Positions 1-64,000 of a DNA stretch of 64,000 nt are shown here, piece after piece. Position 1 is the stretch's first letter. Each line of letters begins with the position of its first letter. Below the pieces are notes generated by a model, which was given only the letters and a program-made list of their open reading frames with translations, was not told the origin of the DNA and did not search any database. Source of the DNA: Akkermansia sp. (GTDB lineage Bacteria > Verrucomicrobiota > Verrucomicrobiia > Verrucomicrobiales > Akkermansiaceae); assembly GCA_017415995.1 (NCBI GenBank), contig JAFQDN010000020.1, forward strand, positions 583 to 64,582. Direction: 5' to 3'. The position numbers were made by a program, and so were the translations under genes.

Positions 1-123
1 GCCAAAGGACGCCGAACCGTGCCGCAGATTGCCCGTGTGTATTGCAAGAGCACGAGCTCATGGATTCGCCACGTGAATGGCTACATGACCCGCATTCGCA
101 ATGGTGAGTTCGGTGCTCTCTGA
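1..123 (+). CDS. 3' end of an unidentified CDS entering from upstream (...NGYMTRIRNGEFGAL*)
   Basis: Frame 1 is open from the window edge to TGA at 121-123 and is followed by a strong hairpin. 40 aa is too short to name a product. Confidence 0.4.
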   Translation, partial: AKGRRTVPQIARVYCKSTSSWIRHVNGYMTRIRNGEFGAL

Positions 124-142
124 TACTCGTTTTACTTTATTC

Positions 143-196
143 ATTCCGCATAAAAAGAGCCACAGCTCAACAGCTGTGGCTCTTTTTATGCGGAAT
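143..196. terminator. Bidirectional intrinsic terminator between convergent genes
   Basis: 25-bp perfect inverted repeat (143-167 / 172-196) with core GAGCCACAGCT/AGCTGTGGCTC. It is flanked by an A5 run on the left and a T5 run on the right. Confidence 0.75.
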
Positions 197-212
197 TATC
201 CGGTGGGTGGCG

Positions 213-1304
213 TCAGCGGAGCTTGAGGACATCCACCACGGCTGAGGTGATTTCCTTCATGTCATCCATGCAGAGCTCGCCCATGTGGGCAATGCGGAAT
301 GTCTTATCCTTCAGCCCGCCGTAGCCGTTGCCTAACTGCATGTTACGCTCAGCCAATGCTTTGTTGAGCTCCGGAATGGAGATGAGCTCATCACAGCCCT
401 TGGGGTGTGCATCAATAACGGTGAGTGTCTTGGAAAGATGGTTGCGGTTGGGATACACGCGGAAATACTCATCCGCCCAAGCGCGAGTATACTCGGCGCA
501 TTGTTCATGGCGTGCGAATCGTGCCTCGATGCCCTCTTCATTCACAATGTGTTGCAGCTGCTTATCAAGCGCATACATGAGGGAAAGGCAGGGGGTGGAG
601 GTGTATTGGTAGTTCTTTTTGTCAATGAAGTCCCACAGGGTGCGCAAATCAAAATACAGCCCGCGGTTTTGTACGGATGCCGTGCGCTCGTAGGCTTTGG
701 TGCTCATGGCGCAGATGGATAATCCGGGGGGGAGTGCCAGTGCCTTTTGGGTGGAGGTAATCAGAACATCAATCCCCAGCTTGTCCGTCTCAATCTTGGA
801 GCCGGCTGCCGAGGAAACGGCATCCACCAACCATACCACATCCGGGTATTTTTTCATGACCTCTGCTATCTCTTCCACCGGGTTTTGAATGCCGGATGAC
901 GTCTCATTGTGGGTAACGGTAATGACATCATACTTGCCGGTGGAGAGGGCTGCATCCACCATTTCCGGTGTGGTAGGTTCTCCCATTTCGCTGGAGAATT
1001 TGTCTGCCGGTATACCGTTGACCTGGGCCATTTTGAACCACTTGTCGCCGAATGCTCCCACGGAGAATACTGCTGCGCGCTTGGCCGTGCAGGAGCGGAT
1101 TGCGCCCTCCATCAGCCCGGAGCCCGAGGATGTGGAAAGCAGGATTCGGTTGTCGGTAAAGAGCACCTTCTGCATGTTGTCAGAGATGCGCTTCTGGATT
1201 TCAGAGGCTTTCTTGGAGCGGTGCCCTATCATTGGCAAGCTCATTTCTGCCAGTATGTCCTCCGACACAATGGTCGGTCCCGGTATGAACAGTTTGATAG
1301 CCAT
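213..1304 (-). CDS. PLP-dependent class V aminotransferase (serine-pyruvate / alanine-glyoxylate aminotransferase-like)
   Basis: ORF 213-1400. N-terminus MAIKLFIPGPT..., SSGSG, THNETSSG and the TSTQKALALPPGL lysine motif are typical of aminotransferase class V. Start set at the MAIKLF Met (1304). Confidence 0.85.
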   Translation of the reverse strand: MAIKLFIPGPTIVSEDILAEMSLPMIGHRSKKASEIQKRISDNMQKVLFTDNRILLSTSSGSGLMEGAIRSCTAKRAAVFSVGAFGDKWFKMAQVNGIPADKFSSEMGEPTTPEMVDAALSTGKYDVITVTHNETSSGIQNPVEEIAEVMKKYPDVVWLVDAVSSAAGSKIETDKLGIDVLITSTQKALALPPGLSICAMSTKAYERTASVQNRGLYFDLRTLWDFIDKKNYQYTSTPCLSLMYALDKQLQHIVNEEGIEARFARHEQCAEYTRAWADEYFRVYPNRNHLSKTLTVIDAHPKGCDELISIPELNKALAERNMQLGNGYGGLKDKTFRIAHMGELCMDDMKEITSAVVDVLKLR

Positions 1305-1430
1305 AATTGCAAAATTGGGTTCAACTGTGCCTATGCTAGCATGTTTTTTTTCCGTTGGCGAGAATAAAGTTATGAAGTTGACAAAGAAGAGGATTGCCAA
1401 AGCCTGTGTTATTTGTTAAAATTGGCGTGT

Positions 1431-2462
1431 ATGAAGCACCTGAGCATTCTCTCAATTTTTGCCGCATGCTGTTTGTTCAGCGTGCATGCAGATGGCGCAG
1501 CCGATAAGCCGGCACCGCCTAAGCCTAAACCTCAGCGAATTGTAAATCGCGTGGCGGCCGTTGTCAATGGGCGTCCCATTACCTCGTCTGAGGTGCGTGC
1601 CCGCCTCATGCCGTATGTGCAGGAGTTGACGATGCTGTATCCGAATCAGGGGTCAAGATTCAACGGTGAGTTGATTAAGGCCAAGAAAGCCGTGTTGGAT
1701 GAACTGATTGAGCGAGAACTTGTATTGAGTGACTTTGAGGGCAGGGGACTGAGCATGCCGGATTCTGCTGTTGAAGAGGAAATCAACCGCCGTATCATGC
1801 AGCGCTACAACGGTAATAGGGATGCCTTGCTCAAGTACCTGCGCGCCAGTGGTATGACATACAGTGAGTTCCGTGATTCTGTTCGCAAGGAGGTGACCGT
1901 TATGGCCATGCGTACCGCTCGTTATGACCGTGATATTCCGCCGACTCCGGATGAAATCCGGGCCGAGTACCGTGCTACGCGTTCCGATTACCGAGATGTG
2001 ACACGTGACCAAATTCGTTATGAGAAGATTTATGTTCCCTTCGGCTCCGGGGATGACCCCAACGCAACCCTGGAAGAACAGAAAGCCTTTGCATTTGCCT
2101 TGACGGATGCCATTAAGAAAGGTGAAATCTCATTTGCTGATGCTGCTCGACAGTACTCGCAGGATGAGTTTGCAGACCAAGGCGGGCAATGGCCTTTCCG
2201 CAAACGCTCTGACCACGCGCCTGAGTTTGCTAACATCATATTCTCACTGCCTAAGGGTGAGCTTGCCGGTCCAATTTTGACGCCAGGCGGCTTCACCATT
2301 GTACGCGTGCAGGAGATAAAGAAAGCACCCGCTCCCTCACTGAATGCTCCGGGTATTAAGGCTCGCGTGGATGACTCAGTGCGCCGTAAGAAGAGCGAGA
2401 AACGCTACCGTGAGTGGATAAAGCGCTTACGCAGTAAGGCTGTTATTCGCATCTACATCTGA
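1431..2462 (+). CDS. SurA-like periplasmic chaperone / parvulin-type peptidyl-prolyl isomerase
   Basis: Signal peptide MKHLSILSIFAACCLFSVHA, a SurA-N-like helical region (RIVNRVAAVVNGRPITSSEV) and a C-terminal PpiC-like segment (GGQWPF...GPILTPGGFTIVRV). Confidence 0.8.
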   Translation: MKHLSILSIFAACCLFSVHADGAADKPAPPKPKPQRIVNRVAAVVNGRPITSSEVRARLMPYVQELTMLYPNQGSRFNGELIKAKKAVLDELIERELVLSDFEGRGLSMPDSAVEEEINRRIMQRYNGNRDALLKYLRASGMTYSEFRDSVRKEVTVMAMRTARYDRDIPPTPDEIRAEYRATRSDYRDVTRDQIRYEKIYVPFGSGDDPNATLEEQKAFAFALTDAIKKGEISFADAARQYSQDEFADQGGQWPFRKRSDHAPEFANIIFSLPKGELAGPILTPGGFTIVRVQEIKKAPAPSLNAPGIKARVDDSVRRKKSEKRYREWIKRLRSKAVIRIYI

Positions 2463-2483
2463 TAGGGAGAGGCTTGGTATTTC

Positions 2484-2522
2484 AAAAAAATGCAGCAGGG
2501 GTAACCTTACTGCATTTTTTTT
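2484..2522 (+). terminator. Possible weak intrinsic terminator after the PPIase gene
   Basis: A7-TGCAG...CTGCA-T10 arrangement. The stem is short. Confidence 0.35.
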
Positions 2523-2592
2523 ACTGCGTAGACCGTAGCTGGCGTTCTTTAGACTTGATATTTGGGCTGCGTCAGCGTATGCTTGGTGTGCG

Positions 2593-3729
2593 ATGAATAT
2601 CCAACTTTTCAAGGAACTTTGCGAGGCGACCGGAGCTTCCGGTTTTGAGTACGGAATTCGTGATTTGATTATCCGCGAGATGACGCCGCTGGCTGATTCC
2701 ATCTCCGTGGATAACATGGGTAACGTGATTGCCGTAATCAAAGGCAAATGCAGCGATAAGAAGATTATGTGCGCTGCGCACATGGATGAAATCGGCTTCA
2801 TTGTTCGCCATATTGATGACAACGGCTTTATCCGCATTTTGCCGCTCGGCGGGTTTGACCCCAAGACCCTCACGGCTCAGCGCGTTACGGTACACGGCAC
2901 CAAAGATTTGCCCGGGTGCATGGGTGTAAAACCCATCCACGTTATGTCCCCGGAGGAGCGTACGAAGATGCCGGCCGTTACGGATTATGTGGTAGATGTG
3001 GGTCTGCCCAAGGAAGAGGTGGAGAAGTACGTCTCCATTGGTGATTCCATTACCCGCATCGGTAACTTGGTGGAGATGGGTGATTGCCTGAACGTCAAGA
3101 GTATAGATAACCGTGGCGGCTGCTACCTGCTGATTGAGGCGGTGCGTGCCATCATCTCTGCCGGTGAAAAACCGGATTATGACCTCTACGCCGTGTTCTC
3201 CGTGCAAGAGGAAGTCGGTCTTCGCGGAGCTCAGGCAGCCACCATCAGCATTCAGCCTGATTTCTCCTTTGCTCTGGATGTAACAATCGCATTCGATACT
3301 CCCGGTTCCGGGGCTCATGACAAGTGCACGGTGCTCGGCAAAGGAACTGCCGTTAAAGTGTACGATGGCACGCTCATCACGGATAACCGCATGGTGAAAT
3401 TTATGACAGCGCTGTGTGAGGAAGGGAATATTCCCTACCAGTTGGAGTTGCTCTCCGCCGGTGGTACAGATGCCGGAGCCATGCAGAAGTTCTGTGCCGG
3501 TGGTTCTATTGCCGGTGCTGTTTCCATCCCGGTGCGTAATGTGCATCAGAGTATCGAAATGGCTCATAAGACGGATATTCAGGCCAGTGTGGACCTGCTG
3601 GCAGCTTGCTTCTCTTCGCTTTCTCGTTGGGATTGGTCATGGGAACGCAAAGTACGCACTCTTGCCCCCAAGGCTGCCCCTTGCGAGAGTAAGCCGGCTC
3701 CCAAGAAAAGATGCTGCCGTAAAAAGTAA
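2593..3729 (+). CDS. M42 family metallopeptidase (glutamyl aminopeptidase / FrvX-like)
   Basis: MNIQLFKELCEATGASGFE..., AHMDEIGF, IDNRGG and EEVGLRGA motifs are characteristic of peptidase M42. Confidence 0.85.
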   Translation: MNIQLFKELCEATGASGFEYGIRDLIIREMTPLADSISVDNMGNVIAVIKGKCSDKKIMCAAHMDEIGFIVRHIDDNGFIRILPLGGFDPKTLTAQRVTVHGTKDLPGCMGVKPIHVMSPEERTKMPAVTDYVVDVGLPKEEVEKYVSIGDSITRIGNLVEMGDCLNVKSIDNRGGCYLLIEAVRAIISAGEKPDYDLYAVFSVQEEVGLRGAQAATISIQPDFSFALDVTIAFDTPGSGAHDKCTVLGKGTAVKVYDGTLITDNRMVKFMTALCEEGNIPYQLELLSAGGTDAGAMQKFCAGGSIAGAVSIPVRNVHQSIEMAHKTDIQASVDLLAACFSSLSRWDWSWERKVRTLAPKAAPCESKPAPKKRCCRKK

Positions 3730-3756
3730 CATTTCTCTCTTATTTGGATAACCTTT

Positions 3757-3784
3757 ACGCTGTTCCGTGTATGCGGAACAGCGT
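3757..3784 (+). terminator. Hairpin after the M42 peptidase gene
   Basis: ACGCTGTTCCG / CGGAACAGCGT 11-bp stem with a 6-nt loop, followed by only a short TTT. Confidence 0.5.
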
Positions 3785-3875
3785 TTGGCTATAATAAGAG
3801 CTTAATTAAGGTGTTTCTGACGCCGAAAATACTTGATAGCCTCGCATTCTTGTGTTACATTACCCGTAACGCAAT

Positions 3876-4655
3876 ATGGTATACCTGAATAAAGTTAAGT
3901 TTATAGCAGCCTTGTGTGCGCTGTTGCTTTGCTGTTGTTCTTTGTGGGCCGGACAGACTTCGGCCGATGACCCCGCACCCCGCTACCGCAATCCCTTCCG
4001 GGCTATGTCTGAGCGCTCTTCGCAGCCGGTTAATATCCGTATCTCCTCAGAGTGGCAACTTACGGATGCTCAACGCCGTACGGCTATGCGTCCGCCGGTT
4101 ATGAAAATTGATGCCTACAAAATCCGCTTCCTCTACCCGGAGGATTTGGAGCCGACTCCTGAGCAAGTAGCGGATGGTTCTGCACTTACGCGCAACCAGC
4201 GCAAATACATGCAGCGTGCTCGCAGAGCAGCCTTGCGTGAGGCTATATGGCGCGTCAGCGTTGAGGCCGAGGCGTATAATCGCGTCCATTCGGAAAAACT
4301 CGCCGCCATTGAAAAACAGGGACGCCACATTATTATCAATCTTACGGAACAACGCGGTTATTACATGGAGGGCTCTCAGCAGATCCGTACCTTTAGGGTG
4401 TGTTCCGGCAAGCGTTCTACACCAACCCCGACCGGCCACTTCCATATTCAGGAAAAAGACCGCCACCACCGTTCTAATCTTTACCATGCCTCTATGCCCT
4501 TTTTTATGCGCCTGACGCTGGATGGCGTGGGCTTGCACCAAGGCCCGATTCGGGGGTATCCGTCATCTCATGGCTGTATTCGCCTGTATTGGGATGATGC
4601 CCGCTTCCTCTTTGAAAGGTGTGAGGTAGGTACGGCTGTTTTTGTGATAAAGTAG
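3876..4655 (+). CDS. L,D-transpeptidase (YkuD domain), exported
   Basis: Signal peptide plus a C-terminal YkuD signature: TPTPTGHFHI...HQGPIRGYPSSHGCIRL (catalytic His/Cys). Confidence 0.85.
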   Translation: MVYLNKVKFIAALCALLLCCCSLWAGQTSADDPAPRYRNPFRAMSERSSQPVNIRISSEWQLTDAQRRTAMRPPVMKIDAYKIRFLYPEDLEPTPEQVADGSALTRNQRKYMQRARRAALREAIWRVSVEAEAYNRVHSEKLAAIEKQGRHIIINLTEQRGYYMEGSQQIRTFRVCSGKRSTPTPTGHFHIQEKDRHHRSNLYHASMPFFMRLTLDGVGLHQGPIRGYPSSHGCIRLYWDDARFLFERCEVGTAVFVIK

Positions 4656-4657
4656 TG

Positions 4658-5194
4658 ATGGTGAATATGCAACTGAAAATCAGACCCGCATGTACCGATG
4701 ATATTGAGCAGCTGCGTTTGTTGTATGATGAAATCATCGACGCGATGGATGCCTCTCGTTGGCATGCTCAATGGCGCAAGGACGGTTATCCCTCGCGGGA
4801 GGACTTGTTAGCCAAAGCCATTGCGGCAGAGCTCTGGGTGTGTGAATATTCCGGTGAGCTTGCGGCTGCCATGGTGCTTAATCATTCGTATAATCCGGGC
4901 TATTCACAAGCTCCGTGGCAAGTGGAATGTGGGGAGGATGAGGTGCTGTGCATTCACACGCTTGGGGTGTCTCCGCGTTTTCAGCGCTGCGGCATTGCCT
5001 CTGCCATGGTGCATCATGCCATTGCCATCGCGCGCGCTTCCTCCTGCAAATGCCTGCGTTTGGATGTCATCAATACCAACCGTCCGGCTGATTTGCTATA
5101 TTTGCGCCTTGGCTTTTGCTGTCGCGGTGCTTTTACTCTCAACTATGAAGGGGCTGTCTGCACGCAGTTTAATCTGTACGAGTACGTACTCTGA
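4658..5194 (+). CDS. GNAT family N-acetyltransferase
   Basis: LGVSPRFQRCGIASAMV acetyl-CoA binding motif (Q/RxxGxG/A). The first ATG is at 4658 and a GTG at 4655 overlaps the upstream stop. Confidence 0.8.
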   Translation: MVNMQLKIRPACTDDIEQLRLLYDEIIDAMDASRWHAQWRKDGYPSREDLLAKAIAAELWVCEYSGELAAAMVLNHSYNPGYSQAPWQVECGEDEVLCIHTLGVSPRFQRCGIASAMVHHAIAIARASSCKCLRLDVINTNRPADLLYLRLGFCCRGAFTLNYEGAVCTQFNLYEYVL

Positions 5195-5647
5195 TTATCC
5201 TTGTTGGCATACCAGCGGGAATCGCTGAGAAAGCGGGTAATCCGGTACCTTTATCAGCTCTACTCCGTACATGGCTGCTATCTCCGGGGCTCGGGACTCT
5301 GCATAGTCCTCCCCGTAATATATGGTTTTTACCCCGTGGGCGCATAATGCCTGCATGCACGAGGTGCAGGGCATGGTGGTGCATGCCACTATCTTTGCCT
5401 CGCCTCGCTTAAAGAGACTGCACAAGTTGATTTCCGCATGCAGCATGTATTTTTGCCGCTCCGCGCGCGATGCCCAGAACCCTTCCGGTGCTGTAAACCC
5501 CGGAAAAAGTCCGTTGTACGCCGTGCCTATTACGCGGTTATCCTTATCCAATGCGGCTGCGCCCACCTTACGGTAGGGATCCTCGGACCTCAGCGCTGCC
5601 ACATGGGCAAGTGCCATAACATACTGCGGTATGGAAAGTCGGCTCAT
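5195..5647 (-). CDS. dCMP/CMP deaminase family zinc enzyme
   Basis: HAEINL ... PCTSCMQAL zinc-binding motifs (H-A-E, PCxxC). Confidence 0.8.
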   Translation of the reverse strand: MSRLSIPQYVMALAHVAALRSEDPYRKVGAAALDKDNRVIGTAYNGLFPGFTAPEGFWASRAERQKYMLHAEINLCSLFKRGEAKIVACTTMPCTSCMQALCAHGVKTIYYGEDYAESRAPEIAAMYGVELIKVPDYPLSQRFPLVCQQG

Positions 5648-5760
5648 GCCCCTATCATACAGTTCTGCTCTACCATTGCAAGCGAAAAATGCCTTCGGGT
5701 ATCATTCTCGGATTTTTTGCTGGACAGAGCATGGGTGCTTTGCTATAAGAGGCATGGACT

Positions 5761-6540
5761 ATGAAAGATTTTTACAATCCGTTGCTGATGCTTGTCATCG
5801 TTGTGCTGCTCGCCTGCCGAATCAGTGGTGCAGGGGATAGCGGTAATATGGAATTGTGGGCGCTGGTATTGTGTTCCACCGGTTTTTTGGTGGATGGTGC
5901 TTTGGCTGTAGCGCGTGCTTTGTCTCGCCGGCCTGCTGTGATGCCCATGGTATGGTCCGTGGTGTACCTCATTACGGGATGCTGTGTGTGGGTGATGATT
6001 ACGACGGCGCAAGAAGCAAAGGCGGATGAGCTGGCTGAGTTCCGCGCCATGTATGCAGAGTTCCGCAACGGTTCCGATATTAATGCTCGCAACGCATCAG
6101 GTGAAACACTGCTTGCCCTTGCCGTGGAATGCGGACGCGAAAATGTGGTGCGCGAGTTGGTTGCCCGGCAGGATGTATCCCGCGAAACCTTGCATGAGGC
6201 TGCCTTGCGCGCTGTTGAATGCGAGCGCCCCTTGGAGTTGGAGCTTTTGCTGAATGCCGGGGTTGAGGTGAACGCTCCCATTGGTGGCTCTACTCTGTTG
6301 TGTACGGCAGCTGCTGCCGGTAAGCATGCTGTTCTCCCTCTCTTGTTGGAGCGCGGTGCCGACCCCAACCAAACGGATGCCGAGGGAACCCCGGCGCTGA
6401 TTCATGGCGTGGTATCCGGCCATACCGGGGTGGTGCGTACCCTGCGCGCAGCCGGTGCCGACCCCGCCCTTACGGATTCCCATGGGCGCACGGCTGTCTC
6501 GTTTGCCCGTTCTCAAAAAATGGAAGAAGCTTTACAATAA
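5761..6540 (+). CDS. Membrane-anchored ankyrin-repeat protein
   Basis: Three N-terminal hydrophobic helices followed by Ank repeats (GETLLALAVECGRENVVRELV, GSTLLCTAAAAGKHAVLPLLLERGADPN, GTPALIHGVVSGHTGVVRTLRAAGADP). Confidence 0.75.
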   Translation: MKDFYNPLLMLVIVVLLACRISGAGDSGNMELWALVLCSTGFLVDGALAVARALSRRPAVMPMVWSVVYLITGCCVWVMITTAQEAKADELAEFRAMYAEFRNGSDINARNASGETLLALAVECGRENVVRELVARQDVSRETLHEAALRAVECERPLELELLLNAGVEVNAPIGGSTLLCTAAAAGKHAVLPLLLERGADPNQTDAEGTPALIHGVVSGHTGVVRTLRAAGADPALTDSHGRTAVSFARSQKMEEALQ

Positions 6541-7457
6541 TGAATGCCCCATCCCTTATCAAATACCTGCCTTTGTGTTTGTTGGTTCTCGGTGCCCGAG
6601 CGGAGGATTTTACGCTTGCCGACGGTACCGTGCTGAAGGATGCCGAGGTGCTCCGCCAGAGCTCGGAAGAGGTTCAAATTCGCCACGCCGGAGGTATTGA
6701 GAAATTCTCATACACGGAGCTCAGCCCCGAGCTTCAACAGCGCTTCGAGATGACCCCGGCGCAGGTGGATGCTCGCAAAAATGCTGCCCGTGAGGCTGCG
6801 GAAAATAAACGTATTGCACGCGAGCAGGCTAAGGCTGAACGCGAGCGTGCTCTAAAGGAGGCTCAAGCTGCCCGCGAGGCTGCCCTCCAAGCTGCCGGTA
6901 AGTACCCTCGCTATGTGAATGGGGCGGAGGTTATCCGCCTGTGTAGTGCATTCCTGACGCTGGATGCCCGTGTGGCGGAGTTTTTGGCTGCCGAGTGGAA
7001 CCGCCGTGAGGCCTTGCGCATGGAGCTGCCGGCGGATGCTGAGCGCTTTGCGTCCGATGCTGCGGCTCTTCGTAAGGATTTTGAGCAAGACCGCGCCGCT
7101 CTTGCTGCTTCCAAGACCGAGGTGGAGAAATTGCGTACCCAAACCCAAGCCCAGAGTGCCGAGCTCCAACGTAAAGATGCGGAAATTGCAGCATTGAGAG
7201 CTCAGGTGGCTGAGTTGAATAAGGAACTGGGGCGTGCAGAGGCTCAGAGTGATAACTCTTCCTCCGGCACAGTGGTGATTGATCGCCCTGTCTATGTCCC
7301 TACATACGTTCCTACTCCGGTCATTGTGCCCGGCTGTGGACGGCGGGGACACTCCTCACACCATACGCGTCCGCATCGCCCCACACCCGCCCGCCCGGGT
7401 GGCCATATTCCTCCCCCCAGGCCTGCTAATTCTGCACATACTATTCCTCGCCGCTGA
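6540..7457 (+). CDS. Exported coiled-coil protein with a Pro/Arg-rich tail
   Basis: Signal peptide, a long A/E/R/K heptad-like region and a C-terminal PHRPTPARPGGHIPPPRP. The ATG overlaps the upstream TAA (TAATG), suggesting translational coupling. Confidence 0.6.
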   Translation: MNAPSLIKYLPLCLLVLGARAEDFTLADGTVLKDAEVLRQSSEEVQIRHAGGIEKFSYTELSPELQQRFEMTPAQVDARKNAAREAAENKRIAREQAKAERERALKEAQAAREAALQAAGKYPRYVNGAEVIRLCSAFLTLDARVAEFLAAEWNRREALRMELPADAERFASDAAALRKDFEQDRAALAASKTEVEKLRTQTQAQSAELQRKDAEIAALRAQVAELNKELGRAEAQSDNSSSGTVVIDRPVYVPTYVPTPVIVPGCGRRGHSSHHTRPHRPTPARPGGHIPPPRPANSAHTIPRR

Positions 7458-7474
7458 GGCAGGTTGAAAATACC

Positions 7475-7514
7475 ACACGCGCCCGCCACGGCTCTAAGCG
7501 TGGCGGGCGCGTGT
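7475..7514. terminator. Bidirectional GC-rich hairpin between convergent genes
   Basis: 16-bp stem 7475-7490 / 7499-7514 (ACACGCGCCCGCCACG / CGTGGCGGGCGCGTGT) with an 8-nt loop. Confidence 0.7.
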
Positions 7515-7538
7515 TGTCTTGATGAATCTTTCCTTCGC

Positions 7539-8615
7539 TTACTCTCCAAGGGTGCTTGCCAACATGGATGCAACACCTTGGAATGCGGCTGCTACCATGC
7601 TTTGCCCCGGGTCCTCCAAGGCTACGGGATGCCCCTCGTCGCCACAGGAGCGGGTTTGAATATCCAAAGGAATGCGGCCGAGCAGCGGAACTCCCAGCTT
7701 TTGAGCCTCGCGCTCGCCGCCACCTTCGCCGAAGATGTTGTATACCAGACCATCGCTGGGGCATACAAAGTAGCTCATGTTTTCAATCAGACCGAGAATG
7801 GGCGTTTCCACGCGCTGGAAGAGACCGACTGCCTTACGCGCATCGATGAGGGCGACCTCCTGCGGGGTTGTGACGATGACGGCTCCGGCCAAATCCACCG
7901 TCTGCACGATGGTCAACTGAATATCGCCCGTGCCCGGAGGCATGTCGAGAATGAGGAAGTCCAGGCCACCCCACTCTACATCTCGCAGAAATTGCTGCAC
8001 GTACCGTGTGGCAAGAGGCCCGCGTACCGCAACGGGGGAAGCCTCGTCTATCATTAACCCCATGGAAAGCAGCTTGATGCCGTGTGCCTCTACCGGAAGA
8101 AATTGCTCCTTCTCTGAGCAACCCGGCCTTTCCTTGGTTCCGAACATCAGCGCCATGGACGGACCGTAGATATCTAAATCCAGCAGTCCTACCTTGTAGC
8201 CCAAACGCGAAAGCGCAACTGCCAAATTGGCTGAAACGGTGCTTTTGCCCACACCTCCTTTACCGGAGGCAACGGCAATGACGTGTTTGACACCGGGTAC
8301 GCTGGATTTCCAATCGGCTGGGTCATCGTTGGCCGTGGCCTTTTTGACGCTCTTGGGTGCATGGTGCTCGATATTCACATCCAGTTGTTTGACACCGGGT
8401 AATTCTTTGACGACTGCCATGACGTTCTCGTATATATAGCGCGGAACATCGGCATTTTTACTCTCTATCAGCAACTCCACCACGACGGCTCCATTTTCAT
8501 CCACCGTAATGTTCTTCACCAACCCGAAGGAGACGATGTCTCGGCTGAACCCCGGGTATTTCACTGTTGTCAGTGCCGCGCGTATCAGCGCAGGCGTTAA
8601 TTGCGGTTCACTCAT
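7539..8615 (-). CDS. apbC: Mrp/NBP35 family Fe-S cluster carrier ATPase (ApbC)
   Basis: N-terminal MIP18/DUF59-like region, deviant Walker [12 protein letters not shown] and a CPSDG motif. Confidence 0.9.
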
Positions 8616-8767
8616 GTTTGTTTCAGTATGCTGCCCGCAATGCTACCACATTTTTGCCCCTTTTTCAAGTTCCAATTGTGCCAGCCTGCTCTCGCTATGA
8701 AAAATATTTTCAGGAATTGCGTTATTTTTCTTGCCAAATAGAAAAAAAGGAGTATTATTCCTGCACC

Positions 8768-8977
8768 ATGACTCGAAAAGGTGGTATCAACAAGACGCGT
8801 AAGGCTGTTGCCAAGCGTTTCAAGGTGACCGGCTCGGGCAAGGTTCTGCGTCGCAAGCAGGGTAAGCGTCACATCCTCCAGAAGAAGTCCAGTAAGCGCA
8901 AACGCGCTTTGGGCAAACCCGCTCTGGTGGACGCCACCCAGGTTTGGGCCGTTAAGCAGAACATGCCCTTCGCTTAA
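8768..8977 (+). CDS. rpmI: 50S ribosomal protein L35
   Basis: 69 aa: MTRKGGINKTRKAVAKRFKVTGSGKVLRRKQGKRHIL... Confidence 0.9.
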   Translation: MTRKGGINKTRKAVAKRFKVTGSGKVLRRKQGKRHILQKKSSKRKRALGKPALVDATQVWAVKQNMPFA

Positions 8978-9130
8978 AACCGAGGAACATGGCCACAAGC
9001 CAAGTCCCGCCCGCTATTCGGGCGGCCTTCTTGCAGCCTTCCCGGCGTATTTTTCGCCGCGGATAGAACGGACGAGACTGCAGGGAGGTGAGGAAGAACA
9101 GTCCGCTCACAATAGACAATATAGAAACAT

Positions 9131-9514
9131 ATGGCACGTGCTACAAATGGGCCGGCTTCACGCGCCCGCCGCAAGCGCATCCTGCTTCGCGCCAAGGGCT
9201 TCCGCGGTTTCCGCAGCAAGCTCTTCCGTTACGCTAAGGATGCTGTCTACAAAGCATGGCAGTATGAGTACCGCGACCGCAAGAAGAGGAAGGGCCAATT
9301 CCGCCGCCTCTGGACTGCTCGTATCTCTGCCGCTGTGCGTCCCCTCGGTCTGACCTACTCCCGCTTCATGGAGGGTCTTAAGGCCGCTAACGTTGATCTG
9401 GACCGCAAGTCCCTGTCCGAGCTGGCTATCGCCAACCCGGAGGCTTTCAAGGCTGTATTCGAGCTCGCCAAGAAGGCTATCGACGCTAAGGAGGGTGCTG
9501 CTCTCAAGGCGTAA
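9131..9514 (+). CDS. rplT: 50S ribosomal protein L20
   Basis: MARATNGPASRARRKRILLRAKGFRG...YAKDAVYKAWQYEYRDRKKRK is canonical L20. Confidence 0.95.
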   Translation: MARATNGPASRARRKRILLRAKGFRGFRSKLFRYAKDAVYKAWQYEYRDRKKRKGQFRRLWTARISAAVRPLGLTYSRFMEGLKAANVDLDRKSLSELAIANPEAFKAVFELAKKAIDAKEGAALKA

Positions 9515-9546
9515 GAAGCTGAATCGAACAGTAAACATTTACAAAA

Positions 9547-9579
9547 AACGGATACTTTCTTCGGAAAGTATCCGTTTTT
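9547..9579 (+). terminator. Intrinsic terminator after rplT
   Basis: 13-bp stem AACGGATACTTTC / GAAAGTATCCGTT, a TTCG loop and a T-run. Confidence 0.8.
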
Positions 9580-9661
9580 AGCGTACCCCGTTTAATGATA
9601 ATGTCACGTACGGTGGCGAGAGAAAGGGGCGCAAGTGCCCCCCTTCTCGATTAATGAATGA

Positions 9662-10405
9662 TTAAAGGCTGAAAGAGTAGGAACCTACGCCATCGGTGAT
9701 GATGTAGTCGCCATCATCCGTGTATTTGATGCAGCGGGGTACGTAATCGAGCCTATTCAATGCTTCGGAGATACATTTGGGTGCTCCTACAAAGAACACA
9801 CCGCGTTGGGCGCAAAGAATACAGGATGTGTTAGTCATGGAGGCACTGAGGATGAGGCCGTATTCGTTGTTGGTTTGGGTGATAATCTTGCCGAAGGCGT
9901 CACCCAAATTGTGGTAAATTGTTTTCTCCGTGACAATAATGTACTCGTCTCGATCGTTGAAGCAAGCGGACAGAACTTCTTCGGAGGCACTATGCAGTTG
10001 CTTGAGTTTGTCGGAGAAATCGGTAGGCGCTCCCATGCAGCTATAGCCGTTAGTGCCGAAAATGGCAACGAATGAGCCTCTTTCCGTAATGTGAACGTCG
10101 GTAATAGACTGGTTCAACTTGTCATTCTCTTCGATTGCCTCTTTGAGAGCTGTCGGCACTTTGGAGATGGCCCAGTTGTTGCGTCCGCTGACAACAACGC
10201 CTGCACCGTAGTCTGTTAGTGCAGCAATACGAACTTCGCCGCGTTCTTTGATGACACCCTTGATGTAGCTGTGCGGGGATGTGGTGCTTGCCGGTATATC
10301 GTTGAAGTTGCCGGTCCATGGGCAGCCTGCATCGGCAATTCCGCCCAAGGAAAGTGTGGCCAACAGGCCTAATGTGAGAGTTTTGATTGGTTTGGTGATA
10401 TTCAT
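9662..10405 (-). CDS. Exported hypothetical protein with three internal repeats
   Basis: Signal peptide MNITKPIKTLTLGLLATLSLGGIADA. A motif of the form G(A/V)P..(L/I)...L..L recurs three times (ISKVPTALKEAIEE, MGAPTDFSDKLKQL, VGAPKCISEALNRL). No family recognised. Confidence 0.55.
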   Translation of the reverse strand: MNITKPIKTLTLGLLATLSLGGIADAGCPWTGNFNDIPASTTSPHSYIKGVIKERGEVRIAALTDYGAGVVVSGRNNWAISKVPTALKEAIEENDKLNQSITDVHITERGSFVAIFGTNGYSCMGAPTDFSDKLKQLHSASEEVLSACFNDRDEYIIVTEKTIYHNLGDAFGKIITQTNNEYGLILSASMTNTSCILCAQRGVFFVGAPKCISEALNRLDYVPRCIKYTDDGDYIITDGVGSYSFSL

Positions 10406-10525
10406 GGTTGTGTTTGCTGTGTTTGAGAGAGAATTCCGGCTTTCATCGTACGGTATGTGTTACCGCTGATAAAACGTTGATACTATGTTATGAAATTCTA
10501 CAGAGATGTCAAGCCTGCAATGAGT

Positions 10526-11677
10526 TTAAATGACAATAAATCGACCGCCCGGTTGAGCTGCAATGAGGCGCATGACTTGCAGGCGCATGAGTTGGGGCGT
10601 GAGTTCTTGCGCCGACATACCGAGTGCAGGGCAGAGGGTATCCAGCGTATGATGACCGGCGCGGATGGCTGCCAGAATGGCCTGCGCAGCCTCCGGGGCA
10701 TTGGGGATGCAGTATGAAAGCCGCTCCTGTTGTTCCGGTGCTGCCTCGGGGGTGTTGAAAAGTTCCATTTGTTGCGGGGCTGAGTTCCAGCCCATATCTG
10801 ACAGTAAATCCGCAGCTGAGGTGCAAAGGATAGCACCGTCGCGGATGAGCCCGTGGCAGCCTACCGCTGTAGGGCGGTCTATCATGCCGGGTACGGCAAA
10901 CAGGGTGTTCCCGTAGTCATCTCCGGATATTTTTGCTGTGTGCAGGGCTCCGCTGCGTGCCGGTGCTTCCACTACAAGTGTGGCTTTGCTCCACGCTGCT
11001 ACGATGCGGTTGCGCTGCGGAAAACTGGAGCGGCTGGGGCGCATATTCATGGGAAACTCGCTCACTACTGCACCGTGCCCATTGATGATGTTGCGCACCA
11101 GTTCCTCATTCTCTGACGGGAAAATATGAGCCAGTCCGTTGCCCAATACGGCAATGGTGCGTCCCCCTGCATCTAGGGAACCCCAGTGGGCGGCGGTATC
11201 TATGCCTTTTGCCAAGCCGGAGATAATGGTGCAGCCGGCATCTGCCAGCTCGCGCCCGAAGCGCCTGGCGGTGTTCATGCCGTACGGGGTGGCTGCTCGT
11301 GAGCCGATGACCGATACCGCGTGCTCGGCATCATCTTCTTTCCATTCGCCGAGCACGTAGAGTACGATGGGCGGATCACTCATGCGGCGCAGCGCTTTCG
11401 GGTAGTCTTCATCTGTCAGGGTGACGATGCGTACCCCGTAGTGCTGTGCGCAATCCATTTCTGCATGCACGTTGGTGCAATCTTGCCAGTTGGCTATGGC
11501 GTAGGCCATTTTTGTACCGATGCGGTGCACTCGCTCCAGCATGTTGGTCGGGGCGGATAGTACGAGCTCGGCTGAGCCGAATACATCCAGCAAGGCCTGT
11601 ATGCGTATGGAGCCCAACCCCGGAATGAGGTTGAGGGTGATGAGGGCTTCTCTCGGGCTGAGGTTGAGTGCGCGCAC
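10526..11677 (-). CDS. dprA: DNA-processing protein DprA (Smf)
   Basis: Rossmann-like core GLAKGIDTAAHWGSL...TIAVLGNGL...PSENE plus a C-terminal wHTH-like tail. Confidence 0.9.
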   Translation of the reverse strand: MRALNLSPREALITLNLIPGLGSIRIQALLDVFGSAELVLSAPTNMLERVHRIGTKMAYAIANWQDCTNVHAEMDCAQHYGVRIVTLTDEDYPKALRRMSDPPIVLYVLGEWKEDDAEHAVSVIGSRAATPYGMNTARRFGRELADAGCTIISGLAKGIDTAAHWGSLDAGGRTIAVLGNGLAHIFPSENEELVRNIINGHGAVVSEFPMNMRPSRSSFPQRNRIVAAWSKATLVVEAPARSGALHTAKISGDDYGNTLFAVPGMIDRPTAVGCHGLIRDGAILCTSAADLLSDMGWNSAPQQMELFNTPEAAPEQQERLSYCIPNAPEAAQAILAAIRAGHHTLDTLCPALGMSAQELTPQLMRLQVMRLIAAQPGGRFIVI

Positions 11678-11735
11678 GGTACCATTGCCATTCCGAGAAT
11701 GGCTGTTATGAGTTGTTGCGGGGAAGGTGCGTCGG

Positions 11736-12575
11736 TCAGCGCTCTACGGTAAAGTCCAGCCCTAAGTCCATGGACGGCACGGAGTGTGTCAGGCAGCCGA
11801 AGCTTATGAAGTCCACCCCGGTTTCCGCTGCGGCGGGTGCTGTGGCTAAGGTGAGGCCACCGCTGGCTTCAAAGTAGGGTTTGGGAGAGTCCCCACGCAT
11901 TTCCACCGCTTTGCGCATATCCTCGCAGCTCATGTTATCCAGCAGTATGTAGTCCACTCCCTTGAGCTGCAGGAATGCCTCCACTTGGGTCAGGTTGTCT
12001 GCTTCCAATTCTACTTCCACGCCGGGTTTGTCGCTCTTGAGCTTGTTGATGCACTCTTGCAGGTGTTGTGTGTTGCCGTCTGTCATCAGGTGGTTGTCTT
12101 TCACCATGGCGCGGTCGTAGAGTCCGAGGCGGTGGTTGTTTCCGCCACCGTGTACAACGGCTGCTTTTTCCAGCAAGCGGTAGCCGGGGGTTGTTTTGCG
12201 GGTGTCCAGCAACTTGCACCCCGTGTGCGAGATGGCTTTCACGTACTTGTTGGTCATGGTTGCTACGCCGGAGAGCCTTTGGATGAAATTCAGGGCTGTT
12301 CTTTCCGCTCCCAGTATGGAGCGGGCAGAGCCCTCTATCATCATGACGATGGCATCCGGTGATACCTCCTCTCCATCGTGCAGGTATACCTCCACGCGCA
12401 GTGTCGGATCCACTGCTTTGAATACGGACTCTGCCACTTTTACGCCGGAAAGCACGCCACGTGTGCGCGGCCTCATCAGTGCCCGAGCCTGTAATCCCTC
12501 CGGTACAAAGTAGGTGGAGGTTACATCTCCGTCCCCGAAGTCTTCCTCAAGCGCCAACTTAATGAGCGCGTCCAT
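11736..12575 (-). CDS. nadC: Nicotinate-nucleotide pyrophosphorylase (carboxylating)
   Basis: MDALIKLALEEDFGDGDVTS..., LLDTRKTTPG, VKDNH and LDNM motifs. Start chosen at Met-40 of the ORF; 12602 is an alternative. Confidence 0.85.
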   Translation of the reverse strand: MDALIKLALEEDFGDGDVTSTYFVPEGLQARALMRPRTRGVLSGVKVAESVFKAVDPTLRVEVYLHDGEEVSPDAIVMMIEGSARSILGAERTALNFIQRLSGVATMTNKYVKAISHTGCKLLDTRKTTPGYRLLEKAAVVHGGGNNHRLGLYDRAMVKDNHLMTDGNTQHLQECINKLKSDKPGVEVELEADNLTQVEAFLQLKGVDYILLDNMSCEDMRKAVEMRGDSPKPYFEASGGLTLATAPAAAETGVDFISFGCLTHSVPSMDLGLDFTVER

Positions 12576-12732
12576 GTTATCTGAAACTTTTGTGCTGCAC
12601 ATGCCTATACTATAGGCAAGCCCCGCCTCCTTGTAAAGCTTAAAATCAACATTCTTACGGCTTGTCCTTATTATAAGGCAACGGAGTACCACACACCGGT
12701 GGCCTCCGTTGTAAAAAGATATTGTCTGCGGC

Positions 12733-13632
12733 TCAGAACCGGAAGTCGAGCCCGGCGGAAATGAAGAGTCCGGGTTTGTAGTGGTGTGTTTCGTACTCGT
12801 GTTTACCGGCAGAGCGTTCTTGGAATTGGGCGGTTGTTGCTACGGTGGAGCCGACGGCAAAGGTTATAATGCGTTTTGTTTGGCCTGGTTCTGCAAAATT
12901 GTATTCACCGCCAATGCCCAGTACCAAGGAACGGACTCGGAATTGGCGGTCGCCGCGCGGTGTTTCTACGGACCAAGTGCCACCGTGCCCGGCCATGAAC
13001 GGACCCACGCAGAAGGTGTCGGAAACTTGGTAGAGGGCGTCTAGTCTGTAACCTTTCATGCGGATGAGCCAATCATCGCTCGGGCGCCACTCGAACCCGA
13101 ATACCGGAATGATTCCGTAGTCCGAGAAACGCGGGGCAACGGCTACACCCAAGGTGTAGGTAAAGCTCTCATTGTGCTTGACGGTGTAAAGTCCGTAAGC
13201 CGTGAGTTCCAAACCGTGGTCGATGGCTCCGCTGTCGGAAGCTATTTCCGGGGCCATTCCCATGGTGAGGCGGTTACCGGTGGGCATTTTTCTGACGATT
13301 GTGACGGGTACGGAAACGGATACGAGTTCATCATGCTCGAGGTCCAAGATGCCTCCGGTGTTGATGTCTGTCAGTTTGGCATCGAATTGCACATTGAGCA
13401 TGTAGTCATCCCAGCCGCTTTTTCTGGGATCGGAAAGGGGAACGGTGAGGGAGTATGTTTGCATGCTGAGGTCGGAGCCACCATGGCGTTCGCCCATGCG
13501 GGTGACGGCCGTAATCTCTGCATAGCTGGGCAGCAGCCCGCTGTCCGGTAAATCGTAGTGAAAGGGAACAGATTCTGCCCCCATGGCAGTAGTTGCGAGG
13601 CTCAGTGCGAGGATGCTCAGCGTTTTCTTCAT
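12733..13632 (-). CDS. Outer-membrane beta-barrel protein (unassigned family)
   Basis: Signal peptide MKKTLSILALSLATTAMGA, alternating amphipathic strands and a C-terminal ...GLDFRF aromatic terminus. Confidence 0.6.
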   Translation of the reverse strand: MKKTLSILALSLATTAMGAESVPFHYDLPDSGLLPSYAEITAVTRMGERHGGSDLSMQTYSLTVPLSDPRKSGWDDYMLNVQFDAKLTDINTGGILDLEHDELVSVSVPVTIVRKMPTGNRLTMGMAPEIASDSGAIDHGLELTAYGLYTVKHNESFTYTLGVAVAPRFSDYGIIPVFGFEWRPSDDWLIRMKGYRLDALYQVSDTFCVGPFMAGHGGTWSVETPRGDRQFRVRSLVLGIGGEYNFAEPGQTKRIITFAVGSTVATTAQFQERSAGKHEYETHHYKPGLFISAGLDFRF

Positions 13633-13689
13633 AACAAACTCAGTTTAGCACGTGCTGCGTTTTTTTGCAAGTGTTATGTTCTATTGCTC

Positions 13690-13724
13690 AAAAAAAGAGG
13701 GCAGGAGCCGTAGCTCCCGCCCTC
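13690..13724 (-). terminator. Intrinsic terminator after the porin gene
   Basis: On the minus strand there is a 12-bp GAGGGCGGGAGC/GCTCCTGCCCTC stem (one mismatch) followed by a U7 tract. Confidence 0.7.
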
Positions 13725-13764
13725 CCGGGGTTCTACATACACATTTACAGCACAAAGGGGTAAA

Positions 13765-14973
13765 TCAGAACGAGAAGACGGCCTGCACGCCTGCAACCAC
13801 GGCATCAGACTCGCTGCTGTAGGCCGGGTTGTTGATGTATTGTACGTGGGGAACAAGCTTCATGTAATCATTGACTTGGAAGCTGTACATGGCCTCCATC
13901 ACGTATTCTCGGTTGTTGTTGGTGGGCTCATCTGTATGATTGGTGCCCTTGAATACTCCGAAGGCAAGGCCTAAGAAGTCGTCCTCGCGTCCGGGAATGC
14001 CTTGAATGGTGGCACCGCAGGAGAAATCGAAAGCTGCGCCGAGGTCTTGCTTGGCGCCGAATCCGCTGCGGGCAAATACCGTCACTTCATCACAAAGGGC
14101 GTACTCGATGCTGGCTGCCATGCCGGCGTTACGGCGATTTTTATCATCAAACTCCACTTGGCGGAAGAAGGGGTTAATGCGTACGATTGCATCACCATCT
14201 GCAAAGGTGTAGCCGTATTCACCCACGACCATGTATGAGGAGCCGCTGTTGAAGGGATTGTAGCCGTATGAGGTGGTTTCTCGGCTGAATCCGATCATGG
14301 CATAGCTGTTCTCATTGATTTCGTACTGTAGGATGGCACCTAAGTTGGCATCCGGCAGTGCCAATACGGTGGAGTTGACGAACCCGCCGTTCGTAAAGTT
14401 GTGGAAGGAGTCATTTGCAGGCCCCACGGCATCAAAGTAGTTGGTCATGTTTACCATACCGGCGATGATACAGAAGCGCTTGCCGTTGAAGTAGTGCATG
14501 AGTGCCAGCTCCGGAATGACGGCATCATGCGGCCCGTATATGTCGGCATGCATGCCGGTGAACTCGCCAACGCCATCCACAAACTGTTTGTCGGATGCTG
14601 CGGAGCGCCTGTCCAGGCCCCATGAACCGGAAAGCTCGAAGCGCAACCAAGTGCCGCCGTTAACCGTGTCTTCGATAAGGCGCTGGTTAATCTGAGCGTG
14701 CAACAGTGTGTAGTTGCTGTGGTTGGTGGTGGCGGGGTCTGCTCCGTTGGTGTGCCAGTACCCGTAGGCCACGTCCACTGCCCACTGGGTGCCGAACTTG
14801 TTGTTCATGTGGGAGTGTGCTTTATGGAGGCTGTTGGCGGTTTCTCCGCTTTCCGGAGTAAACATGTTGATGCCTTCCAGTATGGCTCCTTGAGAGGAGC
14901 TTTCCGTTGCGAGCGCAGTGGTGACCATTAGGCCTGCTGCGGCAATTGCGAGTATGTTTGTGTGTTTCATCAT
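13765..14973 (-). CDS. Outer-membrane porin (OprB / carbohydrate-selective-porin-like beta-barrel)
   Basis: Signal peptide, about 400 aa of Gly/aromatic-rich strands and a terminal ...AVFSF. The family assignment is tentative. Confidence 0.55.
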   Translation of the reverse strand: MMKHTNILAIAAAGLMVTTALATESSSQGAILEGINMFTPESGETANSLHKAHSHMNNKFGTQWAVDVAYGYWHTNGADPATTNHSNYTLLHAQINQRLIEDTVNGGTWLRFELSGSWGLDRRSAASDKQFVDGVGEFTGMHADIYGPHDAVIPELALMHYFNGKRFCIIAGMVNMTNYFDAVGPANDSFHNFTNGGFVNSTVLALPDANLGAILQYEINENSYAMIGFSRETTSYGYNPFNSGSSYMVVGEYGYTFADGDAIVRINPFFRQVEFDDKNRRNAGMAASIEYALCDEVTVFARSGFGAKQDLGAAFDFSCGATIQGIPGREDDFLGLAFGVFKGTNHTDEPTNNNREYVMEAMYSFQVNDYMKLVPHVQYINNPAYSSESDAVVAGVQAVFSF

Positions 14974-15034
14974 AATAAATTGTTGTTAAGAAATGCTAAC
15001 TTTCTGAGAAGGTGCGATCGGAGCTCTTCATGAG

Positions 15035-15193
15035 TTATTCCTTATCACCATGGTTTTTATGGCATCCGGAGCAGTTGCATCCGCAGCCTCCCCCACAACA
15101 GGAGTTACCCTTACCTGCTTTTTTGCGGAGGCAGGAGCGGAGTGCTAACAGAGCACATACAATCAGAATCGTGATGATGATGACGTCTGCCAT
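15035..15193 (-). CDS. FeoB-associated Cys-rich small membrane protein (52 aa)
   Basis: Not in the ORF track (<60 aa). Minus-strand translation is MADVIIITILIVCALLALRSCLRKKAGKGNSCCGGGCGCNCSGCHKNHGDKE. It has one TM helix and a Cys-rich tail, and lies immediately downstream of feoB. Confidence 0.7.
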   Translation of the reverse strand: MADVIIITILIVCALLALRSCLRKKAGKGNSCCGGGCGCNCSGCHKNHGDKE

Positions 15194-15228
15194 AACTACC
15201 TATTGTGAGGGGGTGGGGGATTACTGAA

Positions 15229-18015
15229 TCAGTGAGAGCCGTTCTTGGGAGCGTTCGGATTAGGACGGAACACTTGGAATAAGATGACTGCCAAGAGCAG
15301 GCAAGCTACAAGTTGTCCGCTGCCGAATGTACCGGTTGTACACAGGAGTCCGATTTGGTATGTGCAGAAGGCAACAATATAAGCCCAGATGCACATAAAC
15401 CCAATGGCAAGCAGTGTCCAGCGTGAGCTGTTCATCTCGCGGCGTATGGCTCCGCATGCTGCAAAGCAGGGGGCACACAGGATGTTGAACAGCAGGAAGG
15501 AAATGGCGCTGAGTGTTGTGAATGCTCCGGCTGCTCCCACGTTGGCAGCTACGCCGGTTGTTTCCTCGTCTTCTTCCGGCGCCGGGAAGAGCCAAGCTAC
15601 AGCGGAGTTGATGTAGCCCAGGAAGCTATTGTCAGCATTTTCAACGGTTTCTTCAGCGGTTTCCTCATTATCCTCATTTTTCGGCTCGGCGGGCAGTGTC
15701 TCACGCGCTGCTGCATCCGTGCTCCAGAGTGCCATGGTGAGCGCAGAAAGGGCGTTGGCTTTAGCGTAGTCATGGGTGCGCGGAAGGGCGTCTTCCTCCG
15801 GCGCGGCTGCTTCTTCCGGAGCTGCGTCCTCAGAGGCTTCTTCTTCAATTGCCGGGTAAAGCTGACCAAGCGTTGCGACGACTGTTTCCTTGGCGATGAG
15901 GCCTGTTACGGTTGCAACCGTGGGTTTCCAATCGCCCCAGCCGAGGGGCGCAAAGAGCGGAGCCACTGCATTACCGGTATCAGCAAGCATGCCGTGGTTG
16001 ATGGGTTCACCCTCCAACCCTTCTTGTTCCGGCAGGTAGGTGAAGCTCCAGTTATAGTTAGTGAGTACCCAAATGAGGGCCGAGGCGAGGAAGATAACGG
16101 TGCCGGCTTTTTTCACGAAAGCCTTGCAACGCTCCATAGCGCGGAGGTTGATGCTGGTGCCTCGCGGGGTGTGGTATTCCGGAAGCTCCATGACGAAGGG
16201 GGTGTAGCTTCCGGCAAACATGTGTGTTTTGCGCAGAATAAGCCCACCGAGAATAACGGAGCCAAGCCCGGCGAAGTATGCCAATGTGGCAACGGAGGCT
16301 GTTTGGCCTATCATGGCTCCGATAAGGGCCAGAATGGGAAGCTTGGCTCCACAGGGCACGAACGTGGTGAGCATGACCGTCATGCGGCGGTCTTTCTCGT
16401 TCTCGATGGTGCGGGTTGCCATTACTCCGGGAACTCCGCACCCCATGGAGACCAGCAGGGGAATGACGGATTTACCGGAGAGTCCGATGGCCCGGAAGAT
16501 GCGATCCATCATGAAAGCTACGCGTGCCATGTATCCGCAGTCCTCCAGTAGTGCCATCAGGAAGAACAGTACGGCCATTTGCGGGAGGAATCCCAGCACG
16601 GCGCCTACGCCTGCCACAATGCCATCCGCTATGATGCTTTGCAGCTGCGGACTACACTCCAAGGTAAGGCGCCCGAGCATGGCTATGCCGAATGCCGCAG
16701 CGCTCATGATGAGGAACCAAATGATGAAGTCCGCTCTGCTGCCGCGTCCGGTCATTTTCATGGGGTTTTTGTGAAAGCAAACGGAGTGTGAACCATAGTT
16801 GTTGGGTGTTTTTTTCCCGGGCAGAACCAAGCAGGCCAACAGCAACAGCGCATTGGCTGCTGACAGTATCCATATAAGCCCGGTATGTACGTATCCCGGT
16901 AAATGGGGGCATACGTATTCCAGCAGAAACGGTGCTACCATGACGTAGAGCCACGCTCCGTTCATGCCCAAGTCATGCAAGCGGCGCAGCATGCTCGGGA
17001 ATACCAGTATCATGGCCAGTATGGCGCTGAACATGGTGAGTGCCTCGATTCCCGCTGCCTCGCTCCCGATGAAGCCTCCCAGCCATCCGCCAACAATCGG
17101 ACCGAACAGTACGTCGTTTGCCCAGCCTGTTCCCCAGTCGCCTACGGTATTGATGGCCAAGTAATAAATGGCGTACATGATTGCCACGAAAATAAGCGGC
17201 CCGGCTATGCGGTGGGTGAGTACGTTGTCCACCTTGGCGGAAATGGTTTCCCTTACTTTCTTCGCTTCCATGATTTGCGGAATAATGGAGCAAATGGCAT
17301 CATACCTTCCACCGGCAATGATGGAGGCTATATCATCCTGTTGCTCACTCTCAATACGCAGGCGTTTCTCTTCAATGCTGTGGCATTCCTGCTTGCTGCG
17401 CTTGCAAAGCACGGTTTCATCACCCTCCAGCATCTTGACGGCTTCAAAACGGGTAACTCCCATGCCGCTCTGTATGTCCTCCACAGCTTCTTCCACTGCG
17501 GGTATGTATTGCAGCGGGGTTGGGGTGGCGAGCGTGTCTGTCAATATAAGCTTGAGCAGGTCGCTGATGCCGGTGTGGTTCAGTGCGCTGATTTTTACCA
17601 CCGGGCAACCTAACTTTTTGCTCAATTCCTCGGAATTGATGGTGTTCCCCTCTGCCTCTGCCAGGTCTATCATGTTCAGCGCTACGATGACGGGCAGGCC
17701 GGTCTCCAGCAGTTGCGAGGTCAGGTACAGATTGCGCTCCGGATTCGTGGCGTCTACCACGTTGATGACGGCATCCGGCTTCTCTTCCAGCAAAAACTTG
17801 CGCGAGACTACCTCCTCCGGCGAGTAGGGCGATAAGGAATAGATGCCGGGCAGGTCTTGCAGCTCGATTTCTTCATGCTCCGTTAATCGTCCGCCTTTGC
17901 GATCCACCGTTACTCCCGGCCAGTTGCCGACGTACTGATTGGCTCCGGTCAATTCGTTGAACAGCGTTGTCTTGCCGCTGTTCGGATTGCCTGCCAGTGC
18001 TATTATCTTTTTCAT
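15229..18015 (-). CDS. feoB: Ferrous iron transporter FeoB (928 aa, with two insertions)
   Basis: G-domain GNPNSGKTTLFN...DLPG...NMID, gate motifs LEDCGYMARVAFMMDRIF and CAPCFAACGAI. See the findings for the two insertions. Confidence 0.95.
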   Translation of the reverse strand: MKKIIALAGNPNSGKTTLFNELTGANQYVGNWPGVTVDRKGGRLTEHEEIELQDLPGIYSLSPYSPEEVVSRKFLLEEKPDAVINVVDATNPERNLYLTSQLLETGLPVIVALNMIDLAEAEGNTINSEELSKKLGCPVVKISALNHTGISDLLKLILTDTLATPTPLQYIPAVEEAVEDIQSGMGVTRFEAVKMLEGDETVLCKRSKQECHSIEEKRLRIESEQQDDIASIIAGGRYDAICSIIPQIMEAKKVRETISAKVDNVLTHRIAGPLIFVAIMYAIYYLAINTVGDWGTGWANDVLFGPIVGGWLGGFIGSEAAGIEALTMFSAILAMILVFPSMLRRLHDLGMNGAWLYVMVAPFLLEYVCPHLPGYVHTGLIWILSAANALLLLACLVLPGKKTPNNYGSHSVCFHKNPMKMTGRGSRADFIIWFLIMSAAAFGIAMLGRLTLECSPQLQSIIADGIVAGVGAVLGFLPQMAVLFFLMALLEDCGYMARVAFMMDRIFRAIGLSGKSVIPLLVSMGCGVPGVMATRTIENEKDRRMTVMLTTFVPCGAKLPILALIGAMIGQTASVATLAYFAGLGSVILGGLILRKTHMFAGSYTPFVMELPEYHTPRGTSINLRAMERCKAFVKKAGTVIFLASALIWVLTNYNWSFTYLPEQEGLEGEPINHGMLADTGNAVAPLFAPLGWGDWKPTVATVTGLIAKETVVATLGQLYPAIEEEASEDAAPEEAAAPEEDALPRTHDYAKANALSALTMALWSTDAAARETLPAEPKNEDNEETAEETVENADNSFLGYINSAVAWLFPAPEEDEETTGVAANVGAAGAFTTLSAISFLLFNILCAPCFAACGAIRREMNSSRWTLLAIGFMCIWAYIVAFCTYQIGLLCTTGTFGSGQLVACLLLAVILFQVFRPNPNAPKNGSH

Positions 18016-18043
18016 GTTTGGAGAGACTAACTTTTTCGCACGT

Positions 18044-18283
18044 TTATTCTACTACTATACAGGATGCTTCCCTCTTGCGCAGGGTCAGCTCGTATCCTCG
18101 CACGGTAAGCTCAAGCGGATCCCCGAATGGCGCCACCTTTCTTACCACTACCTCGGCTCCCTTTGTGAGCCCCATGTCCAAAATCCTCTGTCGTAAAGCG
18201 CCTTCTCCGGCTACTTTTATGACGCGTACCCTTTCTCCGGCTTTTGCCATGCGCAGGGTTTTTGCTGCTGTGTAACTACTCAT
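18044..18283 (-). CDS. feoA: FeoA (SH3-like ferrous iron transport protein A)
   Basis: 79 aa with L..A..GE.V.V..V....LR.RL.DMGL..G..V.VV...P.GDP....V.G, the canonical FeoA pattern. Confidence 0.9.
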   Translation of the reverse strand: MSSYTAAKTLRMAKAGERVRVIKVAGEGALRQRILDMGLTKGAEVVVRKVAPFGDPLELTVRGYELTLRKREASCIVVE

Positions 18284-18312
18284 TGTTAGGTGAAACTAAT
18301 TTTCTGACGCGG

Positions 18313-18341
18313 ATTTTAGTCTAACCTAACATTGAAGTCAA
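18313..18341 (-). promoter_or_regulatory. Putative sigma-70 promoter of the feoAB operon
   Basis: Minus strand TTGACT (18341-18336), a 17-nt spacer, then TAAAAT (18318-13). Long A/T tracts at 18355-18392 are UP-element-like. Confidence 0.55.
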
Positions 18342-18522
18342 GCTTATTTATCGATTTTTTTAAATTTTTTTTAATTTTTTTTTAGAATACGCATTGTCTC
18401 AATAAAATTGGATGATGGAAATTACAAAATGAATGGGCGACAGAGAACTTTTGATGCAGACAACGAAAAAGCTGGCAATTGCCGAGTGGTGCTTGTATAT
18501 TGTTTGCCGTTAGGCGGGAATC

Positions 18523-20056
18523 ATGATGGGTAACACACACAGCGTAGCAAACATGGAAAAGACGAAAAACATAGGCTTACCGGAGGGTTTCTCCCTAGGG
18601 CATTACCACCTGCTGAATGTGCTCGGGCAAGGTGGGTTCGGTATCACCTACCTCGCGTTGGATCAACGTACGAATGTCCGGGTGGTCATTAAGGAGAATT
18701 TGCCCACTTTTTACGCCGCGCGTGATGAAGCCACGTTGCAGGTGCAACCTCTGGCCGTGGCTGATGCCGTACAGAGCTATGCCCACACTTTACAGCGCTT
18801 TGTGGATGAGGCGCGCATCCTTGCCCGCCTGAAGCACCCGAACATCGTGCGTGTGCAAGAGGCATTTGAGGCGCTGGGGACGGCATACTATGTGATGCCC
18901 TATATCGAAGCGAAGGAGCTGCACAAGGTCATCCCTACGGAGGCGGTGAATGAAGCGTGGCTGCAGCCCATCCTCAAGGCGGTGTTGAGTGCGCTGGATT
19001 ACCTGCATGCCAAAAACTTGCTGCACCGCGACCTGAAACCCGGTAACATCCTACTGCAGGCGGATGGTTAACCCATTCTCATCGACTTTGGCACCGCCCG
19101 TGCCCTGGAAACGGAGCGCTCCGCTACCATGGTAGGCACGCCCGGCTACACCCCCATCGAGCAGATTTCCATCCACGGCAAATGCGGCGCGTGGACGGAT
19201 ATTTACTCCCTTGGAGCCACCTGTTACCGCCTCATTACAGGGCAATTGCCGCCGGAGGCGAATGCTCGCTTGGCGGAGGACGTAGACCCCTACTTTCCCT
19301 TGGCCTCCCGTGCGGAGCTTTGTACCCGCTTCTCGCCGTCCCTGCTGAGTAGCATCGACAAAGCCTTGGCCATCCGCGCCAAAGACCGCTGGCAAAGCGC
19401 GCGGCTGTGGTTAGATGCCCTGGCAGCACCGGCCCATCCCGTACCCGCTTACATTTCCGCCGCCGAATTTAAAGAATCTCCAAGTAATCCCAAACGCAGT
19501 CATCGCCCCTTATGTTTGTGTTACCGGGCATTTGTCTCATAGGCAGTGTGGGCTATGGATTGTATACTTGCCGGTCCGCCATTGAACAAGAACTTCTCCT
19601 TGCTGAATATGAACTTTCGGAAGCCAAACGTATAGCGAAAGAACGTGAAGAAGCGGCTAAGGCGGAAGCTGCGCTCCTTGCCCGTGAAAAAGCAGAGTGG
19701 GAGAAGACTCAACGCCTGATGCGAGAAAAAGCGGAGCAGGAAGAAGCTGAACGACAAGCCCGAGAAAAAGCAGAGCGTGAAGAGTCTGATAAACAGGCAA
19801 AAATTATTGAACATTATCAAAAGGGAGAGTGTTATTTAAACGGGAGTGGTGGCTATATGCAAAGCTATATGGAGGCCGTAAGCCACTTTCGCGTAGCTGC
19901 AATGTCCGGGCATGAAAGGCTCAGCGTTGTTTGGCTGAATGCTACTATACCGGTCGCGGGGTTGCTCTTGACTATGACGAGGCGGTTCACTGGTTCAAAA
20001 AGGCTGCTGAGCAAGGACACAAGGATGCTATAAAAGCGCTTAATTCGATGAAATAG
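18523..20056 (+). pseudogene. Disrupted Ser/Thr protein kinase - TM - coiled coil - Sel1 repeat gene
   Basis: Frame 1 encodes GQGGFGITY, VVIKE and HRDLKPGNILL. An in-frame TAA at 19069-19071 then directly precedes PILIDFG...GTPGYTPIEQ (same frame to 19542). The TM helix and coiled coil continue in frame 3 (19488-20033). The last Sel1 repeat (KAQRCLAECYYTGRGVALDYDEAVHWFKKAAEQGH) continues in frame 2 from 19916 to the TAG at 20054-20056. Confidence 0.75.
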
Positions 20057-20141
20057 GATTTCACGTCATCATTCCGCGCCGGTAAAGTGTCCATCAAGTA
20101 TTCGGACTGACACCAGGAGCCGGGGAAAACGCGGTTGCTTG

Positions 20142-21638
20142 TTATTTGGCCTTGCGTTTTGACTGTTTGATAACGGAGAACATAGCGCGTGCGAGAGAGG
20201 CTTTTTTTGAGAGCGGAATGTCCGTATCATAAGCCCAAATCATGACGCCTCCCATATGTTCTTGCTTAGCCCAACGGCATTTTTCTTTGATGAGGGTAGC
20301 GCCGTTGAAGGAGTGGGGAGGCCCATCGGAGCCGTCTGCATTTTTGGAGATAAACTCGTTGACATCGGGGCCGAGCTTCGGGTACCAGCTGCGTATTTGC
20401 GAATAACCGTATTGGGTCGTCAGTTTGCCTTTTTCGTTGCTGTAGAAGGGGAGACCGAGTACAATGCGCTTTTTGGGCATTTTAAAATTATTCAGGCATA
20501 TGTTGGCATCTCTTTGGAAGAGCTGCATGGAGGCGTGCTGCGCTTGGAGGTCATCATAGGACATGGTCATGATGAAGTCCAGCTGATCCGTTACAAAGGG
20601 GATGGGGACACGGTAGCCAACGGATGCTGCAATGCTGATGGAAACGCCGGAGCCGGCTAATTCCTCGCGCAAATCGGCAATAAAGAAACCGAAGTGCTGC
20701 CAATGGCTGGCCGTTTCCGGGTATTCCCAGTCAATGTCCACCCCTTGGTAGCCACGGCTGATAATCCACTTGGCCATGTTCTTTGCCAATTTGCGGCGGG
20801 TGTTGGCTTCGCGCACGGCTTCCGACATGGGACCTGCCATGTGCCCGAAGCCCGCAATGAGGTGTGATTTAGAGTCACCGCGCAGTCGTTTTAACTCTGC
20901 CAGAGCCTCATCCACCACTTGTTGTGCATCTACGCCTTCTCCCACGTATTGCAGGGTTACTTCACCATCGGATGAAACGGAATAGGCAAAATGGACAATG
21001 TCCGTAAAGAGCTTGAAGTGCTCCTCAGTAAGGTGCACGGCCTTGGGCGCATTGCCCCATCCTTTCACCCAGCGCGGGCGGTAGTACGGTACTACGCGAT
21101 AGGCAAAGGGGTATACGCGTGCGGCTTGCGGGTTTTGCACCGCCTCGCCCCATATTTGTTGTGGGGTGCAGCTTCCTTTGTCCGTTACCACGTTTGTGCA
21201 AACAGCGCTGATGCGGGAGTTGCCTTTGGCTTTGCCGGCAATATCCAAGGTGAGCCAGAAAATGGAGGTGCTTTCTTTCAGTTCAATGGATTTCTTAAAG
21301 ATAATCTCGTTTCCCGCTACGCGGGCGGACTCTAACAGGCTAGAGTGGTTATGGCCTTTCCCGTTCGGGGCAAAGCCGTTGTTCCAAGAGGCGTCAGCCT
21401 TGTACAGATGTGCTTTTTTGATGTTGCCCGCCTTTACTTTCTCTCCCAAGCTGAAGCGTATTTCTTTGATAACCTCTCCGGGCTCACCCATGATTTTGAG
21501 TTGCAGCAAACATTGGTTTTCCACCCCGGCATAAAAGATGCTGTAGGTTTGGCGGGTTTCCGCCGTGGCTGCTGCGGCTGTTCCGGCCATCAGCAGGCAC
21601 AGCATGAGGGAAAGAATGTAAACAAATCGCGTTACCAT
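20142..21638 (-). CDS. Glycoside hydrolase family 18 (chitinase / endo-beta-N-acetylglucosaminidase-like), exported
   Basis: Catalytic GVDIDWEYPE (DxxDxDxE) motif, a signal peptide from MVTRFVYILSLMLCLLMAGTAAAA and an N-terminal beta-sandwich-like domain. Confidence 0.85.
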   Translation of the reverse strand: MVTRFVYILSLMLCLLMAGTAAAATAETRQTYSIFYAGVENQCLLQLKIMGEPGEVIKEIRFSLGEKVKAGNIKKAHLYKADASWNNGFAPNGKGHNHSSLLESARVAGNEIIFKKSIELKESTSIFWLTLDIAGKAKGNSRISAVCTNVVTDKGSCTPQQIWGEAVQNPQAARVYPFAYRVVPYYRPRWVKGWGNAPKAVHLTEEHFKLFTDIVHFAYSVSSDGEVTLQYVGEGVDAQQVVDEALAELKRLRGDSKSHLIAGFGHMAGPMSEAVREANTRRKLAKNMAKWIISRGYQGVDIDWEYPETASHWQHFGFFIADLREELAGSGVSISIAASVGYRVPIPFVTDQLDFIMTMSYDDLQAQHASMQLFQRDANICLNNFKMPKKRIVLGLPFYSNEKGKLTTQYGYSQIRSWYPKLGPDVNEFISKNADGSDGPPHSFNGATLIKEKCRWAKQEHMGGVMIWAYDTDIPLSKKASLARAMFSVIKQSKRKAK

Positions 21639-21685
21639 GTTGTGTTCATGGTAACGCATCGAATGTTTTGTGTCAAGCCTGTATT

Positions 21686-23071
21686 TTATTCCGGCACACG
21701 TTCTATGCGCGTTTGGGTTACTCGGCGTCCATCTGTTCCGGTTACGGTGAACTCGTAATTGCGGATGCGTATCTTTTCATTCACCTCCGGCATGTGTCCC
21801 AGGCATGCTGTAATGTGCCCTCCGATGGTGGAGACGCCGCTGTCACTCTCTATTTCTCCCAGCGAGGGTAGGGCTTCCTCCAAGTCAAACAGTGCCATCG
21901 AGCCACTGGCTATGTATTGCTCAGGTCCTACCGGGAAGAAGTCGCGCGCCTCTTCCGCCTCAAACTCATCCTGTATGTCATTGCCGACAATCTCTTCCAG
22001 CACGTCATCCAAATAAACCTGGCCGGTTACACTGCCGTGCTCATCCACAACCAAGGCGCAGTGAGTGCGCTCCTTGGAGAAGAAGTTCAGCAGGGTGTCC
22101 AGCTTCATTGTCTCCGGCACCACTTTTAGTGTACGGCGTACACTCATAAGGTCTTTACTCCCTTTGCGCATCAGTTGCAGCATGTCTTTTACATGCAGCC
22201 AGCCTTTCACATCATCCAAGTGCCCGTCTGCTATGGTAAAACGGCTGTGGCGGCTGCTTGTTACCAGCTCCAGGTTCTTCTCAAAGCTGTCATTGATGTC
22301 CAGAAACTCCACCTCGTTACGCGGTACAATGATGTCCCGTACAGAACGGTCATTAAGTTCCAGCGCGTTCTGCGAGATTTCTGCCTCGGTTTCCGTTACC
22401 TCATGGCTGCGTCCGCTTTCCTCCAATATGTGCGAGATTTCTTCCGCGCTGTGGTGTGTGTCCGGTGTGTAGTGTGGGTCGACTCCGAATATGCGGTGCG
22501 CTATGGCGTTGGCTGTATTGTTGAACAATTTGACAATTGGTCCGGTCGATTTAGCAAAGCGCGTCATCCATATTGAGGTCTTCATGGAAACCCCAAGCGG
22601 ATTGCGAATGGCCAAACTCTTGGGTACCAGCTCGCCCAGTACCACGTGGGCAAAGGTAAATAAGGCGTAGGCCAGTGCATAGCTTATCACGCTTACAACC
22701 TCCGGTCGCAGGTGCAGGCAGTAGCTTAATATCGGTGAAAGCAGGCTCTCGATAAAGGGCTCGCCCAATGCACCCAGTGCCAGCGAGGCTAAGGTGATGC
22801 CTACTTGGTTGGCGGAAAGAAAGGAGTCCAGGTTGTTGACGATGTTGAGTGCCTTGGCGCGCTGGACGGCTTGTTTCTTGGTATCTTCGTCGTCTTCTTT
22901 CAGCTGGCTGATGCGTACGCGGGCACTCGCAAATTCGTTCGCTACAAAAAACGCGTTCAAAAACAGGAAAAAGCCTATCCCGAGCAGGAAAAGCAGGATT
23001 GATGTCAAGCTCGGGTAATTCCACGTGAGCTGTTGTACCTCTTCGGCATTTAAAAAAAGATATTCCATCAT
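21686..23071 (-). CDS. CNNM/HlyC-family membrane protein (DUF21 - CBS pair - CorC_HlyC)
   Basis: TM N-domain (ANEFASARV...), CBS pair region and a C-terminal transporter-associated domain. Start set at MMEYLF (23071) because the longer ORF would overlap the upstream gene. Confidence 0.85.
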   Translation of the reverse strand: MMEYLFLNAEEVQQLTWNYPSLTSILLFLLGIGFFLFLNAFFVANEFASARVRISQLKEDDEDTKKQAVQRAKALNIVNNLDSFLSANQVGITLASLALGALGEPFIESLLSPILSYCLHLRPEVVSVISYALAYALFTFAHVVLGELVPKSLAIRNPLGVSMKTSIWMTRFAKSTGPIVKLFNNTANAIAHRIFGVDPHYTPDTHHSAEEISHILEESGRSHEVTETEAEISQNALELNDRSVRDIIVPRNEVEFLDINDSFEKNLELVTSSRHSRFTIADGHLDDVKGWLHVKDMLQLMRKGSKDLMSVRRTLKVVPETMKLDTLLNFFSKERTHCALVVDEHGSVTGQVYLDDVLEEIVGNDIQDEFEAEEARDFFPVGPEQYIASGSMALFDLEEALPSLGEIESDSGVSTIGGHITACLGHMPEVNEKIRIRNYEFTVTGTDGRRVTQTRIERVPE

Positions 23072-23100
23072 GTTTTGTTGAAGGGGGGGGGAGGGGGCCG

Positions 23101-23361
23101 TTAAAGTTTCTCGTACACTCCGGTGTCTCGTTTTTCCATGACGGTGAAACCGGCCTTCTTCGCGTCGCTTATGGACAGGGGAGCCAATATCTTCGGTACG
23201 TTCACGACGCCTATCTTCTTGCGTACCGGATTCTTGCAATACAAACAGTGCGTCAGCGGTGCACGATCCACCGGACGCATCAGTTCAAATCCTTTGCGGC
23301 ATATCCGGCATGACTTCTCAGGGTCTTCCGGATTCTCACTTATGTATTCGTATATCGGCAT
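23101..23361 (-). CDS. FmdB-family zinc-ribbon protein
   Basis: MPIYEY... N-terminus with two CxxC pairs (CRIC, CLYC). Confidence 0.65.
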   Translation of the reverse strand: MPIYEYISENPEDPEKSCRICRKGFELMRPVDRAPLTHCLYCKNPVRKKIGVVNVPKILAPLSISDAKKAGFTVMEKRDTGVYEKL

Positions 23362-23424
23362 ATGCAAGCGCGGGCTACCCTAAAATAGCCCGCGCTCTGA
23401 AAAATGTCAATAAAAAATCCTGCC

Positions 23425-23694
23425 TTACCAGCTGGACTTGGTCACACCCGGAATCATGCCGGCGTTAGCCAGCTCGCGGAATGCGATACGGGACAGGTGG
23501 AAGCGACGCAGGAATGCGTGACGACGTCCGGTGAGCTCGCAGCGGTTCACCAGGCGTACGGGAGATGCGTTACGCGGCAGCATCGTCAATCCGATGTAGT
23601 CGCCTTCAGCCTTCAGCTTGGCGCGGAGGTCTGCGTAGCGAGCCGCGACAGCTGCCTTCTTCTTGTTTCTTTCAATCCAGCTCTTCTTAGCCAT
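23425..23694 (-). CDS. rpsN: 30S ribosomal protein S14 (long, non-zinc form)
   Basis: [13 protein letters not shown]...[28 protein letters not shown]...W is canonical S14. Confidence 0.95.
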
Positions 23695-23710
23695 AACTTT
23701 GTGGGCACGG

Positions 23711-23738
23711 ATTCTACAGGTTTTTTATTTATTGTCAA
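23711..23738 (-). promoter_or_regulatory. Putative sigma-70 promoter of rpsN
   Basis: Minus strand TTGACA (23738-33), a 16-nt spacer, then TAGAAT (23716-11), with an A/T-rich upstream region. Confidence 0.55.
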
Positions 23739-23783
23739 GCTCAATTTTGTGTTTTTTTGATTTTCTTTGCTTTTTTGACAATT

Positions 23784-24740
23784 TTAGCCGAGGGCGCGGA
23801 GTACGTCGTCAGGTAGGGGGGCTTGTCCCGCTGCTTGGGCGCACTGCTCTAACTGGGTTACATTGCGAGCGCCGATGAGAACGGAGCTGATTTCCTGTCT
23901 TCTCAGCAGCCAGCGCAGTGCCAGTTGAGTGAGCGGTATGCCGGCCTTATTGGCGATGTGTTGCAGTTCGCGTACTCTTTTCGCTGCATTCTGTACTTTG
24001 GCTTCATCCAGGAACACGGAGCTTTCATCCGCTGCGCGTGACAGGGGCGGTAGCTCCGCTCCCAGGTATTTTCCGGTGAGCATACCCTGAGCAAGCGGTG
24101 AGAACACAATGCTGCCCGTTTGTTCTTGCTGCACGGTCGGCAGAGTTTCGGTCTCGCATTCCCTATCCAGCAGGTTGTAGCGGAACTGGTGCAGCAGGCA
24201 TGGTACGTTTTCTGCCTTCAGCATTCCGCACACGCGCCGAAAAAGTGCAGGGGGGTATTTGGAAAGCCCTATGTAAAGTGCCTTGCCGCTGCGTACTATG
24301 TCCACAAGCGCACTTACTGTTTCTTCCACCGGGGTGGCTGTATCCGGTCTGTGGTGGTAGAATACATCTACATAGTCCAGCTGCAAACGCCGTAAGCTTT
24401 GGTTGATTCCGGCTATCAGGTGCTTACGCGAGCCCCAATCTCCATACACCCCCGGCCACATAAGGTGCCCGGACTTGGTGGAGATGAACATTTCATCTCG
24501 TCGCATGAAAAAATCCTGCTTCAGCAATCGCCCGAATCTTTCTTCCGCGCTGCCGGGGGGCGGCCCGTAGTTGTCTGCCAAGTCAAAATGGCAGATTCCC
24601 AGCTCCAAGGCTCGTCCTATCATGGCGCGGCACTCTTCGGCATCGCTCCCCGCTCCGAAATTGTGCCACAGTCCCAATGAAATCTCCGGTAGCAGTATCC
24701 CGCTATTCCCGCAGCGTCTGTATGTCATCCCTTCTGTCAT
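23784..24740 (-). CDS. Aldo/keto reductase (YghZ / glyceraldehyde-3-phosphate reductase-like)
   Basis: GLWHNFG, FDLADNYG, YVDVFYHHRPD and LAQGMLTGKY motifs. Confidence 0.9.
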   Translation of the reverse strand: MTEGMTYRRCGNSGILLPEISLGLWHNFGAGSDAEECRAMIGRALELGICHFDLADNYGPPPGSAEERFGRLLKQDFFMRRDEMFISTKSGHLMWPGVYGDWGSRKHLIAGINQSLRRLQLDYVDVFYHHRPDTATPVEETVSALVDIVRSGKALYIGLSKYPPALFRRVCGMLKAENVPCLLHQFRYNLLDRECETETLPTVQQEQTGSIVFSPLAQGMLTGKYLGAELPPLSRAADESSVFLDEAKVQNAAKRVRELQHIANKAGIPLTQLALRWLLRRQEISSVLIGARNVTQLEQCAQAAGQAPLPDDVLRALG

Positions 24741-24915
24741 CTTATTCCTATTCTATGTATTTGCCTTCGCTCTGTCAAGCTTGATGCTGTCGTCTTTGTA
24801 GGCAACTCTCTGCAAACTCAATCAAAGCCGAAGTGGACTGCCCATGCCTGACGTACAAAAAGATTCGGCTCGTGATGACGAGCCGAATCTGTAAAAGAAT
24901 GACGGATCGAAGGAA

Positions 24916-25974
24916 TCAGTACCCGAGGAAAAGGTGGAGGTGCTGCATTTCACGGCAGCCATGAGTGGCCGCAATATGGAGGAGGCGTTCCTCAACATCG
25001 CGTGGGGGCGGGAGGCACTTGCGCGGGAGGTCTGCCGTGAGGAGCTCCAGAGCACATGCGTTGTGGAGTGCCATGGTGGTTTCCATAAAGCACATGCGGG
25101 TGGGCTCTTCCAAGATGAAATTGAGGGGCTTTTTGGCATTGAGCACGCGCTCACTCGGAATTTTGGTACCGAACTCATCGTCTACGCCCATGTTGATGAG
25201 TAAGGTGGGATTGTTGAATACGGTTTCCGTTTTGAGGCGGTTGTGCAGGGCATTGAATTGCCCCGTTGCAGTCACCAGACACCAAGATTGAGCCGCGCAG
25301 CGGTTAAGCTCCTCCGTGTCGTGAACATCCAGGAATGCCACACCCTCCGGCAAATCGGCAGAGATATCCGCTTTGTCGATGACGGTAACATTCATGCCGT
25401 TGCGGCGTGCGTAGTGGACAATGCCACGGCCGACTTTGCCATAGCCGACGACTGCCAAGGATTTGTTCTGCAAGCCGGAATAACCGAGCTGGGCAAGTGC
25501 GCGGAAGAGGCTTTCACCGGTGCCGAGACCGGTTTCGATGCGTTTGATGATACCGGAATCCGCTACGATGACGGGGAGGCGCGTACGCTCGAATTTGCTG
25601 ACCCCGGAACGTGTGAGCTCCGTAAAGCCGAGTTTGGGTGTACGGTGGGCACAGCTGCCGGCGCAGTCCAAAATGATGTCGAAAGTGTCCTCTTTTTGTG
25701 CAGTACAGATGCCGAAAGAGGGGAGCAACGCCTCAATATCCGGGTTGCGTGGCAGGAGTGTTTTGCGAGGAATGCTCACCTGAGCCCCGGCGGCCAGCAG
25801 CGCCATGAATTTTGCAAGTGTGTTGCGGTAAAGAGGCGTGGCATCCAAAAGCCGGAGCCCCTCCAGCGGGCGGGAGATAGCCCATTGCTGCGCTTGGTGG
25901 CGCAGGGTGGGCCATTCCTCAGCTGTGTAAAAACGGTCCAGATATTCGCGGATGGCTAGCGCATTTGCATTCAT
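24916..25974 (-). CDS. S-adenosylhomocysteine-hydrolase-like NAD-binding protein (function unknown)
   Basis: Rossmann segment KSLAVVGYGKVGRGIVHYARRNGMNVTVID and an INMGVDDEF segment resemble the AdoHcyase NAD domain. The length (352 aa) and the rest of the sequence do not match canonical SAHH. Confidence 0.45.
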   Translation of the reverse strand: MNANALAIREYLDRFYTAEEWPTLRHQAQQWAISRPLEGLRLLDATPLYRNTLAKFMALLAAGAQVSIPRKTLLPRNPDIEALLPSFGICTAQKEDTFDIILDCAGSCAHRTPKLGFTELTRSGVSKFERTRLPVIVADSGIIKRIETGLGTGESLFRALAQLGYSGLQNKSLAVVGYGKVGRGIVHYARRNGMNVTVIDKADISADLPEGVAFLDVHDTEELNRCAAQSWCLVTATGQFNALHNRLKTETVFNNPTLLINMGVDDEFGTKIPSERVLNAKKPLNFILEEPTRMCFMETTMALHNACALELLTADLPRKCLPPPRDVEERLLHIAATHGCREMQHLHLFLGY

Positions 25975-26082
25975 GTGCCGTAGAGTTTACGCCTGCTGAG
26001 GCTCGGAATCAAGCGAAAACTGTGCTCGGCACGTAATTTATAGTTGCATAAAAGCGCGTGGTGTGTTAAATATGGGTCTGCA

Positions 26083-26427
26083 ATGGAAAAAACACTCTTC
26101 CAGAAAATAGCTGATAAGGAGATACCCTCCGATATGGTGTACGAGGATGAGCTGTGCGTGGCTTTCCGCGACATCACGCCCGTGGCTCCCGTGCATGTGT
26201 TGTTGGTGCCGCGTAAGCCCATACCGAGCATTGAATCTGCTGCGCCGGAGGATGCCGCCTTGCTGGCACACCTGATGCTGAAAGTGGGCGAGATTGCTCG
26301 TAGCGAGGGATTGGCAGCCGGAGGATTCCGAACGGTGATGAATACCGGGGCGGATGCCGGGCAAACGGTACCGCACCTGCACATTCACATTATCGGCGGA
26401 CGTTCCATGCAATGGCCTCCGGGCTAG
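26083..26427 (+). CDS. HIT family (histidine triad) nucleotide hydrolase
   Basis: MEKTLFQKIADKEIPSDMVYEDE... and the HLHIHIIGG histidine triad. Confidence 0.9.
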   Translation: MEKTLFQKIADKEIPSDMVYEDELCVAFRDITPVAPVHVLLVPRKPIPSIESAAPEDAALLAHLMLKVGEIARSEGLAAGGFRTVMNTGADAGQTVPHLHIHIIGGRSMQWPPG

Positions 26428-26454
26428 TCTCCGTGCGCTATTTACCTGTCAGTC

Positions 26455-28821
26455 ATGGCAGAGCTCCCATACATCAGACATTACGAGTGGGTAAACCCCG
26501 GCACCTTGGAACTGGGCTTTCCCACGAACCGCTTGCGCCTTTACTTCATGGAAGACGGGCTGGTGCGTTGTCGGTATGTCTCACACGCGGTTTTTGAAAA
26601 TATTCCCAGCTATGGCGTGGCTCCGGAGTACGATGCACAGTCGGTGCCCCTGAGCGAGCGTGCTACTGAAGAATACTATGAGGTGTGCACGGCTCGTTTA
26701 TCCGTGCGAATACGGTGTGAAGACGGCGGTTTGGAGTTCCGCGAACTCAGCAGTGGCGTGCTCTTGAGCGCCGATGCTGAGGGCATGGGACACCGCCTGC
26801 AGGAGCGCACCGGTGATGAGTTGGTGTGGGTGCTGAAACACTTGCCGGAAGAGGCTCACTTTTTCGGGCTCGGGGATAAACCCTGTGCGCTTAATCTGCG
26901 TGGACGCCGTTTTGAAATGTGGGGGGCGGACCACTACAAGTTCCACCCGGACAGTGATCCGTTGTACAAGAGCATACCCTTTTTCATGTGTCTGAATGAG
27001 GGGACGCAGTACGGAATCTTTTTTGACAATACGATGCGCTCCTATTTTGACTTCGGCAAGGAGCGCGCGGACCGCCTTCTGTTCGGCGCGGATGGTGGCG
27101 TGATGGATTATTACTTCATTTGCGGTGAAAGTGCCTTGGATACCGTGCAGACCTATACGCGCCTGACGGGGCTGCCACCGTTGCCTCCGCTGTGGGCCTT
27201 GGGGTACCACCAGAGCAAATGGAGCTACTACCCGGAAAAAGTGGTGTATGATTTGGCAGCGGAGTTCCGCTCTCGCAACATCCCGTGTGATGCTATCCAT
27301 CTGGACATACACCACATGAAGCAATACCAAGCGCTCACTTGGGACCGCGTGCATTTCCCGGATCCGCCCGGTATGATTCGGAACTTGGGAGAGCAGGGGT
27401 TTAAGGTTGTTACCATCATTGACCCCGGCATCAAAATTAACCCGGATAACTATGTGTGGCGTAGCGGATTTGAGAGTAATGTGTTTTGCCGACGCCATGA
27501 CGGAGCCCTGTTAGAAGGTGAGGTGTGGCCGGGCACATGCACTTTCCCGGACTTCACGAACCCGACAACCCGTTATTGGTGGGCGGATTTGTTCAAACGC
27601 CAAGTAGGGGAATACGGCGTGCGCGGGATTTGGACGGATATGAACGAGCCCGCCCTCTTCCCGAACCGAACCTTCCCGGATGATACGCGGCATAATTATG
27701 ATGGTTTTTATTGCTCTCACCTCAAGGCTCACAATGTGTATGGGCAGTGTATGGCGCGCGCTACGCGCATGGGCATGGAGCTGGCTGCTCCGCAGCACCG
27801 CCCCTTTGTATTATCGCGTGCCGGTTTTGCCGGGCTGCAACGCTGGGCTGCTACATGGACCGGGGATAACTACTCCGACTGGGAGAATCTGAAGATGGCC
27901 AACCTCATGGTGCAGCGATTGTCTGCCAGTGGCGTGTCCTTCTGCGGGGCGGATACCGGAGGTTTTTTGGGGCGCCCCACGCCCGAGCTCTTTTGCCGAT
28001 GGATGCAAATGGCGGCATTCCACGTGTTCTTCCGTAACCATAACAACGGCGAGTACGGAGGACAGGAACCCTGGTGCTTCGGACCCGTGGTGGAGGAGAT
28101 GGTGCGTACAGCGATTGCGCAGCGCTACCGCTTGTTGCCGTATTTATACACACAATTTTACCGCTATTCCACCCAAGGAATTCCCATTATCCGCTCACTG
28201 GCACTGATGTACCCGCACAATACGGACACCTATTGGCGCAGCAGTGAGTTCTTCCTGGGAGATTCCCTTTATGTGGTGCCGGTACATCATCCCGGAGAAA
28301 GCGGACGCTTTATGTATGTGCCGCCGGGGCATTGGTATTCGCTGTGGACGGACGCACCGGCGCCGGAGTCAGATGCCGAGGCTTGGGTGGCCACGCCTAT
28401 GTCCCATATTCCGGTCTATGTTCGCGGGGGGAGCGTGATTCCCCGTTGGCCTGTTCAGCAATATGTGGGTGAAATGGAAAATCCGCCCCTGACATTGGAC
28501 ATTTGGTGGGCTCCGGAGACAACGAGTACCGAGGAGCTTTATGAAGATGCCGGAGATGGCTTAGCCCACAGACTCGGGGATTATCTGCTGCACCATTACG
28601 CGTACGCCTCCGGTATCCGCGAGTTTTCGCTTCGCCACAAAACGGAAGGAGCGCGTGCCTTGAGCTCAGACACGGTAGAACTTGCCCTGCATGCGCTGCC
28701 GCATACGGCTACTCCTACCCTGATGGTGGATGGTCGGATTGTGAGTGGCTCCTTTGACGAACGGCACATTTTCCGTGCACAGATAGCCGCCGGTTTCCGC
28801 GAGTTGCGTTTGCACTTCTGA
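26455..28821 (+). CDS. Glycoside hydrolase family 31 alpha-glucosidase/alpha-xylosidase-like
   Basis: GH31 signatures GIWTDMNEP (nucleophile region), WTGDN and GADTGGF. Confidence 0.9.
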   Translation: MAELPYIRHYEWVNPGTLELGFPTNRLRLYFMEDGLVRCRYVSHAVFENIPSYGVAPEYDAQSVPLSERATEEYYEVCTARLSVRIRCEDGGLEFRELSSGVLLSADAEGMGHRLQERTGDELVWVLKHLPEEAHFFGLGDKPCALNLRGRRFEMWGADHYKFHPDSDPLYKSIPFFMCLNEGTQYGIFFDNTMRSYFDFGKERADRLLFGADGGVMDYYFICGESALDTVQTYTRLTGLPPLPPLWALGYHQSKWSYYPEKVVYDLAAEFRSRNIPCDAIHLDIHHMKQYQALTWDRVHFPDPPGMIRNLGEQGFKVVTIIDPGIKINPDNYVWRSGFESNVFCRRHDGALLEGEVWPGTCTFPDFTNPTTRYWWADLFKRQVGEYGVRGIWTDMNEPALFPNRTFPDDTRHNYDGFYCSHLKAHNVYGQCMARATRMGMELAAPQHRPFVLSRAGFAGLQRWAATWTGDNYSDWENLKMANLMVQRLSASGVSFCGADTGGFLGRPTPELFCRWMQMAAFHVFFRNHNNGEYGGQEPWCFGPVVEEMVRTAIAQRYRLLPYLYTQFYRYSTQGIPIIRSLALMYPHNTDTYWRSSEFFLGDSLYVVPVHHPGESGRFMYVPPGHWYSLWTDAPAPESDAEAWVATPMSHIPVYVRGGSVIPRWPVQQYVGEMENPPLTLDIWWAPETTSTEELYEDAGDGLAHRLGDYLLHHYAYASGIREFSLRHKTEGARALSSDTVELALHALPHTATPTLMVDGRIVSGSFDERHIFRAQIAAGFRELRLHF

Positions 28822-28848
28822 TTCCCTCCCCCCCCATTTTTGCACGCC

Positions 28849-29988
28849 ATGAAACGAGATACTCTGGATAAAATACTGAACCGTTTGGAGCACTTGAGTG
28901 GGGATGATTTGCGCCGCATTTTCATGCGTATGGCATCCGAGAAGGGGTTGTTGCAGGACGTGTTCGATGCCCTACGCGACGGCCTGATTTTGTTTGACTC
29001 CGATGGGCATGCCCGCTTCGCCAACAAATCCGCCTGTGCCATGTTTAATTGCCCGCTCAAAGAGTTGTTAAGCATGCCGTTTGAGCGTTTGGTAGGCGGA
29101 ACCTGTAGCTGGCAGGATTTGAGTGGCAGTGGGGTGGCCATTACTCGTGATTTGCAGGTAAATTACCCGGAATCACGCCATTACAATTTTCTGATGAGTC
29201 CGGTGGCAGATGGCTCGGAGTATTTGCTGCTTATCCGCGATGATACGGAAAGTGTGGTGCAGGGGGAGGCAGATGCCGAGGCGGAGCAGTTTAACCTTAT
29301 CACCTACATGGCCGGAGCCGTTGCTCATGAAATCGGTAACCCGTTGAATTCTTTAGGCCTCAACTTGCAGTTAATGCAGCGTAAACTGGCGAAGACGGAT
29401 GCCTCGGTACAGCACAAACTGGCTCCTTTGCTGGAAAGCGCCTTGGCTGAGACGCATCGGTTGGATACCCTGTTGCGCCAGTTCCTTCAATCTATGCGCC
29501 CGGGCAACATGCAGCGCGAGAGTGTTCAACTCAACGGGGTTATTGCCCACGTGTTGCAGGTGTTAGAGCCCGAGATTGCTCCGCGTGGCATTGAGGTGCA
29601 GCAGGCTCTCAGCAAAGATTTACCGGAGCTCAATGCCGACGGCGGTCAACTCTTCCAAGCTTTTTATAACCTGATTCGCAATGCTTTCCAATCTATCCCC
29701 GGAGAGGAATTCGGCGGTATTTATATCCAAACGGATTATAATGATACGGACGTCCGAGTCATCATCGGTGATAATGGTACAGGCATTTCTCATGAGGTTA
29801 TGGGCAATATGTATGAACCTTTCCGCACCACCAAGCGTAAAGGAAACGGACTTGGCTTGCTGATTGTTCGCCACATCATCAAGGAACACGGAGGTACGCT
29901 TTCCTTAGCATCCAGAGTGGGTACCGGAACAACGGTAACCATTACTTTGCCACGCGCGGATCGCGTGGTGCGTTTGTTGCCTTCGTAA
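28849..29988 (+). CDS. Cytoplasmic PAS-domain sensor histidine kinase (orphan)
   Basis: PAS-like N-terminus, H-box AHEIGNPLNSL, N-box and G-boxes (IRNAFQS, DNGTGI, GNGLGL). No TM segments and no adjacent response regulator. Confidence 0.85.
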   Translation: MKRDTLDKILNRLEHLSGDDLRRIFMRMASEKGLLQDVFDALRDGLILFDSDGHARFANKSACAMFNCPLKELLSMPFERLVGGTCSWQDLSGSGVAITRDLQVNYPESRHYNFLMSPVADGSEYLLLIRDDTESVVQGEADAEAEQFNLITYMAGAVAHEIGNPLNSLGLNLQLMQRKLAKTDASVQHKLAPLLESALAETHRLDTLLRQFLQSMRPGNMQRESVQLNGVIAHVLQVLEPEIAPRGIEVQQALSKDLPELNADGGQLFQAFYNLIRNAFQSIPGEEFGGIYIQTDYNDTDVRVIIGDNGTGISHEVMGNMYEPFRTTKRKGNGLGLLIVRHIIKEHGGTLSLASRVGTGTTVTITLPRADRVVRLLPS

Positions 29989-30919
29989 TAAGCCATACTC
30001 CCACCGCAATAAAACACACGGCTGCTATTTTTTGCGGAGTAAGGGTGTCCACCCCCAGAAAAATACCTGCCGCCGCGGCTATGGCCGGTTGAATGTAATT
30101 GTAGGCCGTAACCGTGGACGGCTCCAGCTTGCGCTGCCCGATAATCAGGAGTAAGTAACTGATAAACGAACCGAAGATAACCACATACAGACTGCCTGCT
30201 ATTTCCGCTGTGCCGAATTGTTCCCACTTTGTCTGCATGAGCTCATGAGCCCAGAGCGGAAGTGTGAGGATGGCCGATATCAGGAACAGCCACCGCATGA
30301 GGATGATGGGATGGTAGCGTTTGAGTACACCGCTGAAAAAGACAAAGTAACAGGACGCTGCCAGCTGCGATACCAGGCAAATGGCATCCCCCATGGGATT
30401 GCCGCTGCGCCCGCCCTCTACCTGTGAACCTATGATGAGGATAATGGCTCCAACTGCTGCAATGAACAGTCCTCCCACCTTGCGGGCTCTGATGCCGGCA
30501 TGCAGAAACAATACGGAGAGTATATAGGTGAATACAGGGGTGCTTGTGGTAATGATGCAAGCATTGGTAGGGGAGGTGTATTGCAGTCCTATTACATAAC
30601 AAAACTGGTTAATTCCCATGCCGCATAACGACATCAGGATGAGGGGCAGCCAATCCCGGCGAGCTATTTGTTGGCGTGGTGCAGCGGCGGAGATGCTCCA
30701 AAACAGCAAAGCTGCTCCACATAAGCGGAAGGCAGACATGCAAACTCCGTTGATGAGCCCACTTTCCATCGCCCATTTGCACATGGGGCTCATTAACCCG
30801 AAACACAGGAACGCTGCCAGCGTAATGAGGTGTGCTGACGCGCTATGTTGATAGCTCTCTGTGGGGTGCCCCGTATGCATGAACCGCCCGCATGATACCA
30901 TGCTGCCGGCATTTTTCAA
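29942..30919 (-). CDS. EamA/DMT family transporter
   Basis: Ten predicted TM helices with two EamA-like halves. Start is uncertain (alternative Mets at 30901 and 30880). Its 3' end overlaps the kinase gene by 47 nt. Confidence 0.8.
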   Translation of the reverse strand: MKNAGSMVSCGRFMHTGHPTESYQHSASAHLITLAAFLCFGLMSPMCKWAMESGLINGVCMSAFRLCGAALLFWSISAAAPRQQIARRDWLPLILMSLCGMGINQFCYVIGLQYTSPTNACIITTSTPVFTYILSVLFLHAGIRARKVGGLFIAAVGAIILIIGSQVEGGRSGNPMGDAICLVSQLAASCYFVFFSGVLKRYHPIILMRWLFLISAILTLPLWAHELMQTKWEQFGTAEIAGSLYVVIFGSFISYLLLIIGQRKLEPSTVTAYNYIQPAIAAAAGIFLGVDTLTPQKIAAVCFIAVGVWLITKATNAPRDPRVAK

Positions 30920-30946
30920 TGCCTATGACGTAATTTTGTCCGTCTT

Positions 30947-33271
30947 TTATTCTGCATCGGTGGCGCAGGGCTCCAAGATAAGGATTTTGTGTTGCTGTAG
31001 TAATTGTTTTACATCCGGGCTGAGTGGCTCTATTACCGCAACGAATCCTACTTCTCCGGCGATTGCGGATTCTGCTGCATTTTTATCCATCGATTGCATG
31101 GCAAGAATCGCATTATTCAGCTCGTAAGGTTGTGTTTTCAGGATGTTGCGCAGAGCTTCTGCCGGCTTGCCATCTACGGTAATAGCAAGCCTACCTTGCT
31201 TTATGACTGCAATCGTATGTTTGCCTCTTTTTATCAAATTAAGCGCTTTGGTGCGCTCCAAATCGAACTCCGCTTTTTTGACGGTAACGAATTTGCTGTA
31301 TTCTTTGTGGTAGCGATAGTAATTTTTGAAGTAATCAACACGCTCGTCATCGTTTATGACGGAGTAAGCTTTGTCGAGCAGCTCCTCCAAGACGGTGTAG
31401 GCTTTTTCATCCCATGGATACCCTGCTGAAATACTTATCGTTTTTGCGTACATCATCCGCATATTCTCCACCATGTCCGCAGTTTCCGGATGCAGAGTGG
31501 CGTATTCAATCAGGGCTGCATCTAACTCCTCATAATATTGCAAGTTTTTAACGACAAGACTCATGAGGACGATGAGTTTATCCTCCGGAGTTTTTGCTGT
31601 TGGCAAGTTTTCCTTCCATACGATTTCAGCCATGGCGGCTCTGCCCCGGTTTAAAATCTCTTGTTTGGTTTCATGTGCTCCCGGTATGCCGTATTCTCCC
31701 CGGATGGCTGAATTGCAGTAAAACTCCACCGCCCGGGGCTCACCTACTTCGTAGGCTTTTCGGAGCATGCTCAGTGCAAGCTCTCTTTGTTTCGGGTCAC
31801 CGTACCTCAGGGCATTCAATGCCCAGGTCGTAAAGTAGTGCCCGCTGCCGGGTTTTGCTGCCAATTCTTCCAAAACATTGGCCGCCCCTGCCGGTGAATA
31901 ACCGGCGCGTGATTCCCCGATTCCGTTTAAATATATCGCGTATATCGTTTCTTTATTATTAGTGAACTGAGCCGTAGAAAGCACATATTTGAGCTCAGCT
32001 TTATTGATTTTGTGGCGCAATTCCGCGGAGTTGCTCGTCACGTCCGCATATTCCTCATGTGCAAAAACGGACATGCTTTTCATGATTTTTATACCGGTGG
32101 CAATATCCGCCGTAACCGATGATGATTCCGCTGCTCTGAGTTGAGCCGGTGTAACTGAGTTTGCGGCTTTGGAGAGTAGGCTTATCATGTCTATGCACAG
32201 CAGGCGGTCTCTTTTGGTGATTAAGGTTAGCGGGGACTGTAAAGACGTACCTGCTGAGGCTATACGTTTGACGGCTGTTTCGGTGTAGTCTGTTCCCGGT
32301 TGCCACCCGGCTTCATGGGCTGCCTTCAGGTATGATTGTTTTTCATTTTCATCCGTTGCCAGCGTGTGGAGTTTATAGAGTGCTGCCGGGTGTTGATGAT
32401 AGGCTGCTTTTTCGTATAAACAGCGGATAAACGCGGGTTTGTCGAAGCTGAGCGTTGTTGAAAGTTGTTCCCATAAATGAGCCAGGTTGTATGTTTCCTG
32501 TACAATATTGGCGTCATACCCCGTGTGGACTGCCAGCACGCGTGCTCCGTATTCCAAGGGGCGGAAAGCCTCTCCTTTCAGTTGACATAAACGGGCGCAT
32601 GTTGACCACATCCGCGACGTCTCGGATGAATCGTCTCCATTCGATAATACATCGCAGACTACGGCTTTTTTGAAGACTTTTTCTGCCTTTTCTTCTTCTA
32701 CAGCCCCATATTCATTAAAAAGCAGGGTGATGGCCGCATTCATGAGCGGAAGCGTTGCCTGCTGCTCGCTGCCTGTAAGTACACATCGGCGAATGCGGGC
32801 TTGCTTTTCTTCCGGGCTCAGGTGCGGAGCCGAGGAGATGATTCCGCATAAAAGAGTCAGTGATTTCGGATCATGTTCAGCTACATTTTCCAATTGACGG
32901 AGGGCGTTTTCCCATTGTTCTCGGGTGGCATCGGCGCCTTTATTTAACAGATTGTATGCAATGAGCAGTGAGCTTATTTCGTATTCTCCATGTTTCATGC
33001 CCTCCGCCAAACATGCTTGGCGCTCCTCTTCACTGCGTGCTTGTATGTACATGATGCAGATAGCCGCTTTGCGTAGCTCGGTGGCATATTGGCGCGCTCC
33101 GTATCCGGTGTCTTCGGGGAGGGGATAATTCAGCAGGCTTTGCAGTGCCTGTTCCGCAGTCATCTCCTGTTTGCTCAGAAATGTTACTGCTTCTGCGTCT
33201 TCCCGGGCTTGCAGGGGGGCATTCACTGCAAATAACAAGAGTGCTGTAGGTAAAAGTCGGAAATGTCTCAT
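30947..33271 (-). CDS. Large exported alpha-helical repeat protein (Sel1/TPR-like)
   Basis: Signal peptide MRHFRLLPTALLLFAVNAPLQA. About 650 aa of helical repeats with Sel1-like A..Y.LA...G signatures, then a distinct ~110-aa C-terminal domain. Confidence 0.55.
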   Translation of the reverse strand: MRHFRLLPTALLLFAVNAPLQAREDAEAVTFLSKQEMTAEQALQSLLNYPLPEDTGYGARQYATELRKAAICIMYIQARSEEERQACLAEGMKHGEYEISSLLIAYNLLNKGADATREQWENALRQLENVAEHDPKSLTLLCGIISSAPHLSPEEKQARIRRCVLTGSEQQATLPLMNAAITLLFNEYGAVEEEKAEKVFKKAVVCDVLSNGDDSSETSRMWSTCARLCQLKGEAFRPLEYGARVLAVHTGYDANIVQETYNLAHLWEQLSTTLSFDKPAFIRCLYEKAAYHQHPAALYKLHTLATDENEKQSYLKAAHEAGWQPGTDYTETAVKRIASAGTSLQSPLTLITKRDRLLCIDMISLLSKAANSVTPAQLRAAESSSVTADIATGIKIMKSMSVFAHEEYADVTSNSAELRHKINKAELKYVLSTAQFTNNKETIYAIYLNGIGESRAGYSPAGAANVLEELAAKPGSGHYFTTWALNALRYGDPKQRELALSMLRKAYEVGEPRAVEFYCNSAIRGEYGIPGAHETKQEILNRGRAAMAEIVWKENLPTAKTPEDKLIVLMSLVVKNLQYYEELDAALIEYATLHPETADMVENMRMMYAKTISISAGYPWDEKAYTVLEELLDKAYSVINDDERVDYFKNYYRYHKEYSKFVTVKKAEFDLERTKALNLIKRGKHTIAVIKQGRLAITVDGKPAEALRNILKTQPYELNNAILAMQSMDKNAAESAIAGEVGFVAVIEPLSPDVKQLLQQHKILILEPCATDAE

Positions 33272-33380
33272 TGCTCCTGCTTTCTACCTTATTTTTGTTG
33301 GAATGTCAAGTGTATTTTGTTTTGCATTTAATCTTGCAATCAGCTTGACGATGCCCGTTTCAATTTATAGAATAGCTGCG

Positions 33381-34124
33381 ATGAGTGAATCTCCTATTCA
33401 GAGTTATCTACATAGTTTGCTGCAATGCCCGATTGAGGAGCTGCCTGCATTTGTGGAGGCCGAAGTTCCGGCTGCGGTGCAACGTTGGCTGGCGGAGAGT
33501 GAAGAGCGTCGGCAGGATTTTGCCCTGTTGATGGAAGCCGCTCGGCAGGAACCATACGTTACGGAATATGCCTGTGCCTGGGAAATTAATCATGTGCTCG
33601 AGCATTTCCGCGCCGATGCCGGTTATGGTTGGAAAGAGCTCATGAGCAGTGTAGATGCCGTAGGCTGTGCCATTGATGGGGAAGATGCCGAGCTCGAACA
33701 GCTTGGCATGGCTATTGTGCGTCTGTTGCTGCAAGCCGGGGATTCCCCCAACAATGACTATGCCATAGCTCTCTACTCCGGCCCTTTACACTACACATGC
33801 CGGGAGGGATACCTACAACTGGCCGAGCTATTATTGCGTTATGGGGCGGATCCTAATATGGAGGATGCAGACATGCAGACTCCCTTGCATTTTGCCGCTA
33901 AGAACAATCAGTTGGAATGTGCCGCACTCCTCATCAAATACGGTGCCATCGTAGACGCTCCCGACATAGCCGGTTGGACTCCCCTCCGAAGTGCAATTCT
34001 CAGTCAATACGAGAACATGGTGGCTCTCCTGCAAAAACACGGCGCTCGCATTACCGAGTTTTCTGAAAAAGACTGGGACTCCTACATGAGAAAACGTAAA
34101 AAACACCAAAGCAACTCGGACTGA
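33381..34124 (+). CDS. Ankyrin-repeat protein
   Basis: Ank repeats (GPLHYTCREGYLQLAELLLRYGADPN, QTPLHFAAKNNQLECAALLIKYGAIVD, WTPLRSAILSQYENMVALLQKHGA). Start set at MSESPIQ because the longer ORF overlaps the divergent gene. Confidence 0.8.
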   Translation: MSESPIQSYLHSLLQCPIEELPAFVEAEVPAAVQRWLAESEERRQDFALLMEAARQEPYVTEYACAWEINHVLEHFRADAGYGWKELMSSVDAVGCAIDGEDAELEQLGMAIVRLLLQAGDSPNNDYAIALYSGPLHYTCREGYLQLAELLLRYGADPNMEDADMQTPLHFAAKNNQLECAALLIKYGAIVDAPDIAGWTPLRSAILSQYENMVALLQKHGARITEFSEKDWDSYMRKRKKHQSNSD

Positions 34125-34650
34125 TTGTTTTGGGTACAACTGCTCTGAAGCAATAACTGCTTTCCAAAAACTATAAGGGAACTCTTCCCAAAAGTTTTCT
34201 CTTCAGCAAGTATTCCGCTAAACCGGAATGTATTGACGAGTGCAAAGTTCGATAGCGTGAGGAGGAAAGAGGGGTGCGGATGCAAAATTGCACTTTTTTA
34301 TTGCAGATTCGGAGAAGTGGAGTATTATCGCTGCTCCGTCATAACATTTGCAGAACATAGTCTCCCTCGGGAGCCCAACACCCTAGCCCGGAAGAGGTGT
34401 GGGGAAGGACGGCAAGGAGTCCGTCCGCACTTCCAAAAAAATCAGCTTTTTTTTGCAGGAGAGACACAGATTTTCAGCGTCTTAAAAATAAGATGCGTAA
34501 AAAAGTTGCAAATGTTATGACGGAGTGCCTTTTTTTTGATAGAAATTTTCAGAAAAAACTTTACAAGGCAAGATGAGGCGGATAGAATGAAGCTTGTGGA
34601 GTGCTAAAAGGTATTCCACGCAACGCGAACACGTAACAGAAATAACAGAA

Positions 34651-35160
34651 ATGAAAAAGTTTACATACTTGGCAGTGGCCGCAACGTCTGCATTGGTATT
34701 CACATCGTGCTCCAGCCCTGAGGAGAAAGCAACGGATGCCGTTAAAGATACGTTGGAGGATTTGACGGAGCTGGTGAATGAGAATAAAGATGAAGACTTG
34801 GAGACTGCCATTGATGAGCTGCACTCCCTGTTGGAAAAGCGTACACCGCAGATTATTTCGGCTCTGGAAGATTTGTCAGATGCCGAACGCGTGACTTTCA
34901 TCAACAATGTTGTGAACTTGCCTGAGGTAAAAACATTGACCATGACGGTGATGAGTGCTGCCAACAGTCCGGTTGCACTGTCCGCTGCCAAACTCAGCGA
35001 TGATCCCGCTGCAGCTGATGCAGTGCTCCCGATGGAAAGCCGCATGAAGCTGGTGGATATATGTGCAAATCTTGCAAAAATCGGTGTAGCTCTTCGTTTG
35101 GAGCGTGAGGATGTGCGCGACGCTTTCAAAAAAGCTTCTAGCAGCTTCAAACCGTTCTGA
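34651..35160 (+). CDS. Small helical lipoprotein, unknown function
   Basis: Lipobox MKKFTYLAVAATSALVFTSC, an acidic helical body and a good terminator downstream. Confidence 0.6.
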   Translation: MKKFTYLAVAATSALVFTSCSSPEEKATDAVKDTLEDLTELVNENKDEDLETAIDELHSLLEKRTPQIISALEDLSDAERVTFINNVVNLPEVKTLTMTVMSAANSPVALSAAKLSDDPAAADAVLPMESRMKLVDICANLAKIGVALRLEREDVRDAFKKASSSFKPF

Positions 35161-35188
35161 TTGCTCGCAGTTTAATTACTGTACACAC

Positions 35189-35220
35189 AAAAAGCCGGGG
35201 CCTGCGAGCTCCGGCTTTTT
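35189..35220. terminator. Intrinsic terminator (A-run / hairpin / T-run)
   Basis: AAAAAGCCGGGG...CTCCGGCTTTTT. Confidence 0.7.
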
Positions 35221-35303
35221 GCATTAAATTTGATTGATCGGGGTGTGGAACCTCCCGACGTATTGTTGGGGGGCCGCCAAACGACGGTCAACCGCGCTAC
35301 TCA

Positions 35304-36104
35304 TTAATTTCTGTATGTGCTGCAACGGTTCAGCCAACCGGGGAGCCATTTTTGCTCATTGCGTGCAGCGGGGGAGTTTGCTACGCGGCGACGCATGACA
35401 ACGGATGCCGCCCGGGAGAACTCTGCTGTGGCGGCTCTGCCCTGCGGATTACCCTGCATTTCCTCCAATACCTGCAACAATCCCCATCCTTGCCCGTTAT
35501 AACGCTCACTTTCTTTAGTGCCTTCTCCCTTAAAGTTGACGTAATCCACCAAGCAATACATGCCCTGTGTGGTGGCGGCCAATGCATTGTAATGCGCCTG
35601 AACGGCTGCCGGCTTGCTGCTGTGAGCCAGCATGGTGGGCAATGCTGCGCGCGAACGCCGGATGATGAACTCTGTTTGCAGATTGACATGGGCTGCCAGC
35701 CATTTACGCATTTGGTCCGCCTTGCCTCTGCGATCCGCCGTAAATGCCTGCTTATTTGCCCACGGTGCTGCGCCGTTGAAGAATGCCGGTACTTGTGCCC
35801 CGCGTGATTTTGCATAGGCCACGAACTTCGGGAAGCTTTCATCGAACGGACCGGTGTATCCGCTCGGGTACCAGATGAAGTGCCCTATGCCCAAGGATGG
35901 GAACTCCTCCCCTGCGTTCCAGCTTACCAGTCCTTGCACGCTGCCGGCACACTCGTTAGCCCATATGCGGCGCCCCAGCTCGCTGATGTTTACGTTGCTG
36001 TTGCTACTTGTCGGGACGGCGGCGGTTGCGTTGCTGCCTTGGGGCTGCGCCGTGCATGCGCTCAGCAGTAATCCGGCACTCAGAGGAAGAATCCATTTGT
36101 TCAT
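35304..36104 (-). CDS. Lipoprotein, unknown function
   Basis: Lipobox MNKWILPLSAGLLLSAC and a conserved-looking WANECAG...SLGIGHFIWYP segment. Family not recognised. Confidence 0.55.
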   Translation of the reverse strand: MNKWILPLSAGLLLSACTAQPQGSNATAAVPTSSNSNVNISELGRRIWANECAGSVQGLVSWNAGEEFPSLGIGHFIWYPSGYTGPFDESFPKFVAYAKSRGAQVPAFFNGAAPWANKQAFTADRRGKADQMRKWLAAHVNLQTEFIIRRSRAALPTMLAHSSKPAAVQAHYNALAATTQGMYCLVDYVNFKGEGTKESERYNGQGWGLLQVLEEMQGNPQGRAATAEFSRAASVVMRRRVANSPAARNEQKWLPGWLNRCSTYRN

Positions 36105-36251
36105 ATCCGCTATTCTACTTCATTTGCTCCCACTTTGTAAAGCCGGAAAACTTGCATCTTGCCTGTTTTTTGCCGACTATTATTTTTCAATGCTTAATAG
36201 TGTTATTTGTGCCCTTTTTTTAATAAAAATGCAAAAAAAACGCCTTTATGC

Positions 36252-36280
36252 TTGACTTTGGTGTGCGGATGTGGTAATTT
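36252..36280 (+). promoter_or_regulatory. Putative promoter of rpsP
   Basis: TTGACT (36252-57), a 17-nt spacer, then TGgTAATTT extended -10 (36275-80). This leaves a leader of about 85 nt. Confidence 0.45.
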
Positions 36281-36371
36281 GCTGCACCGCATTGGCGCCC
36301 GTGCCTTGCTCATGGTAACAGGTAACGGCTCCTTTCGTGGTAAACAACCAAATCTAATCTTTATTTACAAT

Positions 36372-36617
36372 ATGGTAGCAATTCGTCTCAACCGTCAGGG
36401 GTCCAAGGACCGTCCTTATTACAAAATCGTTGTCGTAGACAGCCGTGCTCGCCGTGATGGCGACTTCATTGAGCAGGTGGGTACCTATAACCCCATGGCT
36501 GAGGGTGAGAACTACACCCTGGACTTGGAGAAGGTTGAAAAGTGGATCAGCAATGGCGCTCAGCCTTCCGAGACTGTCGCTTCCATGATCAAGAAGGCTC
36601 GCGCTGCTAAGGCCTGA
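36372..36617 (+). CDS. rpsP: 30S ribosomal protein S16
   Basis: [41 protein letters not shown] is canonical S16. Confidence 0.95.
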
Positions 36618-36663
36618 GTCTCTCCACTCTACTGAAACTTTTTCCTTGGTTGTTTCTGATTTG

Positions 36664-36701
36664 AACCGACCGCGCTTCCCAAAGCGCGGTCGGTTCTTTT
36701 G
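36664..36701 (+). terminator. Intrinsic terminator after rpsP
   Basis: 15-bp perfect stem GAACCGACCGCGCTT / AAGCGCGGTCGGTTC, a 4-nt loop and T4. Confidence 0.85.
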
Positions 36702-36773
36702 CAAGCGCACGTGAGCCGAATCAGCACCCCCGGTGGGGGACGCCGAACTTTGAAAAATTAAAATAATGAATGC

Positions 36774-37046
36774 TCAGCAGTGCAGAATGCGGTTTCCGCA
36801 GCGAGTGAGGCTGTAATACACACCCCCATTGTTTTCCGTGATGCGGTGTTCCTGAACAAGCCCTTGCTCCATGAGTCGGCGGGCTATGCCCCGTACTTCC
36901 GCTGTGCTCTTTCCGGTCTCTGCTGTAATCAGCGCGGTGCTTTTGCCTCGCAGGCACTCCTCGGCCGATCCTTCCAGCGCTTGCAGCAGTAAGTACTCCT
37001 CGGCGGTCAGCCTCCCCTTTATTTCCTTTGCGTAGTCGGTGTTCAT
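36774..37046 (-). CDS. Small winged-helix (MarR/PadR-like) DNA-binding protein, tentative
   Basis: 90 aa from MNTDYAKEIKG. The central ITAETGKSTAEVRGIARRLMEQGLV looks like an HTH recognition helix. A 22-bp palindrome lies just upstream. Confidence 0.45.
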   Translation of the reverse strand: MNTDYAKEIKGRLTAEEYLLLQALEGSAEECLRGKSTALITAETGKSTAEVRGIARRLMEQGLVQEHRITENNGGVYYSLTRCGNRILHC

Positions 37047-37097
37047 ATCTTGTTCTCGTTTCCTTATCCTTTTTATCATGCCGCCTATTCCGTTGTC

Positions 37098-37119
37098 AAA
37101 TGTTAAAAATTTAACATTT
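37098..37119. promoter_or_regulatory. 22-bp palindrome AAATGTTAAA-AA-TTTAACATTT (candidate operator)
   Basis: 10-bp perfect arms, read directly. It abuts a minus-strand TTGACA upstream of the small wHTH gene. Confidence 0.45.
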
Positions 37120-37147
37120 CTAAAAGTTGAAAAACGGCAAATAAGTC

Positions 37148-37176
37148 TTGACAAAATGAAGCATGCTTCATAAAAT
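37148..37176 (+). promoter_or_regulatory. Promoter with an embedded palindromic operator ATGAAGC-AT-GCTTCAT
   Basis: TTGACA (37148-53), a 17-nt spacer, then TAAAAT (37171-76). A perfect 16-bp palindrome at 37156-37171 fills the spacer. Confidence 0.55.
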
Positions 37177-37190
37177 CGGGAGTACGAACT

Positions 37191-37451
37191 ATGACATCCA
37201 TGATGAAAGAGAAGTATATAACTCGATACGAGGCCTCAAAAGGCACGAGTTACACATTTGTCGGTTGGAGGCTATGTGTGACACGTAAGGGCGAGCGTTT
37301 TGTGCGCTATTTTTCAGATTTACACTACGGGGACAGCGATAAGGCGTTGCAAGCTGCTCGGAATATGAGGGAAGCATTACTGATGAGGATAGCGGAGGGA
37401 GTGACGGATTATAAGAGCTTGTTTAACGAATTCCGTCGCTTGGAGGGGTGA
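37191..37451 (+). CDS. Small AP2-like (integrase-type) DNA-binding domain protein, tentative
   Basis: 86 aa. The segment YTFVGWRLCVTRKGERFVRYFSDLHYGDSDKALQAARNMRE resembles the AP2/integrase DNA-binding beta-sheet plus helix. Confidence 0.4.
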   Translation: MTSMMKEKYITRYEASKGTSYTFVGWRLCVTRKGERFVRYFSDLHYGDSDKALQAARNMREALLMRIAEGVTDYKSLFNEFRRLEG

Positions 37452-37502
37452 AACAGAGGTGTCATACGCAATAAAAATCGGATGAAAATCGCAATATTTT
37501 GC

Positions 37503-37530
37503 TTGACTTTCGACCCTTTCTTGGTAAACT
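37503..37530 (+). promoter_or_regulatory. Putative promoter of the marR-RND operon
   Basis: TTGACT (37503-08), a 16-nt spacer, then an extended -10 TGgTAAACT (37522-30). Confidence 0.5.
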
Positions 37531-37537
37531 TTCCGAG

Positions 37538-37563
37538 TTAATATGAAGCGTGCTTCATATTAA
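37538..37563. promoter_or_regulatory. Palindromic operator TTAATATGAAGC-GT-GCTTCATATTAA
   Basis: 12-bp perfect arms. It has the same ATGAAGC-NN-GCTTCAT core as 37156-37171. It lies between the promoter and the MarR start codon. Confidence 0.55.
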
Positions 37564-37579
37564 AGGGAATGCCGGCAAA

Positions 37580-38005
37580 ATGAATACGAAAGCACACAGT
37601 ATATCGTTCCTGATGAAGCTGATAACGGATCGGGCGACGACTCTGTTTACCATGCAGGAAGAGCTGCCGATAACGGTAGCGCAGTGCCGTGTGCTGATGT
37701 ATTTGGAGGCTTGCGGCGGGGGGCCGATATCCCAGAAAGAGTTGGAGCGGCACCTCGGCGTTACACACACCACGGCGAAAGGTCTTTTGCAAAGGCTGGA
37801 AGAGAAGGATTTTGTGCGCACGGCGTTTGACAGCAGCGATGGCCGTGTGAAGAATGCGTACCTGACGGAAAAATCCGGAAGGTTTCGTGATCAAATGCTG
37901 CGGAACACGGAGGCACTGCGCCAACGGATGCTCAACGGGGTGTCCGATGAAGAAATAGACGTGCTGGTAGACCTGCTGGAACGCATCTACCATAACATTA
38001 AATAA
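37580..38005 (+). CDS. MarR family transcriptional regulator
   Basis: wHTH with LPITVAQCRVLMYL...ISQKELERHLGVTHTTAKGLLQRLEEKDFV. Start at MNTKAHS, with AAGGGA 12 nt upstream. Confidence 0.85.
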   Translation: MNTKAHSISFLMKLITDRATTLFTMQEELPITVAQCRVLMYLEACGGGPISQKELERHLGVTHTTAKGLLQRLEEKDFVRTAFDSSDGRVKNAYLTEKSGRFRDQMLRNTEALRQRMLNGVSDEEIDVLVDLLERIYHNIK

Positions 38006-38028
38006 CGATTTTTTATAAGTTCACATAG

Positions 38029-39501
38029 ATGAAGACCAAGAACATAATGCTGATGGCTCTGAGCGGTTTGGCTGTAACGGGTTTGACCGGCTGCGGAGAG
38101 GGAGAGGATGGAAACCCCGGATTTTTTCAACGTTTTTACAATGATTTTATTGCAGGCTTATTGGGTGAGCAGCCTGTTGAGGCGCGTAAAGGTATGCCCC
38201 CCTTGCCGGTATCAGTCATGAAATTGCAGCAGCAAACTGTGCCCGTGTACGCTACGTGGTTCGGTTCTTTGCGGGGTATGGAACAAACCGACATCAAGCC
38301 CGAAGTCGCCGGCAAGATTGTTAAGCAAGTGTACATCAACGGTTCCCCCTGTGAAGAGGGCGAAACGCTCTTTCTGATAGATGACGTAACCTATAAGGCC
38401 GCTGTAGAGATGGCTGCTGCCAACCTAGAGGCTGCCGAGGCTGCTGCCAAGCAGGCGGAAGTTGCTGATGCCCAGGCCCAACAGGATGTGGACCGCTACT
38501 CCGGCTTGGTGAAATCCGGCTCCATTTCCGAGAAGACCTATACGGATGCCTTGCACCAGAAAAACCGCACAGCTGCTGCTTTGGCCGTTACCAAGGCCAA
38601 CGTCAAACAGGCACGCGCAGCCCTCACCAATGCCCAGATTAACTTGGACCGCTGCACCATCAAGGCTCCGTTCAAAGGCTATGCTTCCGCCGCTACTGTG
38701 AGTGTGGGCGACCACGTCTCCCCCGGTGTAAACGTGCTGACCCGCATGAGTGCCATTGACCCCATTCGCGTGGATTTCATGGTGACCGGTAAGCATGTGT
38801 TGGACATCGTGACCCAAACCAACTTTAAAGCCGGGCAGAATATGGAGGCTCCCTTTACAGAGTTTGACGTCTTTTTGGAGGACGGTAGCCTGTACTCCCG
38901 CCGCGGCGTTGTCAAAACCATGGACAGTGAGGTGAACTCCTCCACCGGTACGGTAAACTTCATTGGCGAGATTCCGAACGACGAGCTGCGCTTGCGCTCC
39001 GGTGCCTCTGTGCAGGTGCGTGCCAAAATCGGTGAAGTGAAGGATGCCTTCCTGGTGCCCAAGGGGGCGTTGCTCTCCTCCATGAACCACCGTTTCATTT
39101 ACGTGGTGGGTAAGGATATGCAGCCCTACGGCATTGATGTTATCCTCGGGCCGGAGATTATGCTCGATATGCCCAATGGTGACGGCACAACCGTCAAGAT
39201 GCCCATGCAGGTTGTAACGGCACGCCCCGGCACCAATGAAAAAGGTGAGCCCCGTGGGGACTTGGCTGCCATTTTGCGTGATTTGGGCTACGATAATCCT
39301 CTGGACGTGCCCGTTATCGTTGAGGGCGGGCAGATGGCTCAGATTTACGCCACCGCCAACATGGGCATGAAGAAGCAGGGGATCCCTGCCGGATTCGGTG
39401 TCATTGCGCCTAATCCCCGCGCATACGTTTACACGCCTGCTTACACCACGACCCCCTCTGTCACCGCCAAGCCGTCCCGTCCTGCTGCGCCTCAGAAATA
39501 A
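38029..39501 (+). CDS. RND efflux periplasmic adaptor (membrane fusion protein), lipoprotein
   Basis: Lipobox LTGC, a coiled-coil hairpin, and lipoyl and beta-barrel segments typical of HlyD_D23/MFP. Confidence 0.9.
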   Translation: MKTKNIMLMALSGLAVTGLTGCGEGEDGNPGFFQRFYNDFIAGLLGEQPVEARKGMPPLPVSVMKLQQQTVPVYATWFGSLRGMEQTDIKPEVAGKIVKQVYINGSPCEEGETLFLIDDVTYKAAVEMAAANLEAAEAAAKQAEVADAQAQQDVDRYSGLVKSGSISEKTYTDALHQKNRTAAALAVTKANVKQARAALTNAQINLDRCTIKAPFKGYASAATVSVGDHVSPGVNVLTRMSAIDPIRVDFMVTGKHVLDIVTQTNFKAGQNMEAPFTEFDVFLEDGSLYSRRGVVKTMDSEVNSSTGTVNFIGEIPNDELRLRSGASVQVRAKIGEVKDAFLVPKGALLSSMNHRFIYVVGKDMQPYGIDVILGPEIMLDMPNGDGTTVKMPMQVVTARPGTNEKGEPRGDLAAILRDLGYDNPLDVPVIVEGGQMAQIYATANMGMKKQGIPAGFGVIAPNPRAYVYTPAYTTTPSVTAKPSRPAAPQK

Positions 39502-39510
39502 GGAGATGCT

Positions 39511-42500
39511 ATGAGTGCATATTTCATTAAACACCCGGTGATTGCTACGGTAATTGCCGTATTGACGACAGTGCTGGGCGTGGTTTGCCTGATGAACCTG
39601 CCCATTGCACAGTACCCCGAGATTACGCCGCGTACGATTAACCTGACGGCCATGTATCCCGGTGCGGATGCCCAGGCAGTGGCGGACTCTGTGGGTACCC
39701 CCATTGAGCGCCAGATGAACGGCATCCAGCACATGGACTACATGACCTCTGTGTCCTCCAACAACGGTGTGTACAACTTGCAGGTCGTGTTCTCCCCGGA
39801 ATCCGATACGGATATTGACCAAGTGCTGACCAACATGCGCTACGGGCAGGCTCAATCTCAGGTGCCTACAGAGGTGCTTAACTCCGGTATTACCATTCGC
39901 CAGCAGCCCGGTTTGCCCCTGATGCTCTACTCCCTGACCTCCCCGGATGGCACGTATGACGCTGTGGACTTGGCCAACTTTGCGCAGGTAAAGCTCCTGG
40001 ATGAGATTAAACGTGTGCCCGGCGTGGGTGAGGTAACGGTTTACGGTGCAGGGCGTTATGCTATCCGTATTTGGCTGGATACCGTGAAGATGGCCCACTT
40101 CGGTATTTCTCTTAACGAGGTGCAGGGCGCTGTGCGCCAACAGAATGTGACCAACCCCGGCGGTAAGGTGGGCGCGGACCCCGTGCCGAATGGACAGGAA
40201 ACGACCATCACCATCCGTACTCAAGGCCGTTTGTCCTCCACGGAGGAGTTCGAGAATATCATTGTCCGCCAGCGCGGAGATGAGGTGGTGTTCCTCAAGG
40301 ATATTGCCACCTTGGAGCTTGGCTCCGAGAACTACTCCGCCACGGGGCGCCTTAATCGTAAAACTTCCGCTACGGTGGTGGTTTTCCAAGCTCCCGGCTC
40401 CAACGCTATTGAAACGGTGGACCGTGTGTCCGCATTGCTGGCTTCCAAGCCGCTGCCTCCCGGTATAGAGGGTGATGTTTCCCTGGATACCACGACATCC
40501 GTTCGCTATTCCATTGATGAAATTTATCACACCTTCATTGAGGCTGTGGTACTGGTAGCCTTGGTGGTGTTCCTCTTCTTGCAGAACTGGCGCGCCACGC
40601 TGATTCCGCTGATTGCCGTGCCGGTATCGCTGGTGTCCACCTTCTGCGTATTCCCGTTGCTCGGTTTCACGCTTAACACGATTTCCCTGTTAGGTATGGT
40701 GTTGGCCATCGGTTTGGTGGTGGATGATGCCATTGTGGTGGTGGAAGCCGTGCAGCACCATATAGATAAGGGGCTGAACCCCCGCATGGCCGCCTTCGCT
40801 GCCATGCAGGAAGTGAGTGGCCCCGTAATTGCTATTGCTCTTGTGCTGGCCGCCGTGTTCTTGCCCGCCCTTATGCTGGAGGGTATCACCGGCACGCTTT
40901 TCAAGCAATTCGCCATCACGATTGCAATTTCCATGCTCATCTCCGCATTCAATGCTCTTACGCTTTCCCCGGCATTGTGTGCGCTGATGCTCAAATCCAA
41001 GTCGGAGGAAGAGCGCGTGCCGACCGGCTTCTTCGGCAAGCTTATTTTCAACATTCGCCGTTTTACCGTCAAGCCGTTCTTCCGTGTGTTCAACAAGTGC
41101 TATGACAGTACGGCTAGTGTTTACACCCGTATTTGCGGTGGCTTGGCTCGCAAGCTGATTATTTCCATGCCTCTCTTGCTTCTCTTCTGGTTGGCTATCA
41201 AACCCATCAGCAGCAAGGTCCCCGGGGCATTCCTTCCGGATGAGGACCAGGGCTTCCTGTTGGCTGCTCTTGTGATGAAGCCGGATACCTCCCTTCAGCG
41301 TGCCATGGAGCAGAACAAGAAGTTTGAGGATGCTCTTGCCGGCCCCGCCGGTCATCAGGATCCCGCCATCAAAAATATCACTTCCGTGGTCGGTATCAAC
41401 ATCCTCAACATGGTGCAAACGCCCGGTGCAGCCATTGCTTTCGTGCAGCTTAAAGACTGGAGCGAGCGTGAGGAAACTGCTGAGGACGTCCAAAAACGCC
41501 TTAACCTGCGTTGCCAAATGGCCGGTTTGGACGGTATCTCCATGGTGCTGATTCCGCCGGCAATTCCCGGTGTGGGTACGGCTAACGGTGTTACTTTTGT
41601 GCTGACGGACCTTGAAGGTCAGGGTGTGGAGTTCCTCTACCAACAGGTGCAGAAGTTCAATCAAGCCGCTTCCGCCCGCCCGGAGGTTGCCTCGTGCCGT
41701 GATATGATGATGGCCGACGTGCCCCAGAAGTACTTGGAGCTGGACCGCGCCAAGTGCCAGAAGTACGGCGTTTCCATCAGTGATGCATACGGCGTACTGG
41801 CGTCTTACTACGGCTCTTCTTTCGTGAACTTCTTCAACGCCTATGGCCAGCAGTGGCAGGTGTACATGCAGGCTCGCGGTGAGGATCGTATCTCGCTGGA
41901 GCAGATGGCCGGGTTCTTCGTCATCAACAAACGTGGTGAAAAGGTGCCTTTGGATGCCATTGTCAGCGTGCGTGATATTGCGGAAACGGAGTTCGTGATG
42001 CACCACAACGGCTACAATGCTGCCAAGATTAACATTATGCCCAATCCCGGCTTCTCCACCCAGCAGCTCATGCTTGCCATGGAGGAGGTGTACAACCAAA
42101 CCATGGATAAAAATAAGGTCGGCATGGACTACCAGGATATGTCTTTCCAGGAAAACAAGGTGCGTAACAGTACCGGATTGGGGACTATCTTCCTGATGTC
42201 CGGCTTCTTTGCCTTCCTCATTCTTGCTGCTCTGTACGAGAAGTGGACGCTGCCCATTTCCGTATTCATGACGGTGCCCATCGCCGTGCTCGGTGCATAC
42301 TTCGGCCTCTACTGCATGCAGTTGGACCTCAATCTCTATGCTCAGGTGGGGCTGGTGATGCTGGTGGGCTTGGCGGCTAAGAATGCCATTCTTATCGTGG
42401 AGTTTGCCAACTTGGAGATGGAGCGTGGTAAGTCTCTGATGGATGCCACCTTGGCCGCAGCGCGCCTGCGCCTGCGCCCCATCATCATGACCTCGCTCGC

Positions 42501-42750
42501 CTTCATCCTCGGTTGTGTCCCGCTGGTGCTTTCCTCCGGTTCCGGTGCCTTGGCTCGTAACGCCATCGGCATTGTGGTGGTGGTAGGTATGGCCGTAGCC
42601 ACCTTCGTGGGTGTGTTCCTGATTCCCTGTTCTTACGTTGCCATCATGCGCCTCTTCCGCATCCGGTTTGAGCGCAAGACGCTGGAGGCAGACCCCGACG
42701 AAGAAGGCGCACGCCGCTACTTGGTGGAGCATGGTAATGACTCCGAATAA
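39511..42750 (+). CDS. RND multidrug efflux permease (HAE1/AcrB-like)
   Basis: 1079 aa with MSAYFIKHPVIATV..., 12 TM helices and two large periplasmic loops. VVDDAIVVVE is the typical TM4 motif. Confidence 0.95.
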   Translation: MSAYFIKHPVIATVIAVLTTVLGVVCLMNLPIAQYPEITPRTINLTAMYPGADAQAVADSVGTPIERQMNGIQHMDYMTSVSSNNGVYNLQVVFSPESDTDIDQVLTNMRYGQAQSQVPTEVLNSGITIRQQPGLPLMLYSLTSPDGTYDAVDLANFAQVKLLDEIKRVPGVGEVTVYGAGRYAIRIWLDTVKMAHFGISLNEVQGAVRQQNVTNPGGKVGADPVPNGQETTITIRTQGRLSSTEEFENIIVRQRGDEVVFLKDIATLELGSENYSATGRLNRKTSATVVVFQAPGSNAIETVDRVSALLASKPLPPGIEGDVSLDTTTSVRYSIDEIYHTFIEAVVLVALVVFLFLQNWRATLIPLIAVPVSLVSTFCVFPLLGFTLNTISLLGMVLAIGLVVDDAIVVVEAVQHHIDKGLNPRMAAFAAMQEVSGPVIAIALVLAAVFLPALMLEGITGTLFKQFAITIAISMLISAFNALTLSPALCALMLKSKSEEERVPTGFFGKLIFNIRRFTVKPFFRVFNKCYDSTASVYTRICGGLARKLIISMPLLLLFWLAIKPISSKVPGAFLPDEDQGFLLAALVMKPDTSLQRAMEQNKKFEDALAGPAGHQDPAIKNITSVVGINILNMVQTPGAAIAFVQLKDWSEREETAEDVQKRLNLRCQMAGLDGISMVLIPPAIPGVGTANGVTFVLTDLEGQGVEFLYQQVQKFNQAASARPEVASCRDMMMADVPQKYLELDRAKCQKYGVSISDAYGVLASYYGSSFVNFFNAYGQQWQVYMQARGEDRISLEQMAGFFVINKRGEKVPLDAIVSVRDIAETEFVMHHNGYNAAKINIMPNPGFSTQQLMLAMEEVYNQTMDKNKVGMDYQDMSFQENKVRNSTGLGTIFLMSGFFAFLILAALYEKWTLPISVFMTVPIAVLGAYFGLYCMQLDLNLYAQVGLVMLVGLAAKNAILIVEFANLEMERGKSLMDATLAAARLRLRPIIMTSLAFILGCVPLVLSSGSGALARNAIGIVVVVGMAVATFVGVFLIPCSYVAIMRLFRIRFERKTLEADPDEEGARRYLVEHGNDSE

Positions 42751-42787
42751 CTTTTCCCTCAAACTCTTAATTAAACCAATACACAAT

Positions 42788-44185
42788 ATGACTAAAAGCG
42801 CAATCCTGATCCTTGCCGGCGCGGTGGTATTATCCACAGGCTGCAAACTCGGCCCGAGCTGGAGTAAACCCAACATGGATGTTCCTGCTGCCTTCCGTGG
42901 TGACGGCATCGGGGGTGGTACGATGGCTGATACTCCTTGGCAGAGTGTCATCAGCGACTCCAACCTCAAGAGTCTCCTGACTGATGTTTTCAACAACAAC
43001 CGTTCCTTGCAGGCCATGCAACGTAACGTGAACGTTGCTCGCCAGTATGTGACCATTGCCAAAGCCCCCATCTTCCCGTGGTTCGGGTACGGGGCGCACA
43101 CGTCCAAGGGCATGAACTCCTCCGGTGGCTCCAATATCTCCCAAATGGGCGGTACTACGGTTAATCCCGGCTCTGCTTCCCTTACCGCCTCTTGGGAAAT
43201 TGACATCTGGGGTAAAACGCGTCGCGGTGTGGAAAGTGCCGAGGCTTCCGCCCAGGAGGCTCAGGAGAATCTGCACGCCATGCGCGCTTCCTTGCTGCGC
43301 CAAGTGGCCACAGGTTACCTCCAGCTACTGATGCTGGATGAGCAACTGCGCATTACCCGTGAATCCGTGGATTCCTATCGCGACTCTCTCAACCTCTTCA
43401 ACAGCCAGTTCGATTCCGGTATGGTGGATGGCCTTCAGGTGGCCAGCGCCAAGGCTGCTCTTGCTGCTGCCGAGGCTGAGGTGCCCGCTCTGGAGATGCA
43501 GATTGCCTCCATGGAAAATACTCTCAGCGTGCTTGCCGGGCGTACCCCGGGTCCTATTGCCCGCAGTGGTTCCCTCCAGCGCTTTGTAAGCAACAGCCGT
43601 GTTTCCTCCGGTATCCCGGCAGATGTCATTGCACGCCGCCCGGACATCCGCGCCAAGGAGCAGGCTCTGCGCGCTGCCAATGCTGAGATTGGCGTGGCCA
43701 TTGCCTCTTACTTCCCCTCCATCAGCCTGACCGGCTCCGCCGGTTATGCCTCAGCGGATCTCCGCCGCACCACCTCCGGCTATGCTCATAAGTCCGGCTG
43801 GGGTATTGGTGCTAACCTGACCGGCCCGCTCTTCCAAGCAGGGCAGCTTACCGCCAACAAGCGCGCCAAGAAGGAGGCCTTTATGGCTGCCAAGGCAGAG
43901 TACGAGCAGACTGTGCTTTCCGCTCTCGCGGAAATCTCCTCCACTCTTGTGGAGCGTCAGAAACTCCGCCAGGTTATCGCCAAGCAGGAGCAGGCCGTTG
44001 CCGCTTATGAGGAAAGCGTGCGCCTTGCCAAGGAGCGTTACAAGGACGGCTTGTCCGCCTACTTCGAGGTTTTGGACAACCAGCTGCGCCTCTTCCCCGC
44101 TCAAAAGCAGCTTGCTGCATACCGTTATCAGTACGCAGCCTGCATCCCCACCCTCTACACCCAGTTGGGTGGCGGTTGGCGCTGA
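42788..44185 (+). CDS. RND efflux outer-membrane factor lipoprotein (NodT family)
   Basis: Lipobox VLSTGC followed by two OEP repeats. Start at MTKSAIL, since the longer ORF overlaps the permease. Confidence 0.9.
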   Translation: MTKSAILILAGAVVLSTGCKLGPSWSKPNMDVPAAFRGDGIGGGTMADTPWQSVISDSNLKSLLTDVFNNNRSLQAMQRNVNVARQYVTIAKAPIFPWFGYGAHTSKGMNSSGGSNISQMGGTTVNPGSASLTASWEIDIWGKTRRGVESAEASAQEAQENLHAMRASLLRQVATGYLQLLMLDEQLRITRESVDSYRDSLNLFNSQFDSGMVDGLQVASAKAALAAAEAEVPALEMQIASMENTLSVLAGRTPGPIARSGSLQRFVSNSRVSSGIPADVIARRPDIRAKEQALRAANAEIGVAIASYFPSISLTGSAGYASADLRRTTSGYAHKSGWGIGANLTGPLFQAGQLTANKRAKKEAFMAAKAEYEQTVLSALAEISSTLVERQKLRQVIAKQEQAVAAYEESVRLAKERYKDGLSAYFEVLDNQLRLFPAQKQLAAYRYQYAACIPTLYTQLGGGWR

Positions 44186-44210
44186 TGCTTTTCCCTGCGC
44201 TATCCCTTTT

Positions 44211-44249
44211 CAGAGCAAGGTTGTGTGTTGCAGCCTTGCTCTGTCTTTT
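44211..44249 (+). terminator. Intrinsic terminator of the RND operon
   Basis: CAGAGCAAGG / CCTTGCTCTG 10-bp stem followed by TCTTTT. Confidence 0.65.
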
Positions 44250-44278
44250 CAGCTGGAGTTAGTAGTTAGTCCTGTTAC

Positions 44279-44306
44279 AAAAAAACGCCCTCGTTAAGAG
44301 GGCGTT
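44279..44306 (-). terminator. Intrinsic terminator of the caspase operon
   Basis: Minus strand AACGCCCTC / GAGGGCGTT stem with a 5-nt loop, followed by U7. Confidence 0.75.
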
Positions 44307-44331
44307 GCTTTCGGATTGCTGAAAATCGGTG

Positions 44332-44940
44332 TCAGTTTCCTGCTTCTGTTGCGGCTTGTTCCCATTTAGCAGCTTCCGCCTCGTCCATCTCCACGCCGAG
44401 ACCAAGCTTGTAGCACTCGGAAAGCTTGCGGCAGGCGTCTGCATTTCCTTGCTCCGCAGCGGCTCGGTATTGCTCCACTGCCTTCACAAAGTTGAGGGGC
44501 TCGCTGCGGGTGTTGAAGTAGCATTCCGCCAGTTTGTATTGCGCATCTGCAATTCCGGCTTCCGCAAACTCCTTGTACCACGCAATGGCTGCTTTGGCAT
44601 CCGTGGGGGCTCCCTCACCGTTGTTGTAGCGCTCCTCGGGGCCGGCTGCGGGCTCCTCCTCTTCTTCCTCTGCCTGCACGGTATCGCTCTTCTTGACCTT
44701 CATGCCGCGCGTGCCTACTGTGCTTTCATCGGCAGTTGCTTCGCTCGTTGCTGCCTCTTCAGCGGGAACAGGGGGGACAGTTGTGGTGTCAGCCGTTGTT
44801 TCGCTTGTTTCCGGGGCTGTGGCTTGCTCTTGTACTGCCGGTTCAGGCTTTGCTTCCGGGGCAGGGGCGGTTTCCTCCTGCCCGCATGAGGCAAGCAGGA
44901 TGGCGGCAGCGCATAATGCGTAGTGTTTGTTCAGTTTCAT
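44332..44940 (-). CDS. Sel1-repeat lipoprotein with a disordered TRGMKVKK-containing linker
   Basis: Lipobox MKLNKHYALCAAAILLASC, a P/T/E/A-rich linker and two Sel1 repeats (AIAWYKEFAEAGIADAQYKLAECY; AVEQYRAAAEQGNADACRKLSECY). Confidence 0.8.
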   Translation of the reverse strand: MKLNKHYALCAAAILLASCGQEETAPAPEAKPEPAVQEQATAPETSETTADTTTVPPVPAEEAATSEATADESTVGTRGMKVKKSDTVQAEEEEEEPAAGPEERYNNGEGAPTDAKAAIAWYKEFAEAGIADAQYKLAECYFNTRSEPLNFVKAVEQYRAAAEQGNADACRKLSECYKLGLGVEMDEAEAAKWEQAATEAGN

Positions 44941-44964
44941 GTGTACGGATTGGTTTAGATTAAG

Positions 44965-47900
44965 TTATTTGTACTGTTGGATCAGGGCGCGGATGCGACC
45001 ACCCGGGTCATTGCCTATGCATTGCTCCACTGTGGCACCGTTTGTAGCGCGGGCATGCACATTGGCTCCGTTGCGCAGTAGCCACTCTATTATTTCATAG
45101 TTTCCTAATCCACAGGCATTGTGCAGAGCTGTGGTGCCGTTAGATTTTCCCATTACGGAATCCAAATTGGTGTCGATGAAATAGCCGTCTGCTATTTTCG
45201 GAAGGATAATTAATAACCTTTTTTGATAGAGCTTCAGTACGCTGTCCTGATAAGTGGTGTTCTGCAGCTTTTGTATGAGTGTATGTAGCTCTTCTTCGGG
45301 CGAGTGTTTTTTTTCGTTTTTTGCAGGCATGATTTTAATGAGCTCCATGTCCCCGTTGTCCAGAGCCACGGCGGCGGGGCGCTGGGCGCCTCTGGTCAGC
45401 TCCAATACTTGGCTTTGCACACCCAGCTGCAGCTCTGCCACGCTGAGTACCTTATTGCCGTTAATGTCTGCACCCTCGGCATCATTCAGCGTCTTCATGA
45501 TGGAGTAGCTGAACACACCGTTGTTCCACTCACCGGACTCCATGGCAAACTCCGCACCGGCGGATGCCGCCACGATGTTGATGCCGCGGTATTCCGGGCT
45601 GCCGGCAAACATGTCTTCCATGTAGCGCTTGGTCTGCGTGTCCGTCAGCTTGCTCTCTGTCTTTTTGACCTTCATTCCGCGGGTATTCACCGCGCGTACA
45701 CCCGGCGGCAGTGTCACTCCGGCAGCTGCCAGCTTGTCCGCATCACTCTCACCCACGGAGCCGCTGTGGCAGGTGTCCAGCAACAGCAAGCGGTGGCGTG
45801 CTTTGGTGCTCTGCAGTGTGTCGGTCAGCTCCTTCATGGAGATACCCGTGCTGCGCACGCGAGACGGATTGAACCCTGCCGGGGCAAAGTGATACTCCAG
45901 CTTGCTGTCCAGCATGCCGTGGCCGGCAATGTAAAGGATGACGCGGTCATCTTCCTTGGCATCGGCCAAGAAAGTGCGCACCTTCTCCAAATCTGCCTTG
46001 CCGGTCATTTCCTTATCCTTCAGCAGCAGCGTGTGCTTGTTGCCGGTGGTCTTTGTCTCAACGGTGTTGATGATGTCCTGAGCGTCTTTCGCTGCAAACT
46101 GCAGGTCTAAGTCATCATCATCGTAATCCGACACGCCGATAGCTACCACATATAAATCCGATTCTTCTTTCCCCTTGTAAATGGTGCGGAAGCGCGTGGT
46201 GGCACCGGCAATGCCTGCAGAGTCCACCGGGGTGACCTCAATCCAGTTTTGCCCCACCGCCAGCGGGAGCTGCACGGTTACATGGCGCTCACCCACGGTA
46301 TCGGGGGCTTCGTCTATGCCATCTTGGGGAATGAGCACACCGTTGGCGCGTACCTCCAGCTTCACTATGTCATTTTGCGTAGCGTGCAGGCGTACCTTGA
46401 AGCTCAAATCCTTGTTTTCCGCGTACAACTTGGGCAGCTCCACCTCTGCATGGGGGAAGTTGCCGAGCTCCGGCTCCTGTGGCATGTTGTTCGGGTCGAA
46501 GCCTTGCTTTTTCAGCCAGCGTTCCGTGGTGGCTTGCAGGGCTGCAATGTCATCCGCATTGCCGCCGAGCGCCTCCAGCACCTCCGCCGGGCGGTTGCGC
46601 CACGGGGCGAGTGTTTGCAGACCAACCACACGCGCGCCGTCTCCGTAATTGAGGATGCTTTCGCAACCGGGGCTTCCGGCGTAGTGTCCATTCGGCAGCA
46701 CAATGGCGTAGCCTGCATCATTGGTGAGGTACAGGTTACCCACCTCGACCGAGCTGTTGTCCTCCTGTACGCGCACAATGCGGTAGTGTTGTTCACTGGC
46801 GGGCAGCAGCAGCAAGTTCATCTTGCCGAGCCACAGAGGCTTGAGCCCGCTCTTCACGCAATCCCATTTCTTACCCACCTGCACAGAGTTTGTCGTGAAG
46901 TTCACTTTGACCATGCGCACGCCCAAAAACTCGGACAATTCTTCGTTGCCACCGAGCAACAGGGTTGCCTCCTCCTCGCTTTCCTCCACTATTTCCAAAA
47001 GCGTGCATCCGGCCCAGTCCAATCTACCTGTTTGGCTTGCGTTCAGAAGTCGCTTCTCGCCCAAATAGAACCCTTTACCGTCTTTCAGTATGCCGATATG
47101 ACCGTCATATATATCGCCTTCGTCCGAAACCCAATGGGTGAAAAGAACGAAGGAGCCTTCGCCATGGTTAATAGCGTATACCTCGCTTACGTCGGTTTTC
47201 GTGCTCTTAAAATAGCTTTGCACGAGACCTTTGCGGGTGCTGATAGGCTCTGTTTCAGCAGCAACATCATAATAGTTGAAATCATTATACTGCGATGGAT
47301 ATGAATATTCGCTCACATTGATGGAGTTCAATATACATAAGCCTTCGTCATTTGCGTTGTACCCAGAGTATGATTTTTGTGTGAATGTAAGGCTTGCCAA
47401 ATCTATGGTGTACAGCTTTTTTTGTGCCGTATAGCAGGTAAACACGCTGCCGCTGCTTATAGTGCGAATGTGCAGTGGCTCCCATACCAGTAAGCTGTTT
47501 CCTTCGCCCGGATAAGGCCACGAAAAACTCACCCCCAAGCCATCCGCTGCACTGGCTTGCTGGGCTAGGCTGGTGCCTTTAGCGATTTTTTTCGGATCAT
47601 CGCTATTAAAGGAACCATCACTGACGTTTACTCCTGAGTATGGTAGATAATATTTCTCATAGCCAGACTTTTGTCCCGTCAGGTTGCAGGTCTGCTTTTT
47701 TACACTAAGATTTTTTGTCGTGATAACCGGTACGGTGGTTCTTCCCGGTTCTACAATGCCGGTTAGGGAATGCGGAACCATCGCATAGGTCCCATCTGCT
47801 TGCTTCATGGGATATTTGTAGCCATAGTGCGCATCGTCATTCAGTCGGAATCTCCCGATGAGATCGCCTGTTCGGCTATCCCAAAAACTATAATAATAAT

Positions 47901-48426
47901 CCCCAGAGTAATCTTCGGTTGTATAGGTGCTGACAAGCACGTCTTCGTCACCGTAGCTAATAGTTTCCGTAGCTCGCGCTGCGGTTTCACGGTAAAGAAT
48001 ACCCTTTTTGGGCTGCGTGATGACTGCTGAACTCTTGGGCTCATTTTTACGCACCCACGGGGTGTTATCTGCTTTTACCAGCACCGTGGTAGGTAGTTCG
48101 GGCGCAGCTTCTTCCGGTTCGGGTTCCTCGTCTTCTTCGGGGGCTATTTCCTCAACTTTGCCGGGCGCGTCGCTCTTGTTCTGCTTCATGTCGCGAGTTT
48201 CCCCCGCGGATTCGTCCGTATCTTCCTCACTTGGCGGATTTTCGACTGTCTCTGCGAGTGATGTCTCGTCTATCGGCGTGGTTGCCTCGGCAGGGGGGGG
48301 CGTTGTTTCTGTAACCGGTGCGACTTGTTCAGGCGCTACAGGTGTGGGCTGCGGCTCCTCCTCCTGTCCGCATGAGGTAAGCAGGATGGCAGCGATGCCT
48401 AATGCGTAATGTTTATTCAGTTTCAC
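44965..48426 (-). CDS. Lipoprotein with peptidase C14 (caspase-fold) domain and C-terminal ankyrin repeats (paralog A, 1153 aa)
   Basis: GTG start and lipobox ILLTSC. Catalytic motifs are VILYIAGHG (His codon 45919-21) and LLLDTCHSGS (Cys codon 45769-71). The C-terminus carries NGTTALHNACGLGNYEIIEWLLRNGANV Ank repeats. Confidence 0.85.
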   Translation of the reverse strand: MKLNKHYALGIAAILLTSCGQEEEPQPTPVAPEQVAPVTETTPPPAEATTPIDETSLAETVENPPSEEDTDESAGETRDMKQNKSDAPGKVEEIAPEEDEEPEPEEAAPELPTTVLVKADNTPWVRKNEPKSSAVITQPKKGILYRETAARATETISYGDEDVLVSTYTTEDYSGDYYYSFWDSRTGDLIGRFRLNDDAHYGYKYPMKQADGTYAMVPHSLTGIVEPGRTTVPVITTKNLSVKKQTCNLTGQKSGYEKYYLPYSGVNVSDGSFNSDDPKKIAKGTSLAQQASAADGLGVSFSWPYPGEGNSLLVWEPLHIRTISSGSVFTCYTAQKKLYTIDLASLTFTQKSYSGYNANDEGLCILNSINVSEYSYPSQYNDFNYYDVAAETEPISTRKGLVQSYFKSTKTDVSEVYAINHGEGSFVLFTHWVSDEGDIYDGHIGILKDGKGFYLGEKRLLNASQTGRLDWAGCTLLEIVEESEEEATLLLGGNEELSEFLGVRMVKVNFTTNSVQVGKKWDCVKSGLKPLWLGKMNLLLLPASEQHYRIVRVQEDNSSVEVGNLYLTNDAGYAIVLPNGHYAGSPGCESILNYGDGARVVGLQTLAPWRNRPAEVLEALGGNADDIAALQATTERWLKKQGFDPNNMPQEPELGNFPHAEVELPKLYAENKDLSFKVRLHATQNDIVKLEVRANGVLIPQDGIDEAPDTVGERHVTVQLPLAVGQNWIEVTPVDSAGIAGATTRFRTIYKGKEESDLYVVAIGVSDYDDDDLDLQFAAKDAQDIINTVETKTTGNKHTLLLKDKEMTGKADLEKVRTFLADAKEDDRVILYIAGHGMLDSKLEYHFAPAGFNPSRVRSTGISMKELTDTLQSTKARHRLLLLDTCHSGSVGESDADKLAAAGVTLPPGVRAVNTRGMKVKKTESKLTDTQTKRYMEDMFAGSPEYRGINIVAASAGAEFAMESGEWNNGVFSYSIMKTLNDAEGADINGNKVLSVAELQLGVQSQVLELTRGAQRPAAVALDNGDMELIKIMPAKNEKKHSPEEELHTLIQKLQNTTYQDSVLKLYQKRLLIILPKIADGYFIDTNLDSVMGKSNGTTALHNACGLGNYEIIEWLLRNGANVHARATNGATVEQCIGNDPGGRIRALIQQYK

Positions 48427-48565
48427 GTGATTTGATTAGTTGATGTTATGCTGTTTTTTCGGCCATGGAAACCGATGAGCTGCTTCTTGCCCGTTTGGGG
48501 CAAGAAGCAACGCAGCGTGTGTACTTTTTTACGTGTTTCACGGAGTCCTCTATAGGGCCTGAACA

Positions 48566-48883
48566 CTAATTGGATTTTACGGCTCCGTTATTCCTCAGGA
48601 AGTTGCGGACGTTGTTGTTCGGGTCGTTACCAACGCAATCGAGCGGAGTTTTGCCACGGTTCGTTTTGCGGTTGACTTCCGCTCCGTTCTGTACGAGCCA
48701 TACAACCAAGTCGTAATAACCCATTCCGGCGGCGTAGTGCAGGGCGGTATTGCCCTTCGTTTCTGCCGTCGTCACGTTTACATCCGCACCGTTGATAATC
48801 ATCGGCAGCAACATGGTTAAGCGCTTCTTGTAGAGCTTCATGTCTGCATTGGGTGCGCTGTAGTTCTGAATGGTGGACAGGAA
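48566..48883 (-). repeat. Conserved 318-nt 3' module (terminal Ank repeat region), copy 1
   Basis: The last 105 codons of paralog B align residue-for-residue with the last 105 codons of paralog C. A 69-nt core (48774-48842 vs 53329-53397) differs at only 2 positions by eye. Confidence 0.8.
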
Positions 48884-51800
48884 GAACTGCAGCTGGTCTC
48901 GGTTATTGTCACCGCCGAGGCTCACCGTCGTCACGTTGCCTCTATTGGTATTGGCTGCGGGCTCCGTTTGCGCCGGGGCAGGGGGAGTTTGAGGCAGAGC
49001 ATCATTTTCCCCAAGCACGGACACGCGGATGTTCTTAATCATCTCGATGCCACTGCCGACCTCTTGCTTGTAGTTTGCGACGGCGCTTGTAGCGGAGGAG
49101 AAGGTCAGATTGTATCCGGCGGGGCCCACATCGCAGGGGCAGCAGGTGTATGCAATATCTTCCATCTGTTCGTGCGTGAGGACATGTGCGTATTTTGACA
49201 ATAGCGGGCTGACTCCGTCACCGGAAGGATACTGATGAATCATCGCCGTGTTGCTGCCGGTCTTCACGTATTTGTACGCTACGGACGCGCTGACGTTGAG
49301 CTTGTTTTGCAGCAACGCGGGCAGAGATTTGATGTCCGCCGCGGAGAGCCGTTGAGGGGCTTCTTCCTCGCCATCGTACTCCGCATATACGCTGAGCGCT
49401 TGGTCGTAATAAAGCGCGAGTTTCTTGCCGTCGAGGGATGCCGGAGCATAGCCTTCGCCGGAGTCAGAACCGGTGGAGGCGGGCGCATTCTTCACAAGGC
49501 TTGCGAGCTTGCTGATGCCTCGGTAGAGGGGGGCGCCGGTATCCACACGCTCACCTTTGTTGTTGCTAATGCTCGTGCTTGCACCGTGCTTGAGGGCAAC
49601 CATGGCTCGCTCCAAATCAAACGCACTCGGACCGAGCGCCGGGTTGATGTTAACGAAGGCCTTGTGCAACATGGTGTTGCCGTTTTTGTCCTGCATGTTT
49701 ACATCTGCCCCGCCTTCCAGCAAGATATCTACCAGCTCTGCAGAGACCTCGAACAGTAGCGGGTTCCCGTATTGATCACAGGTGTTGCCCTTGTAGCCAT
49801 TTTGCACCATGGCGCGCACCACATCTGCAGCATCCTCGGCGTGACGCCAGTTGCTGACGTAGGCGGCGATGACCTCCGGCTCTACACCTTTCTCCATGGC
49901 TGCCACCCAAACGGCGGCTCCGATGGGGCTTACGCGCGGCTGCTGTTGTTCAGCATTCACGGGGTGCATGAGGTTAAAGGCCTGTTTCAGCTCGTCCAGG
50001 CGGGCGCTGTCATAGCCACGACCTTGCTTCTGCCAAGTCTCGGTTAAGTTATTGAAGTCTGCCACATAGCTTTCATTGCCGTAGTAGAAGGCGCAAATCT
50101 TGTCGAGCATGAACAGAGCCTGCTCGGCATCATCTGCCTTGGCAATGCGTTTTGCCACACCTGCCCAGTTGCCTGCCATCATCTCGCTGTCTGCGCCGGC
50201 GGCAATCAGCATGGAGCCCGTCTCCGCGGCAACGATGTTGGGGCGCTGCTTGCCTTCGGATACCTCCAGCACGCGGGCTTGTACCCCGGGCAACAGTTCC
50301 GCTACGGACAGAATGCCATCCTTGTTCATGTCTGCCGTGGTGAAGTTTTTCAGCGTGTCGATGACTGCCATGGTGAAGAAGCCGTTGGGGAATCGAGAAG
50401 TGTCTTCCATGGCTTTTTCTTCACCTGCTGCTGCTGCAATGATGTTGAGCCCTCGGTACTGCCGCCCCATGGTGAACATCTCTTCAATATAGCGCTTTGT
50501 CTGAGCCTCCGTTTTCAGGCTGACCTTTGATTTTGCCGCGCGTACTTTCATGCCGCGTGTGCCTTCCTCCGCGTCAGCCTGCCCGGCTGCTTCTGCCGCC
50601 AATTTTTCTTCACCCTGTTCTCCCAAGCTGCCGGAGTGGCAGGTGTCCATCATCAGCACACGCTCGCGCGCCGGAGCATTGCACAAGGTATCCGTGAGCA
50701 TGGTCATGGTAATGCCATTGTACTCCTCCGGCGTGAACTCCGAGGGGATGAACATGTACTCTCCGCTGGTCGGGTCTACAATGCCGTGTCCTGCAAGATA
50801 GAGCACGATACGGTCATCGATGGTGCTCTCTGCCAAGAAATCCTTGACTTTTTCCAGCACGGCAGGAGTTGCCACCTCCTCATCCGTCAGCACGAGGGTC
50901 TTTACTTCTCCTGCGCCGTATTCTCGGAAGGCTGTCGCTATATCCTCAGCGTCCTTGGCTGGGAGCTTCAGATCCCGCATGTTCTCATTGTCATACTTGT
51001 AGTCAGATACGCCGAGGCTTACCACGAACAGTCGGGAGTTTTTCTCACCTCTGCGGACAACGCGGAAATTAGTAGTATTTCTTTGGTGCCCCATGGAATC
51101 AATCGGGGTAATGGAGATGTTATTTTGTCCCATTTGCAAGGGAATGGTAATCTCGAGCCCCGTTTTGGAATCTCCGGGGTTAATGAGTAAGGTATCACTC
51201 CAAGTTTGGGGAACCAATGCTCCGTTTACTCGAACCTCACATGCCGTCGTTGCTGTTTTCTTAGTTGAGTGGATTTCGCCGGTGAAGGTAACCGTTGGGG
51301 CTGTTGTAATCAGTGGCGGCAGTGAGCTTAAACAGTTGAACGGTAGTATTGAATCATCAATCTTTTGAGGCATGGGAGGCATGGCTTCCATGTCATAACC
51401 TTGTCGGGTCAGCCAGCGACGTGTCGTTTCTTTTAATGCCGCTACTTCATCTGCATCACCGCCAATGGCTTCCAAAACTTCTCCCGGACGATTTCTCCAT
51501 TGGGCTATTACATGGGAGCTGTGGTCAACATCTGTATGGCGGATAAATGATTCACAGCCCGGGGACCCCGCATATCGCCCATCCGGCAGCACGATGGCCC
51601 AGTCCGAGCCTGCTCCGGTGCACAGTGTAAACTTTTTGGTGGTTTTTGTGCTGAAATCTTTAATCTCGTAGACATCCCAGCAATTGTCTGTACTTGGCAG
51701 GCAGAGCAGATTCTTATCCGCAACCCATACCGGGTTAGGAGTGTTCTGTGCCCATGGTGTTTTGCCCCAGTTGCCCTGCCAGCTTTGTACTAATTTTCCT

Positions 51801-53101
51801 GTTTTTGTTTTCTCATCCACATAATACAGGGCACAGAACCCCTCGCAGGCCGCTAACCAGTACGTGTGAGTATCATCCCCCGGAACTGTGTTCCAAACAC
51901 TCAAGCAACTGCCCATGCTGTCCGGATTCGGCACCTTGCCACTCAGCGTGTAGGCATTACTCGGTGTGTAGTCCAGCCCATTGATGTACGCCTCGCTTTT
52001 TCCTTCCAATTTTATAGTGCTTAAAGTGTAGCTTTGGGGATCAAACAGAAGTGGACCGGTGCGCGTCACTCCTCGCTTGGATGCCAAATTGTTGAAGACG
52101 ATATTTCCGCAATCGCTTTCGCCAAAGGAGGGAAATACCCCCATGGAGTTGCCTTTGCTTTCAATAACAGGTTGCGGCATGGGGTACAATACACCTCTTT
52201 CTACATCATAGATGCCTAAGTAGCAATTTTCTCCATCCATTGAAGCCATGCATGCCGAAAGTAGTCCGTTCCGGCTTTTCGGATAAATGAGCAGATAGGT
52301 GCCATTGTAGCTTTTCACCTCTTCTGCATCGTATTCTCCTTCAGGTAGCCCCTCTATCTCATCCAAGCTCGGTATTTTCTTGCAAACTTCTGTCGGAGTA
52401 AATTTTAAGGTGTTGAAATCAAGAGAACGTATGGTTTGCTCACCGTTTCCGCTGAAAAAGTGTACAAATCCTTCCAATTCTGGTACTCGCTGCAAGCCCT
52501 TGGTGTCAGATAAAAGAATATTTAAGTCGGGTGCTTCTTGCGGTGCAGGTAATTGTGCATATTTTGGCTCTTTGAATGGTTTTTTCCTTCCTTCTTCAAC
52601 AGCTAAGTAATCACTTGTTGATTTGAAGCGATAGCAGGAGAGCGTGGGTTCTCTCAAATCAAATGCCACCATGCCTCCGTTCTCTCCGTTTCGATCCGGT
52701 TCTATGCAAATACCAAAACAATAGTCTTTTCGAGTAACCCCGGGTGTGCATAATCCGCAGCCTTTGATCATGACGGAGGTGACGTAATAATAATCCGAGC
52801 TCCGCCAAACGTGCAGAGCATAAACTGCATCCATGTAATCACCTGTTATTTTCTCACAAGTGACTATAAAAGCATCATCTGAATATATTAAGTGGGTCGA
52901 CTCCCCCTTACGCGTCAGGAAAGTGTAGCCAACATTTGACCCCTGTAGAAGATCAAATCTCTCGGCAACAAGACCTCCACTTTTACTTTTGTTGAGTTTC
53001 TCTATCGCCTCTTGTTGGGTGAGGTTTACAGTTCCTTCCTGTGCTTGTACCATCGCAGTGGCGCACAGAAAACTGAGAGCGAATAAGTGACTTGTTTTCA
53101 T
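48566..53101 (-). CDS. Exported peptidase C14 (caspase-fold) / ankyrin-repeat protein (paralog B, 1511 aa)
   Basis: Signal peptide MKTSHLFALSFLCATAMVQA. Catalytic motifs are VLYLAGHG (His 50786-88) and MMDTCHSGS (Cys 50639-41). Ank repeats occur mid-protein and at the C-terminus. Confidence 0.85.
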   Translation of the reverse strand: MKTSHLFALSFLCATAMVQAQEGTVNLTQQEAIEKLNKSKSGGLVAERFDLLQGSNVGYTFLTRKGESTHLIYSDDAFIVTCEKITGDYMDAVYALHVWRSSDYYYVTSVMIKGCGLCTPGVTRKDYCFGICIEPDRNGENGGMVAFDLREPTLSCYRFKSTSDYLAVEEGRKKPFKEPKYAQLPAPQEAPDLNILLSDTKGLQRVPELEGFVHFFSGNGEQTIRSLDFNTLKFTPTEVCKKIPSLDEIEGLPEGEYDAEEVKSYNGTYLLIYPKSRNGLLSACMASMDGENCYLGIYDVERGVLYPMPQPVIESKGNSMGVFPSFGESDCGNIVFNNLASKRGVTRTGPLLFDPQSYTLSTIKLEGKSEAYINGLDYTPSNAYTLSGKVPNPDSMGSCLSVWNTVPGDDTHTYWLAACEGFCALYYVDEKTKTGKLVQSWQGNWGKTPWAQNTPNPVWVADKNLLCLPSTDNCWDVYEIKDFSTKTTKKFTLCTGAGSDWAIVLPDGRYAGSPGCESFIRHTDVDHSSHVIAQWRNRPGEVLEAIGGDADEVAALKETTRRWLTRQGYDMEAMPPMPQKIDDSILPFNCLSSLPPLITTAPTVTFTGEIHSTKKTATTACEVRVNGALVPQTWSDTLLINPGDSKTGLEITIPLQMGQNNISITPIDSMGHQRNTTNFRVVRRGEKNSRLFVVSLGVSDYKYDNENMRDLKLPAKDAEDIATAFREYGAGEVKTLVLTDEEVATPAVLEKVKDFLAESTIDDRIVLYLAGHGIVDPTSGEYMFIPSEFTPEEYNGITMTMLTDTLCNAPARERVLMMDTCHSGSLGEQGEEKLAAEAAGQADAEEGTRGMKVRAAKSKVSLKTEAQTKRYIEEMFTMGRQYRGLNIIAAAAGEEKAMEDTSRFPNGFFTMAVIDTLKNFTTADMNKDGILSVAELLPGVQARVLEVSEGKQRPNIVAAETGSMLIAAGADSEMMAGNWAGVAKRIAKADDAEQALFMLDKICAFYYGNESYVADFNNLTETWQKQGRGYDSARLDELKQAFNLMHPVNAEQQQPRVSPIGAAVWVAAMEKGVEPEVIAAYVSNWRHAEDAADVVRAMVQNGYKGNTCDQYGNPLLFEVSAELVDILLEGGADVNMQDKNGNTMLHKAFVNINPALGPSAFDLERAMVALKHGASTSISNNKGERVDTGAPLYRGISKLASLVKNAPASTGSDSGEGYAPASLDGKKLALYYDQALSVYAEYDGEEEAPQRLSAADIKSLPALLQNKLNVSASVAYKYVKTGSNTAMIHQYPSGDGVSPLLSKYAHVLTHEQMEDIAYTCCPCDVGPAGYNLTFSSATSAVANYKQEVGSGIEMIKNIRVSVLGENDALPQTPPAPAQTEPAANTNRGNVTTVSLGGDNNRDQLQFFLSTIQNYSAPNADMKLYKKRLTMLLPMIINGADVNVTTAETKGNTALHYAAGMGYYDLVVWLVQNGAEVNRKTNRGKTPLDCVGNDPNNNVRNFLRNNGAVKSN

Positions 53102-53120
53102 ACGTTGTGAGTTGTGTTGT

Positions 53121-53438
53121 TTAGTTAGATTTTACAGCTCCTCGGTTCTTGAGGAAGTTGCGGATGCGGTTGCCGGGGTCATTGCCAACGCAGTCAAGTG
53201 GTGTTTTTCCGCGGTTAGTTTTGCGGTTGATTTCTGCGCCGTTGTTCACCAGCCATTCCACCAAATCGTAATACCCCATGCCTGCTGCATAGTGTAGGGC
53301 GGTATTACCCTTGGTTTCAGTCGTAGTTACGTTTACATCCGCACCGTTGATAATCATCGGCAGCAGCATGGTCAAGCGCTTCTTGTAGAGCTTCATCGTC
53401 TCATTGGACGGGCTGAAGTTCGTGATGGTGTTCAGGAA
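53121..53438 (-). repeat. Conserved 318-nt 3' module (terminal Ank repeat region), copy 2
   Basis: See copy 1. Confidence 0.8.
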
Positions 53439-56400
53439 TGTCTGCGCCTCTGCATGGCTGCCGGTGGGCACCCGCACAGCTCCCGGATTGTTGCGAATGT
53501 ACTCTGCACGCTGTTGCAGATAGCGGTAATTGCGATCGCCCGGTTCCTGCGGGCGCTTGCCCTCATTGTTACGGATATTCGGATTAGCCCCCGCCAGCAA
53601 CAATGCATCAATGACGGGAACCGTGTCTTCATCAGGAATGCACATTATGCGGTGCAATGCTGTATTACCTTGTTCATCTTGAGCGTTAACATCAACTCCC
53701 TCGCTGAGGATTAATTGAAGACAACGCAAATTATCTTGAATCTCTGCTCGTGTTCCTCTACCGGCGCATTTGTGTAACAGTTCAGTTCCTTTTGCTCTGA
53801 TGTCCGCACCATGCCGCTGCAGGAAGGTCAGATAGCCGTAACCGAAGCGTATGGACAGACACTCGGTTGCTGTTTTTTCCGAAGCTCCGAACTCAAACGC
53901 CTTCTTCATGTTGGCAAAGTTTAGGTCGCTGATTCCCGCTACTTCTTTCAAAGCCAAATCGGCATCTACTCCCGCTTGTAACAGTTTGAACAATATGTCC
54001 GTGGGCATGTCGTATTTTGCCAAGGCGAGCAAAACCTCAGTTGCATCCTCAGCAGAGTATTCACCGCGAGACCATTGTCTTACTTTCTCCCAGTCTGCCG
54101 TCTTTTGATCTGCTGCCGTGGCGTAATCAGCGATTCTTTGTTTCACCTCACTCAACCAGGGAATGGATGGGGTAACAAGGCTCATGGGATTATCCTCCGC
54201 CGTTACAACGGTAGGCTTCTGATTTCCCTTGGTGTACTTTTGCACCAATTGCAGAACGTGGTTTTGAAGCTCATCAACAGTAAGCGTGGAATCCGCGTTT
54301 TTATCTGCCTCGTCTATGTTTTCCAAGGTTTGCATAATGCAGGCGGTGAACACGCCGTTATTCCACTCCTCTCCTTCTTGTGCAAGCTCGGCACCGGCAG
54401 CCCCGGCGATGATGTTGATGCCTCGGTATGTCGTACCGGTAGAGAACATGTCTTCTATGTATCTCTTGTTTTGTCTCTCGCTCTTGAGCATTGTGCTGGT
54501 GCCGCGGAGCTTCATGCCTCGGGTTCGTTTGTTGCGGGAGGTTGCCGTGTGCGTGTGCGCATTTTTTGCCAGTTCTTCCTCTCCGGCTTCTCCCAAGGTG
54601 CCGCTGTGGCAGGTGTCCAGCAGTAGCAGCCCTTTTCTTGCCGGGGCGGATTTGATGGCATCCACCAGAGCATCCATGGAAATGCCGGTTTCTTCCAGTC
54701 GGTAGGTATCGAAGCCCGCGGTTGCGTATCGGTAATCCAAGTTCTCATCCAAGAATCCGTGTCCTGCCACATAAAGGATGACTTGGTCATTCATCCTGCT
54801 GTCAGCAAAGAAATCCTTCACTTTTTGCAGCACGGTGACATCTGCCACCTCTTTATCCGTCAGAACAAGAGTGTGAACTTTACTCTTGGCATGTTTGGCG
54901 AAACTGTCGGTAATATCTTGTGCGTCTTTTGCTGCATAGCGCAGGTCGCCCAAGTCCTCATTATCATTCTCGTAATCGGACACGCCCAGCGCTACTACGT
55001 ACAATTCCGAAGGTTGGGTAACGTCCTCATGGATAACTCGGAATTTCGTTGTGTCGCCCGCCACTCCCATAGAGTCTACAGGGCGAATCTCCAACCAGTT
55101 TTGCCCTACAGCCAGCGGAACTTGCACGGTAACCGTTTTTTGCTCACCGGGGCGTACCAGCAAGGTGTCATCCCATTCCTGCGGAATGCGCTTGCCTTCA
55201 GCATAAACTTCTACCGAGGTCATTGCTTTGAGGGGGGCTGCCTCAAGCTGTACGGTGAGGGTCTGTATTTGTTCGTTGGTATACAACTCCGGTAATTCCA
55301 CCTTGGCTACCGGCAAGGAGGCAAGAGACGGTGCTTCCGTGGAGGCGCTTTCGGTCATATGGAGCTTGTGCAGCCAGCGTTTTGTTGTTTCTCGCAGGGC
55401 TGTAATGTCATCCTCATTGCCTCCAAGTGCTTCCAATACCTCTGCGGGACGGTTTTTCCACGGAGCAAGAGCGCTCAGACCTACGGATTTGTTGCCTTCA
55501 CGGAAAGCAAGGAAGTTTTCGCAGCCCGGTGATCCGGCATAGAGACCATTCGGCAGAACAATGGCGTAGCCTCTGTTGGGATCCACATAGAAATCCGCAA
55601 TTTTATCCAAATTGCCGGATTCATCCACTTTCATGATGTCGTAGCAAACATCGCTGATGGGTTTAAGAAACCACTGTTTTTCCGGTAACCATACGGGACA
55701 GAGAAACTTTTGGGGAGATTCGAAGTGATGTCGAACCTTGTATTCAAAAGTTTGAGTGTTTAAATCCAGAATAAAGGTTTGTGCTTTACCATCGCCCCAT
55801 TCAAGAACGAGAACAACTTCCGCTATAAAGCCGTTGTCTGCGAATCGTAATGTGTGTTGGCGAACGTACGGAGCAAACTCTTCCTGTACGGATTCTATCA
55901 GGTTTCCGTCAAATTCACTTTTTCGAGGGATAACGCAGCTGTTGTAGTCGCGTAATTTGGCTGAGTGTCCTTTTCTCAAGTCTTCCCAATCATACAAATA
56001 CACGCGGTCTTCATTTGTTAATATTCCGATGATGCTGCTCGGTGCGCTGGTGCCTTCATCATAATGACAGTATATTAAAGCAAAAGGTACGTAATCATTG
56101 CTGCCTTCTCCTCTGGCTATTGATTCGGAAGCGTCATAGTCCTCCGGGTTAAAGAAGTCACATGTGCCTCCGGCGCAGGATACGGGATTTGGCACCATTG
56201 CCGTTTTTAAGCGACTAATCAGAACATCATTGGCTTCCTTTTGTTCTTGCTCCGTTGGTGGAGCTATGCGTTGCAATTCCAGTGTGTCAAAGTTGACACA
56301 GTAGGTAAAGCTCTTTTTTGCTGCTTTGTTAGAATCTCTGCCGAAAGTGTGAGTGAGGCAGACGCTGCTACCCTCACTGTAGGCTGAAATGTATGCATCC

Positions 56401-57332
56401 TTTTGTTCGCAATCTATGGGATCGGTACTCAGTTCATTACCGAGTATGCTGAGCCCGGCGGTTGTTTTCTTGAACCAAGGGGCGGTTAGTTTACCTTCCA
56501 TGACATTGAATGCCCCCGGTTTCAGGTTAAGACTACGGTAAATATCACCTGTTTTGGTGTTGCTGAAGGCTCGAAGGTAGTTTTTTGCTTCCCATTCAAT
56601 AGCCATTAACCGCTGGAATTGCCCCTTTCCCGGGAGCCATACATACGAACCGAAATAGTTGCCGGACCAGTCATAAGCGCATGCTTCTGCCGGAATATAT
56701 TGGACGTAATAGGCTAAATCTCCGTTCTTCGTAGTAGCACATAATGTGAATGAATCACTCCCGGCAAAATTAGGTAAAGAAATGCTGCTGATTTCACGTG
56801 CTGTGCGAGGATCCCAGCAGGTCAGATACGAGGAAAATGCGTCCATTTCTCCTGCCGTACGCGTTAACACTCCTTTGTCGTGCTCAAAAAATACCTGGCC
56901 TCCGTTATATCTCAAATGGTCTCGGAAGTAGATGCCTTCTTCTTTGTTTTGTGGAATATATGCTCTGGAAAAAATTTTGACGTCTTCAGGGTTTTCCAGA
57001 ATCTCCAGCAGTTTCTTCTTACACTCTGAAATTGTTCTGCATTTTGGTTCGTTAATGTCAGCTCGGAAGTTCTTGTTGTATTGCTTGTGCGTGGGGTATT
57101 TCGAGAAAAGGAAGTACTCGCCCTTGAGGATTTCCAAGTAATCCTCGGGGGAGAGCTTGTTGCGCAGCTGAAGGTTGATGTCTGCAAACTCTTCTTTTAC
57201 CCATGCTGGGAGGTCTACATCTTCATTGTTGTACAGAGGTTGTGCGTAGGCGTCATCATAATTGCTGCCGTATACCGGGAGCACTGCCGCTGCGCACAGG
57301 AAGCTCAGATTCAAAATCTGATGGGTTTTCAT
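53121..57332 (-). CDS. Exported peptidase C14 (caspase-fold) / ankyrin-repeat protein (paralog C, ~1403 aa)
   Basis: Signal peptide from MKTHQILNLSFLCAAAVLPVYG (start 57332; the ORF extends to 57368). Catalytic motifs are ILYVAGHG (His 54759-61) and LLLDTCHSGT (Cys 54609-11). Ank repeats include GNTALHRIM... and GNTALHYAAGMGYYDLVEWLV. Confidence 0.85.
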   Translation of the reverse strand: MKTHQILNLSFLCAAAVLPVYGSNYDDAYAQPLYNNEDVDLPAWVKEEFADINLQLRNKLSPEDYLEILKGEYFLFSKYPTHKQYNKNFRADINEPKCRTISECKKKLLEILENPEDVKIFSRAYIPQNKEEGIYFRDHLRYNGGQVFFEHDKGVLTRTAGEMDAFSSYLTCWDPRTAREISSISLPNFAGSDSFTLCATTKNGDLAYYVQYIPAEACAYDWSGNYFGSYVWLPGKGQFQRLMAIEWEAKNYLRAFSNTKTGDIYRSLNLKPGAFNVMEGKLTAPWFKKTTAGLSILGNELSTDPIDCEQKDAYISAYSEGSSVCLTHTFGRDSNKAAKKSFTYCVNFDTLELQRIAPPTEQEQKEANDVLISRLKTAMVPNPVSCAGGTCDFFNPEDYDASESIARGEGSNDYVPFALIYCHYDEGTSAPSSIIGILTNEDRVYLYDWEDLRKGHSAKLRDYNSCVIPRKSEFDGNLIESVQEEFAPYVRQHTLRFADNGFIAEVVLVLEWGDGKAQTFILDLNTQTFEYKVRHHFESPQKFLCPVWLPEKQWFLKPISDVCYDIMKVDESGNLDKIADFYVDPNRGYAIVLPNGLYAGSPGCENFLAFREGNKSVGLSALAPWKNRPAEVLEALGGNEDDITALRETTKRWLHKLHMTESASTEAPSLASLPVAKVELPELYTNEQIQTLTVQLEAAPLKAMTSVEVYAEGKRIPQEWDDTLLVRPGEQKTVTVQVPLAVGQNWLEIRPVDSMGVAGDTTKFRVIHEDVTQPSELYVVALGVSDYENDNEDLGDLRYAAKDAQDITDSFAKHAKSKVHTLVLTDKEVADVTVLQKVKDFFADSRMNDQVILYVAGHGFLDENLDYRYATAGFDTYRLEETGISMDALVDAIKSAPARKGLLLLDTCHSGTLGEAGEEELAKNAHTHTATSRNKRTRGMKLRGTSTMLKSERQNKRYIEDMFSTGTTYRGINIIAGAAGAELAQEGEEWNNGVFTACIMQTLENIDEADKNADSTLTVDELQNHVLQLVQKYTKGNQKPTVVTAEDNPMSLVTPSIPWLSEVKQRIADYATAADQKTADWEKVRQWSRGEYSAEDATEVLLALAKYDMPTDILFKLLQAGVDADLALKEVAGISDLNFANMKKAFEFGASEKTATECLSIRFGYGYLTFLQRHGADIRAKGTELLHKCAGRGTRAEIQDNLRCLQLILSEGVDVNAQDEQGNTALHRIMCIPDEDTVPVIDALLLAGANPNIRNNEGKRPQEPGDRNYRYLQQRAEYIRNNPGAVRVPTGSHAEAQTFLNTITNFSPSNETMKLYKKRLTMLLPMIINGADVNVTTTETKGNTALHYAAGMGYYDLVEWLVNNGAEINRKTNRGKTPLDCVGNDPGNRIRNFLKNRGAVKSN

Positions 57333-57428
57333 GTTCAGAATGTTATTAAGAGGAAAATCCTCCTCCATTCTTCGGTAGGAACGTCAATGCAAGAATGGAG
57401 GAGGGAAAGTGTGTTAAATGGGGGATGC

Positions 57429-58496
57429 TCACTCCGCAGGTGCGGTGGAGACGATGATGTGTTTCTCGCTCCAGAGGGTCTTCTTGGACACGTCCGCAGC
57501 ACTGGCTTTCTTGACCTTCTTGACAACCATGCCGCGGGTCATGACCCCGTAGGGCTCATCTTCCGTGGCGGCGGAGGCCATGCCTTTGATTTCCTTGTGA
57601 AGTGCGCTTGCGTTGGTGCAAGCAATGACTTGAACAACGTCGGAACCGAAGGGCTCAGCGATTTCAATTTCAAAACCTGCTTTGAGAGCGCCGGGTACCT
57701 CCACCCACTTGTTGGCGGGGATGAGGGTGTCCTTATGCCACTTATTGGGGAAGAGTACCACGGAGGTGCCATCGCTCTGGTGGCAGATGACGGCAATGTG
57801 GCAGGCTTGTGGGGCGCGCACGCGGAAGGAGATGGTATCCCCCTCTTTGTAGAAGCGCTCACCGTCTGCCGTGCGCAGGTCGATATCGAAGTCCTGTTTA
57901 ATGTTGAGCAGGTTGGGGTTGGCTACCTCTTCAATGCCTTCCATGGAGGCCTCGGCATTCTGAGGCTCAATCATTTCTGCTGCTTCTGCAGGCTTTTTGT
58001 CCGGCCAAACCTGACCGGTAACTGCCTTGATGGGCCAGCTGACCTTGCTCTTGGTTACACTGCCGTCCTTGAGCCAAGCAATCTCCGTGTAAAGCGTTAC
58101 GGTTTTGCCGTCTGTGACGAATCTGCCGCGCACAATGCCTTCCACTCCTTCAATGGCAATTTTTTCCACCGTGGTGCCCGGTTCTACCAAGTCAGAGGCC
58201 TGGAACTCTCCCTCCAGTTCCAAATCTCCGAGGTTGGAGCGGGTGATGACGCGCACCTTGCCGGTTTGGGGCAAGGCGATTTCCAGCTCTTCGCGGATAA
58301 CGGCGGAGAGCGGGGACATCATGGGGGTGTCGGAGTACACAAAGTTGCCTACTCCCAGGCGGATGGGAGTCGTGGAATCCGGAATTTGTTTGGCAAGAGT
58401 TGTTGCCAGTTTCTCAAACGGATCCTGCGTAGGAGCTGCCGTTACGATGGGGGCTGCTATCAGCGCTGCGAGTGAAAGTATACGTGTGAGTTTCAT
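57429..58496 (-). CDS. Exported CsgG/FlgO/LpoB-like domain + DUF4384 protein
   Basis: Signal peptide. The N-domain is IRLGVGNFVYSD...LSAVIREELEIAL...VRVITRSNLGDLELE...IVRGRF. The C-domain is ISFRVRAPQACHIAVICHQSDGTSVVLFPN...FGSDVVQVIAC, typical of DUF4384. The tail contains TRGMVVKKVKK. Confidence 0.75.
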   Translation of the reverse strand: MKLTRILSLAALIAAPIVTAAPTQDPFEKLATTLAKQIPDSTTPIRLGVGNFVYSDTPMMSPLSAVIREELEIALPQTGKVRVITRSNLGDLELEGEFQASDLVEPGTTVEKIAIEGVEGIVRGRFVTDGKTVTLYTEIAWLKDGSVTKSKVSWPIKAVTGQVWPDKKPAEAAEMIEPQNAEASMEGIEEVANPNLLNIKQDFDIDLRTADGERFYKEGDTISFRVRAPQACHIAVICHQSDGTSVVLFPNKWHKDTLIPANKWVEVPGALKAGFEIEIAEPFGSDVVQVIACTNASALHKEIKGMASAATEDEPYGVMTRGMVVKKVKKASAADVSKKTLWSEKHIIVSTAPAE

Positions 58497-58511
58497 ACCA
58501 AGTGGTGGGGG

Positions 58512-58751
58512 TTAGCTTACAATAGTTTCTACAGTCTTTACGGTGGTGCTGTTTCTGATGGTTTCCTGTGTGGCTTTTCCAGCCGCGTTTTTAGGGGCTT
58601 TTTTGATTGCCTTTTTGGGGGAGATAATGCCGGCGGGCGTGCCTTGGGGCGCGGCCGGAGCCGTGGGAACGGGGGCAGGGGTGTTGCTTGAGGAGCATGC
58701 TGTAAGAGCCGCTGCTGCCATAGCTATTGCGGTGATGTGTGTAAGTTTCAT
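58512..58751 (-). CDS. Small P/A/K-rich lipoprotein (79 aa)
   Basis: Lipobox AAALTAC. Low-complexity but in an operonic position with 15-20 nt gaps on both sides. Confidence 0.6.
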   Translation of the reverse strand: MKLTHITAIAMAAAALTACSSSNTPAPVPTAPAAPQGTPAGIISPKKAIKKAPKNAAGKATQETIRNSTTVKTVETIVS

Positions 58752-58771
58752 GTGGGTCGGTGCGTAAGTTT

Positions 58772-59701
58772 TTAGTTGCTCGTGGTAGACTCCAGTGCAG
58801 AGCTGATGATGAGGTCAATCTCCGCCGAGGTGGAGGCAGTTTCTGCCTTGTCTGCTCCCGGGGTGGGAGGAGCACCGGCGCCGGTTTCTTCCAGTTCCAG
58901 CTGTTTGGCGCTTTCGTCGGTTTTGATAACCTTCCCCTTGGCTGAGATGGTCTTGGTGATGACTTTGACCAACGGACCGAGCTTCAGGCTGACGGTTACT
59001 TCGGCTGAGTTGTCATCCAGGTAGCTGATGCCGGTAATCTCAGCGCCCTTAATGGCGTTGCTGAAACAGGCTTTAAGCTCATCACTTTCCACCACAAAGT
59101 CGCGTACGGTGGAATCCGCCGTTATTTCCACGCCACAGGCGCGTTCGGCTAATCGACGGTAGGCATCCAGCTCTGCTGCGCGCTTGGCCATGACTCGGGC
59201 GTGTCCATCACTTCCCGGGATGGCTGCGTTACCCAAGGCGTCTATCTCTTCCGTTACGTATTCTTGGGCAACTGTGGTTTTTGCGCTTCCCAATTTTTGA
59301 GTAACGGTTTCCAACAGGGTGCGCACCTTGACGGCGCGGATGACTTCCACTCGCCCGTCTTCGTGGTAAACGGGTTTTCCTACGGTTTTTACGCCTTTAA
59401 GGGTGGCGGCAAGAACCGTCCTAACAGAGTCGTCCGCTGCTGCAAGGTCTTTTACGGTGGTGTTCCCATTGATGGAAACTCCCATAATTCTTTCCGCCAG
59501 TGCACGTGTGGCATCCAATTCCGCAGCACGTACATATTGCAGTCGCTTGGCCGTGGGTACCTTTTTCCAGATTTCCGGCAGGTCGGCTGTTGCGTCTTTT
59601 TTGATGGTTACTTTCGGGGCTGCTTGTGCTTGCATCGTAAACGGTACACCGATTCCGGCAACCCCAAGGAGTATAGCAATTGATTTGTTCATGTTGTACA
59701 A
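58772..59701 (-). CDS. Exported protein with two LPP20-like domains
   Basis: Two copies of the LPP20 signature (YVRAAELDATRALAERIMGVSINGNTTVKD and AKRAAELDAYRRLAERACGVEITADSTVRD). Signal peptide; alternative start at 59692. Confidence 0.75.
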   Translation of the reverse strand: MYNMNKSIAILLGVAGIGVPFTMQAQAAPKVTIKKDATADLPEIWKKVPTAKRLQYVRAAELDATRALAERIMGVSINGNTTVKDLAAADDSVRTVLAATLKGVKTVGKPVYHEDGRVEVIRAVKVRTLLETVTQKLGSAKTTVAQEYVTEEIDALGNAAIPGSDGHARVMAKRAAELDAYRRLAERACGVEITADSTVRDFVVESDELKACFSNAIKGAEITGISYLDDNSAEVTVSLKLGPLVKVITKTISAKGKVIKTDESAKQLELEETGAGAPPTPGADKAETASTSAEIDLIISSALESTTSN

Positions 59702-59725
59702 TATTGAGAATGAAAAGTGAGAGGT

Positions 59726-61057
59726 TTATTCCGCTCCTATCTTTTTCTTGAAAATCTTCAGGAGCAGAGCACCGATGCCTCCACAGGCCGACACGGTGAC
59801 GCCGGCGATGATTTCCCACATGAAACTACCGCCTTGCTCTTGAGCCGGAGCCGCTGCCGCCGTTGCTTCCCGCTCCTTAGTTATGCTTCCCTTGCGGAAG
59901 GAAAGGTAGCGCTTCTCGGAACGATCTAAACTGAATTCCGGCAGGATGTCGGAGATTACCTTGGCAAGCTCTGTTGAGTTGATACGGGATTCGCACTCGA
60001 TGACGGAGATTGCCGCGGCGTCAATGCTGCGTACCCATACGGCGCCGATGGCCGTTTGCTGCTCCAGACCGCTCTTCAGTTTTTCGGAACCCGGTAAGTC
60101 CAATCCCACAAACTCCAGCTTGATGGTAGCACCTAAGTCTGTTTCCGCTGCCCAGTGGGTAAAGATGCTGCGGATGAGTTGCCAGCCTGCATCGGAGTCT
60201 GCCTTGCGCTTATTGCCTTCCATTAACTGTCGTACAGCCTCACGGGCTGCTGCGGTGTCGGATGATACATTGCGGATGAGGATGTCTTGGGCAGGGGAGT
60301 TCATGGTGAGTACCACGTTGCCCGTGGCGGCATCACGCACGGTGACATCCAAGGCAATGGAGTATTTTTTGCCCGGTTTACTCCCGTAGAAGGACTGTGT
60401 CCCCGCTGCGCTGCCTACGATTTTGCCTTCTATCACATAGTCGCATGCGGATACGATGCCTTGGCTACGTGCCTCGCCTTCCGTCTTGCGCCCGAGAGTT
60501 TCAGCTCGCTTAGCCAGCATGCCTCCCTGTCCTTGGGCATTATTGAGGTCCACAACTCGCAGTCCGCATTTGGTGGCGGTGTTTCGCAGCCAGTCTGTGG
60601 CCAAGGTTCCGTTTGTCACGCCTTCTATCTGCTCGTCTATTTGGATGGCAAGTCTCGGCGCCTCGTGTTCCCTTGCCATCATCTGGAAGGTCATGGTGTC
60701 ATCGGCGGTTAGGGCTTTGTCGCTTACATCTGCCTTTATCTTTACGGTATAAAAACCATCTTCTCCCATCCCGGTGCTTACGACTTCATACTTTTTAATG
60801 TATCCTCGTGCCTTGCTGAATGTCTTGTCAGAGCTTATTTCAAAGTTTTCCATCTGCGTTTCGCTCACCAAGTCCACCCCCGCACCTTCGCGTACGGCTT
60901 CTCTTAGTGCGTCGGATAACGCTTGCGAACGCGCCGCAGGTCCATCTCCTGCTGCCTTGCCTTCAGTTTCTACCTCTACCGCATATGCGCTACCGACTAC
61001 CAGCACGGCGCATGCGGATGTTTTCCATATGGAGGAGAGTGCTTTTCGTATGTTCAT
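59726..61057 (-). CDS. Exported LPP20-like + CsgG/FlgO-like domain protein with a C-terminal TM anchor
   Basis: Signal peptide and N-terminal RSQALSDALREAVREGAGVDLVSETQ (LPP20-like). The middle contains PRLAIQI...ACDYVIEGKIVG...YSIALDVTVRDAATGNVV (CsgG/FlgO-like). The C-terminal helix is WEIIAGVTVSACGGIGALLLKIF followed by KKK. Confidence 0.65.
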   Translation of the reverse strand: MNIRKALSSIWKTSACAVLVVGSAYAVEVETEGKAAGDGPAARSQALSDALREAVREGAGVDLVSETQMENFEISSDKTFSKARGYIKKYEVVSTGMGEDGFYTVKIKADVSDKALTADDTMTFQMMAREHEAPRLAIQIDEQIEGVTNGTLATDWLRNTATKCGLRVVDLNNAQGQGGMLAKRAETLGRKTEGEARSQGIVSACDYVIEGKIVGSAAGTQSFYGSKPGKKYSIALDVTVRDAATGNVVLTMNSPAQDILIRNVSSDTAAAREAVRQLMEGNKRKADSDAGWQLIRSIFTHWAAETDLGATIKLEFVGLDLPGSEKLKSGLEQQTAIGAVWVRSIDAAAISVIECESRINSTELAKVISDILPEFSLDRSEKRYLSFRKGSITKEREATAAAAPAQEQGGSFMWEIIAGVTVSACGGIGALLLKIFKKKIGAE

Positions 61058-61084
61058 GTTATCTGTAGTTAGATGTCACTTTGT

Positions 61085-61112
61085 ATTATCTGCTTTTTTG
61101 CCCCGGTGTCAA
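61085..61112 (-). promoter_or_regulatory. Putative sigma-70 promoter of the caspase operon
   Basis: Minus strand TTGACA (61112-07), a 16-nt spacer, then GATAAT (61090-85), about 28 nt upstream of the first ATG, with A/T-rich sequence upstream. Confidence 0.55.
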
Positions 61113-61488
61113 GATAAAAATAGAATTGGGCTGAAAAAATATCGAAAAAAGCGATGCTGTAGGTGTGAGCTTTTGCGAATAGCGAATCGTTATGCGATAT
61201 TTTTGTTCGCTGATTGTTGTGCTGTTTTTTTATCCGGCACGCTCTGCAGTAGATAAAGTTACGGCTGGTGCCGTATTCTCACCGTCGGAGTTGACGCCGA
61301 ATTCCGTTGCCGGACTCACGTTGCGCTTTCCTGCTTCCATGGCTAAGGCGTGGAGTTGGTACAACGGAGTATGTGCCGGTTGAGGCTCATACGTTTGAGG
61401 TAACACGGCGCGACTCTATTCTGCTTGCCGGATGGGATAGCTGCCCTTACTCATGCCGCTTGGGTAAGGGCGGGGTGTTTTTTTTCGC

Positions 61489-61516
61489 TTGACTTGTCGT
61501 TTTGCGGGTGTAGAAT
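61489..61516 (+). promoter_or_regulatory. Putative promoter of the PEP-CTERM protein gene
   Basis: TTGACT (61489-94), a 16-nt spacer, then TAGAAT (61511-16), 25 nt upstream of the ATG. Confidence 0.55.
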
Positions 61517-61541
61517 GCTCGTAATCAATTTCTGAAATGGT

Positions 61542-63716
61542 ATGAAAAAGACACTTTTTATAACATCCTTTTGGGCTGTTTGTGCTGTTGCTACGTTTGC
61601 TGAAGATGCGTCCGTCAAGGAAACGCTGACCCTGACAAGCGATAAAATCAGCGAGGAATCTTTTACGGAGACAGCTGCCGGCAACGGCATGTTCTATTCC
61701 GATGCAAATGGGGTGGCCTTTTTGGGTACCGGAACAATGCCGTATTACATCACTCAGGCGGATGATACTCTCGCCGGGGATTCTGTCATCTCTATCTCCA
61801 AAACCGGCGGAACCACAGTGTCTGTAGGTGCTTTTGCCGGGGAATCACATTTGGTGGTGGGGAATGGTACTGATTCCATGCATGTTACGGCGGAAAACGG
61901 TATTTTTGTGGGCGGTTACGGGTGGCATAATACTTCCGGTTGGCGTACGAATGCGGCGCTTAGCAGTAATACGGAGGGTGCACTGCCTTTTGCGGCACAT
62001 GAGGGCTCCATTCTTATCAACAAAGGCTCTGTCCTTGAGGTGGGAACGGGGCTCGGTTCGGATTTCAAGACTCTTGCAGGTGCGCAGCTTTACATCGGGC
62101 ACGGTGCAAAAGGTACTGTGACTGTGGATGGTGGTGAGCTTATTTCTCATGCTTTCATCGGGGTGTCTACAGCCAATTCCTTGTCGGATGACAACAGTGG
62201 CCTGCTGGAAATTAAGAACGGGGGTACCGTTACCATTAAGGCTGAGCCGGAGAAGATGTCCATGAACGGTTATTCTTATAATCAGTTCATCGTTGGTGCC
62301 TCAAATAACGGAACCGGTGGTGTTGTGATTTCCGGTGAGGGGAGCTCATTGGTGTTGGAAAGCTCCGCTTCTGCTGATAGTGCGAGTCAAACGTATTATT
62401 CATTTGCCAGTATCGGTCAAGGCGGTCAAGGTGAGGTGACGGTTACGGACGGTGCTTCTCTCTCCCTTGGTACGGATGCTAATGCCGCTTCTCAAATCTC
62501 TATCGGTGAATCCGGCGGTACCGGCACCCTTAATGTGGAGAAAAATGCTTCCGCAGACTTGACGGGTAATGTAATTGTCGGTTTCAGCGGTGATGGTTCC
62601 GTGAATGTTGCTTCCGGTGGTGAGGTGGTGCAGTCAGGCGGTAATTTGTGCATCGGTTACGGTGCCGGTGCCTCCGGCGAGGTGACGGTAGCTGCGGAAA
62701 GTTCATTGGAAGCGGAGAATCTTGATATCGGTTACAGCGGTGCTGCCGGTTCATTGTCGGTGGAAGCCGATGCCGCGGTTGCTGTTGCCGGGAATGTCAA
62801 TGTGTTTGGCCCCGCTGAAGCGACTCAGGGCAATGGTATCACCAATGCGGGTAGTATTTCGGTGGGAGGCTATGTGAATCTCACTTCCGGCTCAGAACTG
62901 AACAATACCGGTACAATGGATGTGACCGGCTTGGTATATGTGCAGAGCGGTGCTGCTGTGGAGAATAGTGGTACGCTTTCATCTGAGAGCGGTGTTGTTG
63001 TTTATTCCGGTAGCAGCGTCACCAATAGCGGTACGATTAACGCCGATCTCATTTTGGATGACGGCGTTGTGGTTACGAATGATGGCGTGCTCAGCGGGTC
63101 TGTGAATGGAGCCGGCACAGTGCAAGGTTCCGGTGAAATCGGTACCATCAGCCTTGGTGAGCTCTCTACTTTTGTGGTGGGGGAGCCCATTACCGGGCTT
63201 GAAGTAAGCGGTGATTTTACCATGGGCGCCGGTTCCACTACGGTGTTTAACGTAGCCGGGATGGAGACGGCTGCTGCTGCCGGTTCTTCGGATACTTGGT
63301 CTTCCTGTTCTTATGCGAATATCATTATGCAGACGGAGGATGGTGTCGTCACGATTGCTGATGATGCATGCGTTTCCATCGTCTTCGGCGGCGATACGAT
63401 TTTTGACGCATCGTTGGCAAATCCGGACAATGATAACCGCATAGAGTGGGTGTTCTCGCTTACGCTCATCAGTAGTGGGGTGAGTGGTGAGGTGGATTTG
63501 GAGAAGCTGCTCAGCAATACGGATTTCTCCATTACTACCGATGCCGTCGGTATCCCCTCAATAGGTGGAACTGTCAGCGTGAGCAATGCTTCGTACTCGG
63601 TCACGGAGCAGGGCGCTCTTGTGTTGTCGGGTACGCTTACTATTCCGGAGCCGTCTACTGCCACGCTCTCTCTGTTTGCCTTGGCTGCTCTTGCCATGCG
63701 CCGCAGACGTAGATAA
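61542..63716 (+). CDS. PEP-CTERM-anchored beta-helical surface protein (autotransporter-associated beta-strand repeats)
   Basis: Signal peptide, about 650 aa of G/S/T/V-rich beta-helix repeats (GG.L..., GTVTV) and a C-terminal IPEPSTATLSLFALAALAMRRRRR sorting signal. Confidence 0.85.
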   Translation: MKKTLFITSFWAVCAVATFAEDASVKETLTLTSDKISEESFTETAAGNGMFYSDANGVAFLGTGTMPYYITQADDTLAGDSVISISKTGGTTVSVGAFAGESHLVVGNGTDSMHVTAENGIFVGGYGWHNTSGWRTNAALSSNTEGALPFAAHEGSILINKGSVLEVGTGLGSDFKTLAGAQLYIGHGAKGTVTVDGGELISHAFIGVSTANSLSDDNSGLLEIKNGGTVTIKAEPEKMSMNGYSYNQFIVGASNNGTGGVVISGEGSSLVLESSASADSASQTYYSFASIGQGGQGEVTVTDGASLSLGTDANAASQISIGESGGTGTLNVEKNASADLTGNVIVGFSGDGSVNVASGGEVVQSGGNLCIGYGAGASGEVTVAAESSLEAENLDIGYSGAAGSLSVEADAAVAVAGNVNVFGPAEATQGNGITNAGSISVGGYVNLTSGSELNNTGTMDVTGLVYVQSGAAVENSGTLSSESGVVVYSGSSVTNSGTINADLILDDGVVVTNDGVLSGSVNGAGTVQGSGEIGTISLGELSTFVVGEPITGLEVSGDFTMGAGSTTVFNVAGMETAAAAGSSDTWSSCSYANIIMQTEDGVVTIADDACVSIVFGGDTIFDASLANPDNDNRIEWVFSLTLISSGVSGEVDLEKLLSNTDFSITTDAVGIPSIGGTVSVSNASYSVTEQGALVLSGTLTIPEPSTATLSLFALAALAMRRRRR

Positions 63717-63740
63717 AATAGTCTGTTCATTTGCGCTTTC

Positions 63741-63781
63741 GGGGCAAAATTGCGTTTTGCGCAGTTTTGCCCCGCTTTTTT
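63741..63781 (+). terminator. Intrinsic terminator after the PEP-CTERM gene
   Basis: GGGGCAAAA...TTTTGCCCC stem with an inner TGCG/CGCA pairing, followed by GCTTTTTT. Confidence 0.75.
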
Positions 63782-63930
63782 CCGGCTTTTTCTTCACTTT
63801 TCCTGCACTTTGTTTTGCTGATTTTCGGAAATTTGAATTTTTGTGTAGAAAAATGCAAAATTTTCCCGTTTTATTTTCAATGCGTTATGAAAAATGTGCA
63901 AAAATTCTGAAAAAATCTTGAAAAATTGGC

Positions 63931-63959
63931 TTGACGTTCGATGTCGTTTCGTGTAAAAT
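63931..63959 (+). promoter_or_regulatory. Strong sigma-70-like promoter with phased A-tract UP region, reading out of the window
   Basis: TTGACG (63931-36), a 17-nt spacer, then TAAAAT (63954-59). It is preceded by repeated AAAAAT/GAAAAA tracts at 63840-63930. Confidence 0.5.
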
Positions 63960-64000
63960 TGCCGTCACACCGACACGGTGAAGCCCGAAAGGCCAAGCGG

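Follow-up and report, generated by a model that had tools for sequence, protein, structure and literature searches.

Eight genes on one strand of a contig from an uncultured Akkermansia species encode three caspase-fold giants together with envelope proteins, and the question raised by this locus is what such a set of genes does. The first-pass annotation of the window, i.e., the whole analysed stretch of 64,000 nucleotides, had suggested an envelope or host-directed proteolytic machine, possibly vesicle-associated, of a composition not known from any characterised system.

Layout of the operon and its caspase-fold giants

The open reading frame list agrees with the earlier description of eight co-directional genes (61057→44332; Table 1), separated in transcription order by gaps of 24, 20, 15, 60, 19, 139 and 24 nt, of which the 139-nt gap precedes g6. 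The promoter-like site and the hairpin terminator described previously are present as consensus matches; the former lies 27 nt upstream of the g1 start codon, and the latter lies 26 nt past the g7 stop codon, with the hairpin and T-run at 44306–44284. Across the region, 13 promoter-like sites were counted against 12.8 expected from shuffling, i.e., there is no excess. The spacing and the consensus signals suggest that all eight genes are transcribed as a single operon. All eight products have predicted N-terminal export signals, the signal peptides and lipoboxes having been judged by eye from the sequences.

Table 1 Positions in the window of the genes, putative transcription signals and RGM segments
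Feature	Positions	Strand	Description
g1	59726–61057	−	443 aa, predicted exported; signal peptide AYA↓VE
g2	58772–59701	−	309 aa; two LPP20/FlgP-like domains; signal peptide AQA↓AP, no lipobox
g2s	58512–58751	−	79-aa small lipoprotein; lipobox LTA↓C; Pro/Ala/Lys-rich
g3	57429–58496	−	355 aa, predicted exported; LpoB/CsgG/TolB-N-like domain and DUF4384
g4	53121–57368	−	1415 aa as ORF; signal peptide, C14 (His870/Cys920), Ank repeats
g5	48566–53101	−	1511 aa; signal peptide VQA↓QE, C14 (His772/Cys821), Ank
g6	44965–48426	−	1153 aa, GTG start; lipoprotein LTS↓C, C14 (His836/Cys886), one Ank module
g7	44332–44940	−	202 aa; lipoprotein LAS↓C, acidic/Pro-rich tether, three Sel1 repeats
Sigma-70-like promoter match	61085–61112	−	TTGACA-16-GATAAT; 11/12 consensus positions, top match in region
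Putative intrinsic terminator	44279–44306	−	Hairpin of 9 bp (6 GC), then T7; consensus match
RGM segment, g3	57516–57539	−	TRGMVVKK, aa 320–327
RGM segment, g4	54501–54524	−	TRGMKLRG; linker, 29–36 residues past catalytic Cys
RGM segment, g5	50537–50560	−	TRGMKVRA; 27–34 residues past catalytic Cys
RGM segment, g6	45661–45684	−	TRGMKVKK; 29–36 residues past Cys886, low-confidence model loop
Degenerate RGM copy, g6 lipoprotein tether	48175–48198	−	TRDMKQNK
RGM segment, g7 tether	44689–44712	−	TRGMKVKK

The architecture previously ascribed to the giants, with a leader, an Ig-like spacer, a C14 domain and C-terminal ankyrin repeats, was found again in all three, and the codons of the intact His/Cys dyad occupy the positions given for them earlier (45919–21/45769–71 in g6, 50786–88/50639–41 in g5 and 54759–61/54609–11 in g4). 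The likely start of g4 is M13 (57332), giving 1403 aa, in which a signal peptide is followed by an all-beta N-terminal region, the conserved junction, the Ig-like spacer, C14 and Ank; in g6, the same series follows a lipobox and an acidic/Pro-rich tether of ~100 aa, and the C-terminal part of g5 contains an extra insert besides its Ank repeats. The junction (AIVLPxGxYAGSPGCE...W(R/K)NRPxEVLEAxGG) is invariant among the three paralogs, as had been reported. Pfam Ank matched all three proteins and Peptidase_C14 matched g5 (48 bits) and g6 (41 bits; cutoff 21.4), while the C14 domain of g4 was recognised only via NCBIfam and PADLOC caspase models and its 45–50% identity to the paralogs. In the AF2 model of g6, the core (residues ~470–1153) is mostly above pLDDT 70 and the N-terminal ~370 residues are unreliable; the top Foldseek matches were the bacterial caspase-like protein GSU0716 (3BIJ, 8e-7) and the MALT1 paracaspase. 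The profile and structure searches confirm the caspase fold with an intact His/Cys dyad. The last gene, g7, encodes a Sel1 protein, as first proposed (Pfam 48 bits), and its leader and 5′UTR duplicate those of g6 (direct repeat D4, 79% over 98 nt).

Bacterial orthocaspases and metacaspase-like C14 peptidases (e.g., MaOC1 of Microcystis; Geobacter GSU0716) share with the giants the caspase-hemoglobinase fold, the His/Cys dyad, the metacaspase-like DxCHSG motif, frequent repeat-domain fusions and a domain-level association with DUF4384 noted in surveys, as well as a basic residue in the p20–p10 linker, where orthocaspases and metacaspases, which cleave after Arg/Lys, self-process (PMC6426788). 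However, the giants have no sequence-level match to any solved structure, are predicted to be exported or lipid-anchored, carry the junction and Ig spacer upstream and Ank repeats downstream, and are accompanied by a dedicated four-gene envelope module, with the linker site duplicated in partner proteins.

A further comparison is with uncharacterised WD40-C14 proteins, likewise exported, from Bacteroidota, Gallionella, Sideroxydans and Alcanivorax, whose annotation goes no further than caspase family or WD40 protein. These have a homologous core (junction, Ig and C14, about 27–32% identity), signal-like leaders, some tandem duplication and Arg-Gly/Ala in the linker. They possess clear WD40 propellers, whereas the N-terminal regions of the Akkermansia giants matched no Pfam family, that of g6 having a possible kinship to WD40 propellers through one blade-like match (hhalign probability 15%); they also lack an Ank tail, a nearby g1–g3 module and a strict RGM. 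Homologs of about 30% identity with signal peptides and WD40 propellers occur broadly across Bacteroidota and in some Proteobacteria, and a TPR-CHAT domain situated in the periplasm has been solved (DdvA, PMC11506125), so that the export of a C14 protease, which the earlier description had stressed, is in itself nothing unusual. At the same time, the cytoplasmic “conflict systems” with caspase or CHAT and TPR or WD40 domains (EACC1-associated caspases, craspase/Csx29, STAND-type) resemble the locus in their caspase-fold effectors, repeat-type sensors, variable copy number and defence-island-like neighbourhoods. The NCBIfam EACC1-type model indeed scores best among caspase models for the giants, but its 74–76 bits fall far short of the 140 required for the subfamily, the locus encodes no partner of NTPase, EACC1 or CRISPR type, and all components of the locus carry predicted export signals.

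Accessory genes and conservation of the module

Two assignments are additions to the first-pass annotation: the first gene is FlgT_N-like, and the gene for the 79-aa lipoprotein is the eighth of the set. The FlgT_N-like domain of g1 (aa 29–112) scores 29.5 bits against a cutoff of 28.8 and is followed by ~280 aa without a Pfam match and by a hydrophobic C-terminal transmembrane anchor with a KKKIGAE tail, the helix being kept in Akkermansia orthologs. LipL46 is weakly similar to g1 over the full length. The g1 family comprises 1510 representatives at E ≤ 1e-3, and g1 orthologs sit within the same module at other loci. The earlier LPP20 and DUF4384 assignments were borne out by Pfam: g2 (probable start ATG at 59692) matches LPP20 in two stretches (42 bits) and, among PDB sequences, the FlgP basal-disk lipoproteins (E 2e-6 to 3e-4), with orthologs of 43–76% identity in related loci, while the DUF4384 beta-sandwich of g3 (aa 206–293) scores 66 bits. 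Between the LPP20 and DUF4384 genes, most related loci have an ORF of ~70–130 aa with a signal or lipobox. In g3, of which 129 homologs were found, an N-terminal alpha/beta domain (aa ~26–155) and a helical linker precede the sandwich, and the C-terminal segment holds the invariant RGM motif. Foldseek with the AF2 model of g3 (pLDDT 81.5, pTM 0.78) returned LpoB (3e-5), GNA1162 (1e-3) and CsgG (2e-3). The “CsgG-like” label therefore holds for the fold of this domain and not for family membership, which was rejected for every gene of the operon (Pfam CsgG on g3, 14.6 bits; cutoff 20.8), although some g3 homologs exceed the threshold.

Compared with the curli channel CsgG and the PBP1b activator LpoB, g3 shares the alpha/beta fold but has a type-I signal peptide instead of a lipobox, no recognisable channel-forming part and the additional C-terminal sandwich. 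The outer-membrane-associated flagellar ring proteins FlgT, FlgP and FlgO of Vibrio and Campylobacter offer a further comparison, since here too three proteins of this kind are encoded together: g1 resembles FlgT_N, g2 resembles LPP20 and the solved FlgP subunits, and the N-domain of g3 belongs to the related LpoB/CsgG/TolB-N fold. However, no flagellar gene context exists here, g1 matches the FlgT N-domain alone, barely over the cutoff, and ends in a transmembrane anchor, g2 has its domain twice in tandem and lacks a lipobox, and the partners are proteases.

The module recurs widely. Its four accessory proteins, one FlgT_N-like, one with a double LPP20/FlgP-like domain, one a small lipoprotein and one joining an LpoB/CsgG-like domain to DUF4384, are accompanied by between one and five exported giants of the C14 and/or TPR-CHAT type. 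The order g1-g2-(small)-g3 directly upstream of one to five giants was found at at least 12 Akkermansia MAG loci; the synteny search recovered the same gene set and order in many MAGs of the genus. Synteny extends to lake (freshwater) and gut metagenomes, where TPR-CHAT giants either join the C14 giants or take their place. In the loci L074–L078, g1, g2 and g3 orthologs of 43–49% identity accompany giants of the C14 and/or TPR-CHAT type, and among 80 metagenome loci, which were seeded with g3 only, the module is likewise present in most of the longer ones. Gene order is kept over dozens of loci at 35–85% identity, and the eight genes form a co-inherited unit. The number of giants varies from one in the closest relative, where g4, g5 and g7 are absent, through three here to five elsewhere, and their terminal domains vary strongly. 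For the accessory genes, the nearest relatives are found in freshwater metagenomes, whose giants bear TPR, CHAT or Sel1 in place of Ank; the Ank modules, at first described as “eukaryote-like”, thus look like interchangeable binding modules.

Relatives include TIR-TM-g3 and kinase-TM-g3 fusions, in which the g3 module forms the periplasmic half and a TIR domain or Ser/Thr kinase the cytoplasmic half. Loci often adjoin toxin-antitoxin, integrase and LytTR two-component genes (HicA, PIN, KilA-N, integrases, MASE1/LytTR). Within the window, there is no TIR, kinase or two-component neighbour, and PADLOC gave generic domain matches and no matching defence system.

A short segment common to the giants and their partners

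The DUF4384 protein shares a short segment, (T)RG(M)xV(K), with the C14 and CHAT giants and with some lipoprotein tethers; neither it nor the TIR and kinase fusions figured in the first-pass annotation. Virtually all DUF4384 proteins have the segment, as do the majority of C14 and CHAT giants (~60–90% by strict regular expression) and two lipoprotein tethers, but products of neighbouring genes almost never do. In the Akkermansia loci (RGM.[VIL]), 7/7 g3 proteins and 55/60 giants are positive vs 3/291 other ORFs; in the metagenome loci, with the slightly wider RGM.[VILT], the counts are 54/84 g3, 29/47 C14 and 28/35 CHAT proteins vs 6/582 others, an enrichment in module proteins of about 50–100-fold. 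About one third of C14 and one fifth of CHAT proteins of the metagenome loci lack a strict RGM, as do several g7-like Sel1 lipoproteins. R321 and G322 of g3 are invariant across 78 sequences, and an alignment of ~60 distinct full-length g3 sequences shows R-G at this position in every one of them.

The position of the segment differs between protein families. C14 giants carry it 27–36 residues past the catalytic Cys, in a loop modelled with low confidence, and CHAT giants in another loop, located after the catalytic His and before the Cys; a short C14 protein has it in an N-terminal linker, so that it behaves as a portable linear motif beside active sites or in tethers. The linker of the g6 protease and the tether of g7 contain an identical 8-mer, TRGMKVKK; the g6 ortholog of the closest relative (L003) has an intact tether copy, TRGMKVKK at position 85, and the g7-like protein of another locus (L025) has the same segment. 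The model of g3 shows a structured segment (strand end and helix start, pLDDT about 88), and similarity between g3 and the giants spans about 12–14 residues either side of RG. Bacteroidota homologs without the module retain Arg-(Gly/Ala) in the corresponding protease linker, which is what an ancestral autoprocessing site would predict. Segment variants also tend to match within loci: g3 has RGIVVE and its partner giants RGIGVE and RGISVE in L144/L146, compared with RGMVVKK and RGMKVKK, respectively, in Akkermansia. Matching between partners exceeds that between loci (permutation 0/5000, kinship of loci ignored), with a modest effect (3.13 vs 2.65 identities, kinship likewise ignored).

Proposed role and alternative explanations

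The reading that we favour, as a tentative one to which we would give somewhat less than an even chance, is a periplasm-facing proteolytic sensing and signalling system in which the segment is a shared cleavage or docking site. The g1 protein would be held in the inner membrane by its C-terminal helix and would form a periplasmic platform with g2 (double FlgP/LPP20 fold), the small lipoprotein and g3, on which the giants would dock as zymogens, their variable beta-rich N-terminal regions and Ank (elsewhere TPR/Sel1) repeats serving as binding or sensing parts. Once activated, the protease would cut after the invariant Arg (TR↓GM), at first in its own loop beside the active site, which would amount to autoprocessing, and later in the segments of g3 and of lipoprotein tethers such as that of g7, leading to release or remodelling. 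The likely output would be an envelope-level sensing and signalling or defence response rather than nutrition or host attack, given the TIR/kinase-TM-g3 fusions in relatives and the defence-type neighbours. A parallel is offered by DdvA, whose periplasmic TPR-CHAT domain has been solved structurally and which is linked to phage defence; it is proposed to self-cleave at a flexible tether, in trans, and thereby to relay an envelope signal into the cytoplasm (PMC11506125), in line with the tether and linker segments and TIR/kinase fusions of the present loci. However, DdvA combines its TM helix and a zinc-binding anti-sigma domain, the latter in the cytoplasm, in one polypeptide, without FlgT/LPP20/DUF4384 partners or a reported RGM segment, and its cleavage itself is still hypothetical (PMC11506125).

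The segment could instead be a docking or exchange element and not a cleavage site, which we consider rather unlikely, though the least so among the alternatives. It would pack on the DUF4384 sandwich in g3, and the giants and Sel1 lipoproteins would insert their own copies there, or into a common partner, and thereby become attached to a periplasmic ring or lattice of FlgP/FlgT/CsgG-like proteins, the proteases acting on other envelope substrates, e.g., in quality control or remodelling. Because the g3 model gives the segment a structured conformation with good confidence rather than an exposed loop, a docking or structural role fits at least as well as cleavage; the similarity around RG is longer than a typical protease site, the three scaffold proteins use folds of ring formers (FlgP, with PDB matches, FlgT_N and LpoB/CsgG), and co-variation is equally expected for a docking motif. 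Docking alone, however, hardly explains a segment lying beside active-site residues, in different loops, of two unrelated protease families, and the linker Arg is also kept in homologs without the g1–g3 module. Still less probable are sortase-like transpeptidases that cut RGM and join the resulting end to an acceptor in the envelope, so that cargo domains become anchored in the wall or the outer membrane; we regard this as very unlikely. Caspase-fold transamidases exist, and PorU of the type IX secretion system and GPI transamidase are comparable in principle; moreover, one conserved internal tag is common to otherwise unrelated cargo-like proteins, with Lys-rich residues past the putative scissile bond in Akkermansia. 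Nevertheless, known sorting signals are uniformly terminal, whereas this tag lies within protease domains and near the g3 C-terminus, acceptor-synthesis genes are not among the linked genes, and sequence similarity to C25/PorU or C13 does not go beyond a sub-threshold C13 match.

The host-directed or vesicle-borne machine of the first-pass annotation now appears improbable. Surface-exposed or released giants would bind host proteins in the gut through Ank and Sel1, with the accessory proteins serving export or display; this would suit a gut Akkermansia, the Ank and Sel1 repeats (with weak similarity of operon proteins to Legionella Ank effectors, far under cutoffs), two lipoprotein members that could be displayed at the surface, and the strong variation in copy number and terminal domains, which fits host- or niche-driven diversification. 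It is disfavoured by the module being common in freshwater lakes with giants devoid of Ank, by the inner-membrane type of the g1 anchor, by g3 lacking the lipobox of CsgG and scoring under the CsgG cutoff, and by the TIR and kinase fusions, which are directed inward, towards the cytoplasm. Searches of the operon proteins recognised neither an outer-membrane channel nor a T9SS-type C-terminal domain nor any other secretion signal, and no finding speaks for release past the outer membrane, for vesicles or for host targets. A fortuitous neighbourhood of independent envelope genes, with the RGM likeness as chance or low-complexity noise, might be read from the promoter-like count at the shuffled expectation, the 139-nt gap and the reduced gene set of the closest relative, but is effectively refuted by the conserved synteny, the motif enrichment and the invariant R-G of the g3 family, and is hardly credible.

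As the first-pass annotation had supposed, no published or characterised system of this composition was found in the literature, and the operon represents a conserved envelope system that has so far gone undescribed. The RGM segment and the TIR/kinase fusions shift the likeliest role of this system towards envelope sensing and signalling.

Operon layout and envelope components

The eight minus-strand genes that the first-pass annotation had placed between 61057 and 44332, with gaps of 15–139 nt, agree with the ORF list, the intergenic gaps from g1 to g7 being 24, 20, 15, 60, 19, 139 and 24 nt. A consensus scan also recovered the proposed TTGACA-16-GATAAT promoter, which matches 11 of 12 positions and is the top site of the region, and the putative terminator at the operon end, a 9-bp hairpin followed by a T-run; both sites are pattern matches, from which transcription is predicted. 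The gene list itself had to be corrected: the eighth gene encodes a small lipoprotein (g2s), and no gene of the operon is CsgG, the fold previously assigned to a separate "CsgG-like" gene being that of the N-domain of the DUF4384 protein g3. An ORF of 94 aa at 58591–58875, in another frame and overlapping g2, was rejected as a gene, while the ORF at 58512–58751 fits the conserved small-gene slot. Leaders read by eye from the sequence are signal-peptide-like or carry a lipobox on all eight products, with lipoboxes in g2s (LTA/C), g6 (LTS/C) and g7 (LAS/C). The longest g4 ORF begins 12 codons before the ATG at 57332 (57332–57368), and only the product that starts at this ATG has a signal peptide (MKTHQILNLSFLCAAAVLPVYG) and lines up with the beginning of g5; translation probably does not begin at the upstream position.

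Features of the operon, its flanks and the g3-type fusions found elsewhere (window coordinates unless a locus is named)
Feature	Position	Strand or orientation	Product or description	RGM-type segment and its location
Promoter-like site	61112–61085	-	TTGACA-16-GATAAT
g1	59726–61057	-	443 aa, FlgT_N-like
g2	58772–59701	-	309 aa, double LPP20
g2s	58512–58751	-	79 aa, small lipoprotein
g3	57429–58496	-	355 aa, LpoB/CsgG-like + DUF4384	TRGMVVKK, C-terminal segment
g4	53121–57368	-	1415 aa; probably 1403 aa from ATG at 57332	TRGMKLRG, protease linker
g5	48566–53101	-	1511 aa	TRGMKVRA, protease linker
g6	44965–48426	-	1153 aa, GTG start	TRGMKVKK, protease linker; TRDMKQNK (degenerate), lipoprotein tether
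g7	44332–44940	-	202 aa, Sel1 lipoprotein	TRGMKVKK, lipoprotein tether
Hairpin + T-run	44306–44284	-	operon end
RND, HlyD-like	38029–39501	downstream, convergent
RND, AcrB	39511–42750	downstream, convergent
RND, OEP	42638–44185	downstream, convergent
RND terminator-like hairpin	44211–44243
PEP-CTERM protein	61542–63716	upstream, divergent	724 aa
Promoter-like site of PEP-CTERM gene	61489–61516
TIR fusion	P0126; L148:473–2449		cytoplasmic TIR + TM + LpoB/CsgG-like + DUF4384	RGM
Ser/Thr kinase fusion	L153:600–3095		cytoplasmic kinase + TM + g3-type module	RGM

The flanking RND efflux operon (38029–44185) is complete, with a membrane-fusion protein, an AcrB-like pump and an outer-membrane factor, and has a terminator-like hairpin of its own. 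The divergent upstream protein, also preceded by a promoter-like site, has a C-terminal PEP-CTERM sorting motif (Pfam, 23.5 bits), the remainder being without a family match.

Profile searches upheld most of the proposed domains, namely C14 in g5 and g6, Ank in g4–g6, two copies of LPP20, DUF4384 and three Sel1 stretches (PF08238, 48.5 bits, in g7); the CsgG assignment did not stand, and FlgT_N was added for g1. The latter match (PF16548, aa 29–112) is marginal, at 29.5 bits against a cutoff of 28.8, and the rest of g1 matched no Pfam family even at E ≤ 5, so the likeness to FlgT covers its N-terminal domain and none of its remaining domains. At its C-terminus g1 has a hydrophobic helix and then a basic tail. 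Akkermansia orthologs keep the helix, and lake relatives have short aromatic tails (e.g. WWPF) in its place. Among 1.8 billion clusters, the g1 family comprised 1510 representatives at E ≤ 1e-3 and 66 at E ≤ 1e-30. In g1 homologs of six loci (L090, L092, L094, L099, L123 and L130) the helix is replaced by a short aromatic/basic tail (…KPWWKVW, …GWWPF, …KKGIFGGLFGK), and a giant of the TPR-CHAT type (L074:11742–14582) ends in the same tail type (…KKSGWWPF), which may be an alternative membrane-association or sorting signal.

The g2 protein carries two copies of LPP20 (PF02169, 42.1 bits, cutoff 25.9) and matches solved FlgP basal-disk chains at E 2e-6 to 3e-4; unlike LPP20/FlgP lipoproteins it has no lipobox, its leader, read by eye, ending in …TMQAQA/APK without Cys. 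In g3, DUF4384 (PF14326, aa 216–294) scored 66.5 bits against a cutoff of 27 and is modelled as a beta-sandwich. The N-domain scored 14.6 bits for CsgG (PF03783), below the cutoff of 20.8, and follows a signal peptide without Cys, so that g3 resembles CsgG in fold only, as its N-domain also resembles LpoB at the fold level. In the g3 model (pLDDT 81.5, pTM 0.78) the alpha/beta domain is closest to LpoB, GNA1162, TolB-N and CsgG by Foldseek and is followed by a helical linker, the DUF4384 sandwich, with weak likeness to macroglobulin and FnIII-type domains, and a C-terminal strand-helix-strand. By these matches the folds of g1, g2 and g3 are all ones common in envelope proteins that build rings or layers, and we infer that they assemble together. 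There is no flagellar context for the FlgT- and FlgP-like domains here, the neighbours being proteases, the PEP-CTERM protein and the RND pump.

The giants and their caspase-fold core

The description of g4, g5 and g6 as three paralogs with a conserved junction, C14 domain and Ank repeats was borne out by alignment and Pfam. They are 37–38% identical in pairs, share an invariant junction (AIVLPxGxYAGSPGCE...W(R/K)NRPxEVLEAxGG), and carry Ank, Ank_2, Ank_4 and Ank_5 matches above threshold. Peptidase_C14 (PF00656, cutoff 21.4) scored 48.2 bits in g5 and 41.4 bits in g6; the Pfam scan gave no PF00656 match for g4 at E ≤ 0.01, and the assignment there comes from paralogy (45–50% identity to the other two domains) and from PADLOC and NCBIfam caspase models. 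The His and Cys codons of the three dyads lie exactly where they had been placed, and the AGHG and DTCHSG motifs are invariant in all three paralogs and 11 aligned homologs.

An AlphaFold (AF2) model of g6 residues 101–1153, built from a 21-sequence alignment, has a mean pLDDT of 64.6; its first ~370 residues are unreliable, and from about residue 470 onwards most of the core exceeds 70–90, with the C14 region mostly above 80. From the N-terminus, the model passes from an all-beta region through a beta-plus-helix junction and an Ig/FN3-like sandwich to an alpha/beta protease domain, with a helical Ank tail at the end. Foldseek against the PDB ranked GSU0716 (3BIJ, E 8e-7, TM-target 0.59) and the MALT1 paracaspase at the top, with FN3 modules matching the spacer, in agreement with the caspase-hemoglobinase fold expected for g6 and now predicted by its model. 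By sequence, the C14 core, g1 and g3 gave no meaningful PDB match, and fold comparison alone worked. The giants belong to peptidase family C14 by profile, motifs and fold.

More distant homologs (27–32% identity) in Bacteroidota, Gallionella, Sideroxydans and Alcanivorax have the junction, Ig and C14 parts in common with the giants and carry clear WD40 propellers after signal-like leaders; exported C14 proteins, uncharacterised as they are, are thus widespread. Conserved neighbour genes were sought around the Bacteroidota homologs and none were found, so the link to g1–g3 is a feature of the Akkermansia/lake-type clade alone. No Pfam family was found in the first ~450 aa of 38 Akkermansia-type giants, save extra Ank, Sel1 or TPR in a few. 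The g6 N-terminal region is modelled as all-beta at low confidence, and hhalign of the giants' N-terminal region against the Bacteroidota WD40 regions gave one blade-like match ("FWDsRTG", at a low probability of 15%); a degenerate WD40 propeller is plausible there. Giants of L010, L013, L014, L027, L031 and L033 reach 1600–2100 aa, with extra N-terminal Ank, Sel1 or TPR before the beta-rich region, and the junction-Ig-C14 core of Akkermansia giants stays constant while binding modules are exchanged on either side of it.

The giants fell outside the subfamily, effector and defence-system models with which they were compared. They scored 74–76 bits with NCBIfam NF047832 (EACC1-associated caspase), missing the cutoff of 140, and Pfam and NCBIfam scans found no EACC1-like partner gene in the operon. 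Legionella Dot/Icm Ank effector models gave at best 48.6 bits against equivalog cutoffs of 500–1400; this likeness is at the level of the repeats only, and the giants are not Dot/Icm effectors. With PADLOC-DB 2.0 they matched generic caspase and Ank models only, and there was no match for g1, g2, g2s, g3 or g7 and none at the system level.

Distribution of the module

The distribution of the giants and of the module, g1-g2-small ORF-g3 with giants, was taken from scans of genome and metagenome DNA. The genome scan placed the window in uncultured Akkermansia, the best locus (L003, "uncultured Akkermansia sp. MAG37") being 94% identical over the g6 core, followed by about 35 further Akkermansia/Verrucomicrobiales MAG loci at 43–85%. 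By tblastn and ORF maps, at least 12 Akkermansia MAG loci have g1-g2-(small ORF)-g3 immediately followed by between one and five giants in tandem (L001 also has this arrangement), often with Sel1 lipoproteins interspersed among the giants. The module recurs both in these genomes and in metagenome loci, and a chance neighbourhood of independently acting genes is unlikely.

The closest relative (L003/L079) has the four accessory genes and one giant, the g6 ortholog, without g4, g5 and g7, and the copy number of giants among Akkermansia MAGs ranges from 1 to 5 or more. The GC content of the g4–g5 region (52000–58000) is 0.47–0.50 against ~0.53–0.57 around it. The last 300 nt of g5 (48567–48866) and g4 (53122–53421) are 81% identical in DNA, the proteins being ~38% identical overall, which suggests recent gene conversion or module exchange of the C-terminal Ank module between the paralogs. 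A 79% direct repeat (48359–48456 and 44873–44970) covers the signal-peptide coding sequence and ~30 nt of 5'UTR of g6 and g7, and the g7 Sel1 lipoprotein seems to have been assembled on leader and tether sequence copied from g6. From the g4/g5 ends and this duplicate, the giant family is expanding and recombining.

Among 129 database homologs of g3, several already annotated as DUF4384 plus CsgG, many occur in non-Akkermansia metagenomes at 45–50% identity. Contigs with those homologs carry orthologs of g2 (43–49%), g3 (49%) and g1 (48%) with a small lipoprotein, and encode signal-bearing giants, C14 and/or TPR-CHAT. A metagenome scan seeded with the g3 family only yielded 80 loci from lake, gut and other samples, whose ORFs were classified with purpose-built HMMs; the order g2-small-g3-[C14 and/or CHAT giants]-g1 is found in most of those having enough flank. 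These loci often adjoin genes for a MASE1 histidine kinase and a LytTR regulator, for a LysM protein, for toxin-antitoxin systems, and for KilA-N and integrase. In lake-type relatives (L074–L076, L094, L095, L098, L119, L122–L125) the MASE1 kinase (~526–576 aa), LytTR response regulator (~234 aa) and LysM gene (~281 aa) divergently precede the module, and HicA, PIN, KilA-N, DUF2971, DUF1016 and integrase genes are interspersed in such modules; none of these neighbours is found in the window. Akkermansia-type g3 and giant genes (54–64% identity) also occur in three MAGs labelled Lachnospiraceae/Oscillospiraceae (L011, L016, L020), labels that are probably a binning error rather than a sign of transfer to Firmicutes.

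The shared RGM segment and its possible role

Near the C-terminus, the g3 family alignment has an R-G pair without exception; the next residue is M, or in rare cases I, L or V. The segment consensus is P[YF]QVLTRGMAVKGID, and the same short stretch recurs in the giants and lipoprotein tethers. In Akkermansia loci the regex RGM.[VIL] matched all seven g3 proteins and 55 of 60 giants against 3 of 291 other ORFs. In the metagenome loci RGM.[VILT] matched 54 of 84 g3, 29 of 47 C14 and 28 of 35 CHAT proteins against 6 of 582 other ORFs, the g3 proteins without a match having RG[MILV] variants or being truncated. In C14 giants the segment lies 27–36 residues past the catalytic Cys, in a loop with pLDDT below 50; in TPR-CHAT giants it occupies a different loop, between the catalytic His (LATHGF) and Cys (LSACxTG), and in a short C14 protein it is in the N-terminal linker. 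Bacteroidota homologs without the module have no RGM, yet keep Arg-Gly/Ala (FRG, YRG, SRG) in the same linker. An intact TRGMKVKK is present in the tether of the L003 g6 ortholog and in a g7-like protein of L025. The identity of the g6 and g7 8-mers as a by-product of the duplicated leader was rejected, because the g7 8-mer equals that of the g6 protease linker and not the degenerate g6 tether copy; the duplicated DNA comprises 5'UTR and signal peptide only.

Variants of the segment tend to match within loci: g3 RGIVVE is paired with giants RGIGVE and RGISVE (L144/L146), and g3 RGMVVKK with RGMKVKK in Akkermansia. When g3 was shuffled among 39 loci, the observed similarity was reached in 0 of 5000 cases (3.13 against 2.65 ± 0.11), relatedness of the loci being ignored in this comparison. 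Three g3-family members join a cytoplasmic domain, TIR in two and a Ser/Thr kinase in one, through one transmembrane helix to a complete g3 module including RGM, so that this module can make up the periplasmic part of a membrane-spanning signalling or effector protein.

Metacaspases and orthocaspases cleave after basic residues and self-process in the same linker (PMC6426788). Since DxCHSG and a conserved linker Arg characterise these enzymes, the giants may be Arg-specific and zymogen-like, and we infer proteolysis with Arg/Lys at P1 and autoprocessing. A protease cascade could then be envisaged, a reading that we consider the most likely one, at somewhat less than an even chance. The four small proteins would form a membrane-anchored periplasmic platform, and a trigger would be bound by the giants through their variable regions (beta-rich, Ank, TPR or Sel1); activation would cut TR/GM in cis and then the same code in g3 and the tethers, and a sensing or defence signal at the envelope would result. 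In function the closest parallel is DdvA, whose periplasmic TPR-CHAT domain is proposed to cut the protein's own tether and set off a signal to a defence island (PMC11506125).

In the main rival reading nothing is cut at the segment, which would serve for docking or exchange instead. The segment is modelled as structured in g3, and the similarity around it spans 12–14 residues, as docking would predict; the Arg conserved in the protease linker is what cleavage would use, and we regard docking as unlikely, though a real competitor. Giants acting as sortase-like transpeptidases, which would cut at the segment and join the new end to an acceptor, are very unlikely. The host-directed or vesicle-associated role raised in the first-pass annotation is not supported and is improbable: the module is abundant in lake bacteria, whose giants are of the TPR-CHAT type, g1 carries a membrane anchor, and nothing recognisable as a component for secretion across the outer membrane was seen. 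The suggestion that the operon encodes an uncharacterised envelope protease system stands, and the conservation found far outside this genome strengthens it.

All domains and component families are already known, and DUF4384 has been noted as a fused domain in orthocaspase surveys. The assembly, its breadth, the shared segment and the TIR/kinase couplings have no counterpart among characterised systems, so that the novelty lies at the system level and the function is putative. No published description of the gene module or the RGM segment was found in the open-access literature, where searches combining LPP20 and DUF4384, FlgT/LPP20/CsgG and caspase, Akkermansia, ankyrin and caspase, or orthocaspase and periplasm returned no account of this system. 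More broadly, and as a rather doubtful proposal, the system would be a novel class, an extracytoplasmic caspase/CHAT cascade on a FlgT/FlgP/CsgG-like periplasmic platform, in which a portable RG(M)xV(K) segment marks the sites of activation, cleavage or docking. The event would be passed on to the cell, certain lineages doing so directly by way of a DUF4384 receptor fused to TIR or Ser/Thr kinase, and the whole would act as an envelope immune or damage sensor. If true, the cascade would be a periplasmic counterpart of cytoplasmic caspase conflict systems and of eukaryotic caspase cascades.

Bacterial caspase-fold proteases are mainly viewed as cytoplasmic death or defence effectors. DdvA is, to our knowledge, the one structurally studied periplasmic example, and we know of almost no identified bacterial substrates of the class. 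If the cascade is real, concrete substrates and cleavage sites for these enzymes would be at hand, together with a role for DUF4384 and for non-flagellar FlgT/FlgP-like proteins, and a simple testable code, cut or dock at TRGMxVK, tied to TIR and kinase signalling; the hypothesis names exact residues and partners. Periplasmic proteolysis would also be raised as a sensor of phage, toxins or envelope damage. Many Verrucomicrobiota-type bacteria, including relatives of the health-associated gut genus Akkermansia, would then run a multi-protein proteolytic system outside the cytoplasm, and the variation in giant copy number and domains between Akkermansia lineages could bear on strain-level host or phage interactions.

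Follow-up and report, generated by a model that had tools for sequence, protein, structure and literature searches.

A shared R-G-M motif in the C14 proteases and non-protease partners of an exported Akkermansia operon as a candidate recognition and self-processing site

Three C14 proteases and two of their non-protease partners, a Sel1-repeat lipoprotein and a DUF4384 protein, all encoded in one exported operon of Akkermansia sp., carry copies of the same short peptide. Its core is R-G-M-x-V-K, and it takes the form T-R-G-M-[KV]-[VL]-[KR] in the window, as we call the whole 64,000-nucleotide stretch of DNA analysed. Because the same peptide occurs in protease loops and in partner proteins, and because this arrangement is repeated in distant operons, a shared recognition or cleavage signal is the most likely explanation. 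We tentatively propose, at close to even chances, that the motif is a protease recognition and self-processing site common to the proteases and their substrates. All six copies, including one degenerate copy, lie on the minus strand within translated open reading frames, and TRGM with its basic tail stands exactly at the five places given in a first-pass annotation of this DNA, as does the degenerate TRDM copy near the N-terminus of paralog A. The operon and its motif copies are as follows.

59726..61057, minus strand: FlgT_N-like exported protein, 443 aa, first gene of the operon (Pfam FlgT_N, E 1.1e-6)
58772..59701, minus strand: LPP20-like lipoprotein, 309 aa (Pfam LPP20, E 1.2e-10)
58512..58751, minus strand: small Lys-rich lipoprotein, 79 aa, C-terminal ETIVS (ORF)
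57429..58496, minus strand: DUF4384 protein, 355 aa (Pfam DUF4384, E 2e-18)
57516..57539, minus strand: TRGMVVKK, residues 320-327 of the DUF4384 protein (TRGM 57528-57539)
53121..57368, minus strand: paralog C, 1415 aa, with signal peptide, N-terminal domains, C14 domain and Ank repeats
54504..54524, minus strand: TRGMKLR, loop after the catalytic Cys of paralog C (TRGM 54513-54524)
48566..53101, minus strand: paralog B, 1511 aa, with signal peptide, N-terminal domains, C14 domain and Ank repeats (Peptidase_C14, E 1.4e-12)
50540..50560, minus strand: TRGMKVR, loop after the catalytic Cys of paralog B (TRGM 50549-50560)
44965..48426, minus strand: paralog A, 1153 aa, with lipoprotein signal, acidic linker, N-terminal domains, C14 domain and Ank repeat (Peptidase_C14, E 1.7e-10)
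45661..45684, minus strand: TRGMKVKK, loop after the catalytic Cys of paralog A, domain residues 168-175 (TRGM 45673-45684)
48175..48198, minus strand: degenerate TRDMKQNK, N-terminal linker of paralog A (TRDM 48187-48198)
44332..44940, minus strand: Sel1-repeat lipoprotein, 202 aa, lipobox LLASCG (Pfam Sel1, E 1e-12)
44689..44712, minus strand: TRGMKVKK, low-complexity linker of the Sel1 lipoprotein (TRGM 44701-44712)

The upstream part of the operon recurs in related loci, where the LPP20-like gene is conserved beside DUF4384 genes. Pfam places a FlgT_N-like gene in L001, L004, L008, L009 and L010, with matches that are faint or weak in most and confirmed in L001, while in L006 a 446-aa ORF stands, by position, where this gene would be. 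Equivalents of the small lipoprotein, of 84 and 96 aa, occupy the same place in L008 and L009.

A six-frame translation of the 64 kb window contains five matches to RGM.[VIL][KR], all of them the known sites, against 0.35 expected; two extra TRGM matches (28016 and 32515) have no basic tail and fall in short frames that stay open for 93 and 83 aa. The ORFs of related loci, 116 kaa in total, contain 30 matches to RGM.[VI], compared with ~1–2 expected from a rough composition estimate. A C14 or CHAT protease gene is found within 10 kb in 11/11 of the related DUF4384 loci examined, and where LPP20-like and DUF4384 genes stand together in distant operons, in most cases with a FlgT_N-like gene as well, RGMxV is again present in C14 or TPR-CHAT proteases. 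The motif is also retained in orthologous operons, and the earlier claim that it is non-random, selectively maintained and common to proteases and non-protease partners is borne out by the window count and by conservation in relatives.

Paralogs A and B match Pfam Peptidase_C14 with 41.4 and 48.2 bits, respectively, against a gathering cut-off of 21.4, and also match Ank. Paralog C, which matches Ank, gave no Pfam C14 match at E<=0.01; its C14 domain is 47% identical to that of paralog A, aligns with it throughout and keeps the His and Cys. The His-Cys dyad is intact in all three proteases (YIAGHG/LLDTCHSG in A, YLAGHG/MMDTCHSG in B and YVAGHG/LLDTCHSG in C), and in an alignment of 67 C14 sequences H89 is nearly invariant and C139 invariant. 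AlphaFold2 modelled the paralog A domain with a pLDDT of 86.5 and a pTM of 0.84, and Foldseek returned AtMC9 and AtMC4 as the best matches, then GSU0716 and MALT1, and also Yca1 and TbMCA2 (E 6e-11 to 1e-8). According to this model, the domain has a caspase-hemoglobinase fold that is closest to type II metacaspases.

Within the modelled domain, residues 141–200 have low pLDDT, and residues 167–176 (NTRGMKVKKT) are the only internal segment below 50. The motif therefore sits, as first proposed, in the protease linker, in a loop after the catalytic Cys that is predicted to be unstructured, although its distance from the Cys is 27–29 residues in the three proteases rather than the 30–45 first given. 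R-G recurs in this loop in many of the 67 aligned homologues (for example RRG, TRGV and SRGF), while RGM is absent from some close C14 homologues (P0008, P0009 and P0012) and from short-type C14 proteins (L013). Two aspartates are conserved among the 67 sequences, D34 (AAKDA), which is nearly invariant and aligns with the Asp of the metacaspase NDA motif, and D137 (LDTCHSG), which is invariant and aligns with the Asp of DSCHSG (AtMC4 Asp137); the p10-side Asp352 of AtMC4 found no confident alignment. In AtMC4, linker Lys225 is held in an S1 pocket that includes Asp137, and the first cut is made there (bioRxiv 10.1101/2020.03.09.983940). From sequence, models and this analogy, we infer that the proteases may bind and cut the motif. 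In cis, the loop copy would be a self-processing or self-inhibiting site in the style of type II metacaspases, and the likeliest scissile bond would follow the conserved Arg.

RGMxV is present in long-form C14 proteins and in 5/6 TPR/Sel1-CHAT proteins, the sixth CHAT protein having RGL. These CHAT proteases are restricted to related non-Akkermansia clusters, the window proteases being C14 plus Ank without CHAT by Pfam. In the CHAT proteins the motif is an insertion 12–15 aa after the catalytic His, and its place differs from that in C14 proteases, indicating a separate acquisition close to the active site.

The DUF4384 protein consists of a signal peptide, an LpoB/CsgG-like domain, a DUF4384 beta-sandwich (PF14326, 66.5 bits against a cut-off of 27) and a conserved C-terminal extension that contains the motif. 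We found 129 homologues of this protein; the core residues L248, F249, P250, N251, C238 and H239 (LFPN plus C-H) are invariant, and among 59 homologues with identities as low as 36% none departs from R321 or G322, while M323 and K326 are each conserved in at least 90%. The AlphaFold2 model (pLDDT 81.6; best Foldseek match the LpoB C-terminal domain, E 8e-5) places the motif at the junction of a strand (317–320) and a helix (321–334), in a block with pLDDT 85–87, rather than in the disordered C-terminal tail described initially. The first-pass annotation had taken a buried, ordered setting as counting against its proposal, and on the point of order the predictions divide, with the unstructured C14 loop in its favour and the ordered DUF4384 junction against it. 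Likewise, the features of a short linear motif, a conserved island in disorder shared by non-homologous proteins, fit the Sel1 linker and the C14 loop but not the DUF4384 copy. By sequence comparison, the DUF4384 copy is the most invariant and the oldest, ancestral one, and it belongs to a module that occurs in many architectures, including fusions with kinases, TIR domains and C14 domains, which speaks against the earlier view that the motif was simply copied from a protease into its neighbours.

The invariance of R and G in this module could be purely structural, which leads to an improbable explanation in which the conservation is unrelated, RGM being a helix cap in DUF4384 and R-G a family feature of the C14 loop, with no common reader. 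Consistent with this explanation, the DUF4384 copy lies in predicted ordered structure and persists in architectures without an obvious protease, the Met position varies in wider DUF4384 relatives (M, L, I, V, F, Q), and the position that follows Met consistently sets the two classes apart, with a hydrophobic residue in DUF4384 and a polar or basic one in Sel1 and the proteases. This difference, together with the ordered DUF4384 copy, suggests that the two motif classes may not be read alike. Against unrelated conservation, the same six-residue core occurs in four unrelated contexts (DUF4384, C14 loop, CHAT loop and disordered lipoprotein linkers) that are specifically co-operonic, the match counts in the window and in the related loci far exceed expectation, and the Sel1 copy is perfectly kept in a hypervariable linker.

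In five Sel1 orthologues (80–45% identity), TRGMKVKK is exact in 5/5 although its position shifts from residue 72 to 165; 13 other Sel1 orthologues are without it. These comparisons make the Sel1 copy a linear motif specific to a lineage. The Sel1 and paralog A genes are homologous at their 5' ends (79% identity over 98 nt), and where paralog A has TRDM, its L006 orthologue has the intact form, KTRGMKVKKSD; on both grounds, the sequences identify TRDM as a paralogue of the Sel1 copy that has decayed. The linker copy changes place between loci, standing in the N-terminal linker of the caspase in L006, which has no Sel1 gene, in Sel1 in L008, and in the window intact in Sel1 and decayed in the caspase.

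Such homologous tracts, along with the 3' ends of paralogs B and C (81% identical over 300 nt), resemble gene conversion, and recent DNA copying between neighbours without selected function would account for the near-identity of 18 nt between Sel1 and paralog A. This conserved nucleotide context was reported previously, and the string CTTGACCTTCATGCCGCG is indeed present, at 44692–44709, with a one-mismatch copy at 45664–45681, the coordinates first given being one base too high. DNA identity between the two genes is 21/24 in the motif core and collapses to 21/48 in the flanks; similarity that stops at the motif points to the same peptide with codon bias and not to a recent DNA copy. Conservation at the protein level in orthologues at 45–80% identity and in distant taxa largely refutes this explanation, which we consider highly improbable.

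A rather unlikely but more substantial alternative is docking mimicry without cleavage, in which the strand-RGM-helix is the DUF4384 module's own packing element, copied on protease loops and on the Sel1 tether. The binding partner of these copies would then be either the DUF4384 module or one of the solenoids (Ank, Sel1 or TPR), and the outcome would be assembly of a complex on a FlgT/LPP20/LpoB-like scaffold or gating of the active site. The full conserved stretch, G-V-x(1-3)-T-R-G-M-x-V-K-K, is long for a protease site; the DUF4384 copy is an ordered strand followed by an amphipathic helix; and peptide-binding Ank, Sel1 or TPR repeats are present in every long-form C14 or CHAT protease of these clusters. 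In L015 the CHAT loop and the DUF4384 protein have exactly the same sequence, RGMAVKG, and in L002 the C14 copy reads RGMRVKG against RGMAVKG in DUF4384. Some copies lie near a protein terminus (the C-terminus in P0436; 5 aa past the predicted signal cleavage site in L012 C14-FGE b), where cleavage would do little, which counts against the cleavage reading. In addition, Craspase recognises Csx30 chiefly through docking of a C-terminal domain and not through cut-site residues (PMC10028731, PMC11106740), and a non-proteolytic role fits the same data. On the other hand, the protease copies adjoin catalytic residues, after the Cys in C14 and after the His in CHAT, implying the active site and not a remote scaffold. 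A P1 reading suits the conserved Arg together with the aligned aspartates, the closest relatives of solved structure as a rule process themselves in this loop, and no binding pocket for docking was identified.

In the recognition and self-processing model, the FlgT_N-like protein, the LPP20-like lipoprotein, the small lipoprotein, the DUF4384 protein, the C14 proteases and the Sel1/Ank accessories would make up an exported protease system, in which the motif would mark the protease partners in trans. One putative target would be the DUF4384 module at its conserved C-terminal extension, where the ancestral copy lies, and the other the lipid-anchored linker of the Sel1 lipoprotein, or of the caspase itself in some relatives, as a lineage-specific addition. 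If this is true, a cut in the Sel1 linker would release the protein from its membrane anchor.

Among known systems, the type II metacaspases AtMC4 and AtMC9 are the best structural matches of the paralog A domain and share with the window proteases a single chain, a post-Cys linker with a conserved basic residue, and an Asp two residues before the Cys. The proteases described here, known from sequence and models, differ in being bacterial, exported or lipid-anchored, and 1150–1500 aa long with large N-terminal domains and Ank repeats; their linker of ~60 aa is not a folded "linker domain", and their motif is also found in non-protease partners. The orthocaspase MaOC1 of Microcystis aeruginosa is an Arg/Lys-specific prokaryotic C14 protease that self-activates after Arg219, and DUF4384 is listed as an orthocaspase accessory domain (PMC7475262). 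MaOC1 belongs to another C14 subfamily, is cytoplasmic, and has no described motif shared with operon partners. In Craspase (type III-E CRISPR), a clan-CD protease bearing solenoid repeats, the TPR-CHAT protein Csx29, cuts its operon-encoded partner Csx30, much as is proposed here; the D. ishimotonii Csx30 cut, AVGM|KKDK, resembles the G-M-K of our motif, and the related non-Akkermansia clusters have RGM-bearing TPR-CHAT proteases. The Craspase cut sites differ among orthologues (A|S, L|D, M|K; PMC11106740) whereas the RGM motif is strongly conserved, so that the G-M|K likeness is only a lead. The window has C14 and Ank, not CHAT, no CRISPR association was apparent from the operon genes analysed, and all proteins of its system have signal peptides and therefore probably act outside the cytoplasm, unlike Craspase. 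In separase and caspase, both clan-CD proteases, a loop of the enzyme itself copies the site of a substrate or pseudosubstrate inhibitor, with the motifs ExxR and DxxD, respectively. These are other, eukaryotic families with other motifs, and the logic of a loop copy is what they would have in common with the proteases of the window.

TRGM lies at 44701-44712 in the Sel1-repeat lipoprotein, at 45673-45684, 50549-50560 and 54513-54524 in paralogs A, B and C (the three large C14, caspase-like proteases with Ank repeats), and at 57528-57539 in the DUF4384 protein, exactly where the first-pass annotation had placed it; its position for the degenerate TRDM copy in the N-terminal linker of paralog A (48187-48198) is equally exact. 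Six-frame translation of the whole window gave five matches to RGM.[VIL][KR] against 0.35 expected, all at motif sites. Two extra TRGM matches (28016 and 32515) are without the basic tail and come from short frames free of stops (93 and 83 aa). The motif-bearing genes belong to a run of eight co-directional, tightly spaced genes on the minus strand, from 61057 to 44332.

Genes of the operon
61057-59726, minus strand, FlgT_N-like protein
59701-58772, minus strand, LPP20-like lipoprotein
58751-58512, minus strand, Lys-rich lipoprotein of 79 aa between the LPP20-like and DUF4384 genes, ending ...VETIVS
58496-57429, minus strand, DUF4384 protein
57368-53121, minus strand, paralog C, C14 protease
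53101-48566, minus strand, paralog B, C14 protease
48426-44965, minus strand, paralog A, C14 protease
44940-44332, minus strand, Sel1-repeat lipoprotein

Because a signal peptide or lipobox opens every sequence read, the system would act outside the cytoplasm. Akkermansia MAGs are the closest named relatives. In two related loci (L008 and L009), genes of 84 and 96 aa occupy the place of the 79-aa lipoprotein and have similar ends (...EMMVS and ...ETIVS). The final 300 nt of paralogs B and C, which encode the terminal Ank module (48567-48866 and 53122-53421), share 81% DNA identity, and the C14 domains of B and C are each only 46-47% identical in protein sequence to that of paralog A; the likeness of the 3' ends points to gene conversion, or else to a C-terminal module under strong constraint.

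AGHG and DTCHSG are intact in each of the three paralogs, and by both sequence and fold their C14 domains belong to the family. AlphaFold2, given 67 homologues, modelled the paralog A domain with confidence (pLDDT 86.5) except for a stretch past the Cys strand, where residues 167-176 (NTRGMKVKKT) form the sole internal segment with pLDDT below 50. The closest folds to this model are the type II metacaspases AtMC9 and AtMC4, followed by GSU0716, type I metacaspases and MALT1. A profile alignment with solved metacaspases puts the AAKDA aspartate opposite that of metacaspase NDA and the LDTCHSG aspartate opposite that of DSCHSG, both being invariant or nearly so in the family. In AtMC4, linker Lys225 is lodged in a pocket to which the corresponding Asp137 belongs, and it is the first site cut (bioRxiv 10.1101/2020.03.09.983940), and the orthocaspase MaOC1 activates itself after Arg219 (PMC7475262). 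Given the metacaspase-like fold, the low-pLDDT loop past the Cys, the aligned aspartates and these two cases of self-cleavage, the proposal that the motif occupies the intersubunit linker holds up, and a role of the protease-loop copy in self-processing would have strong precedent. The distance from the catalytic Cys is 27-29 residues, shorter than the 30-45 first claimed. Across many C14 homologues R-G persists in the loop, which reads RGM[KSA]V in close relatives and SRG[FM]K in more distant ones; short-loop relatives have RRG or TRGV about 10 residues past the Cys.

The Sel1 copy has a different history. TRGMKVKK is exact in five Sel1 orthologues (80-45% identity) whose P/E/T/A-rich linkers differ greatly, so that its position varies between residue 72 and residue 165, and it is absent from thirteen other orthologues, with short linkers. 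On this distribution, the Sel1 copy behaves like a linear motif that arose in one lineage and is kept by selection. Between the Sel1 gene and paralog A, the 5' ends are paralogous, with 75% identity over the alignment and 79% over 98 nt (44873-44970 and 48359-48456) that include about 30 nt upstream of the start codon. A cassette of signal peptide, linker and motif is evidently duplicated between the two genes, and this paralogy makes the TRDM copy a decayed counterpart of the Sel1 one; in Akkermansia MAG37 (L006), the caspase orthologue has an intact KTRGMKVKKSD where paralog A has TRDM. L006 carries its copy on the caspase N-terminal linker and has no Sel1 gene, L008 carries it on Sel1, and the window has an intact Sel1 copy and a decayed caspase N-terminal one, which suggests that one lipid-tethered copy per operon may be kept in these three cases; L007 and L009 have neither. 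In several relatives (proteins P0006 and P0001; proteases of L004, L011 and L015) the protease has Sel1 repeats joined directly to its C14 or CHAT domain, and others carry Ank repeats; the window's separate Sel1 lipoprotein resembles an accessory module that has come off the protease.

A further possibility is that neutral DNA copying spread the motif. The conserved 18-nt context reported for the Sel1 and paralog A copies is present as a string, its position having been given one base too high. Beyond a 24-nt core, identity between the two motif regions collapses to only 21/48, so the DNA likeness follows from the shared peptide and not from a recent copy; we rejected DNA copying as the origin of the motif and regard it as scarcely credible.

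The DUF4384 copy had been assigned to a C-terminal tail. The AlphaFold2 model of the 355-aa protein (pLDDT 81.6, pTM 0.80) gives no loose tail, but an ordered strand-helix: a predicted strand at 317-320 (GVMT), a helix at 321-334 (RGMVVKKVKKASAA, block pLDDT 85-87) and a terminal strand at 342-352. R321 and G322 never vary in a 59-sequence alignment reaching down to 36% identity, where M323 and K326 are at least 90% conserved, and RGM lies about 35 residues from the C-terminus in 113 of the 120 homologues listed. Invariant or near-invariant residues of the core (232-293) are C232, H233, C238, H239, Q240, D242 and C293, together with LFPN; they may bind a metal, form disulfides or make up a catalytic centre. 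The N-terminal half of the protein resembles LpoB, GNA1162, CsgG and TolB-N.

Searching 1.84 billion representatives by phmmer with residues 200-355 gave 942 proteins at E<1e-3, and [ST]-R-G-[MLIVFQ] is present in 61 of the 79 representatives that retain the terminal W...strand. DUF4384 plus tail closes proteins that open with TIR, Ser/Thr kinase, putative zinc-ribbon or C14 domains, some of the kinases also having FGE-sulfatase and LysM domains, and is usually preceded by an apparent membrane segment, judged by hydrophobicity; the module has the look of an extracytoplasmic sensor or receiver. Only the 81-aa core is covered by the Pfam DUF4384 model, which leaves out about 60 conserved residues at the C-terminus. 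We considered and rejected a role of the tail helix and strand as no more than closing elements of the N-terminal LpoB-like fold; proteins such as P0344, with about 60 aa between the apparent membrane segment and DUF4384, retain the tail without room for an LpoB-like domain, so the tail belongs to the DUF4384 module itself. The DUF4384 copy is, judged by this spread, older than the protease copies and different in kind. The earlier suggestion that the motif was copied from a protease into its neighbour fails for DUF4384, where it is intrinsic to the module across many architectures; if anything, the proteases imitate DUF4384 rather than the reverse. A PDB sequence search with the DUF4384 profile gave no match, and the motif is not described in the DUF4384 literature searched.

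Some module proteins hold additional copies. Kinase P0333 has a second one, GVTDRGMRVVEKP, in its juxtamembrane linker (~395-410) besides the tail copy, and P0357 has two, TTRGMPFSIV and VTRGMKVVPRDD, within its C-terminal 50 aa. A 102-aa ORF in L002 (14425-14733, plus strand), between TPR-CHAT and KilA-N genes, encodes only the end of the DUF4384 module and its tail (...PFQVLTRGMAVKGIDKSV...WSQDSIVVSTLPKP) and may be a remnant of a gene or a tail peptide encoded on its own.

A contig search with paralog A found only two Akkermansia loci, and orthologous operons were gathered instead through contigs encoding homologues. These related loci span Akkermansia-like genomes and much more distant metagenomic bacteria, and a C14 and/or CHAT protease gene lies within 10 kb of a DUF4384 homologue in 11/11 examined. 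The clusters comprise an LPP20-like gene, often a small ORF, DUF4384, usually an FlgT_N-like gene, and C14 and/or TPR-CHAT (or Sel1-CHAT) genes.

Motif copies in proteases of the related loci
L001, CHAT, GERGMKVT
L001, C14, ATRGMKVKE
L002, CHAT, GDRGMSVKK
L002, C14 N-terminal linker, PTRGMRVKG
L004, CHAT, GGRGMHIV
L008, C14, KTRGMKVRK
L009, C14, QNRGMKVRK
L010, CHAT, GERGMQVV
L010, C14, GTRGMNVKA
L011, CHAT, GTRGMSVV
L013, CHAT, KERGLSVKP
L014, C14, MARGMKVKA
L015, CHAT, GVRGMAVKG

Long-form C14 proteins have the motif past the Cys, and CHAT proteins have it in an insertion 12-15 residues past the catalytic His, about 85 residues before the Cys; the two positions are non-homologous, so the motif was placed beside an active site at least twice. 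RGM.[VI] matches 30 times in 116,044 residues (all ORFs of at least 150 aa in the related loci), where a rough composition estimate predicts one or two; unrelated conservation of the copies, with no common reader, is, in our judgement, very unlikely. The motif is weak or absent in the short-type C14 and C14-FGE-sulfatase proteins of L012 and L013. In L015 (10216-13776, plus strand, residue ~900) the CHAT loop GVRGMAVKGV has the same RGMAVKG as the DUF4384 copy of that locus; L002 has a similar match (VKG), and other loci match less well. Covariation of the two residues past RGMxV between protease and DUF4384 was suggestive in L002, L015 and Akkermansia and inconsistent in L001, L010 and L011, and we set it aside. 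Upstream of the LPP20-like gene in L001, L002, L010, L011 and L015 is a divergent pair encoding a LytTR response regulator and a MASE1 histidine kinase, with a LysM protein beside it in L001, L002, L011 and L015, which suggests two-component control of the system outside Akkermansia.

Our best-supported reading, held tentatively and at a little less than an even chance, is that the motif is a recognition or cleavage element of the operon's proteases. The loop copies would be self-processing or self-inhibiting sites of the proteases themselves, the DUF4384-module copy would be read by the operon's proteases, and copies on lipid-anchored partners would be release sites. The conserved Arg and the aligned aspartates favour a putative cut after Arg. 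A cut after Met is possible by likeness to Csx30, that of D. ishimotonii being cut at AVGM/KKDK (slash, cut; bioRxiv 10.1101/2022.08.17.504292) and some Csx30 C-terminal domains being DUF4384. The case for it is weaker because Craspase orthologues cut at unconserved sites (A/S, L/D or M/K; PMC11106740) and rely on docking (PMC11106740, PMC10028731); we therefore do not take the G-M/K likeness as decisive. In the main rival, which we consider unlikely, the motif is a docking mimic that is not cleaved. This would suit the long conserved stretch, the predicted order of the motif in DUF4384, its occasional position at a terminus, and the Ank, Sel1 or TPR repeats, possible binders, on every long-form C14/CHAT protease here.

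A bolder reading, which we regard as distinctly improbable, would make DUF4384 a dedicated 'protease-receiver' and not a passive accessory, its C-terminal R-G-hydrophobic strand-helix being a switch read or cut by extracytoplasmic C14/CHAT proteases that hold decoy copies in their active-site loops. Since the same module ends transmembrane Ser/Thr kinases, TIR and zinc-ribbon proteins, such a receiver would define a widespread cascade of envelope signalling in bacteria that runs on caspase-like proteolysis, with a logic comparable to protease-activated receptors.

Bacterial caspase homologues are abundant and, to our knowledge, almost none has a known substrate; nor do we know of a function for DUF4384. 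The motif shared by loop and partners offers a concrete, cheap hypothesis on the bond that would be cut, the proteins concerned and the outcome, and makes two families of 'function unknown' into a protease-partner pair open to direct test. It also brings FlgT_N-like, LPP20-like and LpoB-like/DUF4384 proteins, three uncharacterised component types, together with clan-CD proteases in one envelope system, kept both in Akkermansia-like genomes and in many environmental bacteria. What appears new is the specific motif, the fact that C14- and CHAT-based envelope systems alike share it with the DUF4384 module, and the extended form of that module which bears it; the logic is the same as in metacaspases, caspases and separase, clan-CD proteases that carry the motif of their substrate in their own loop.
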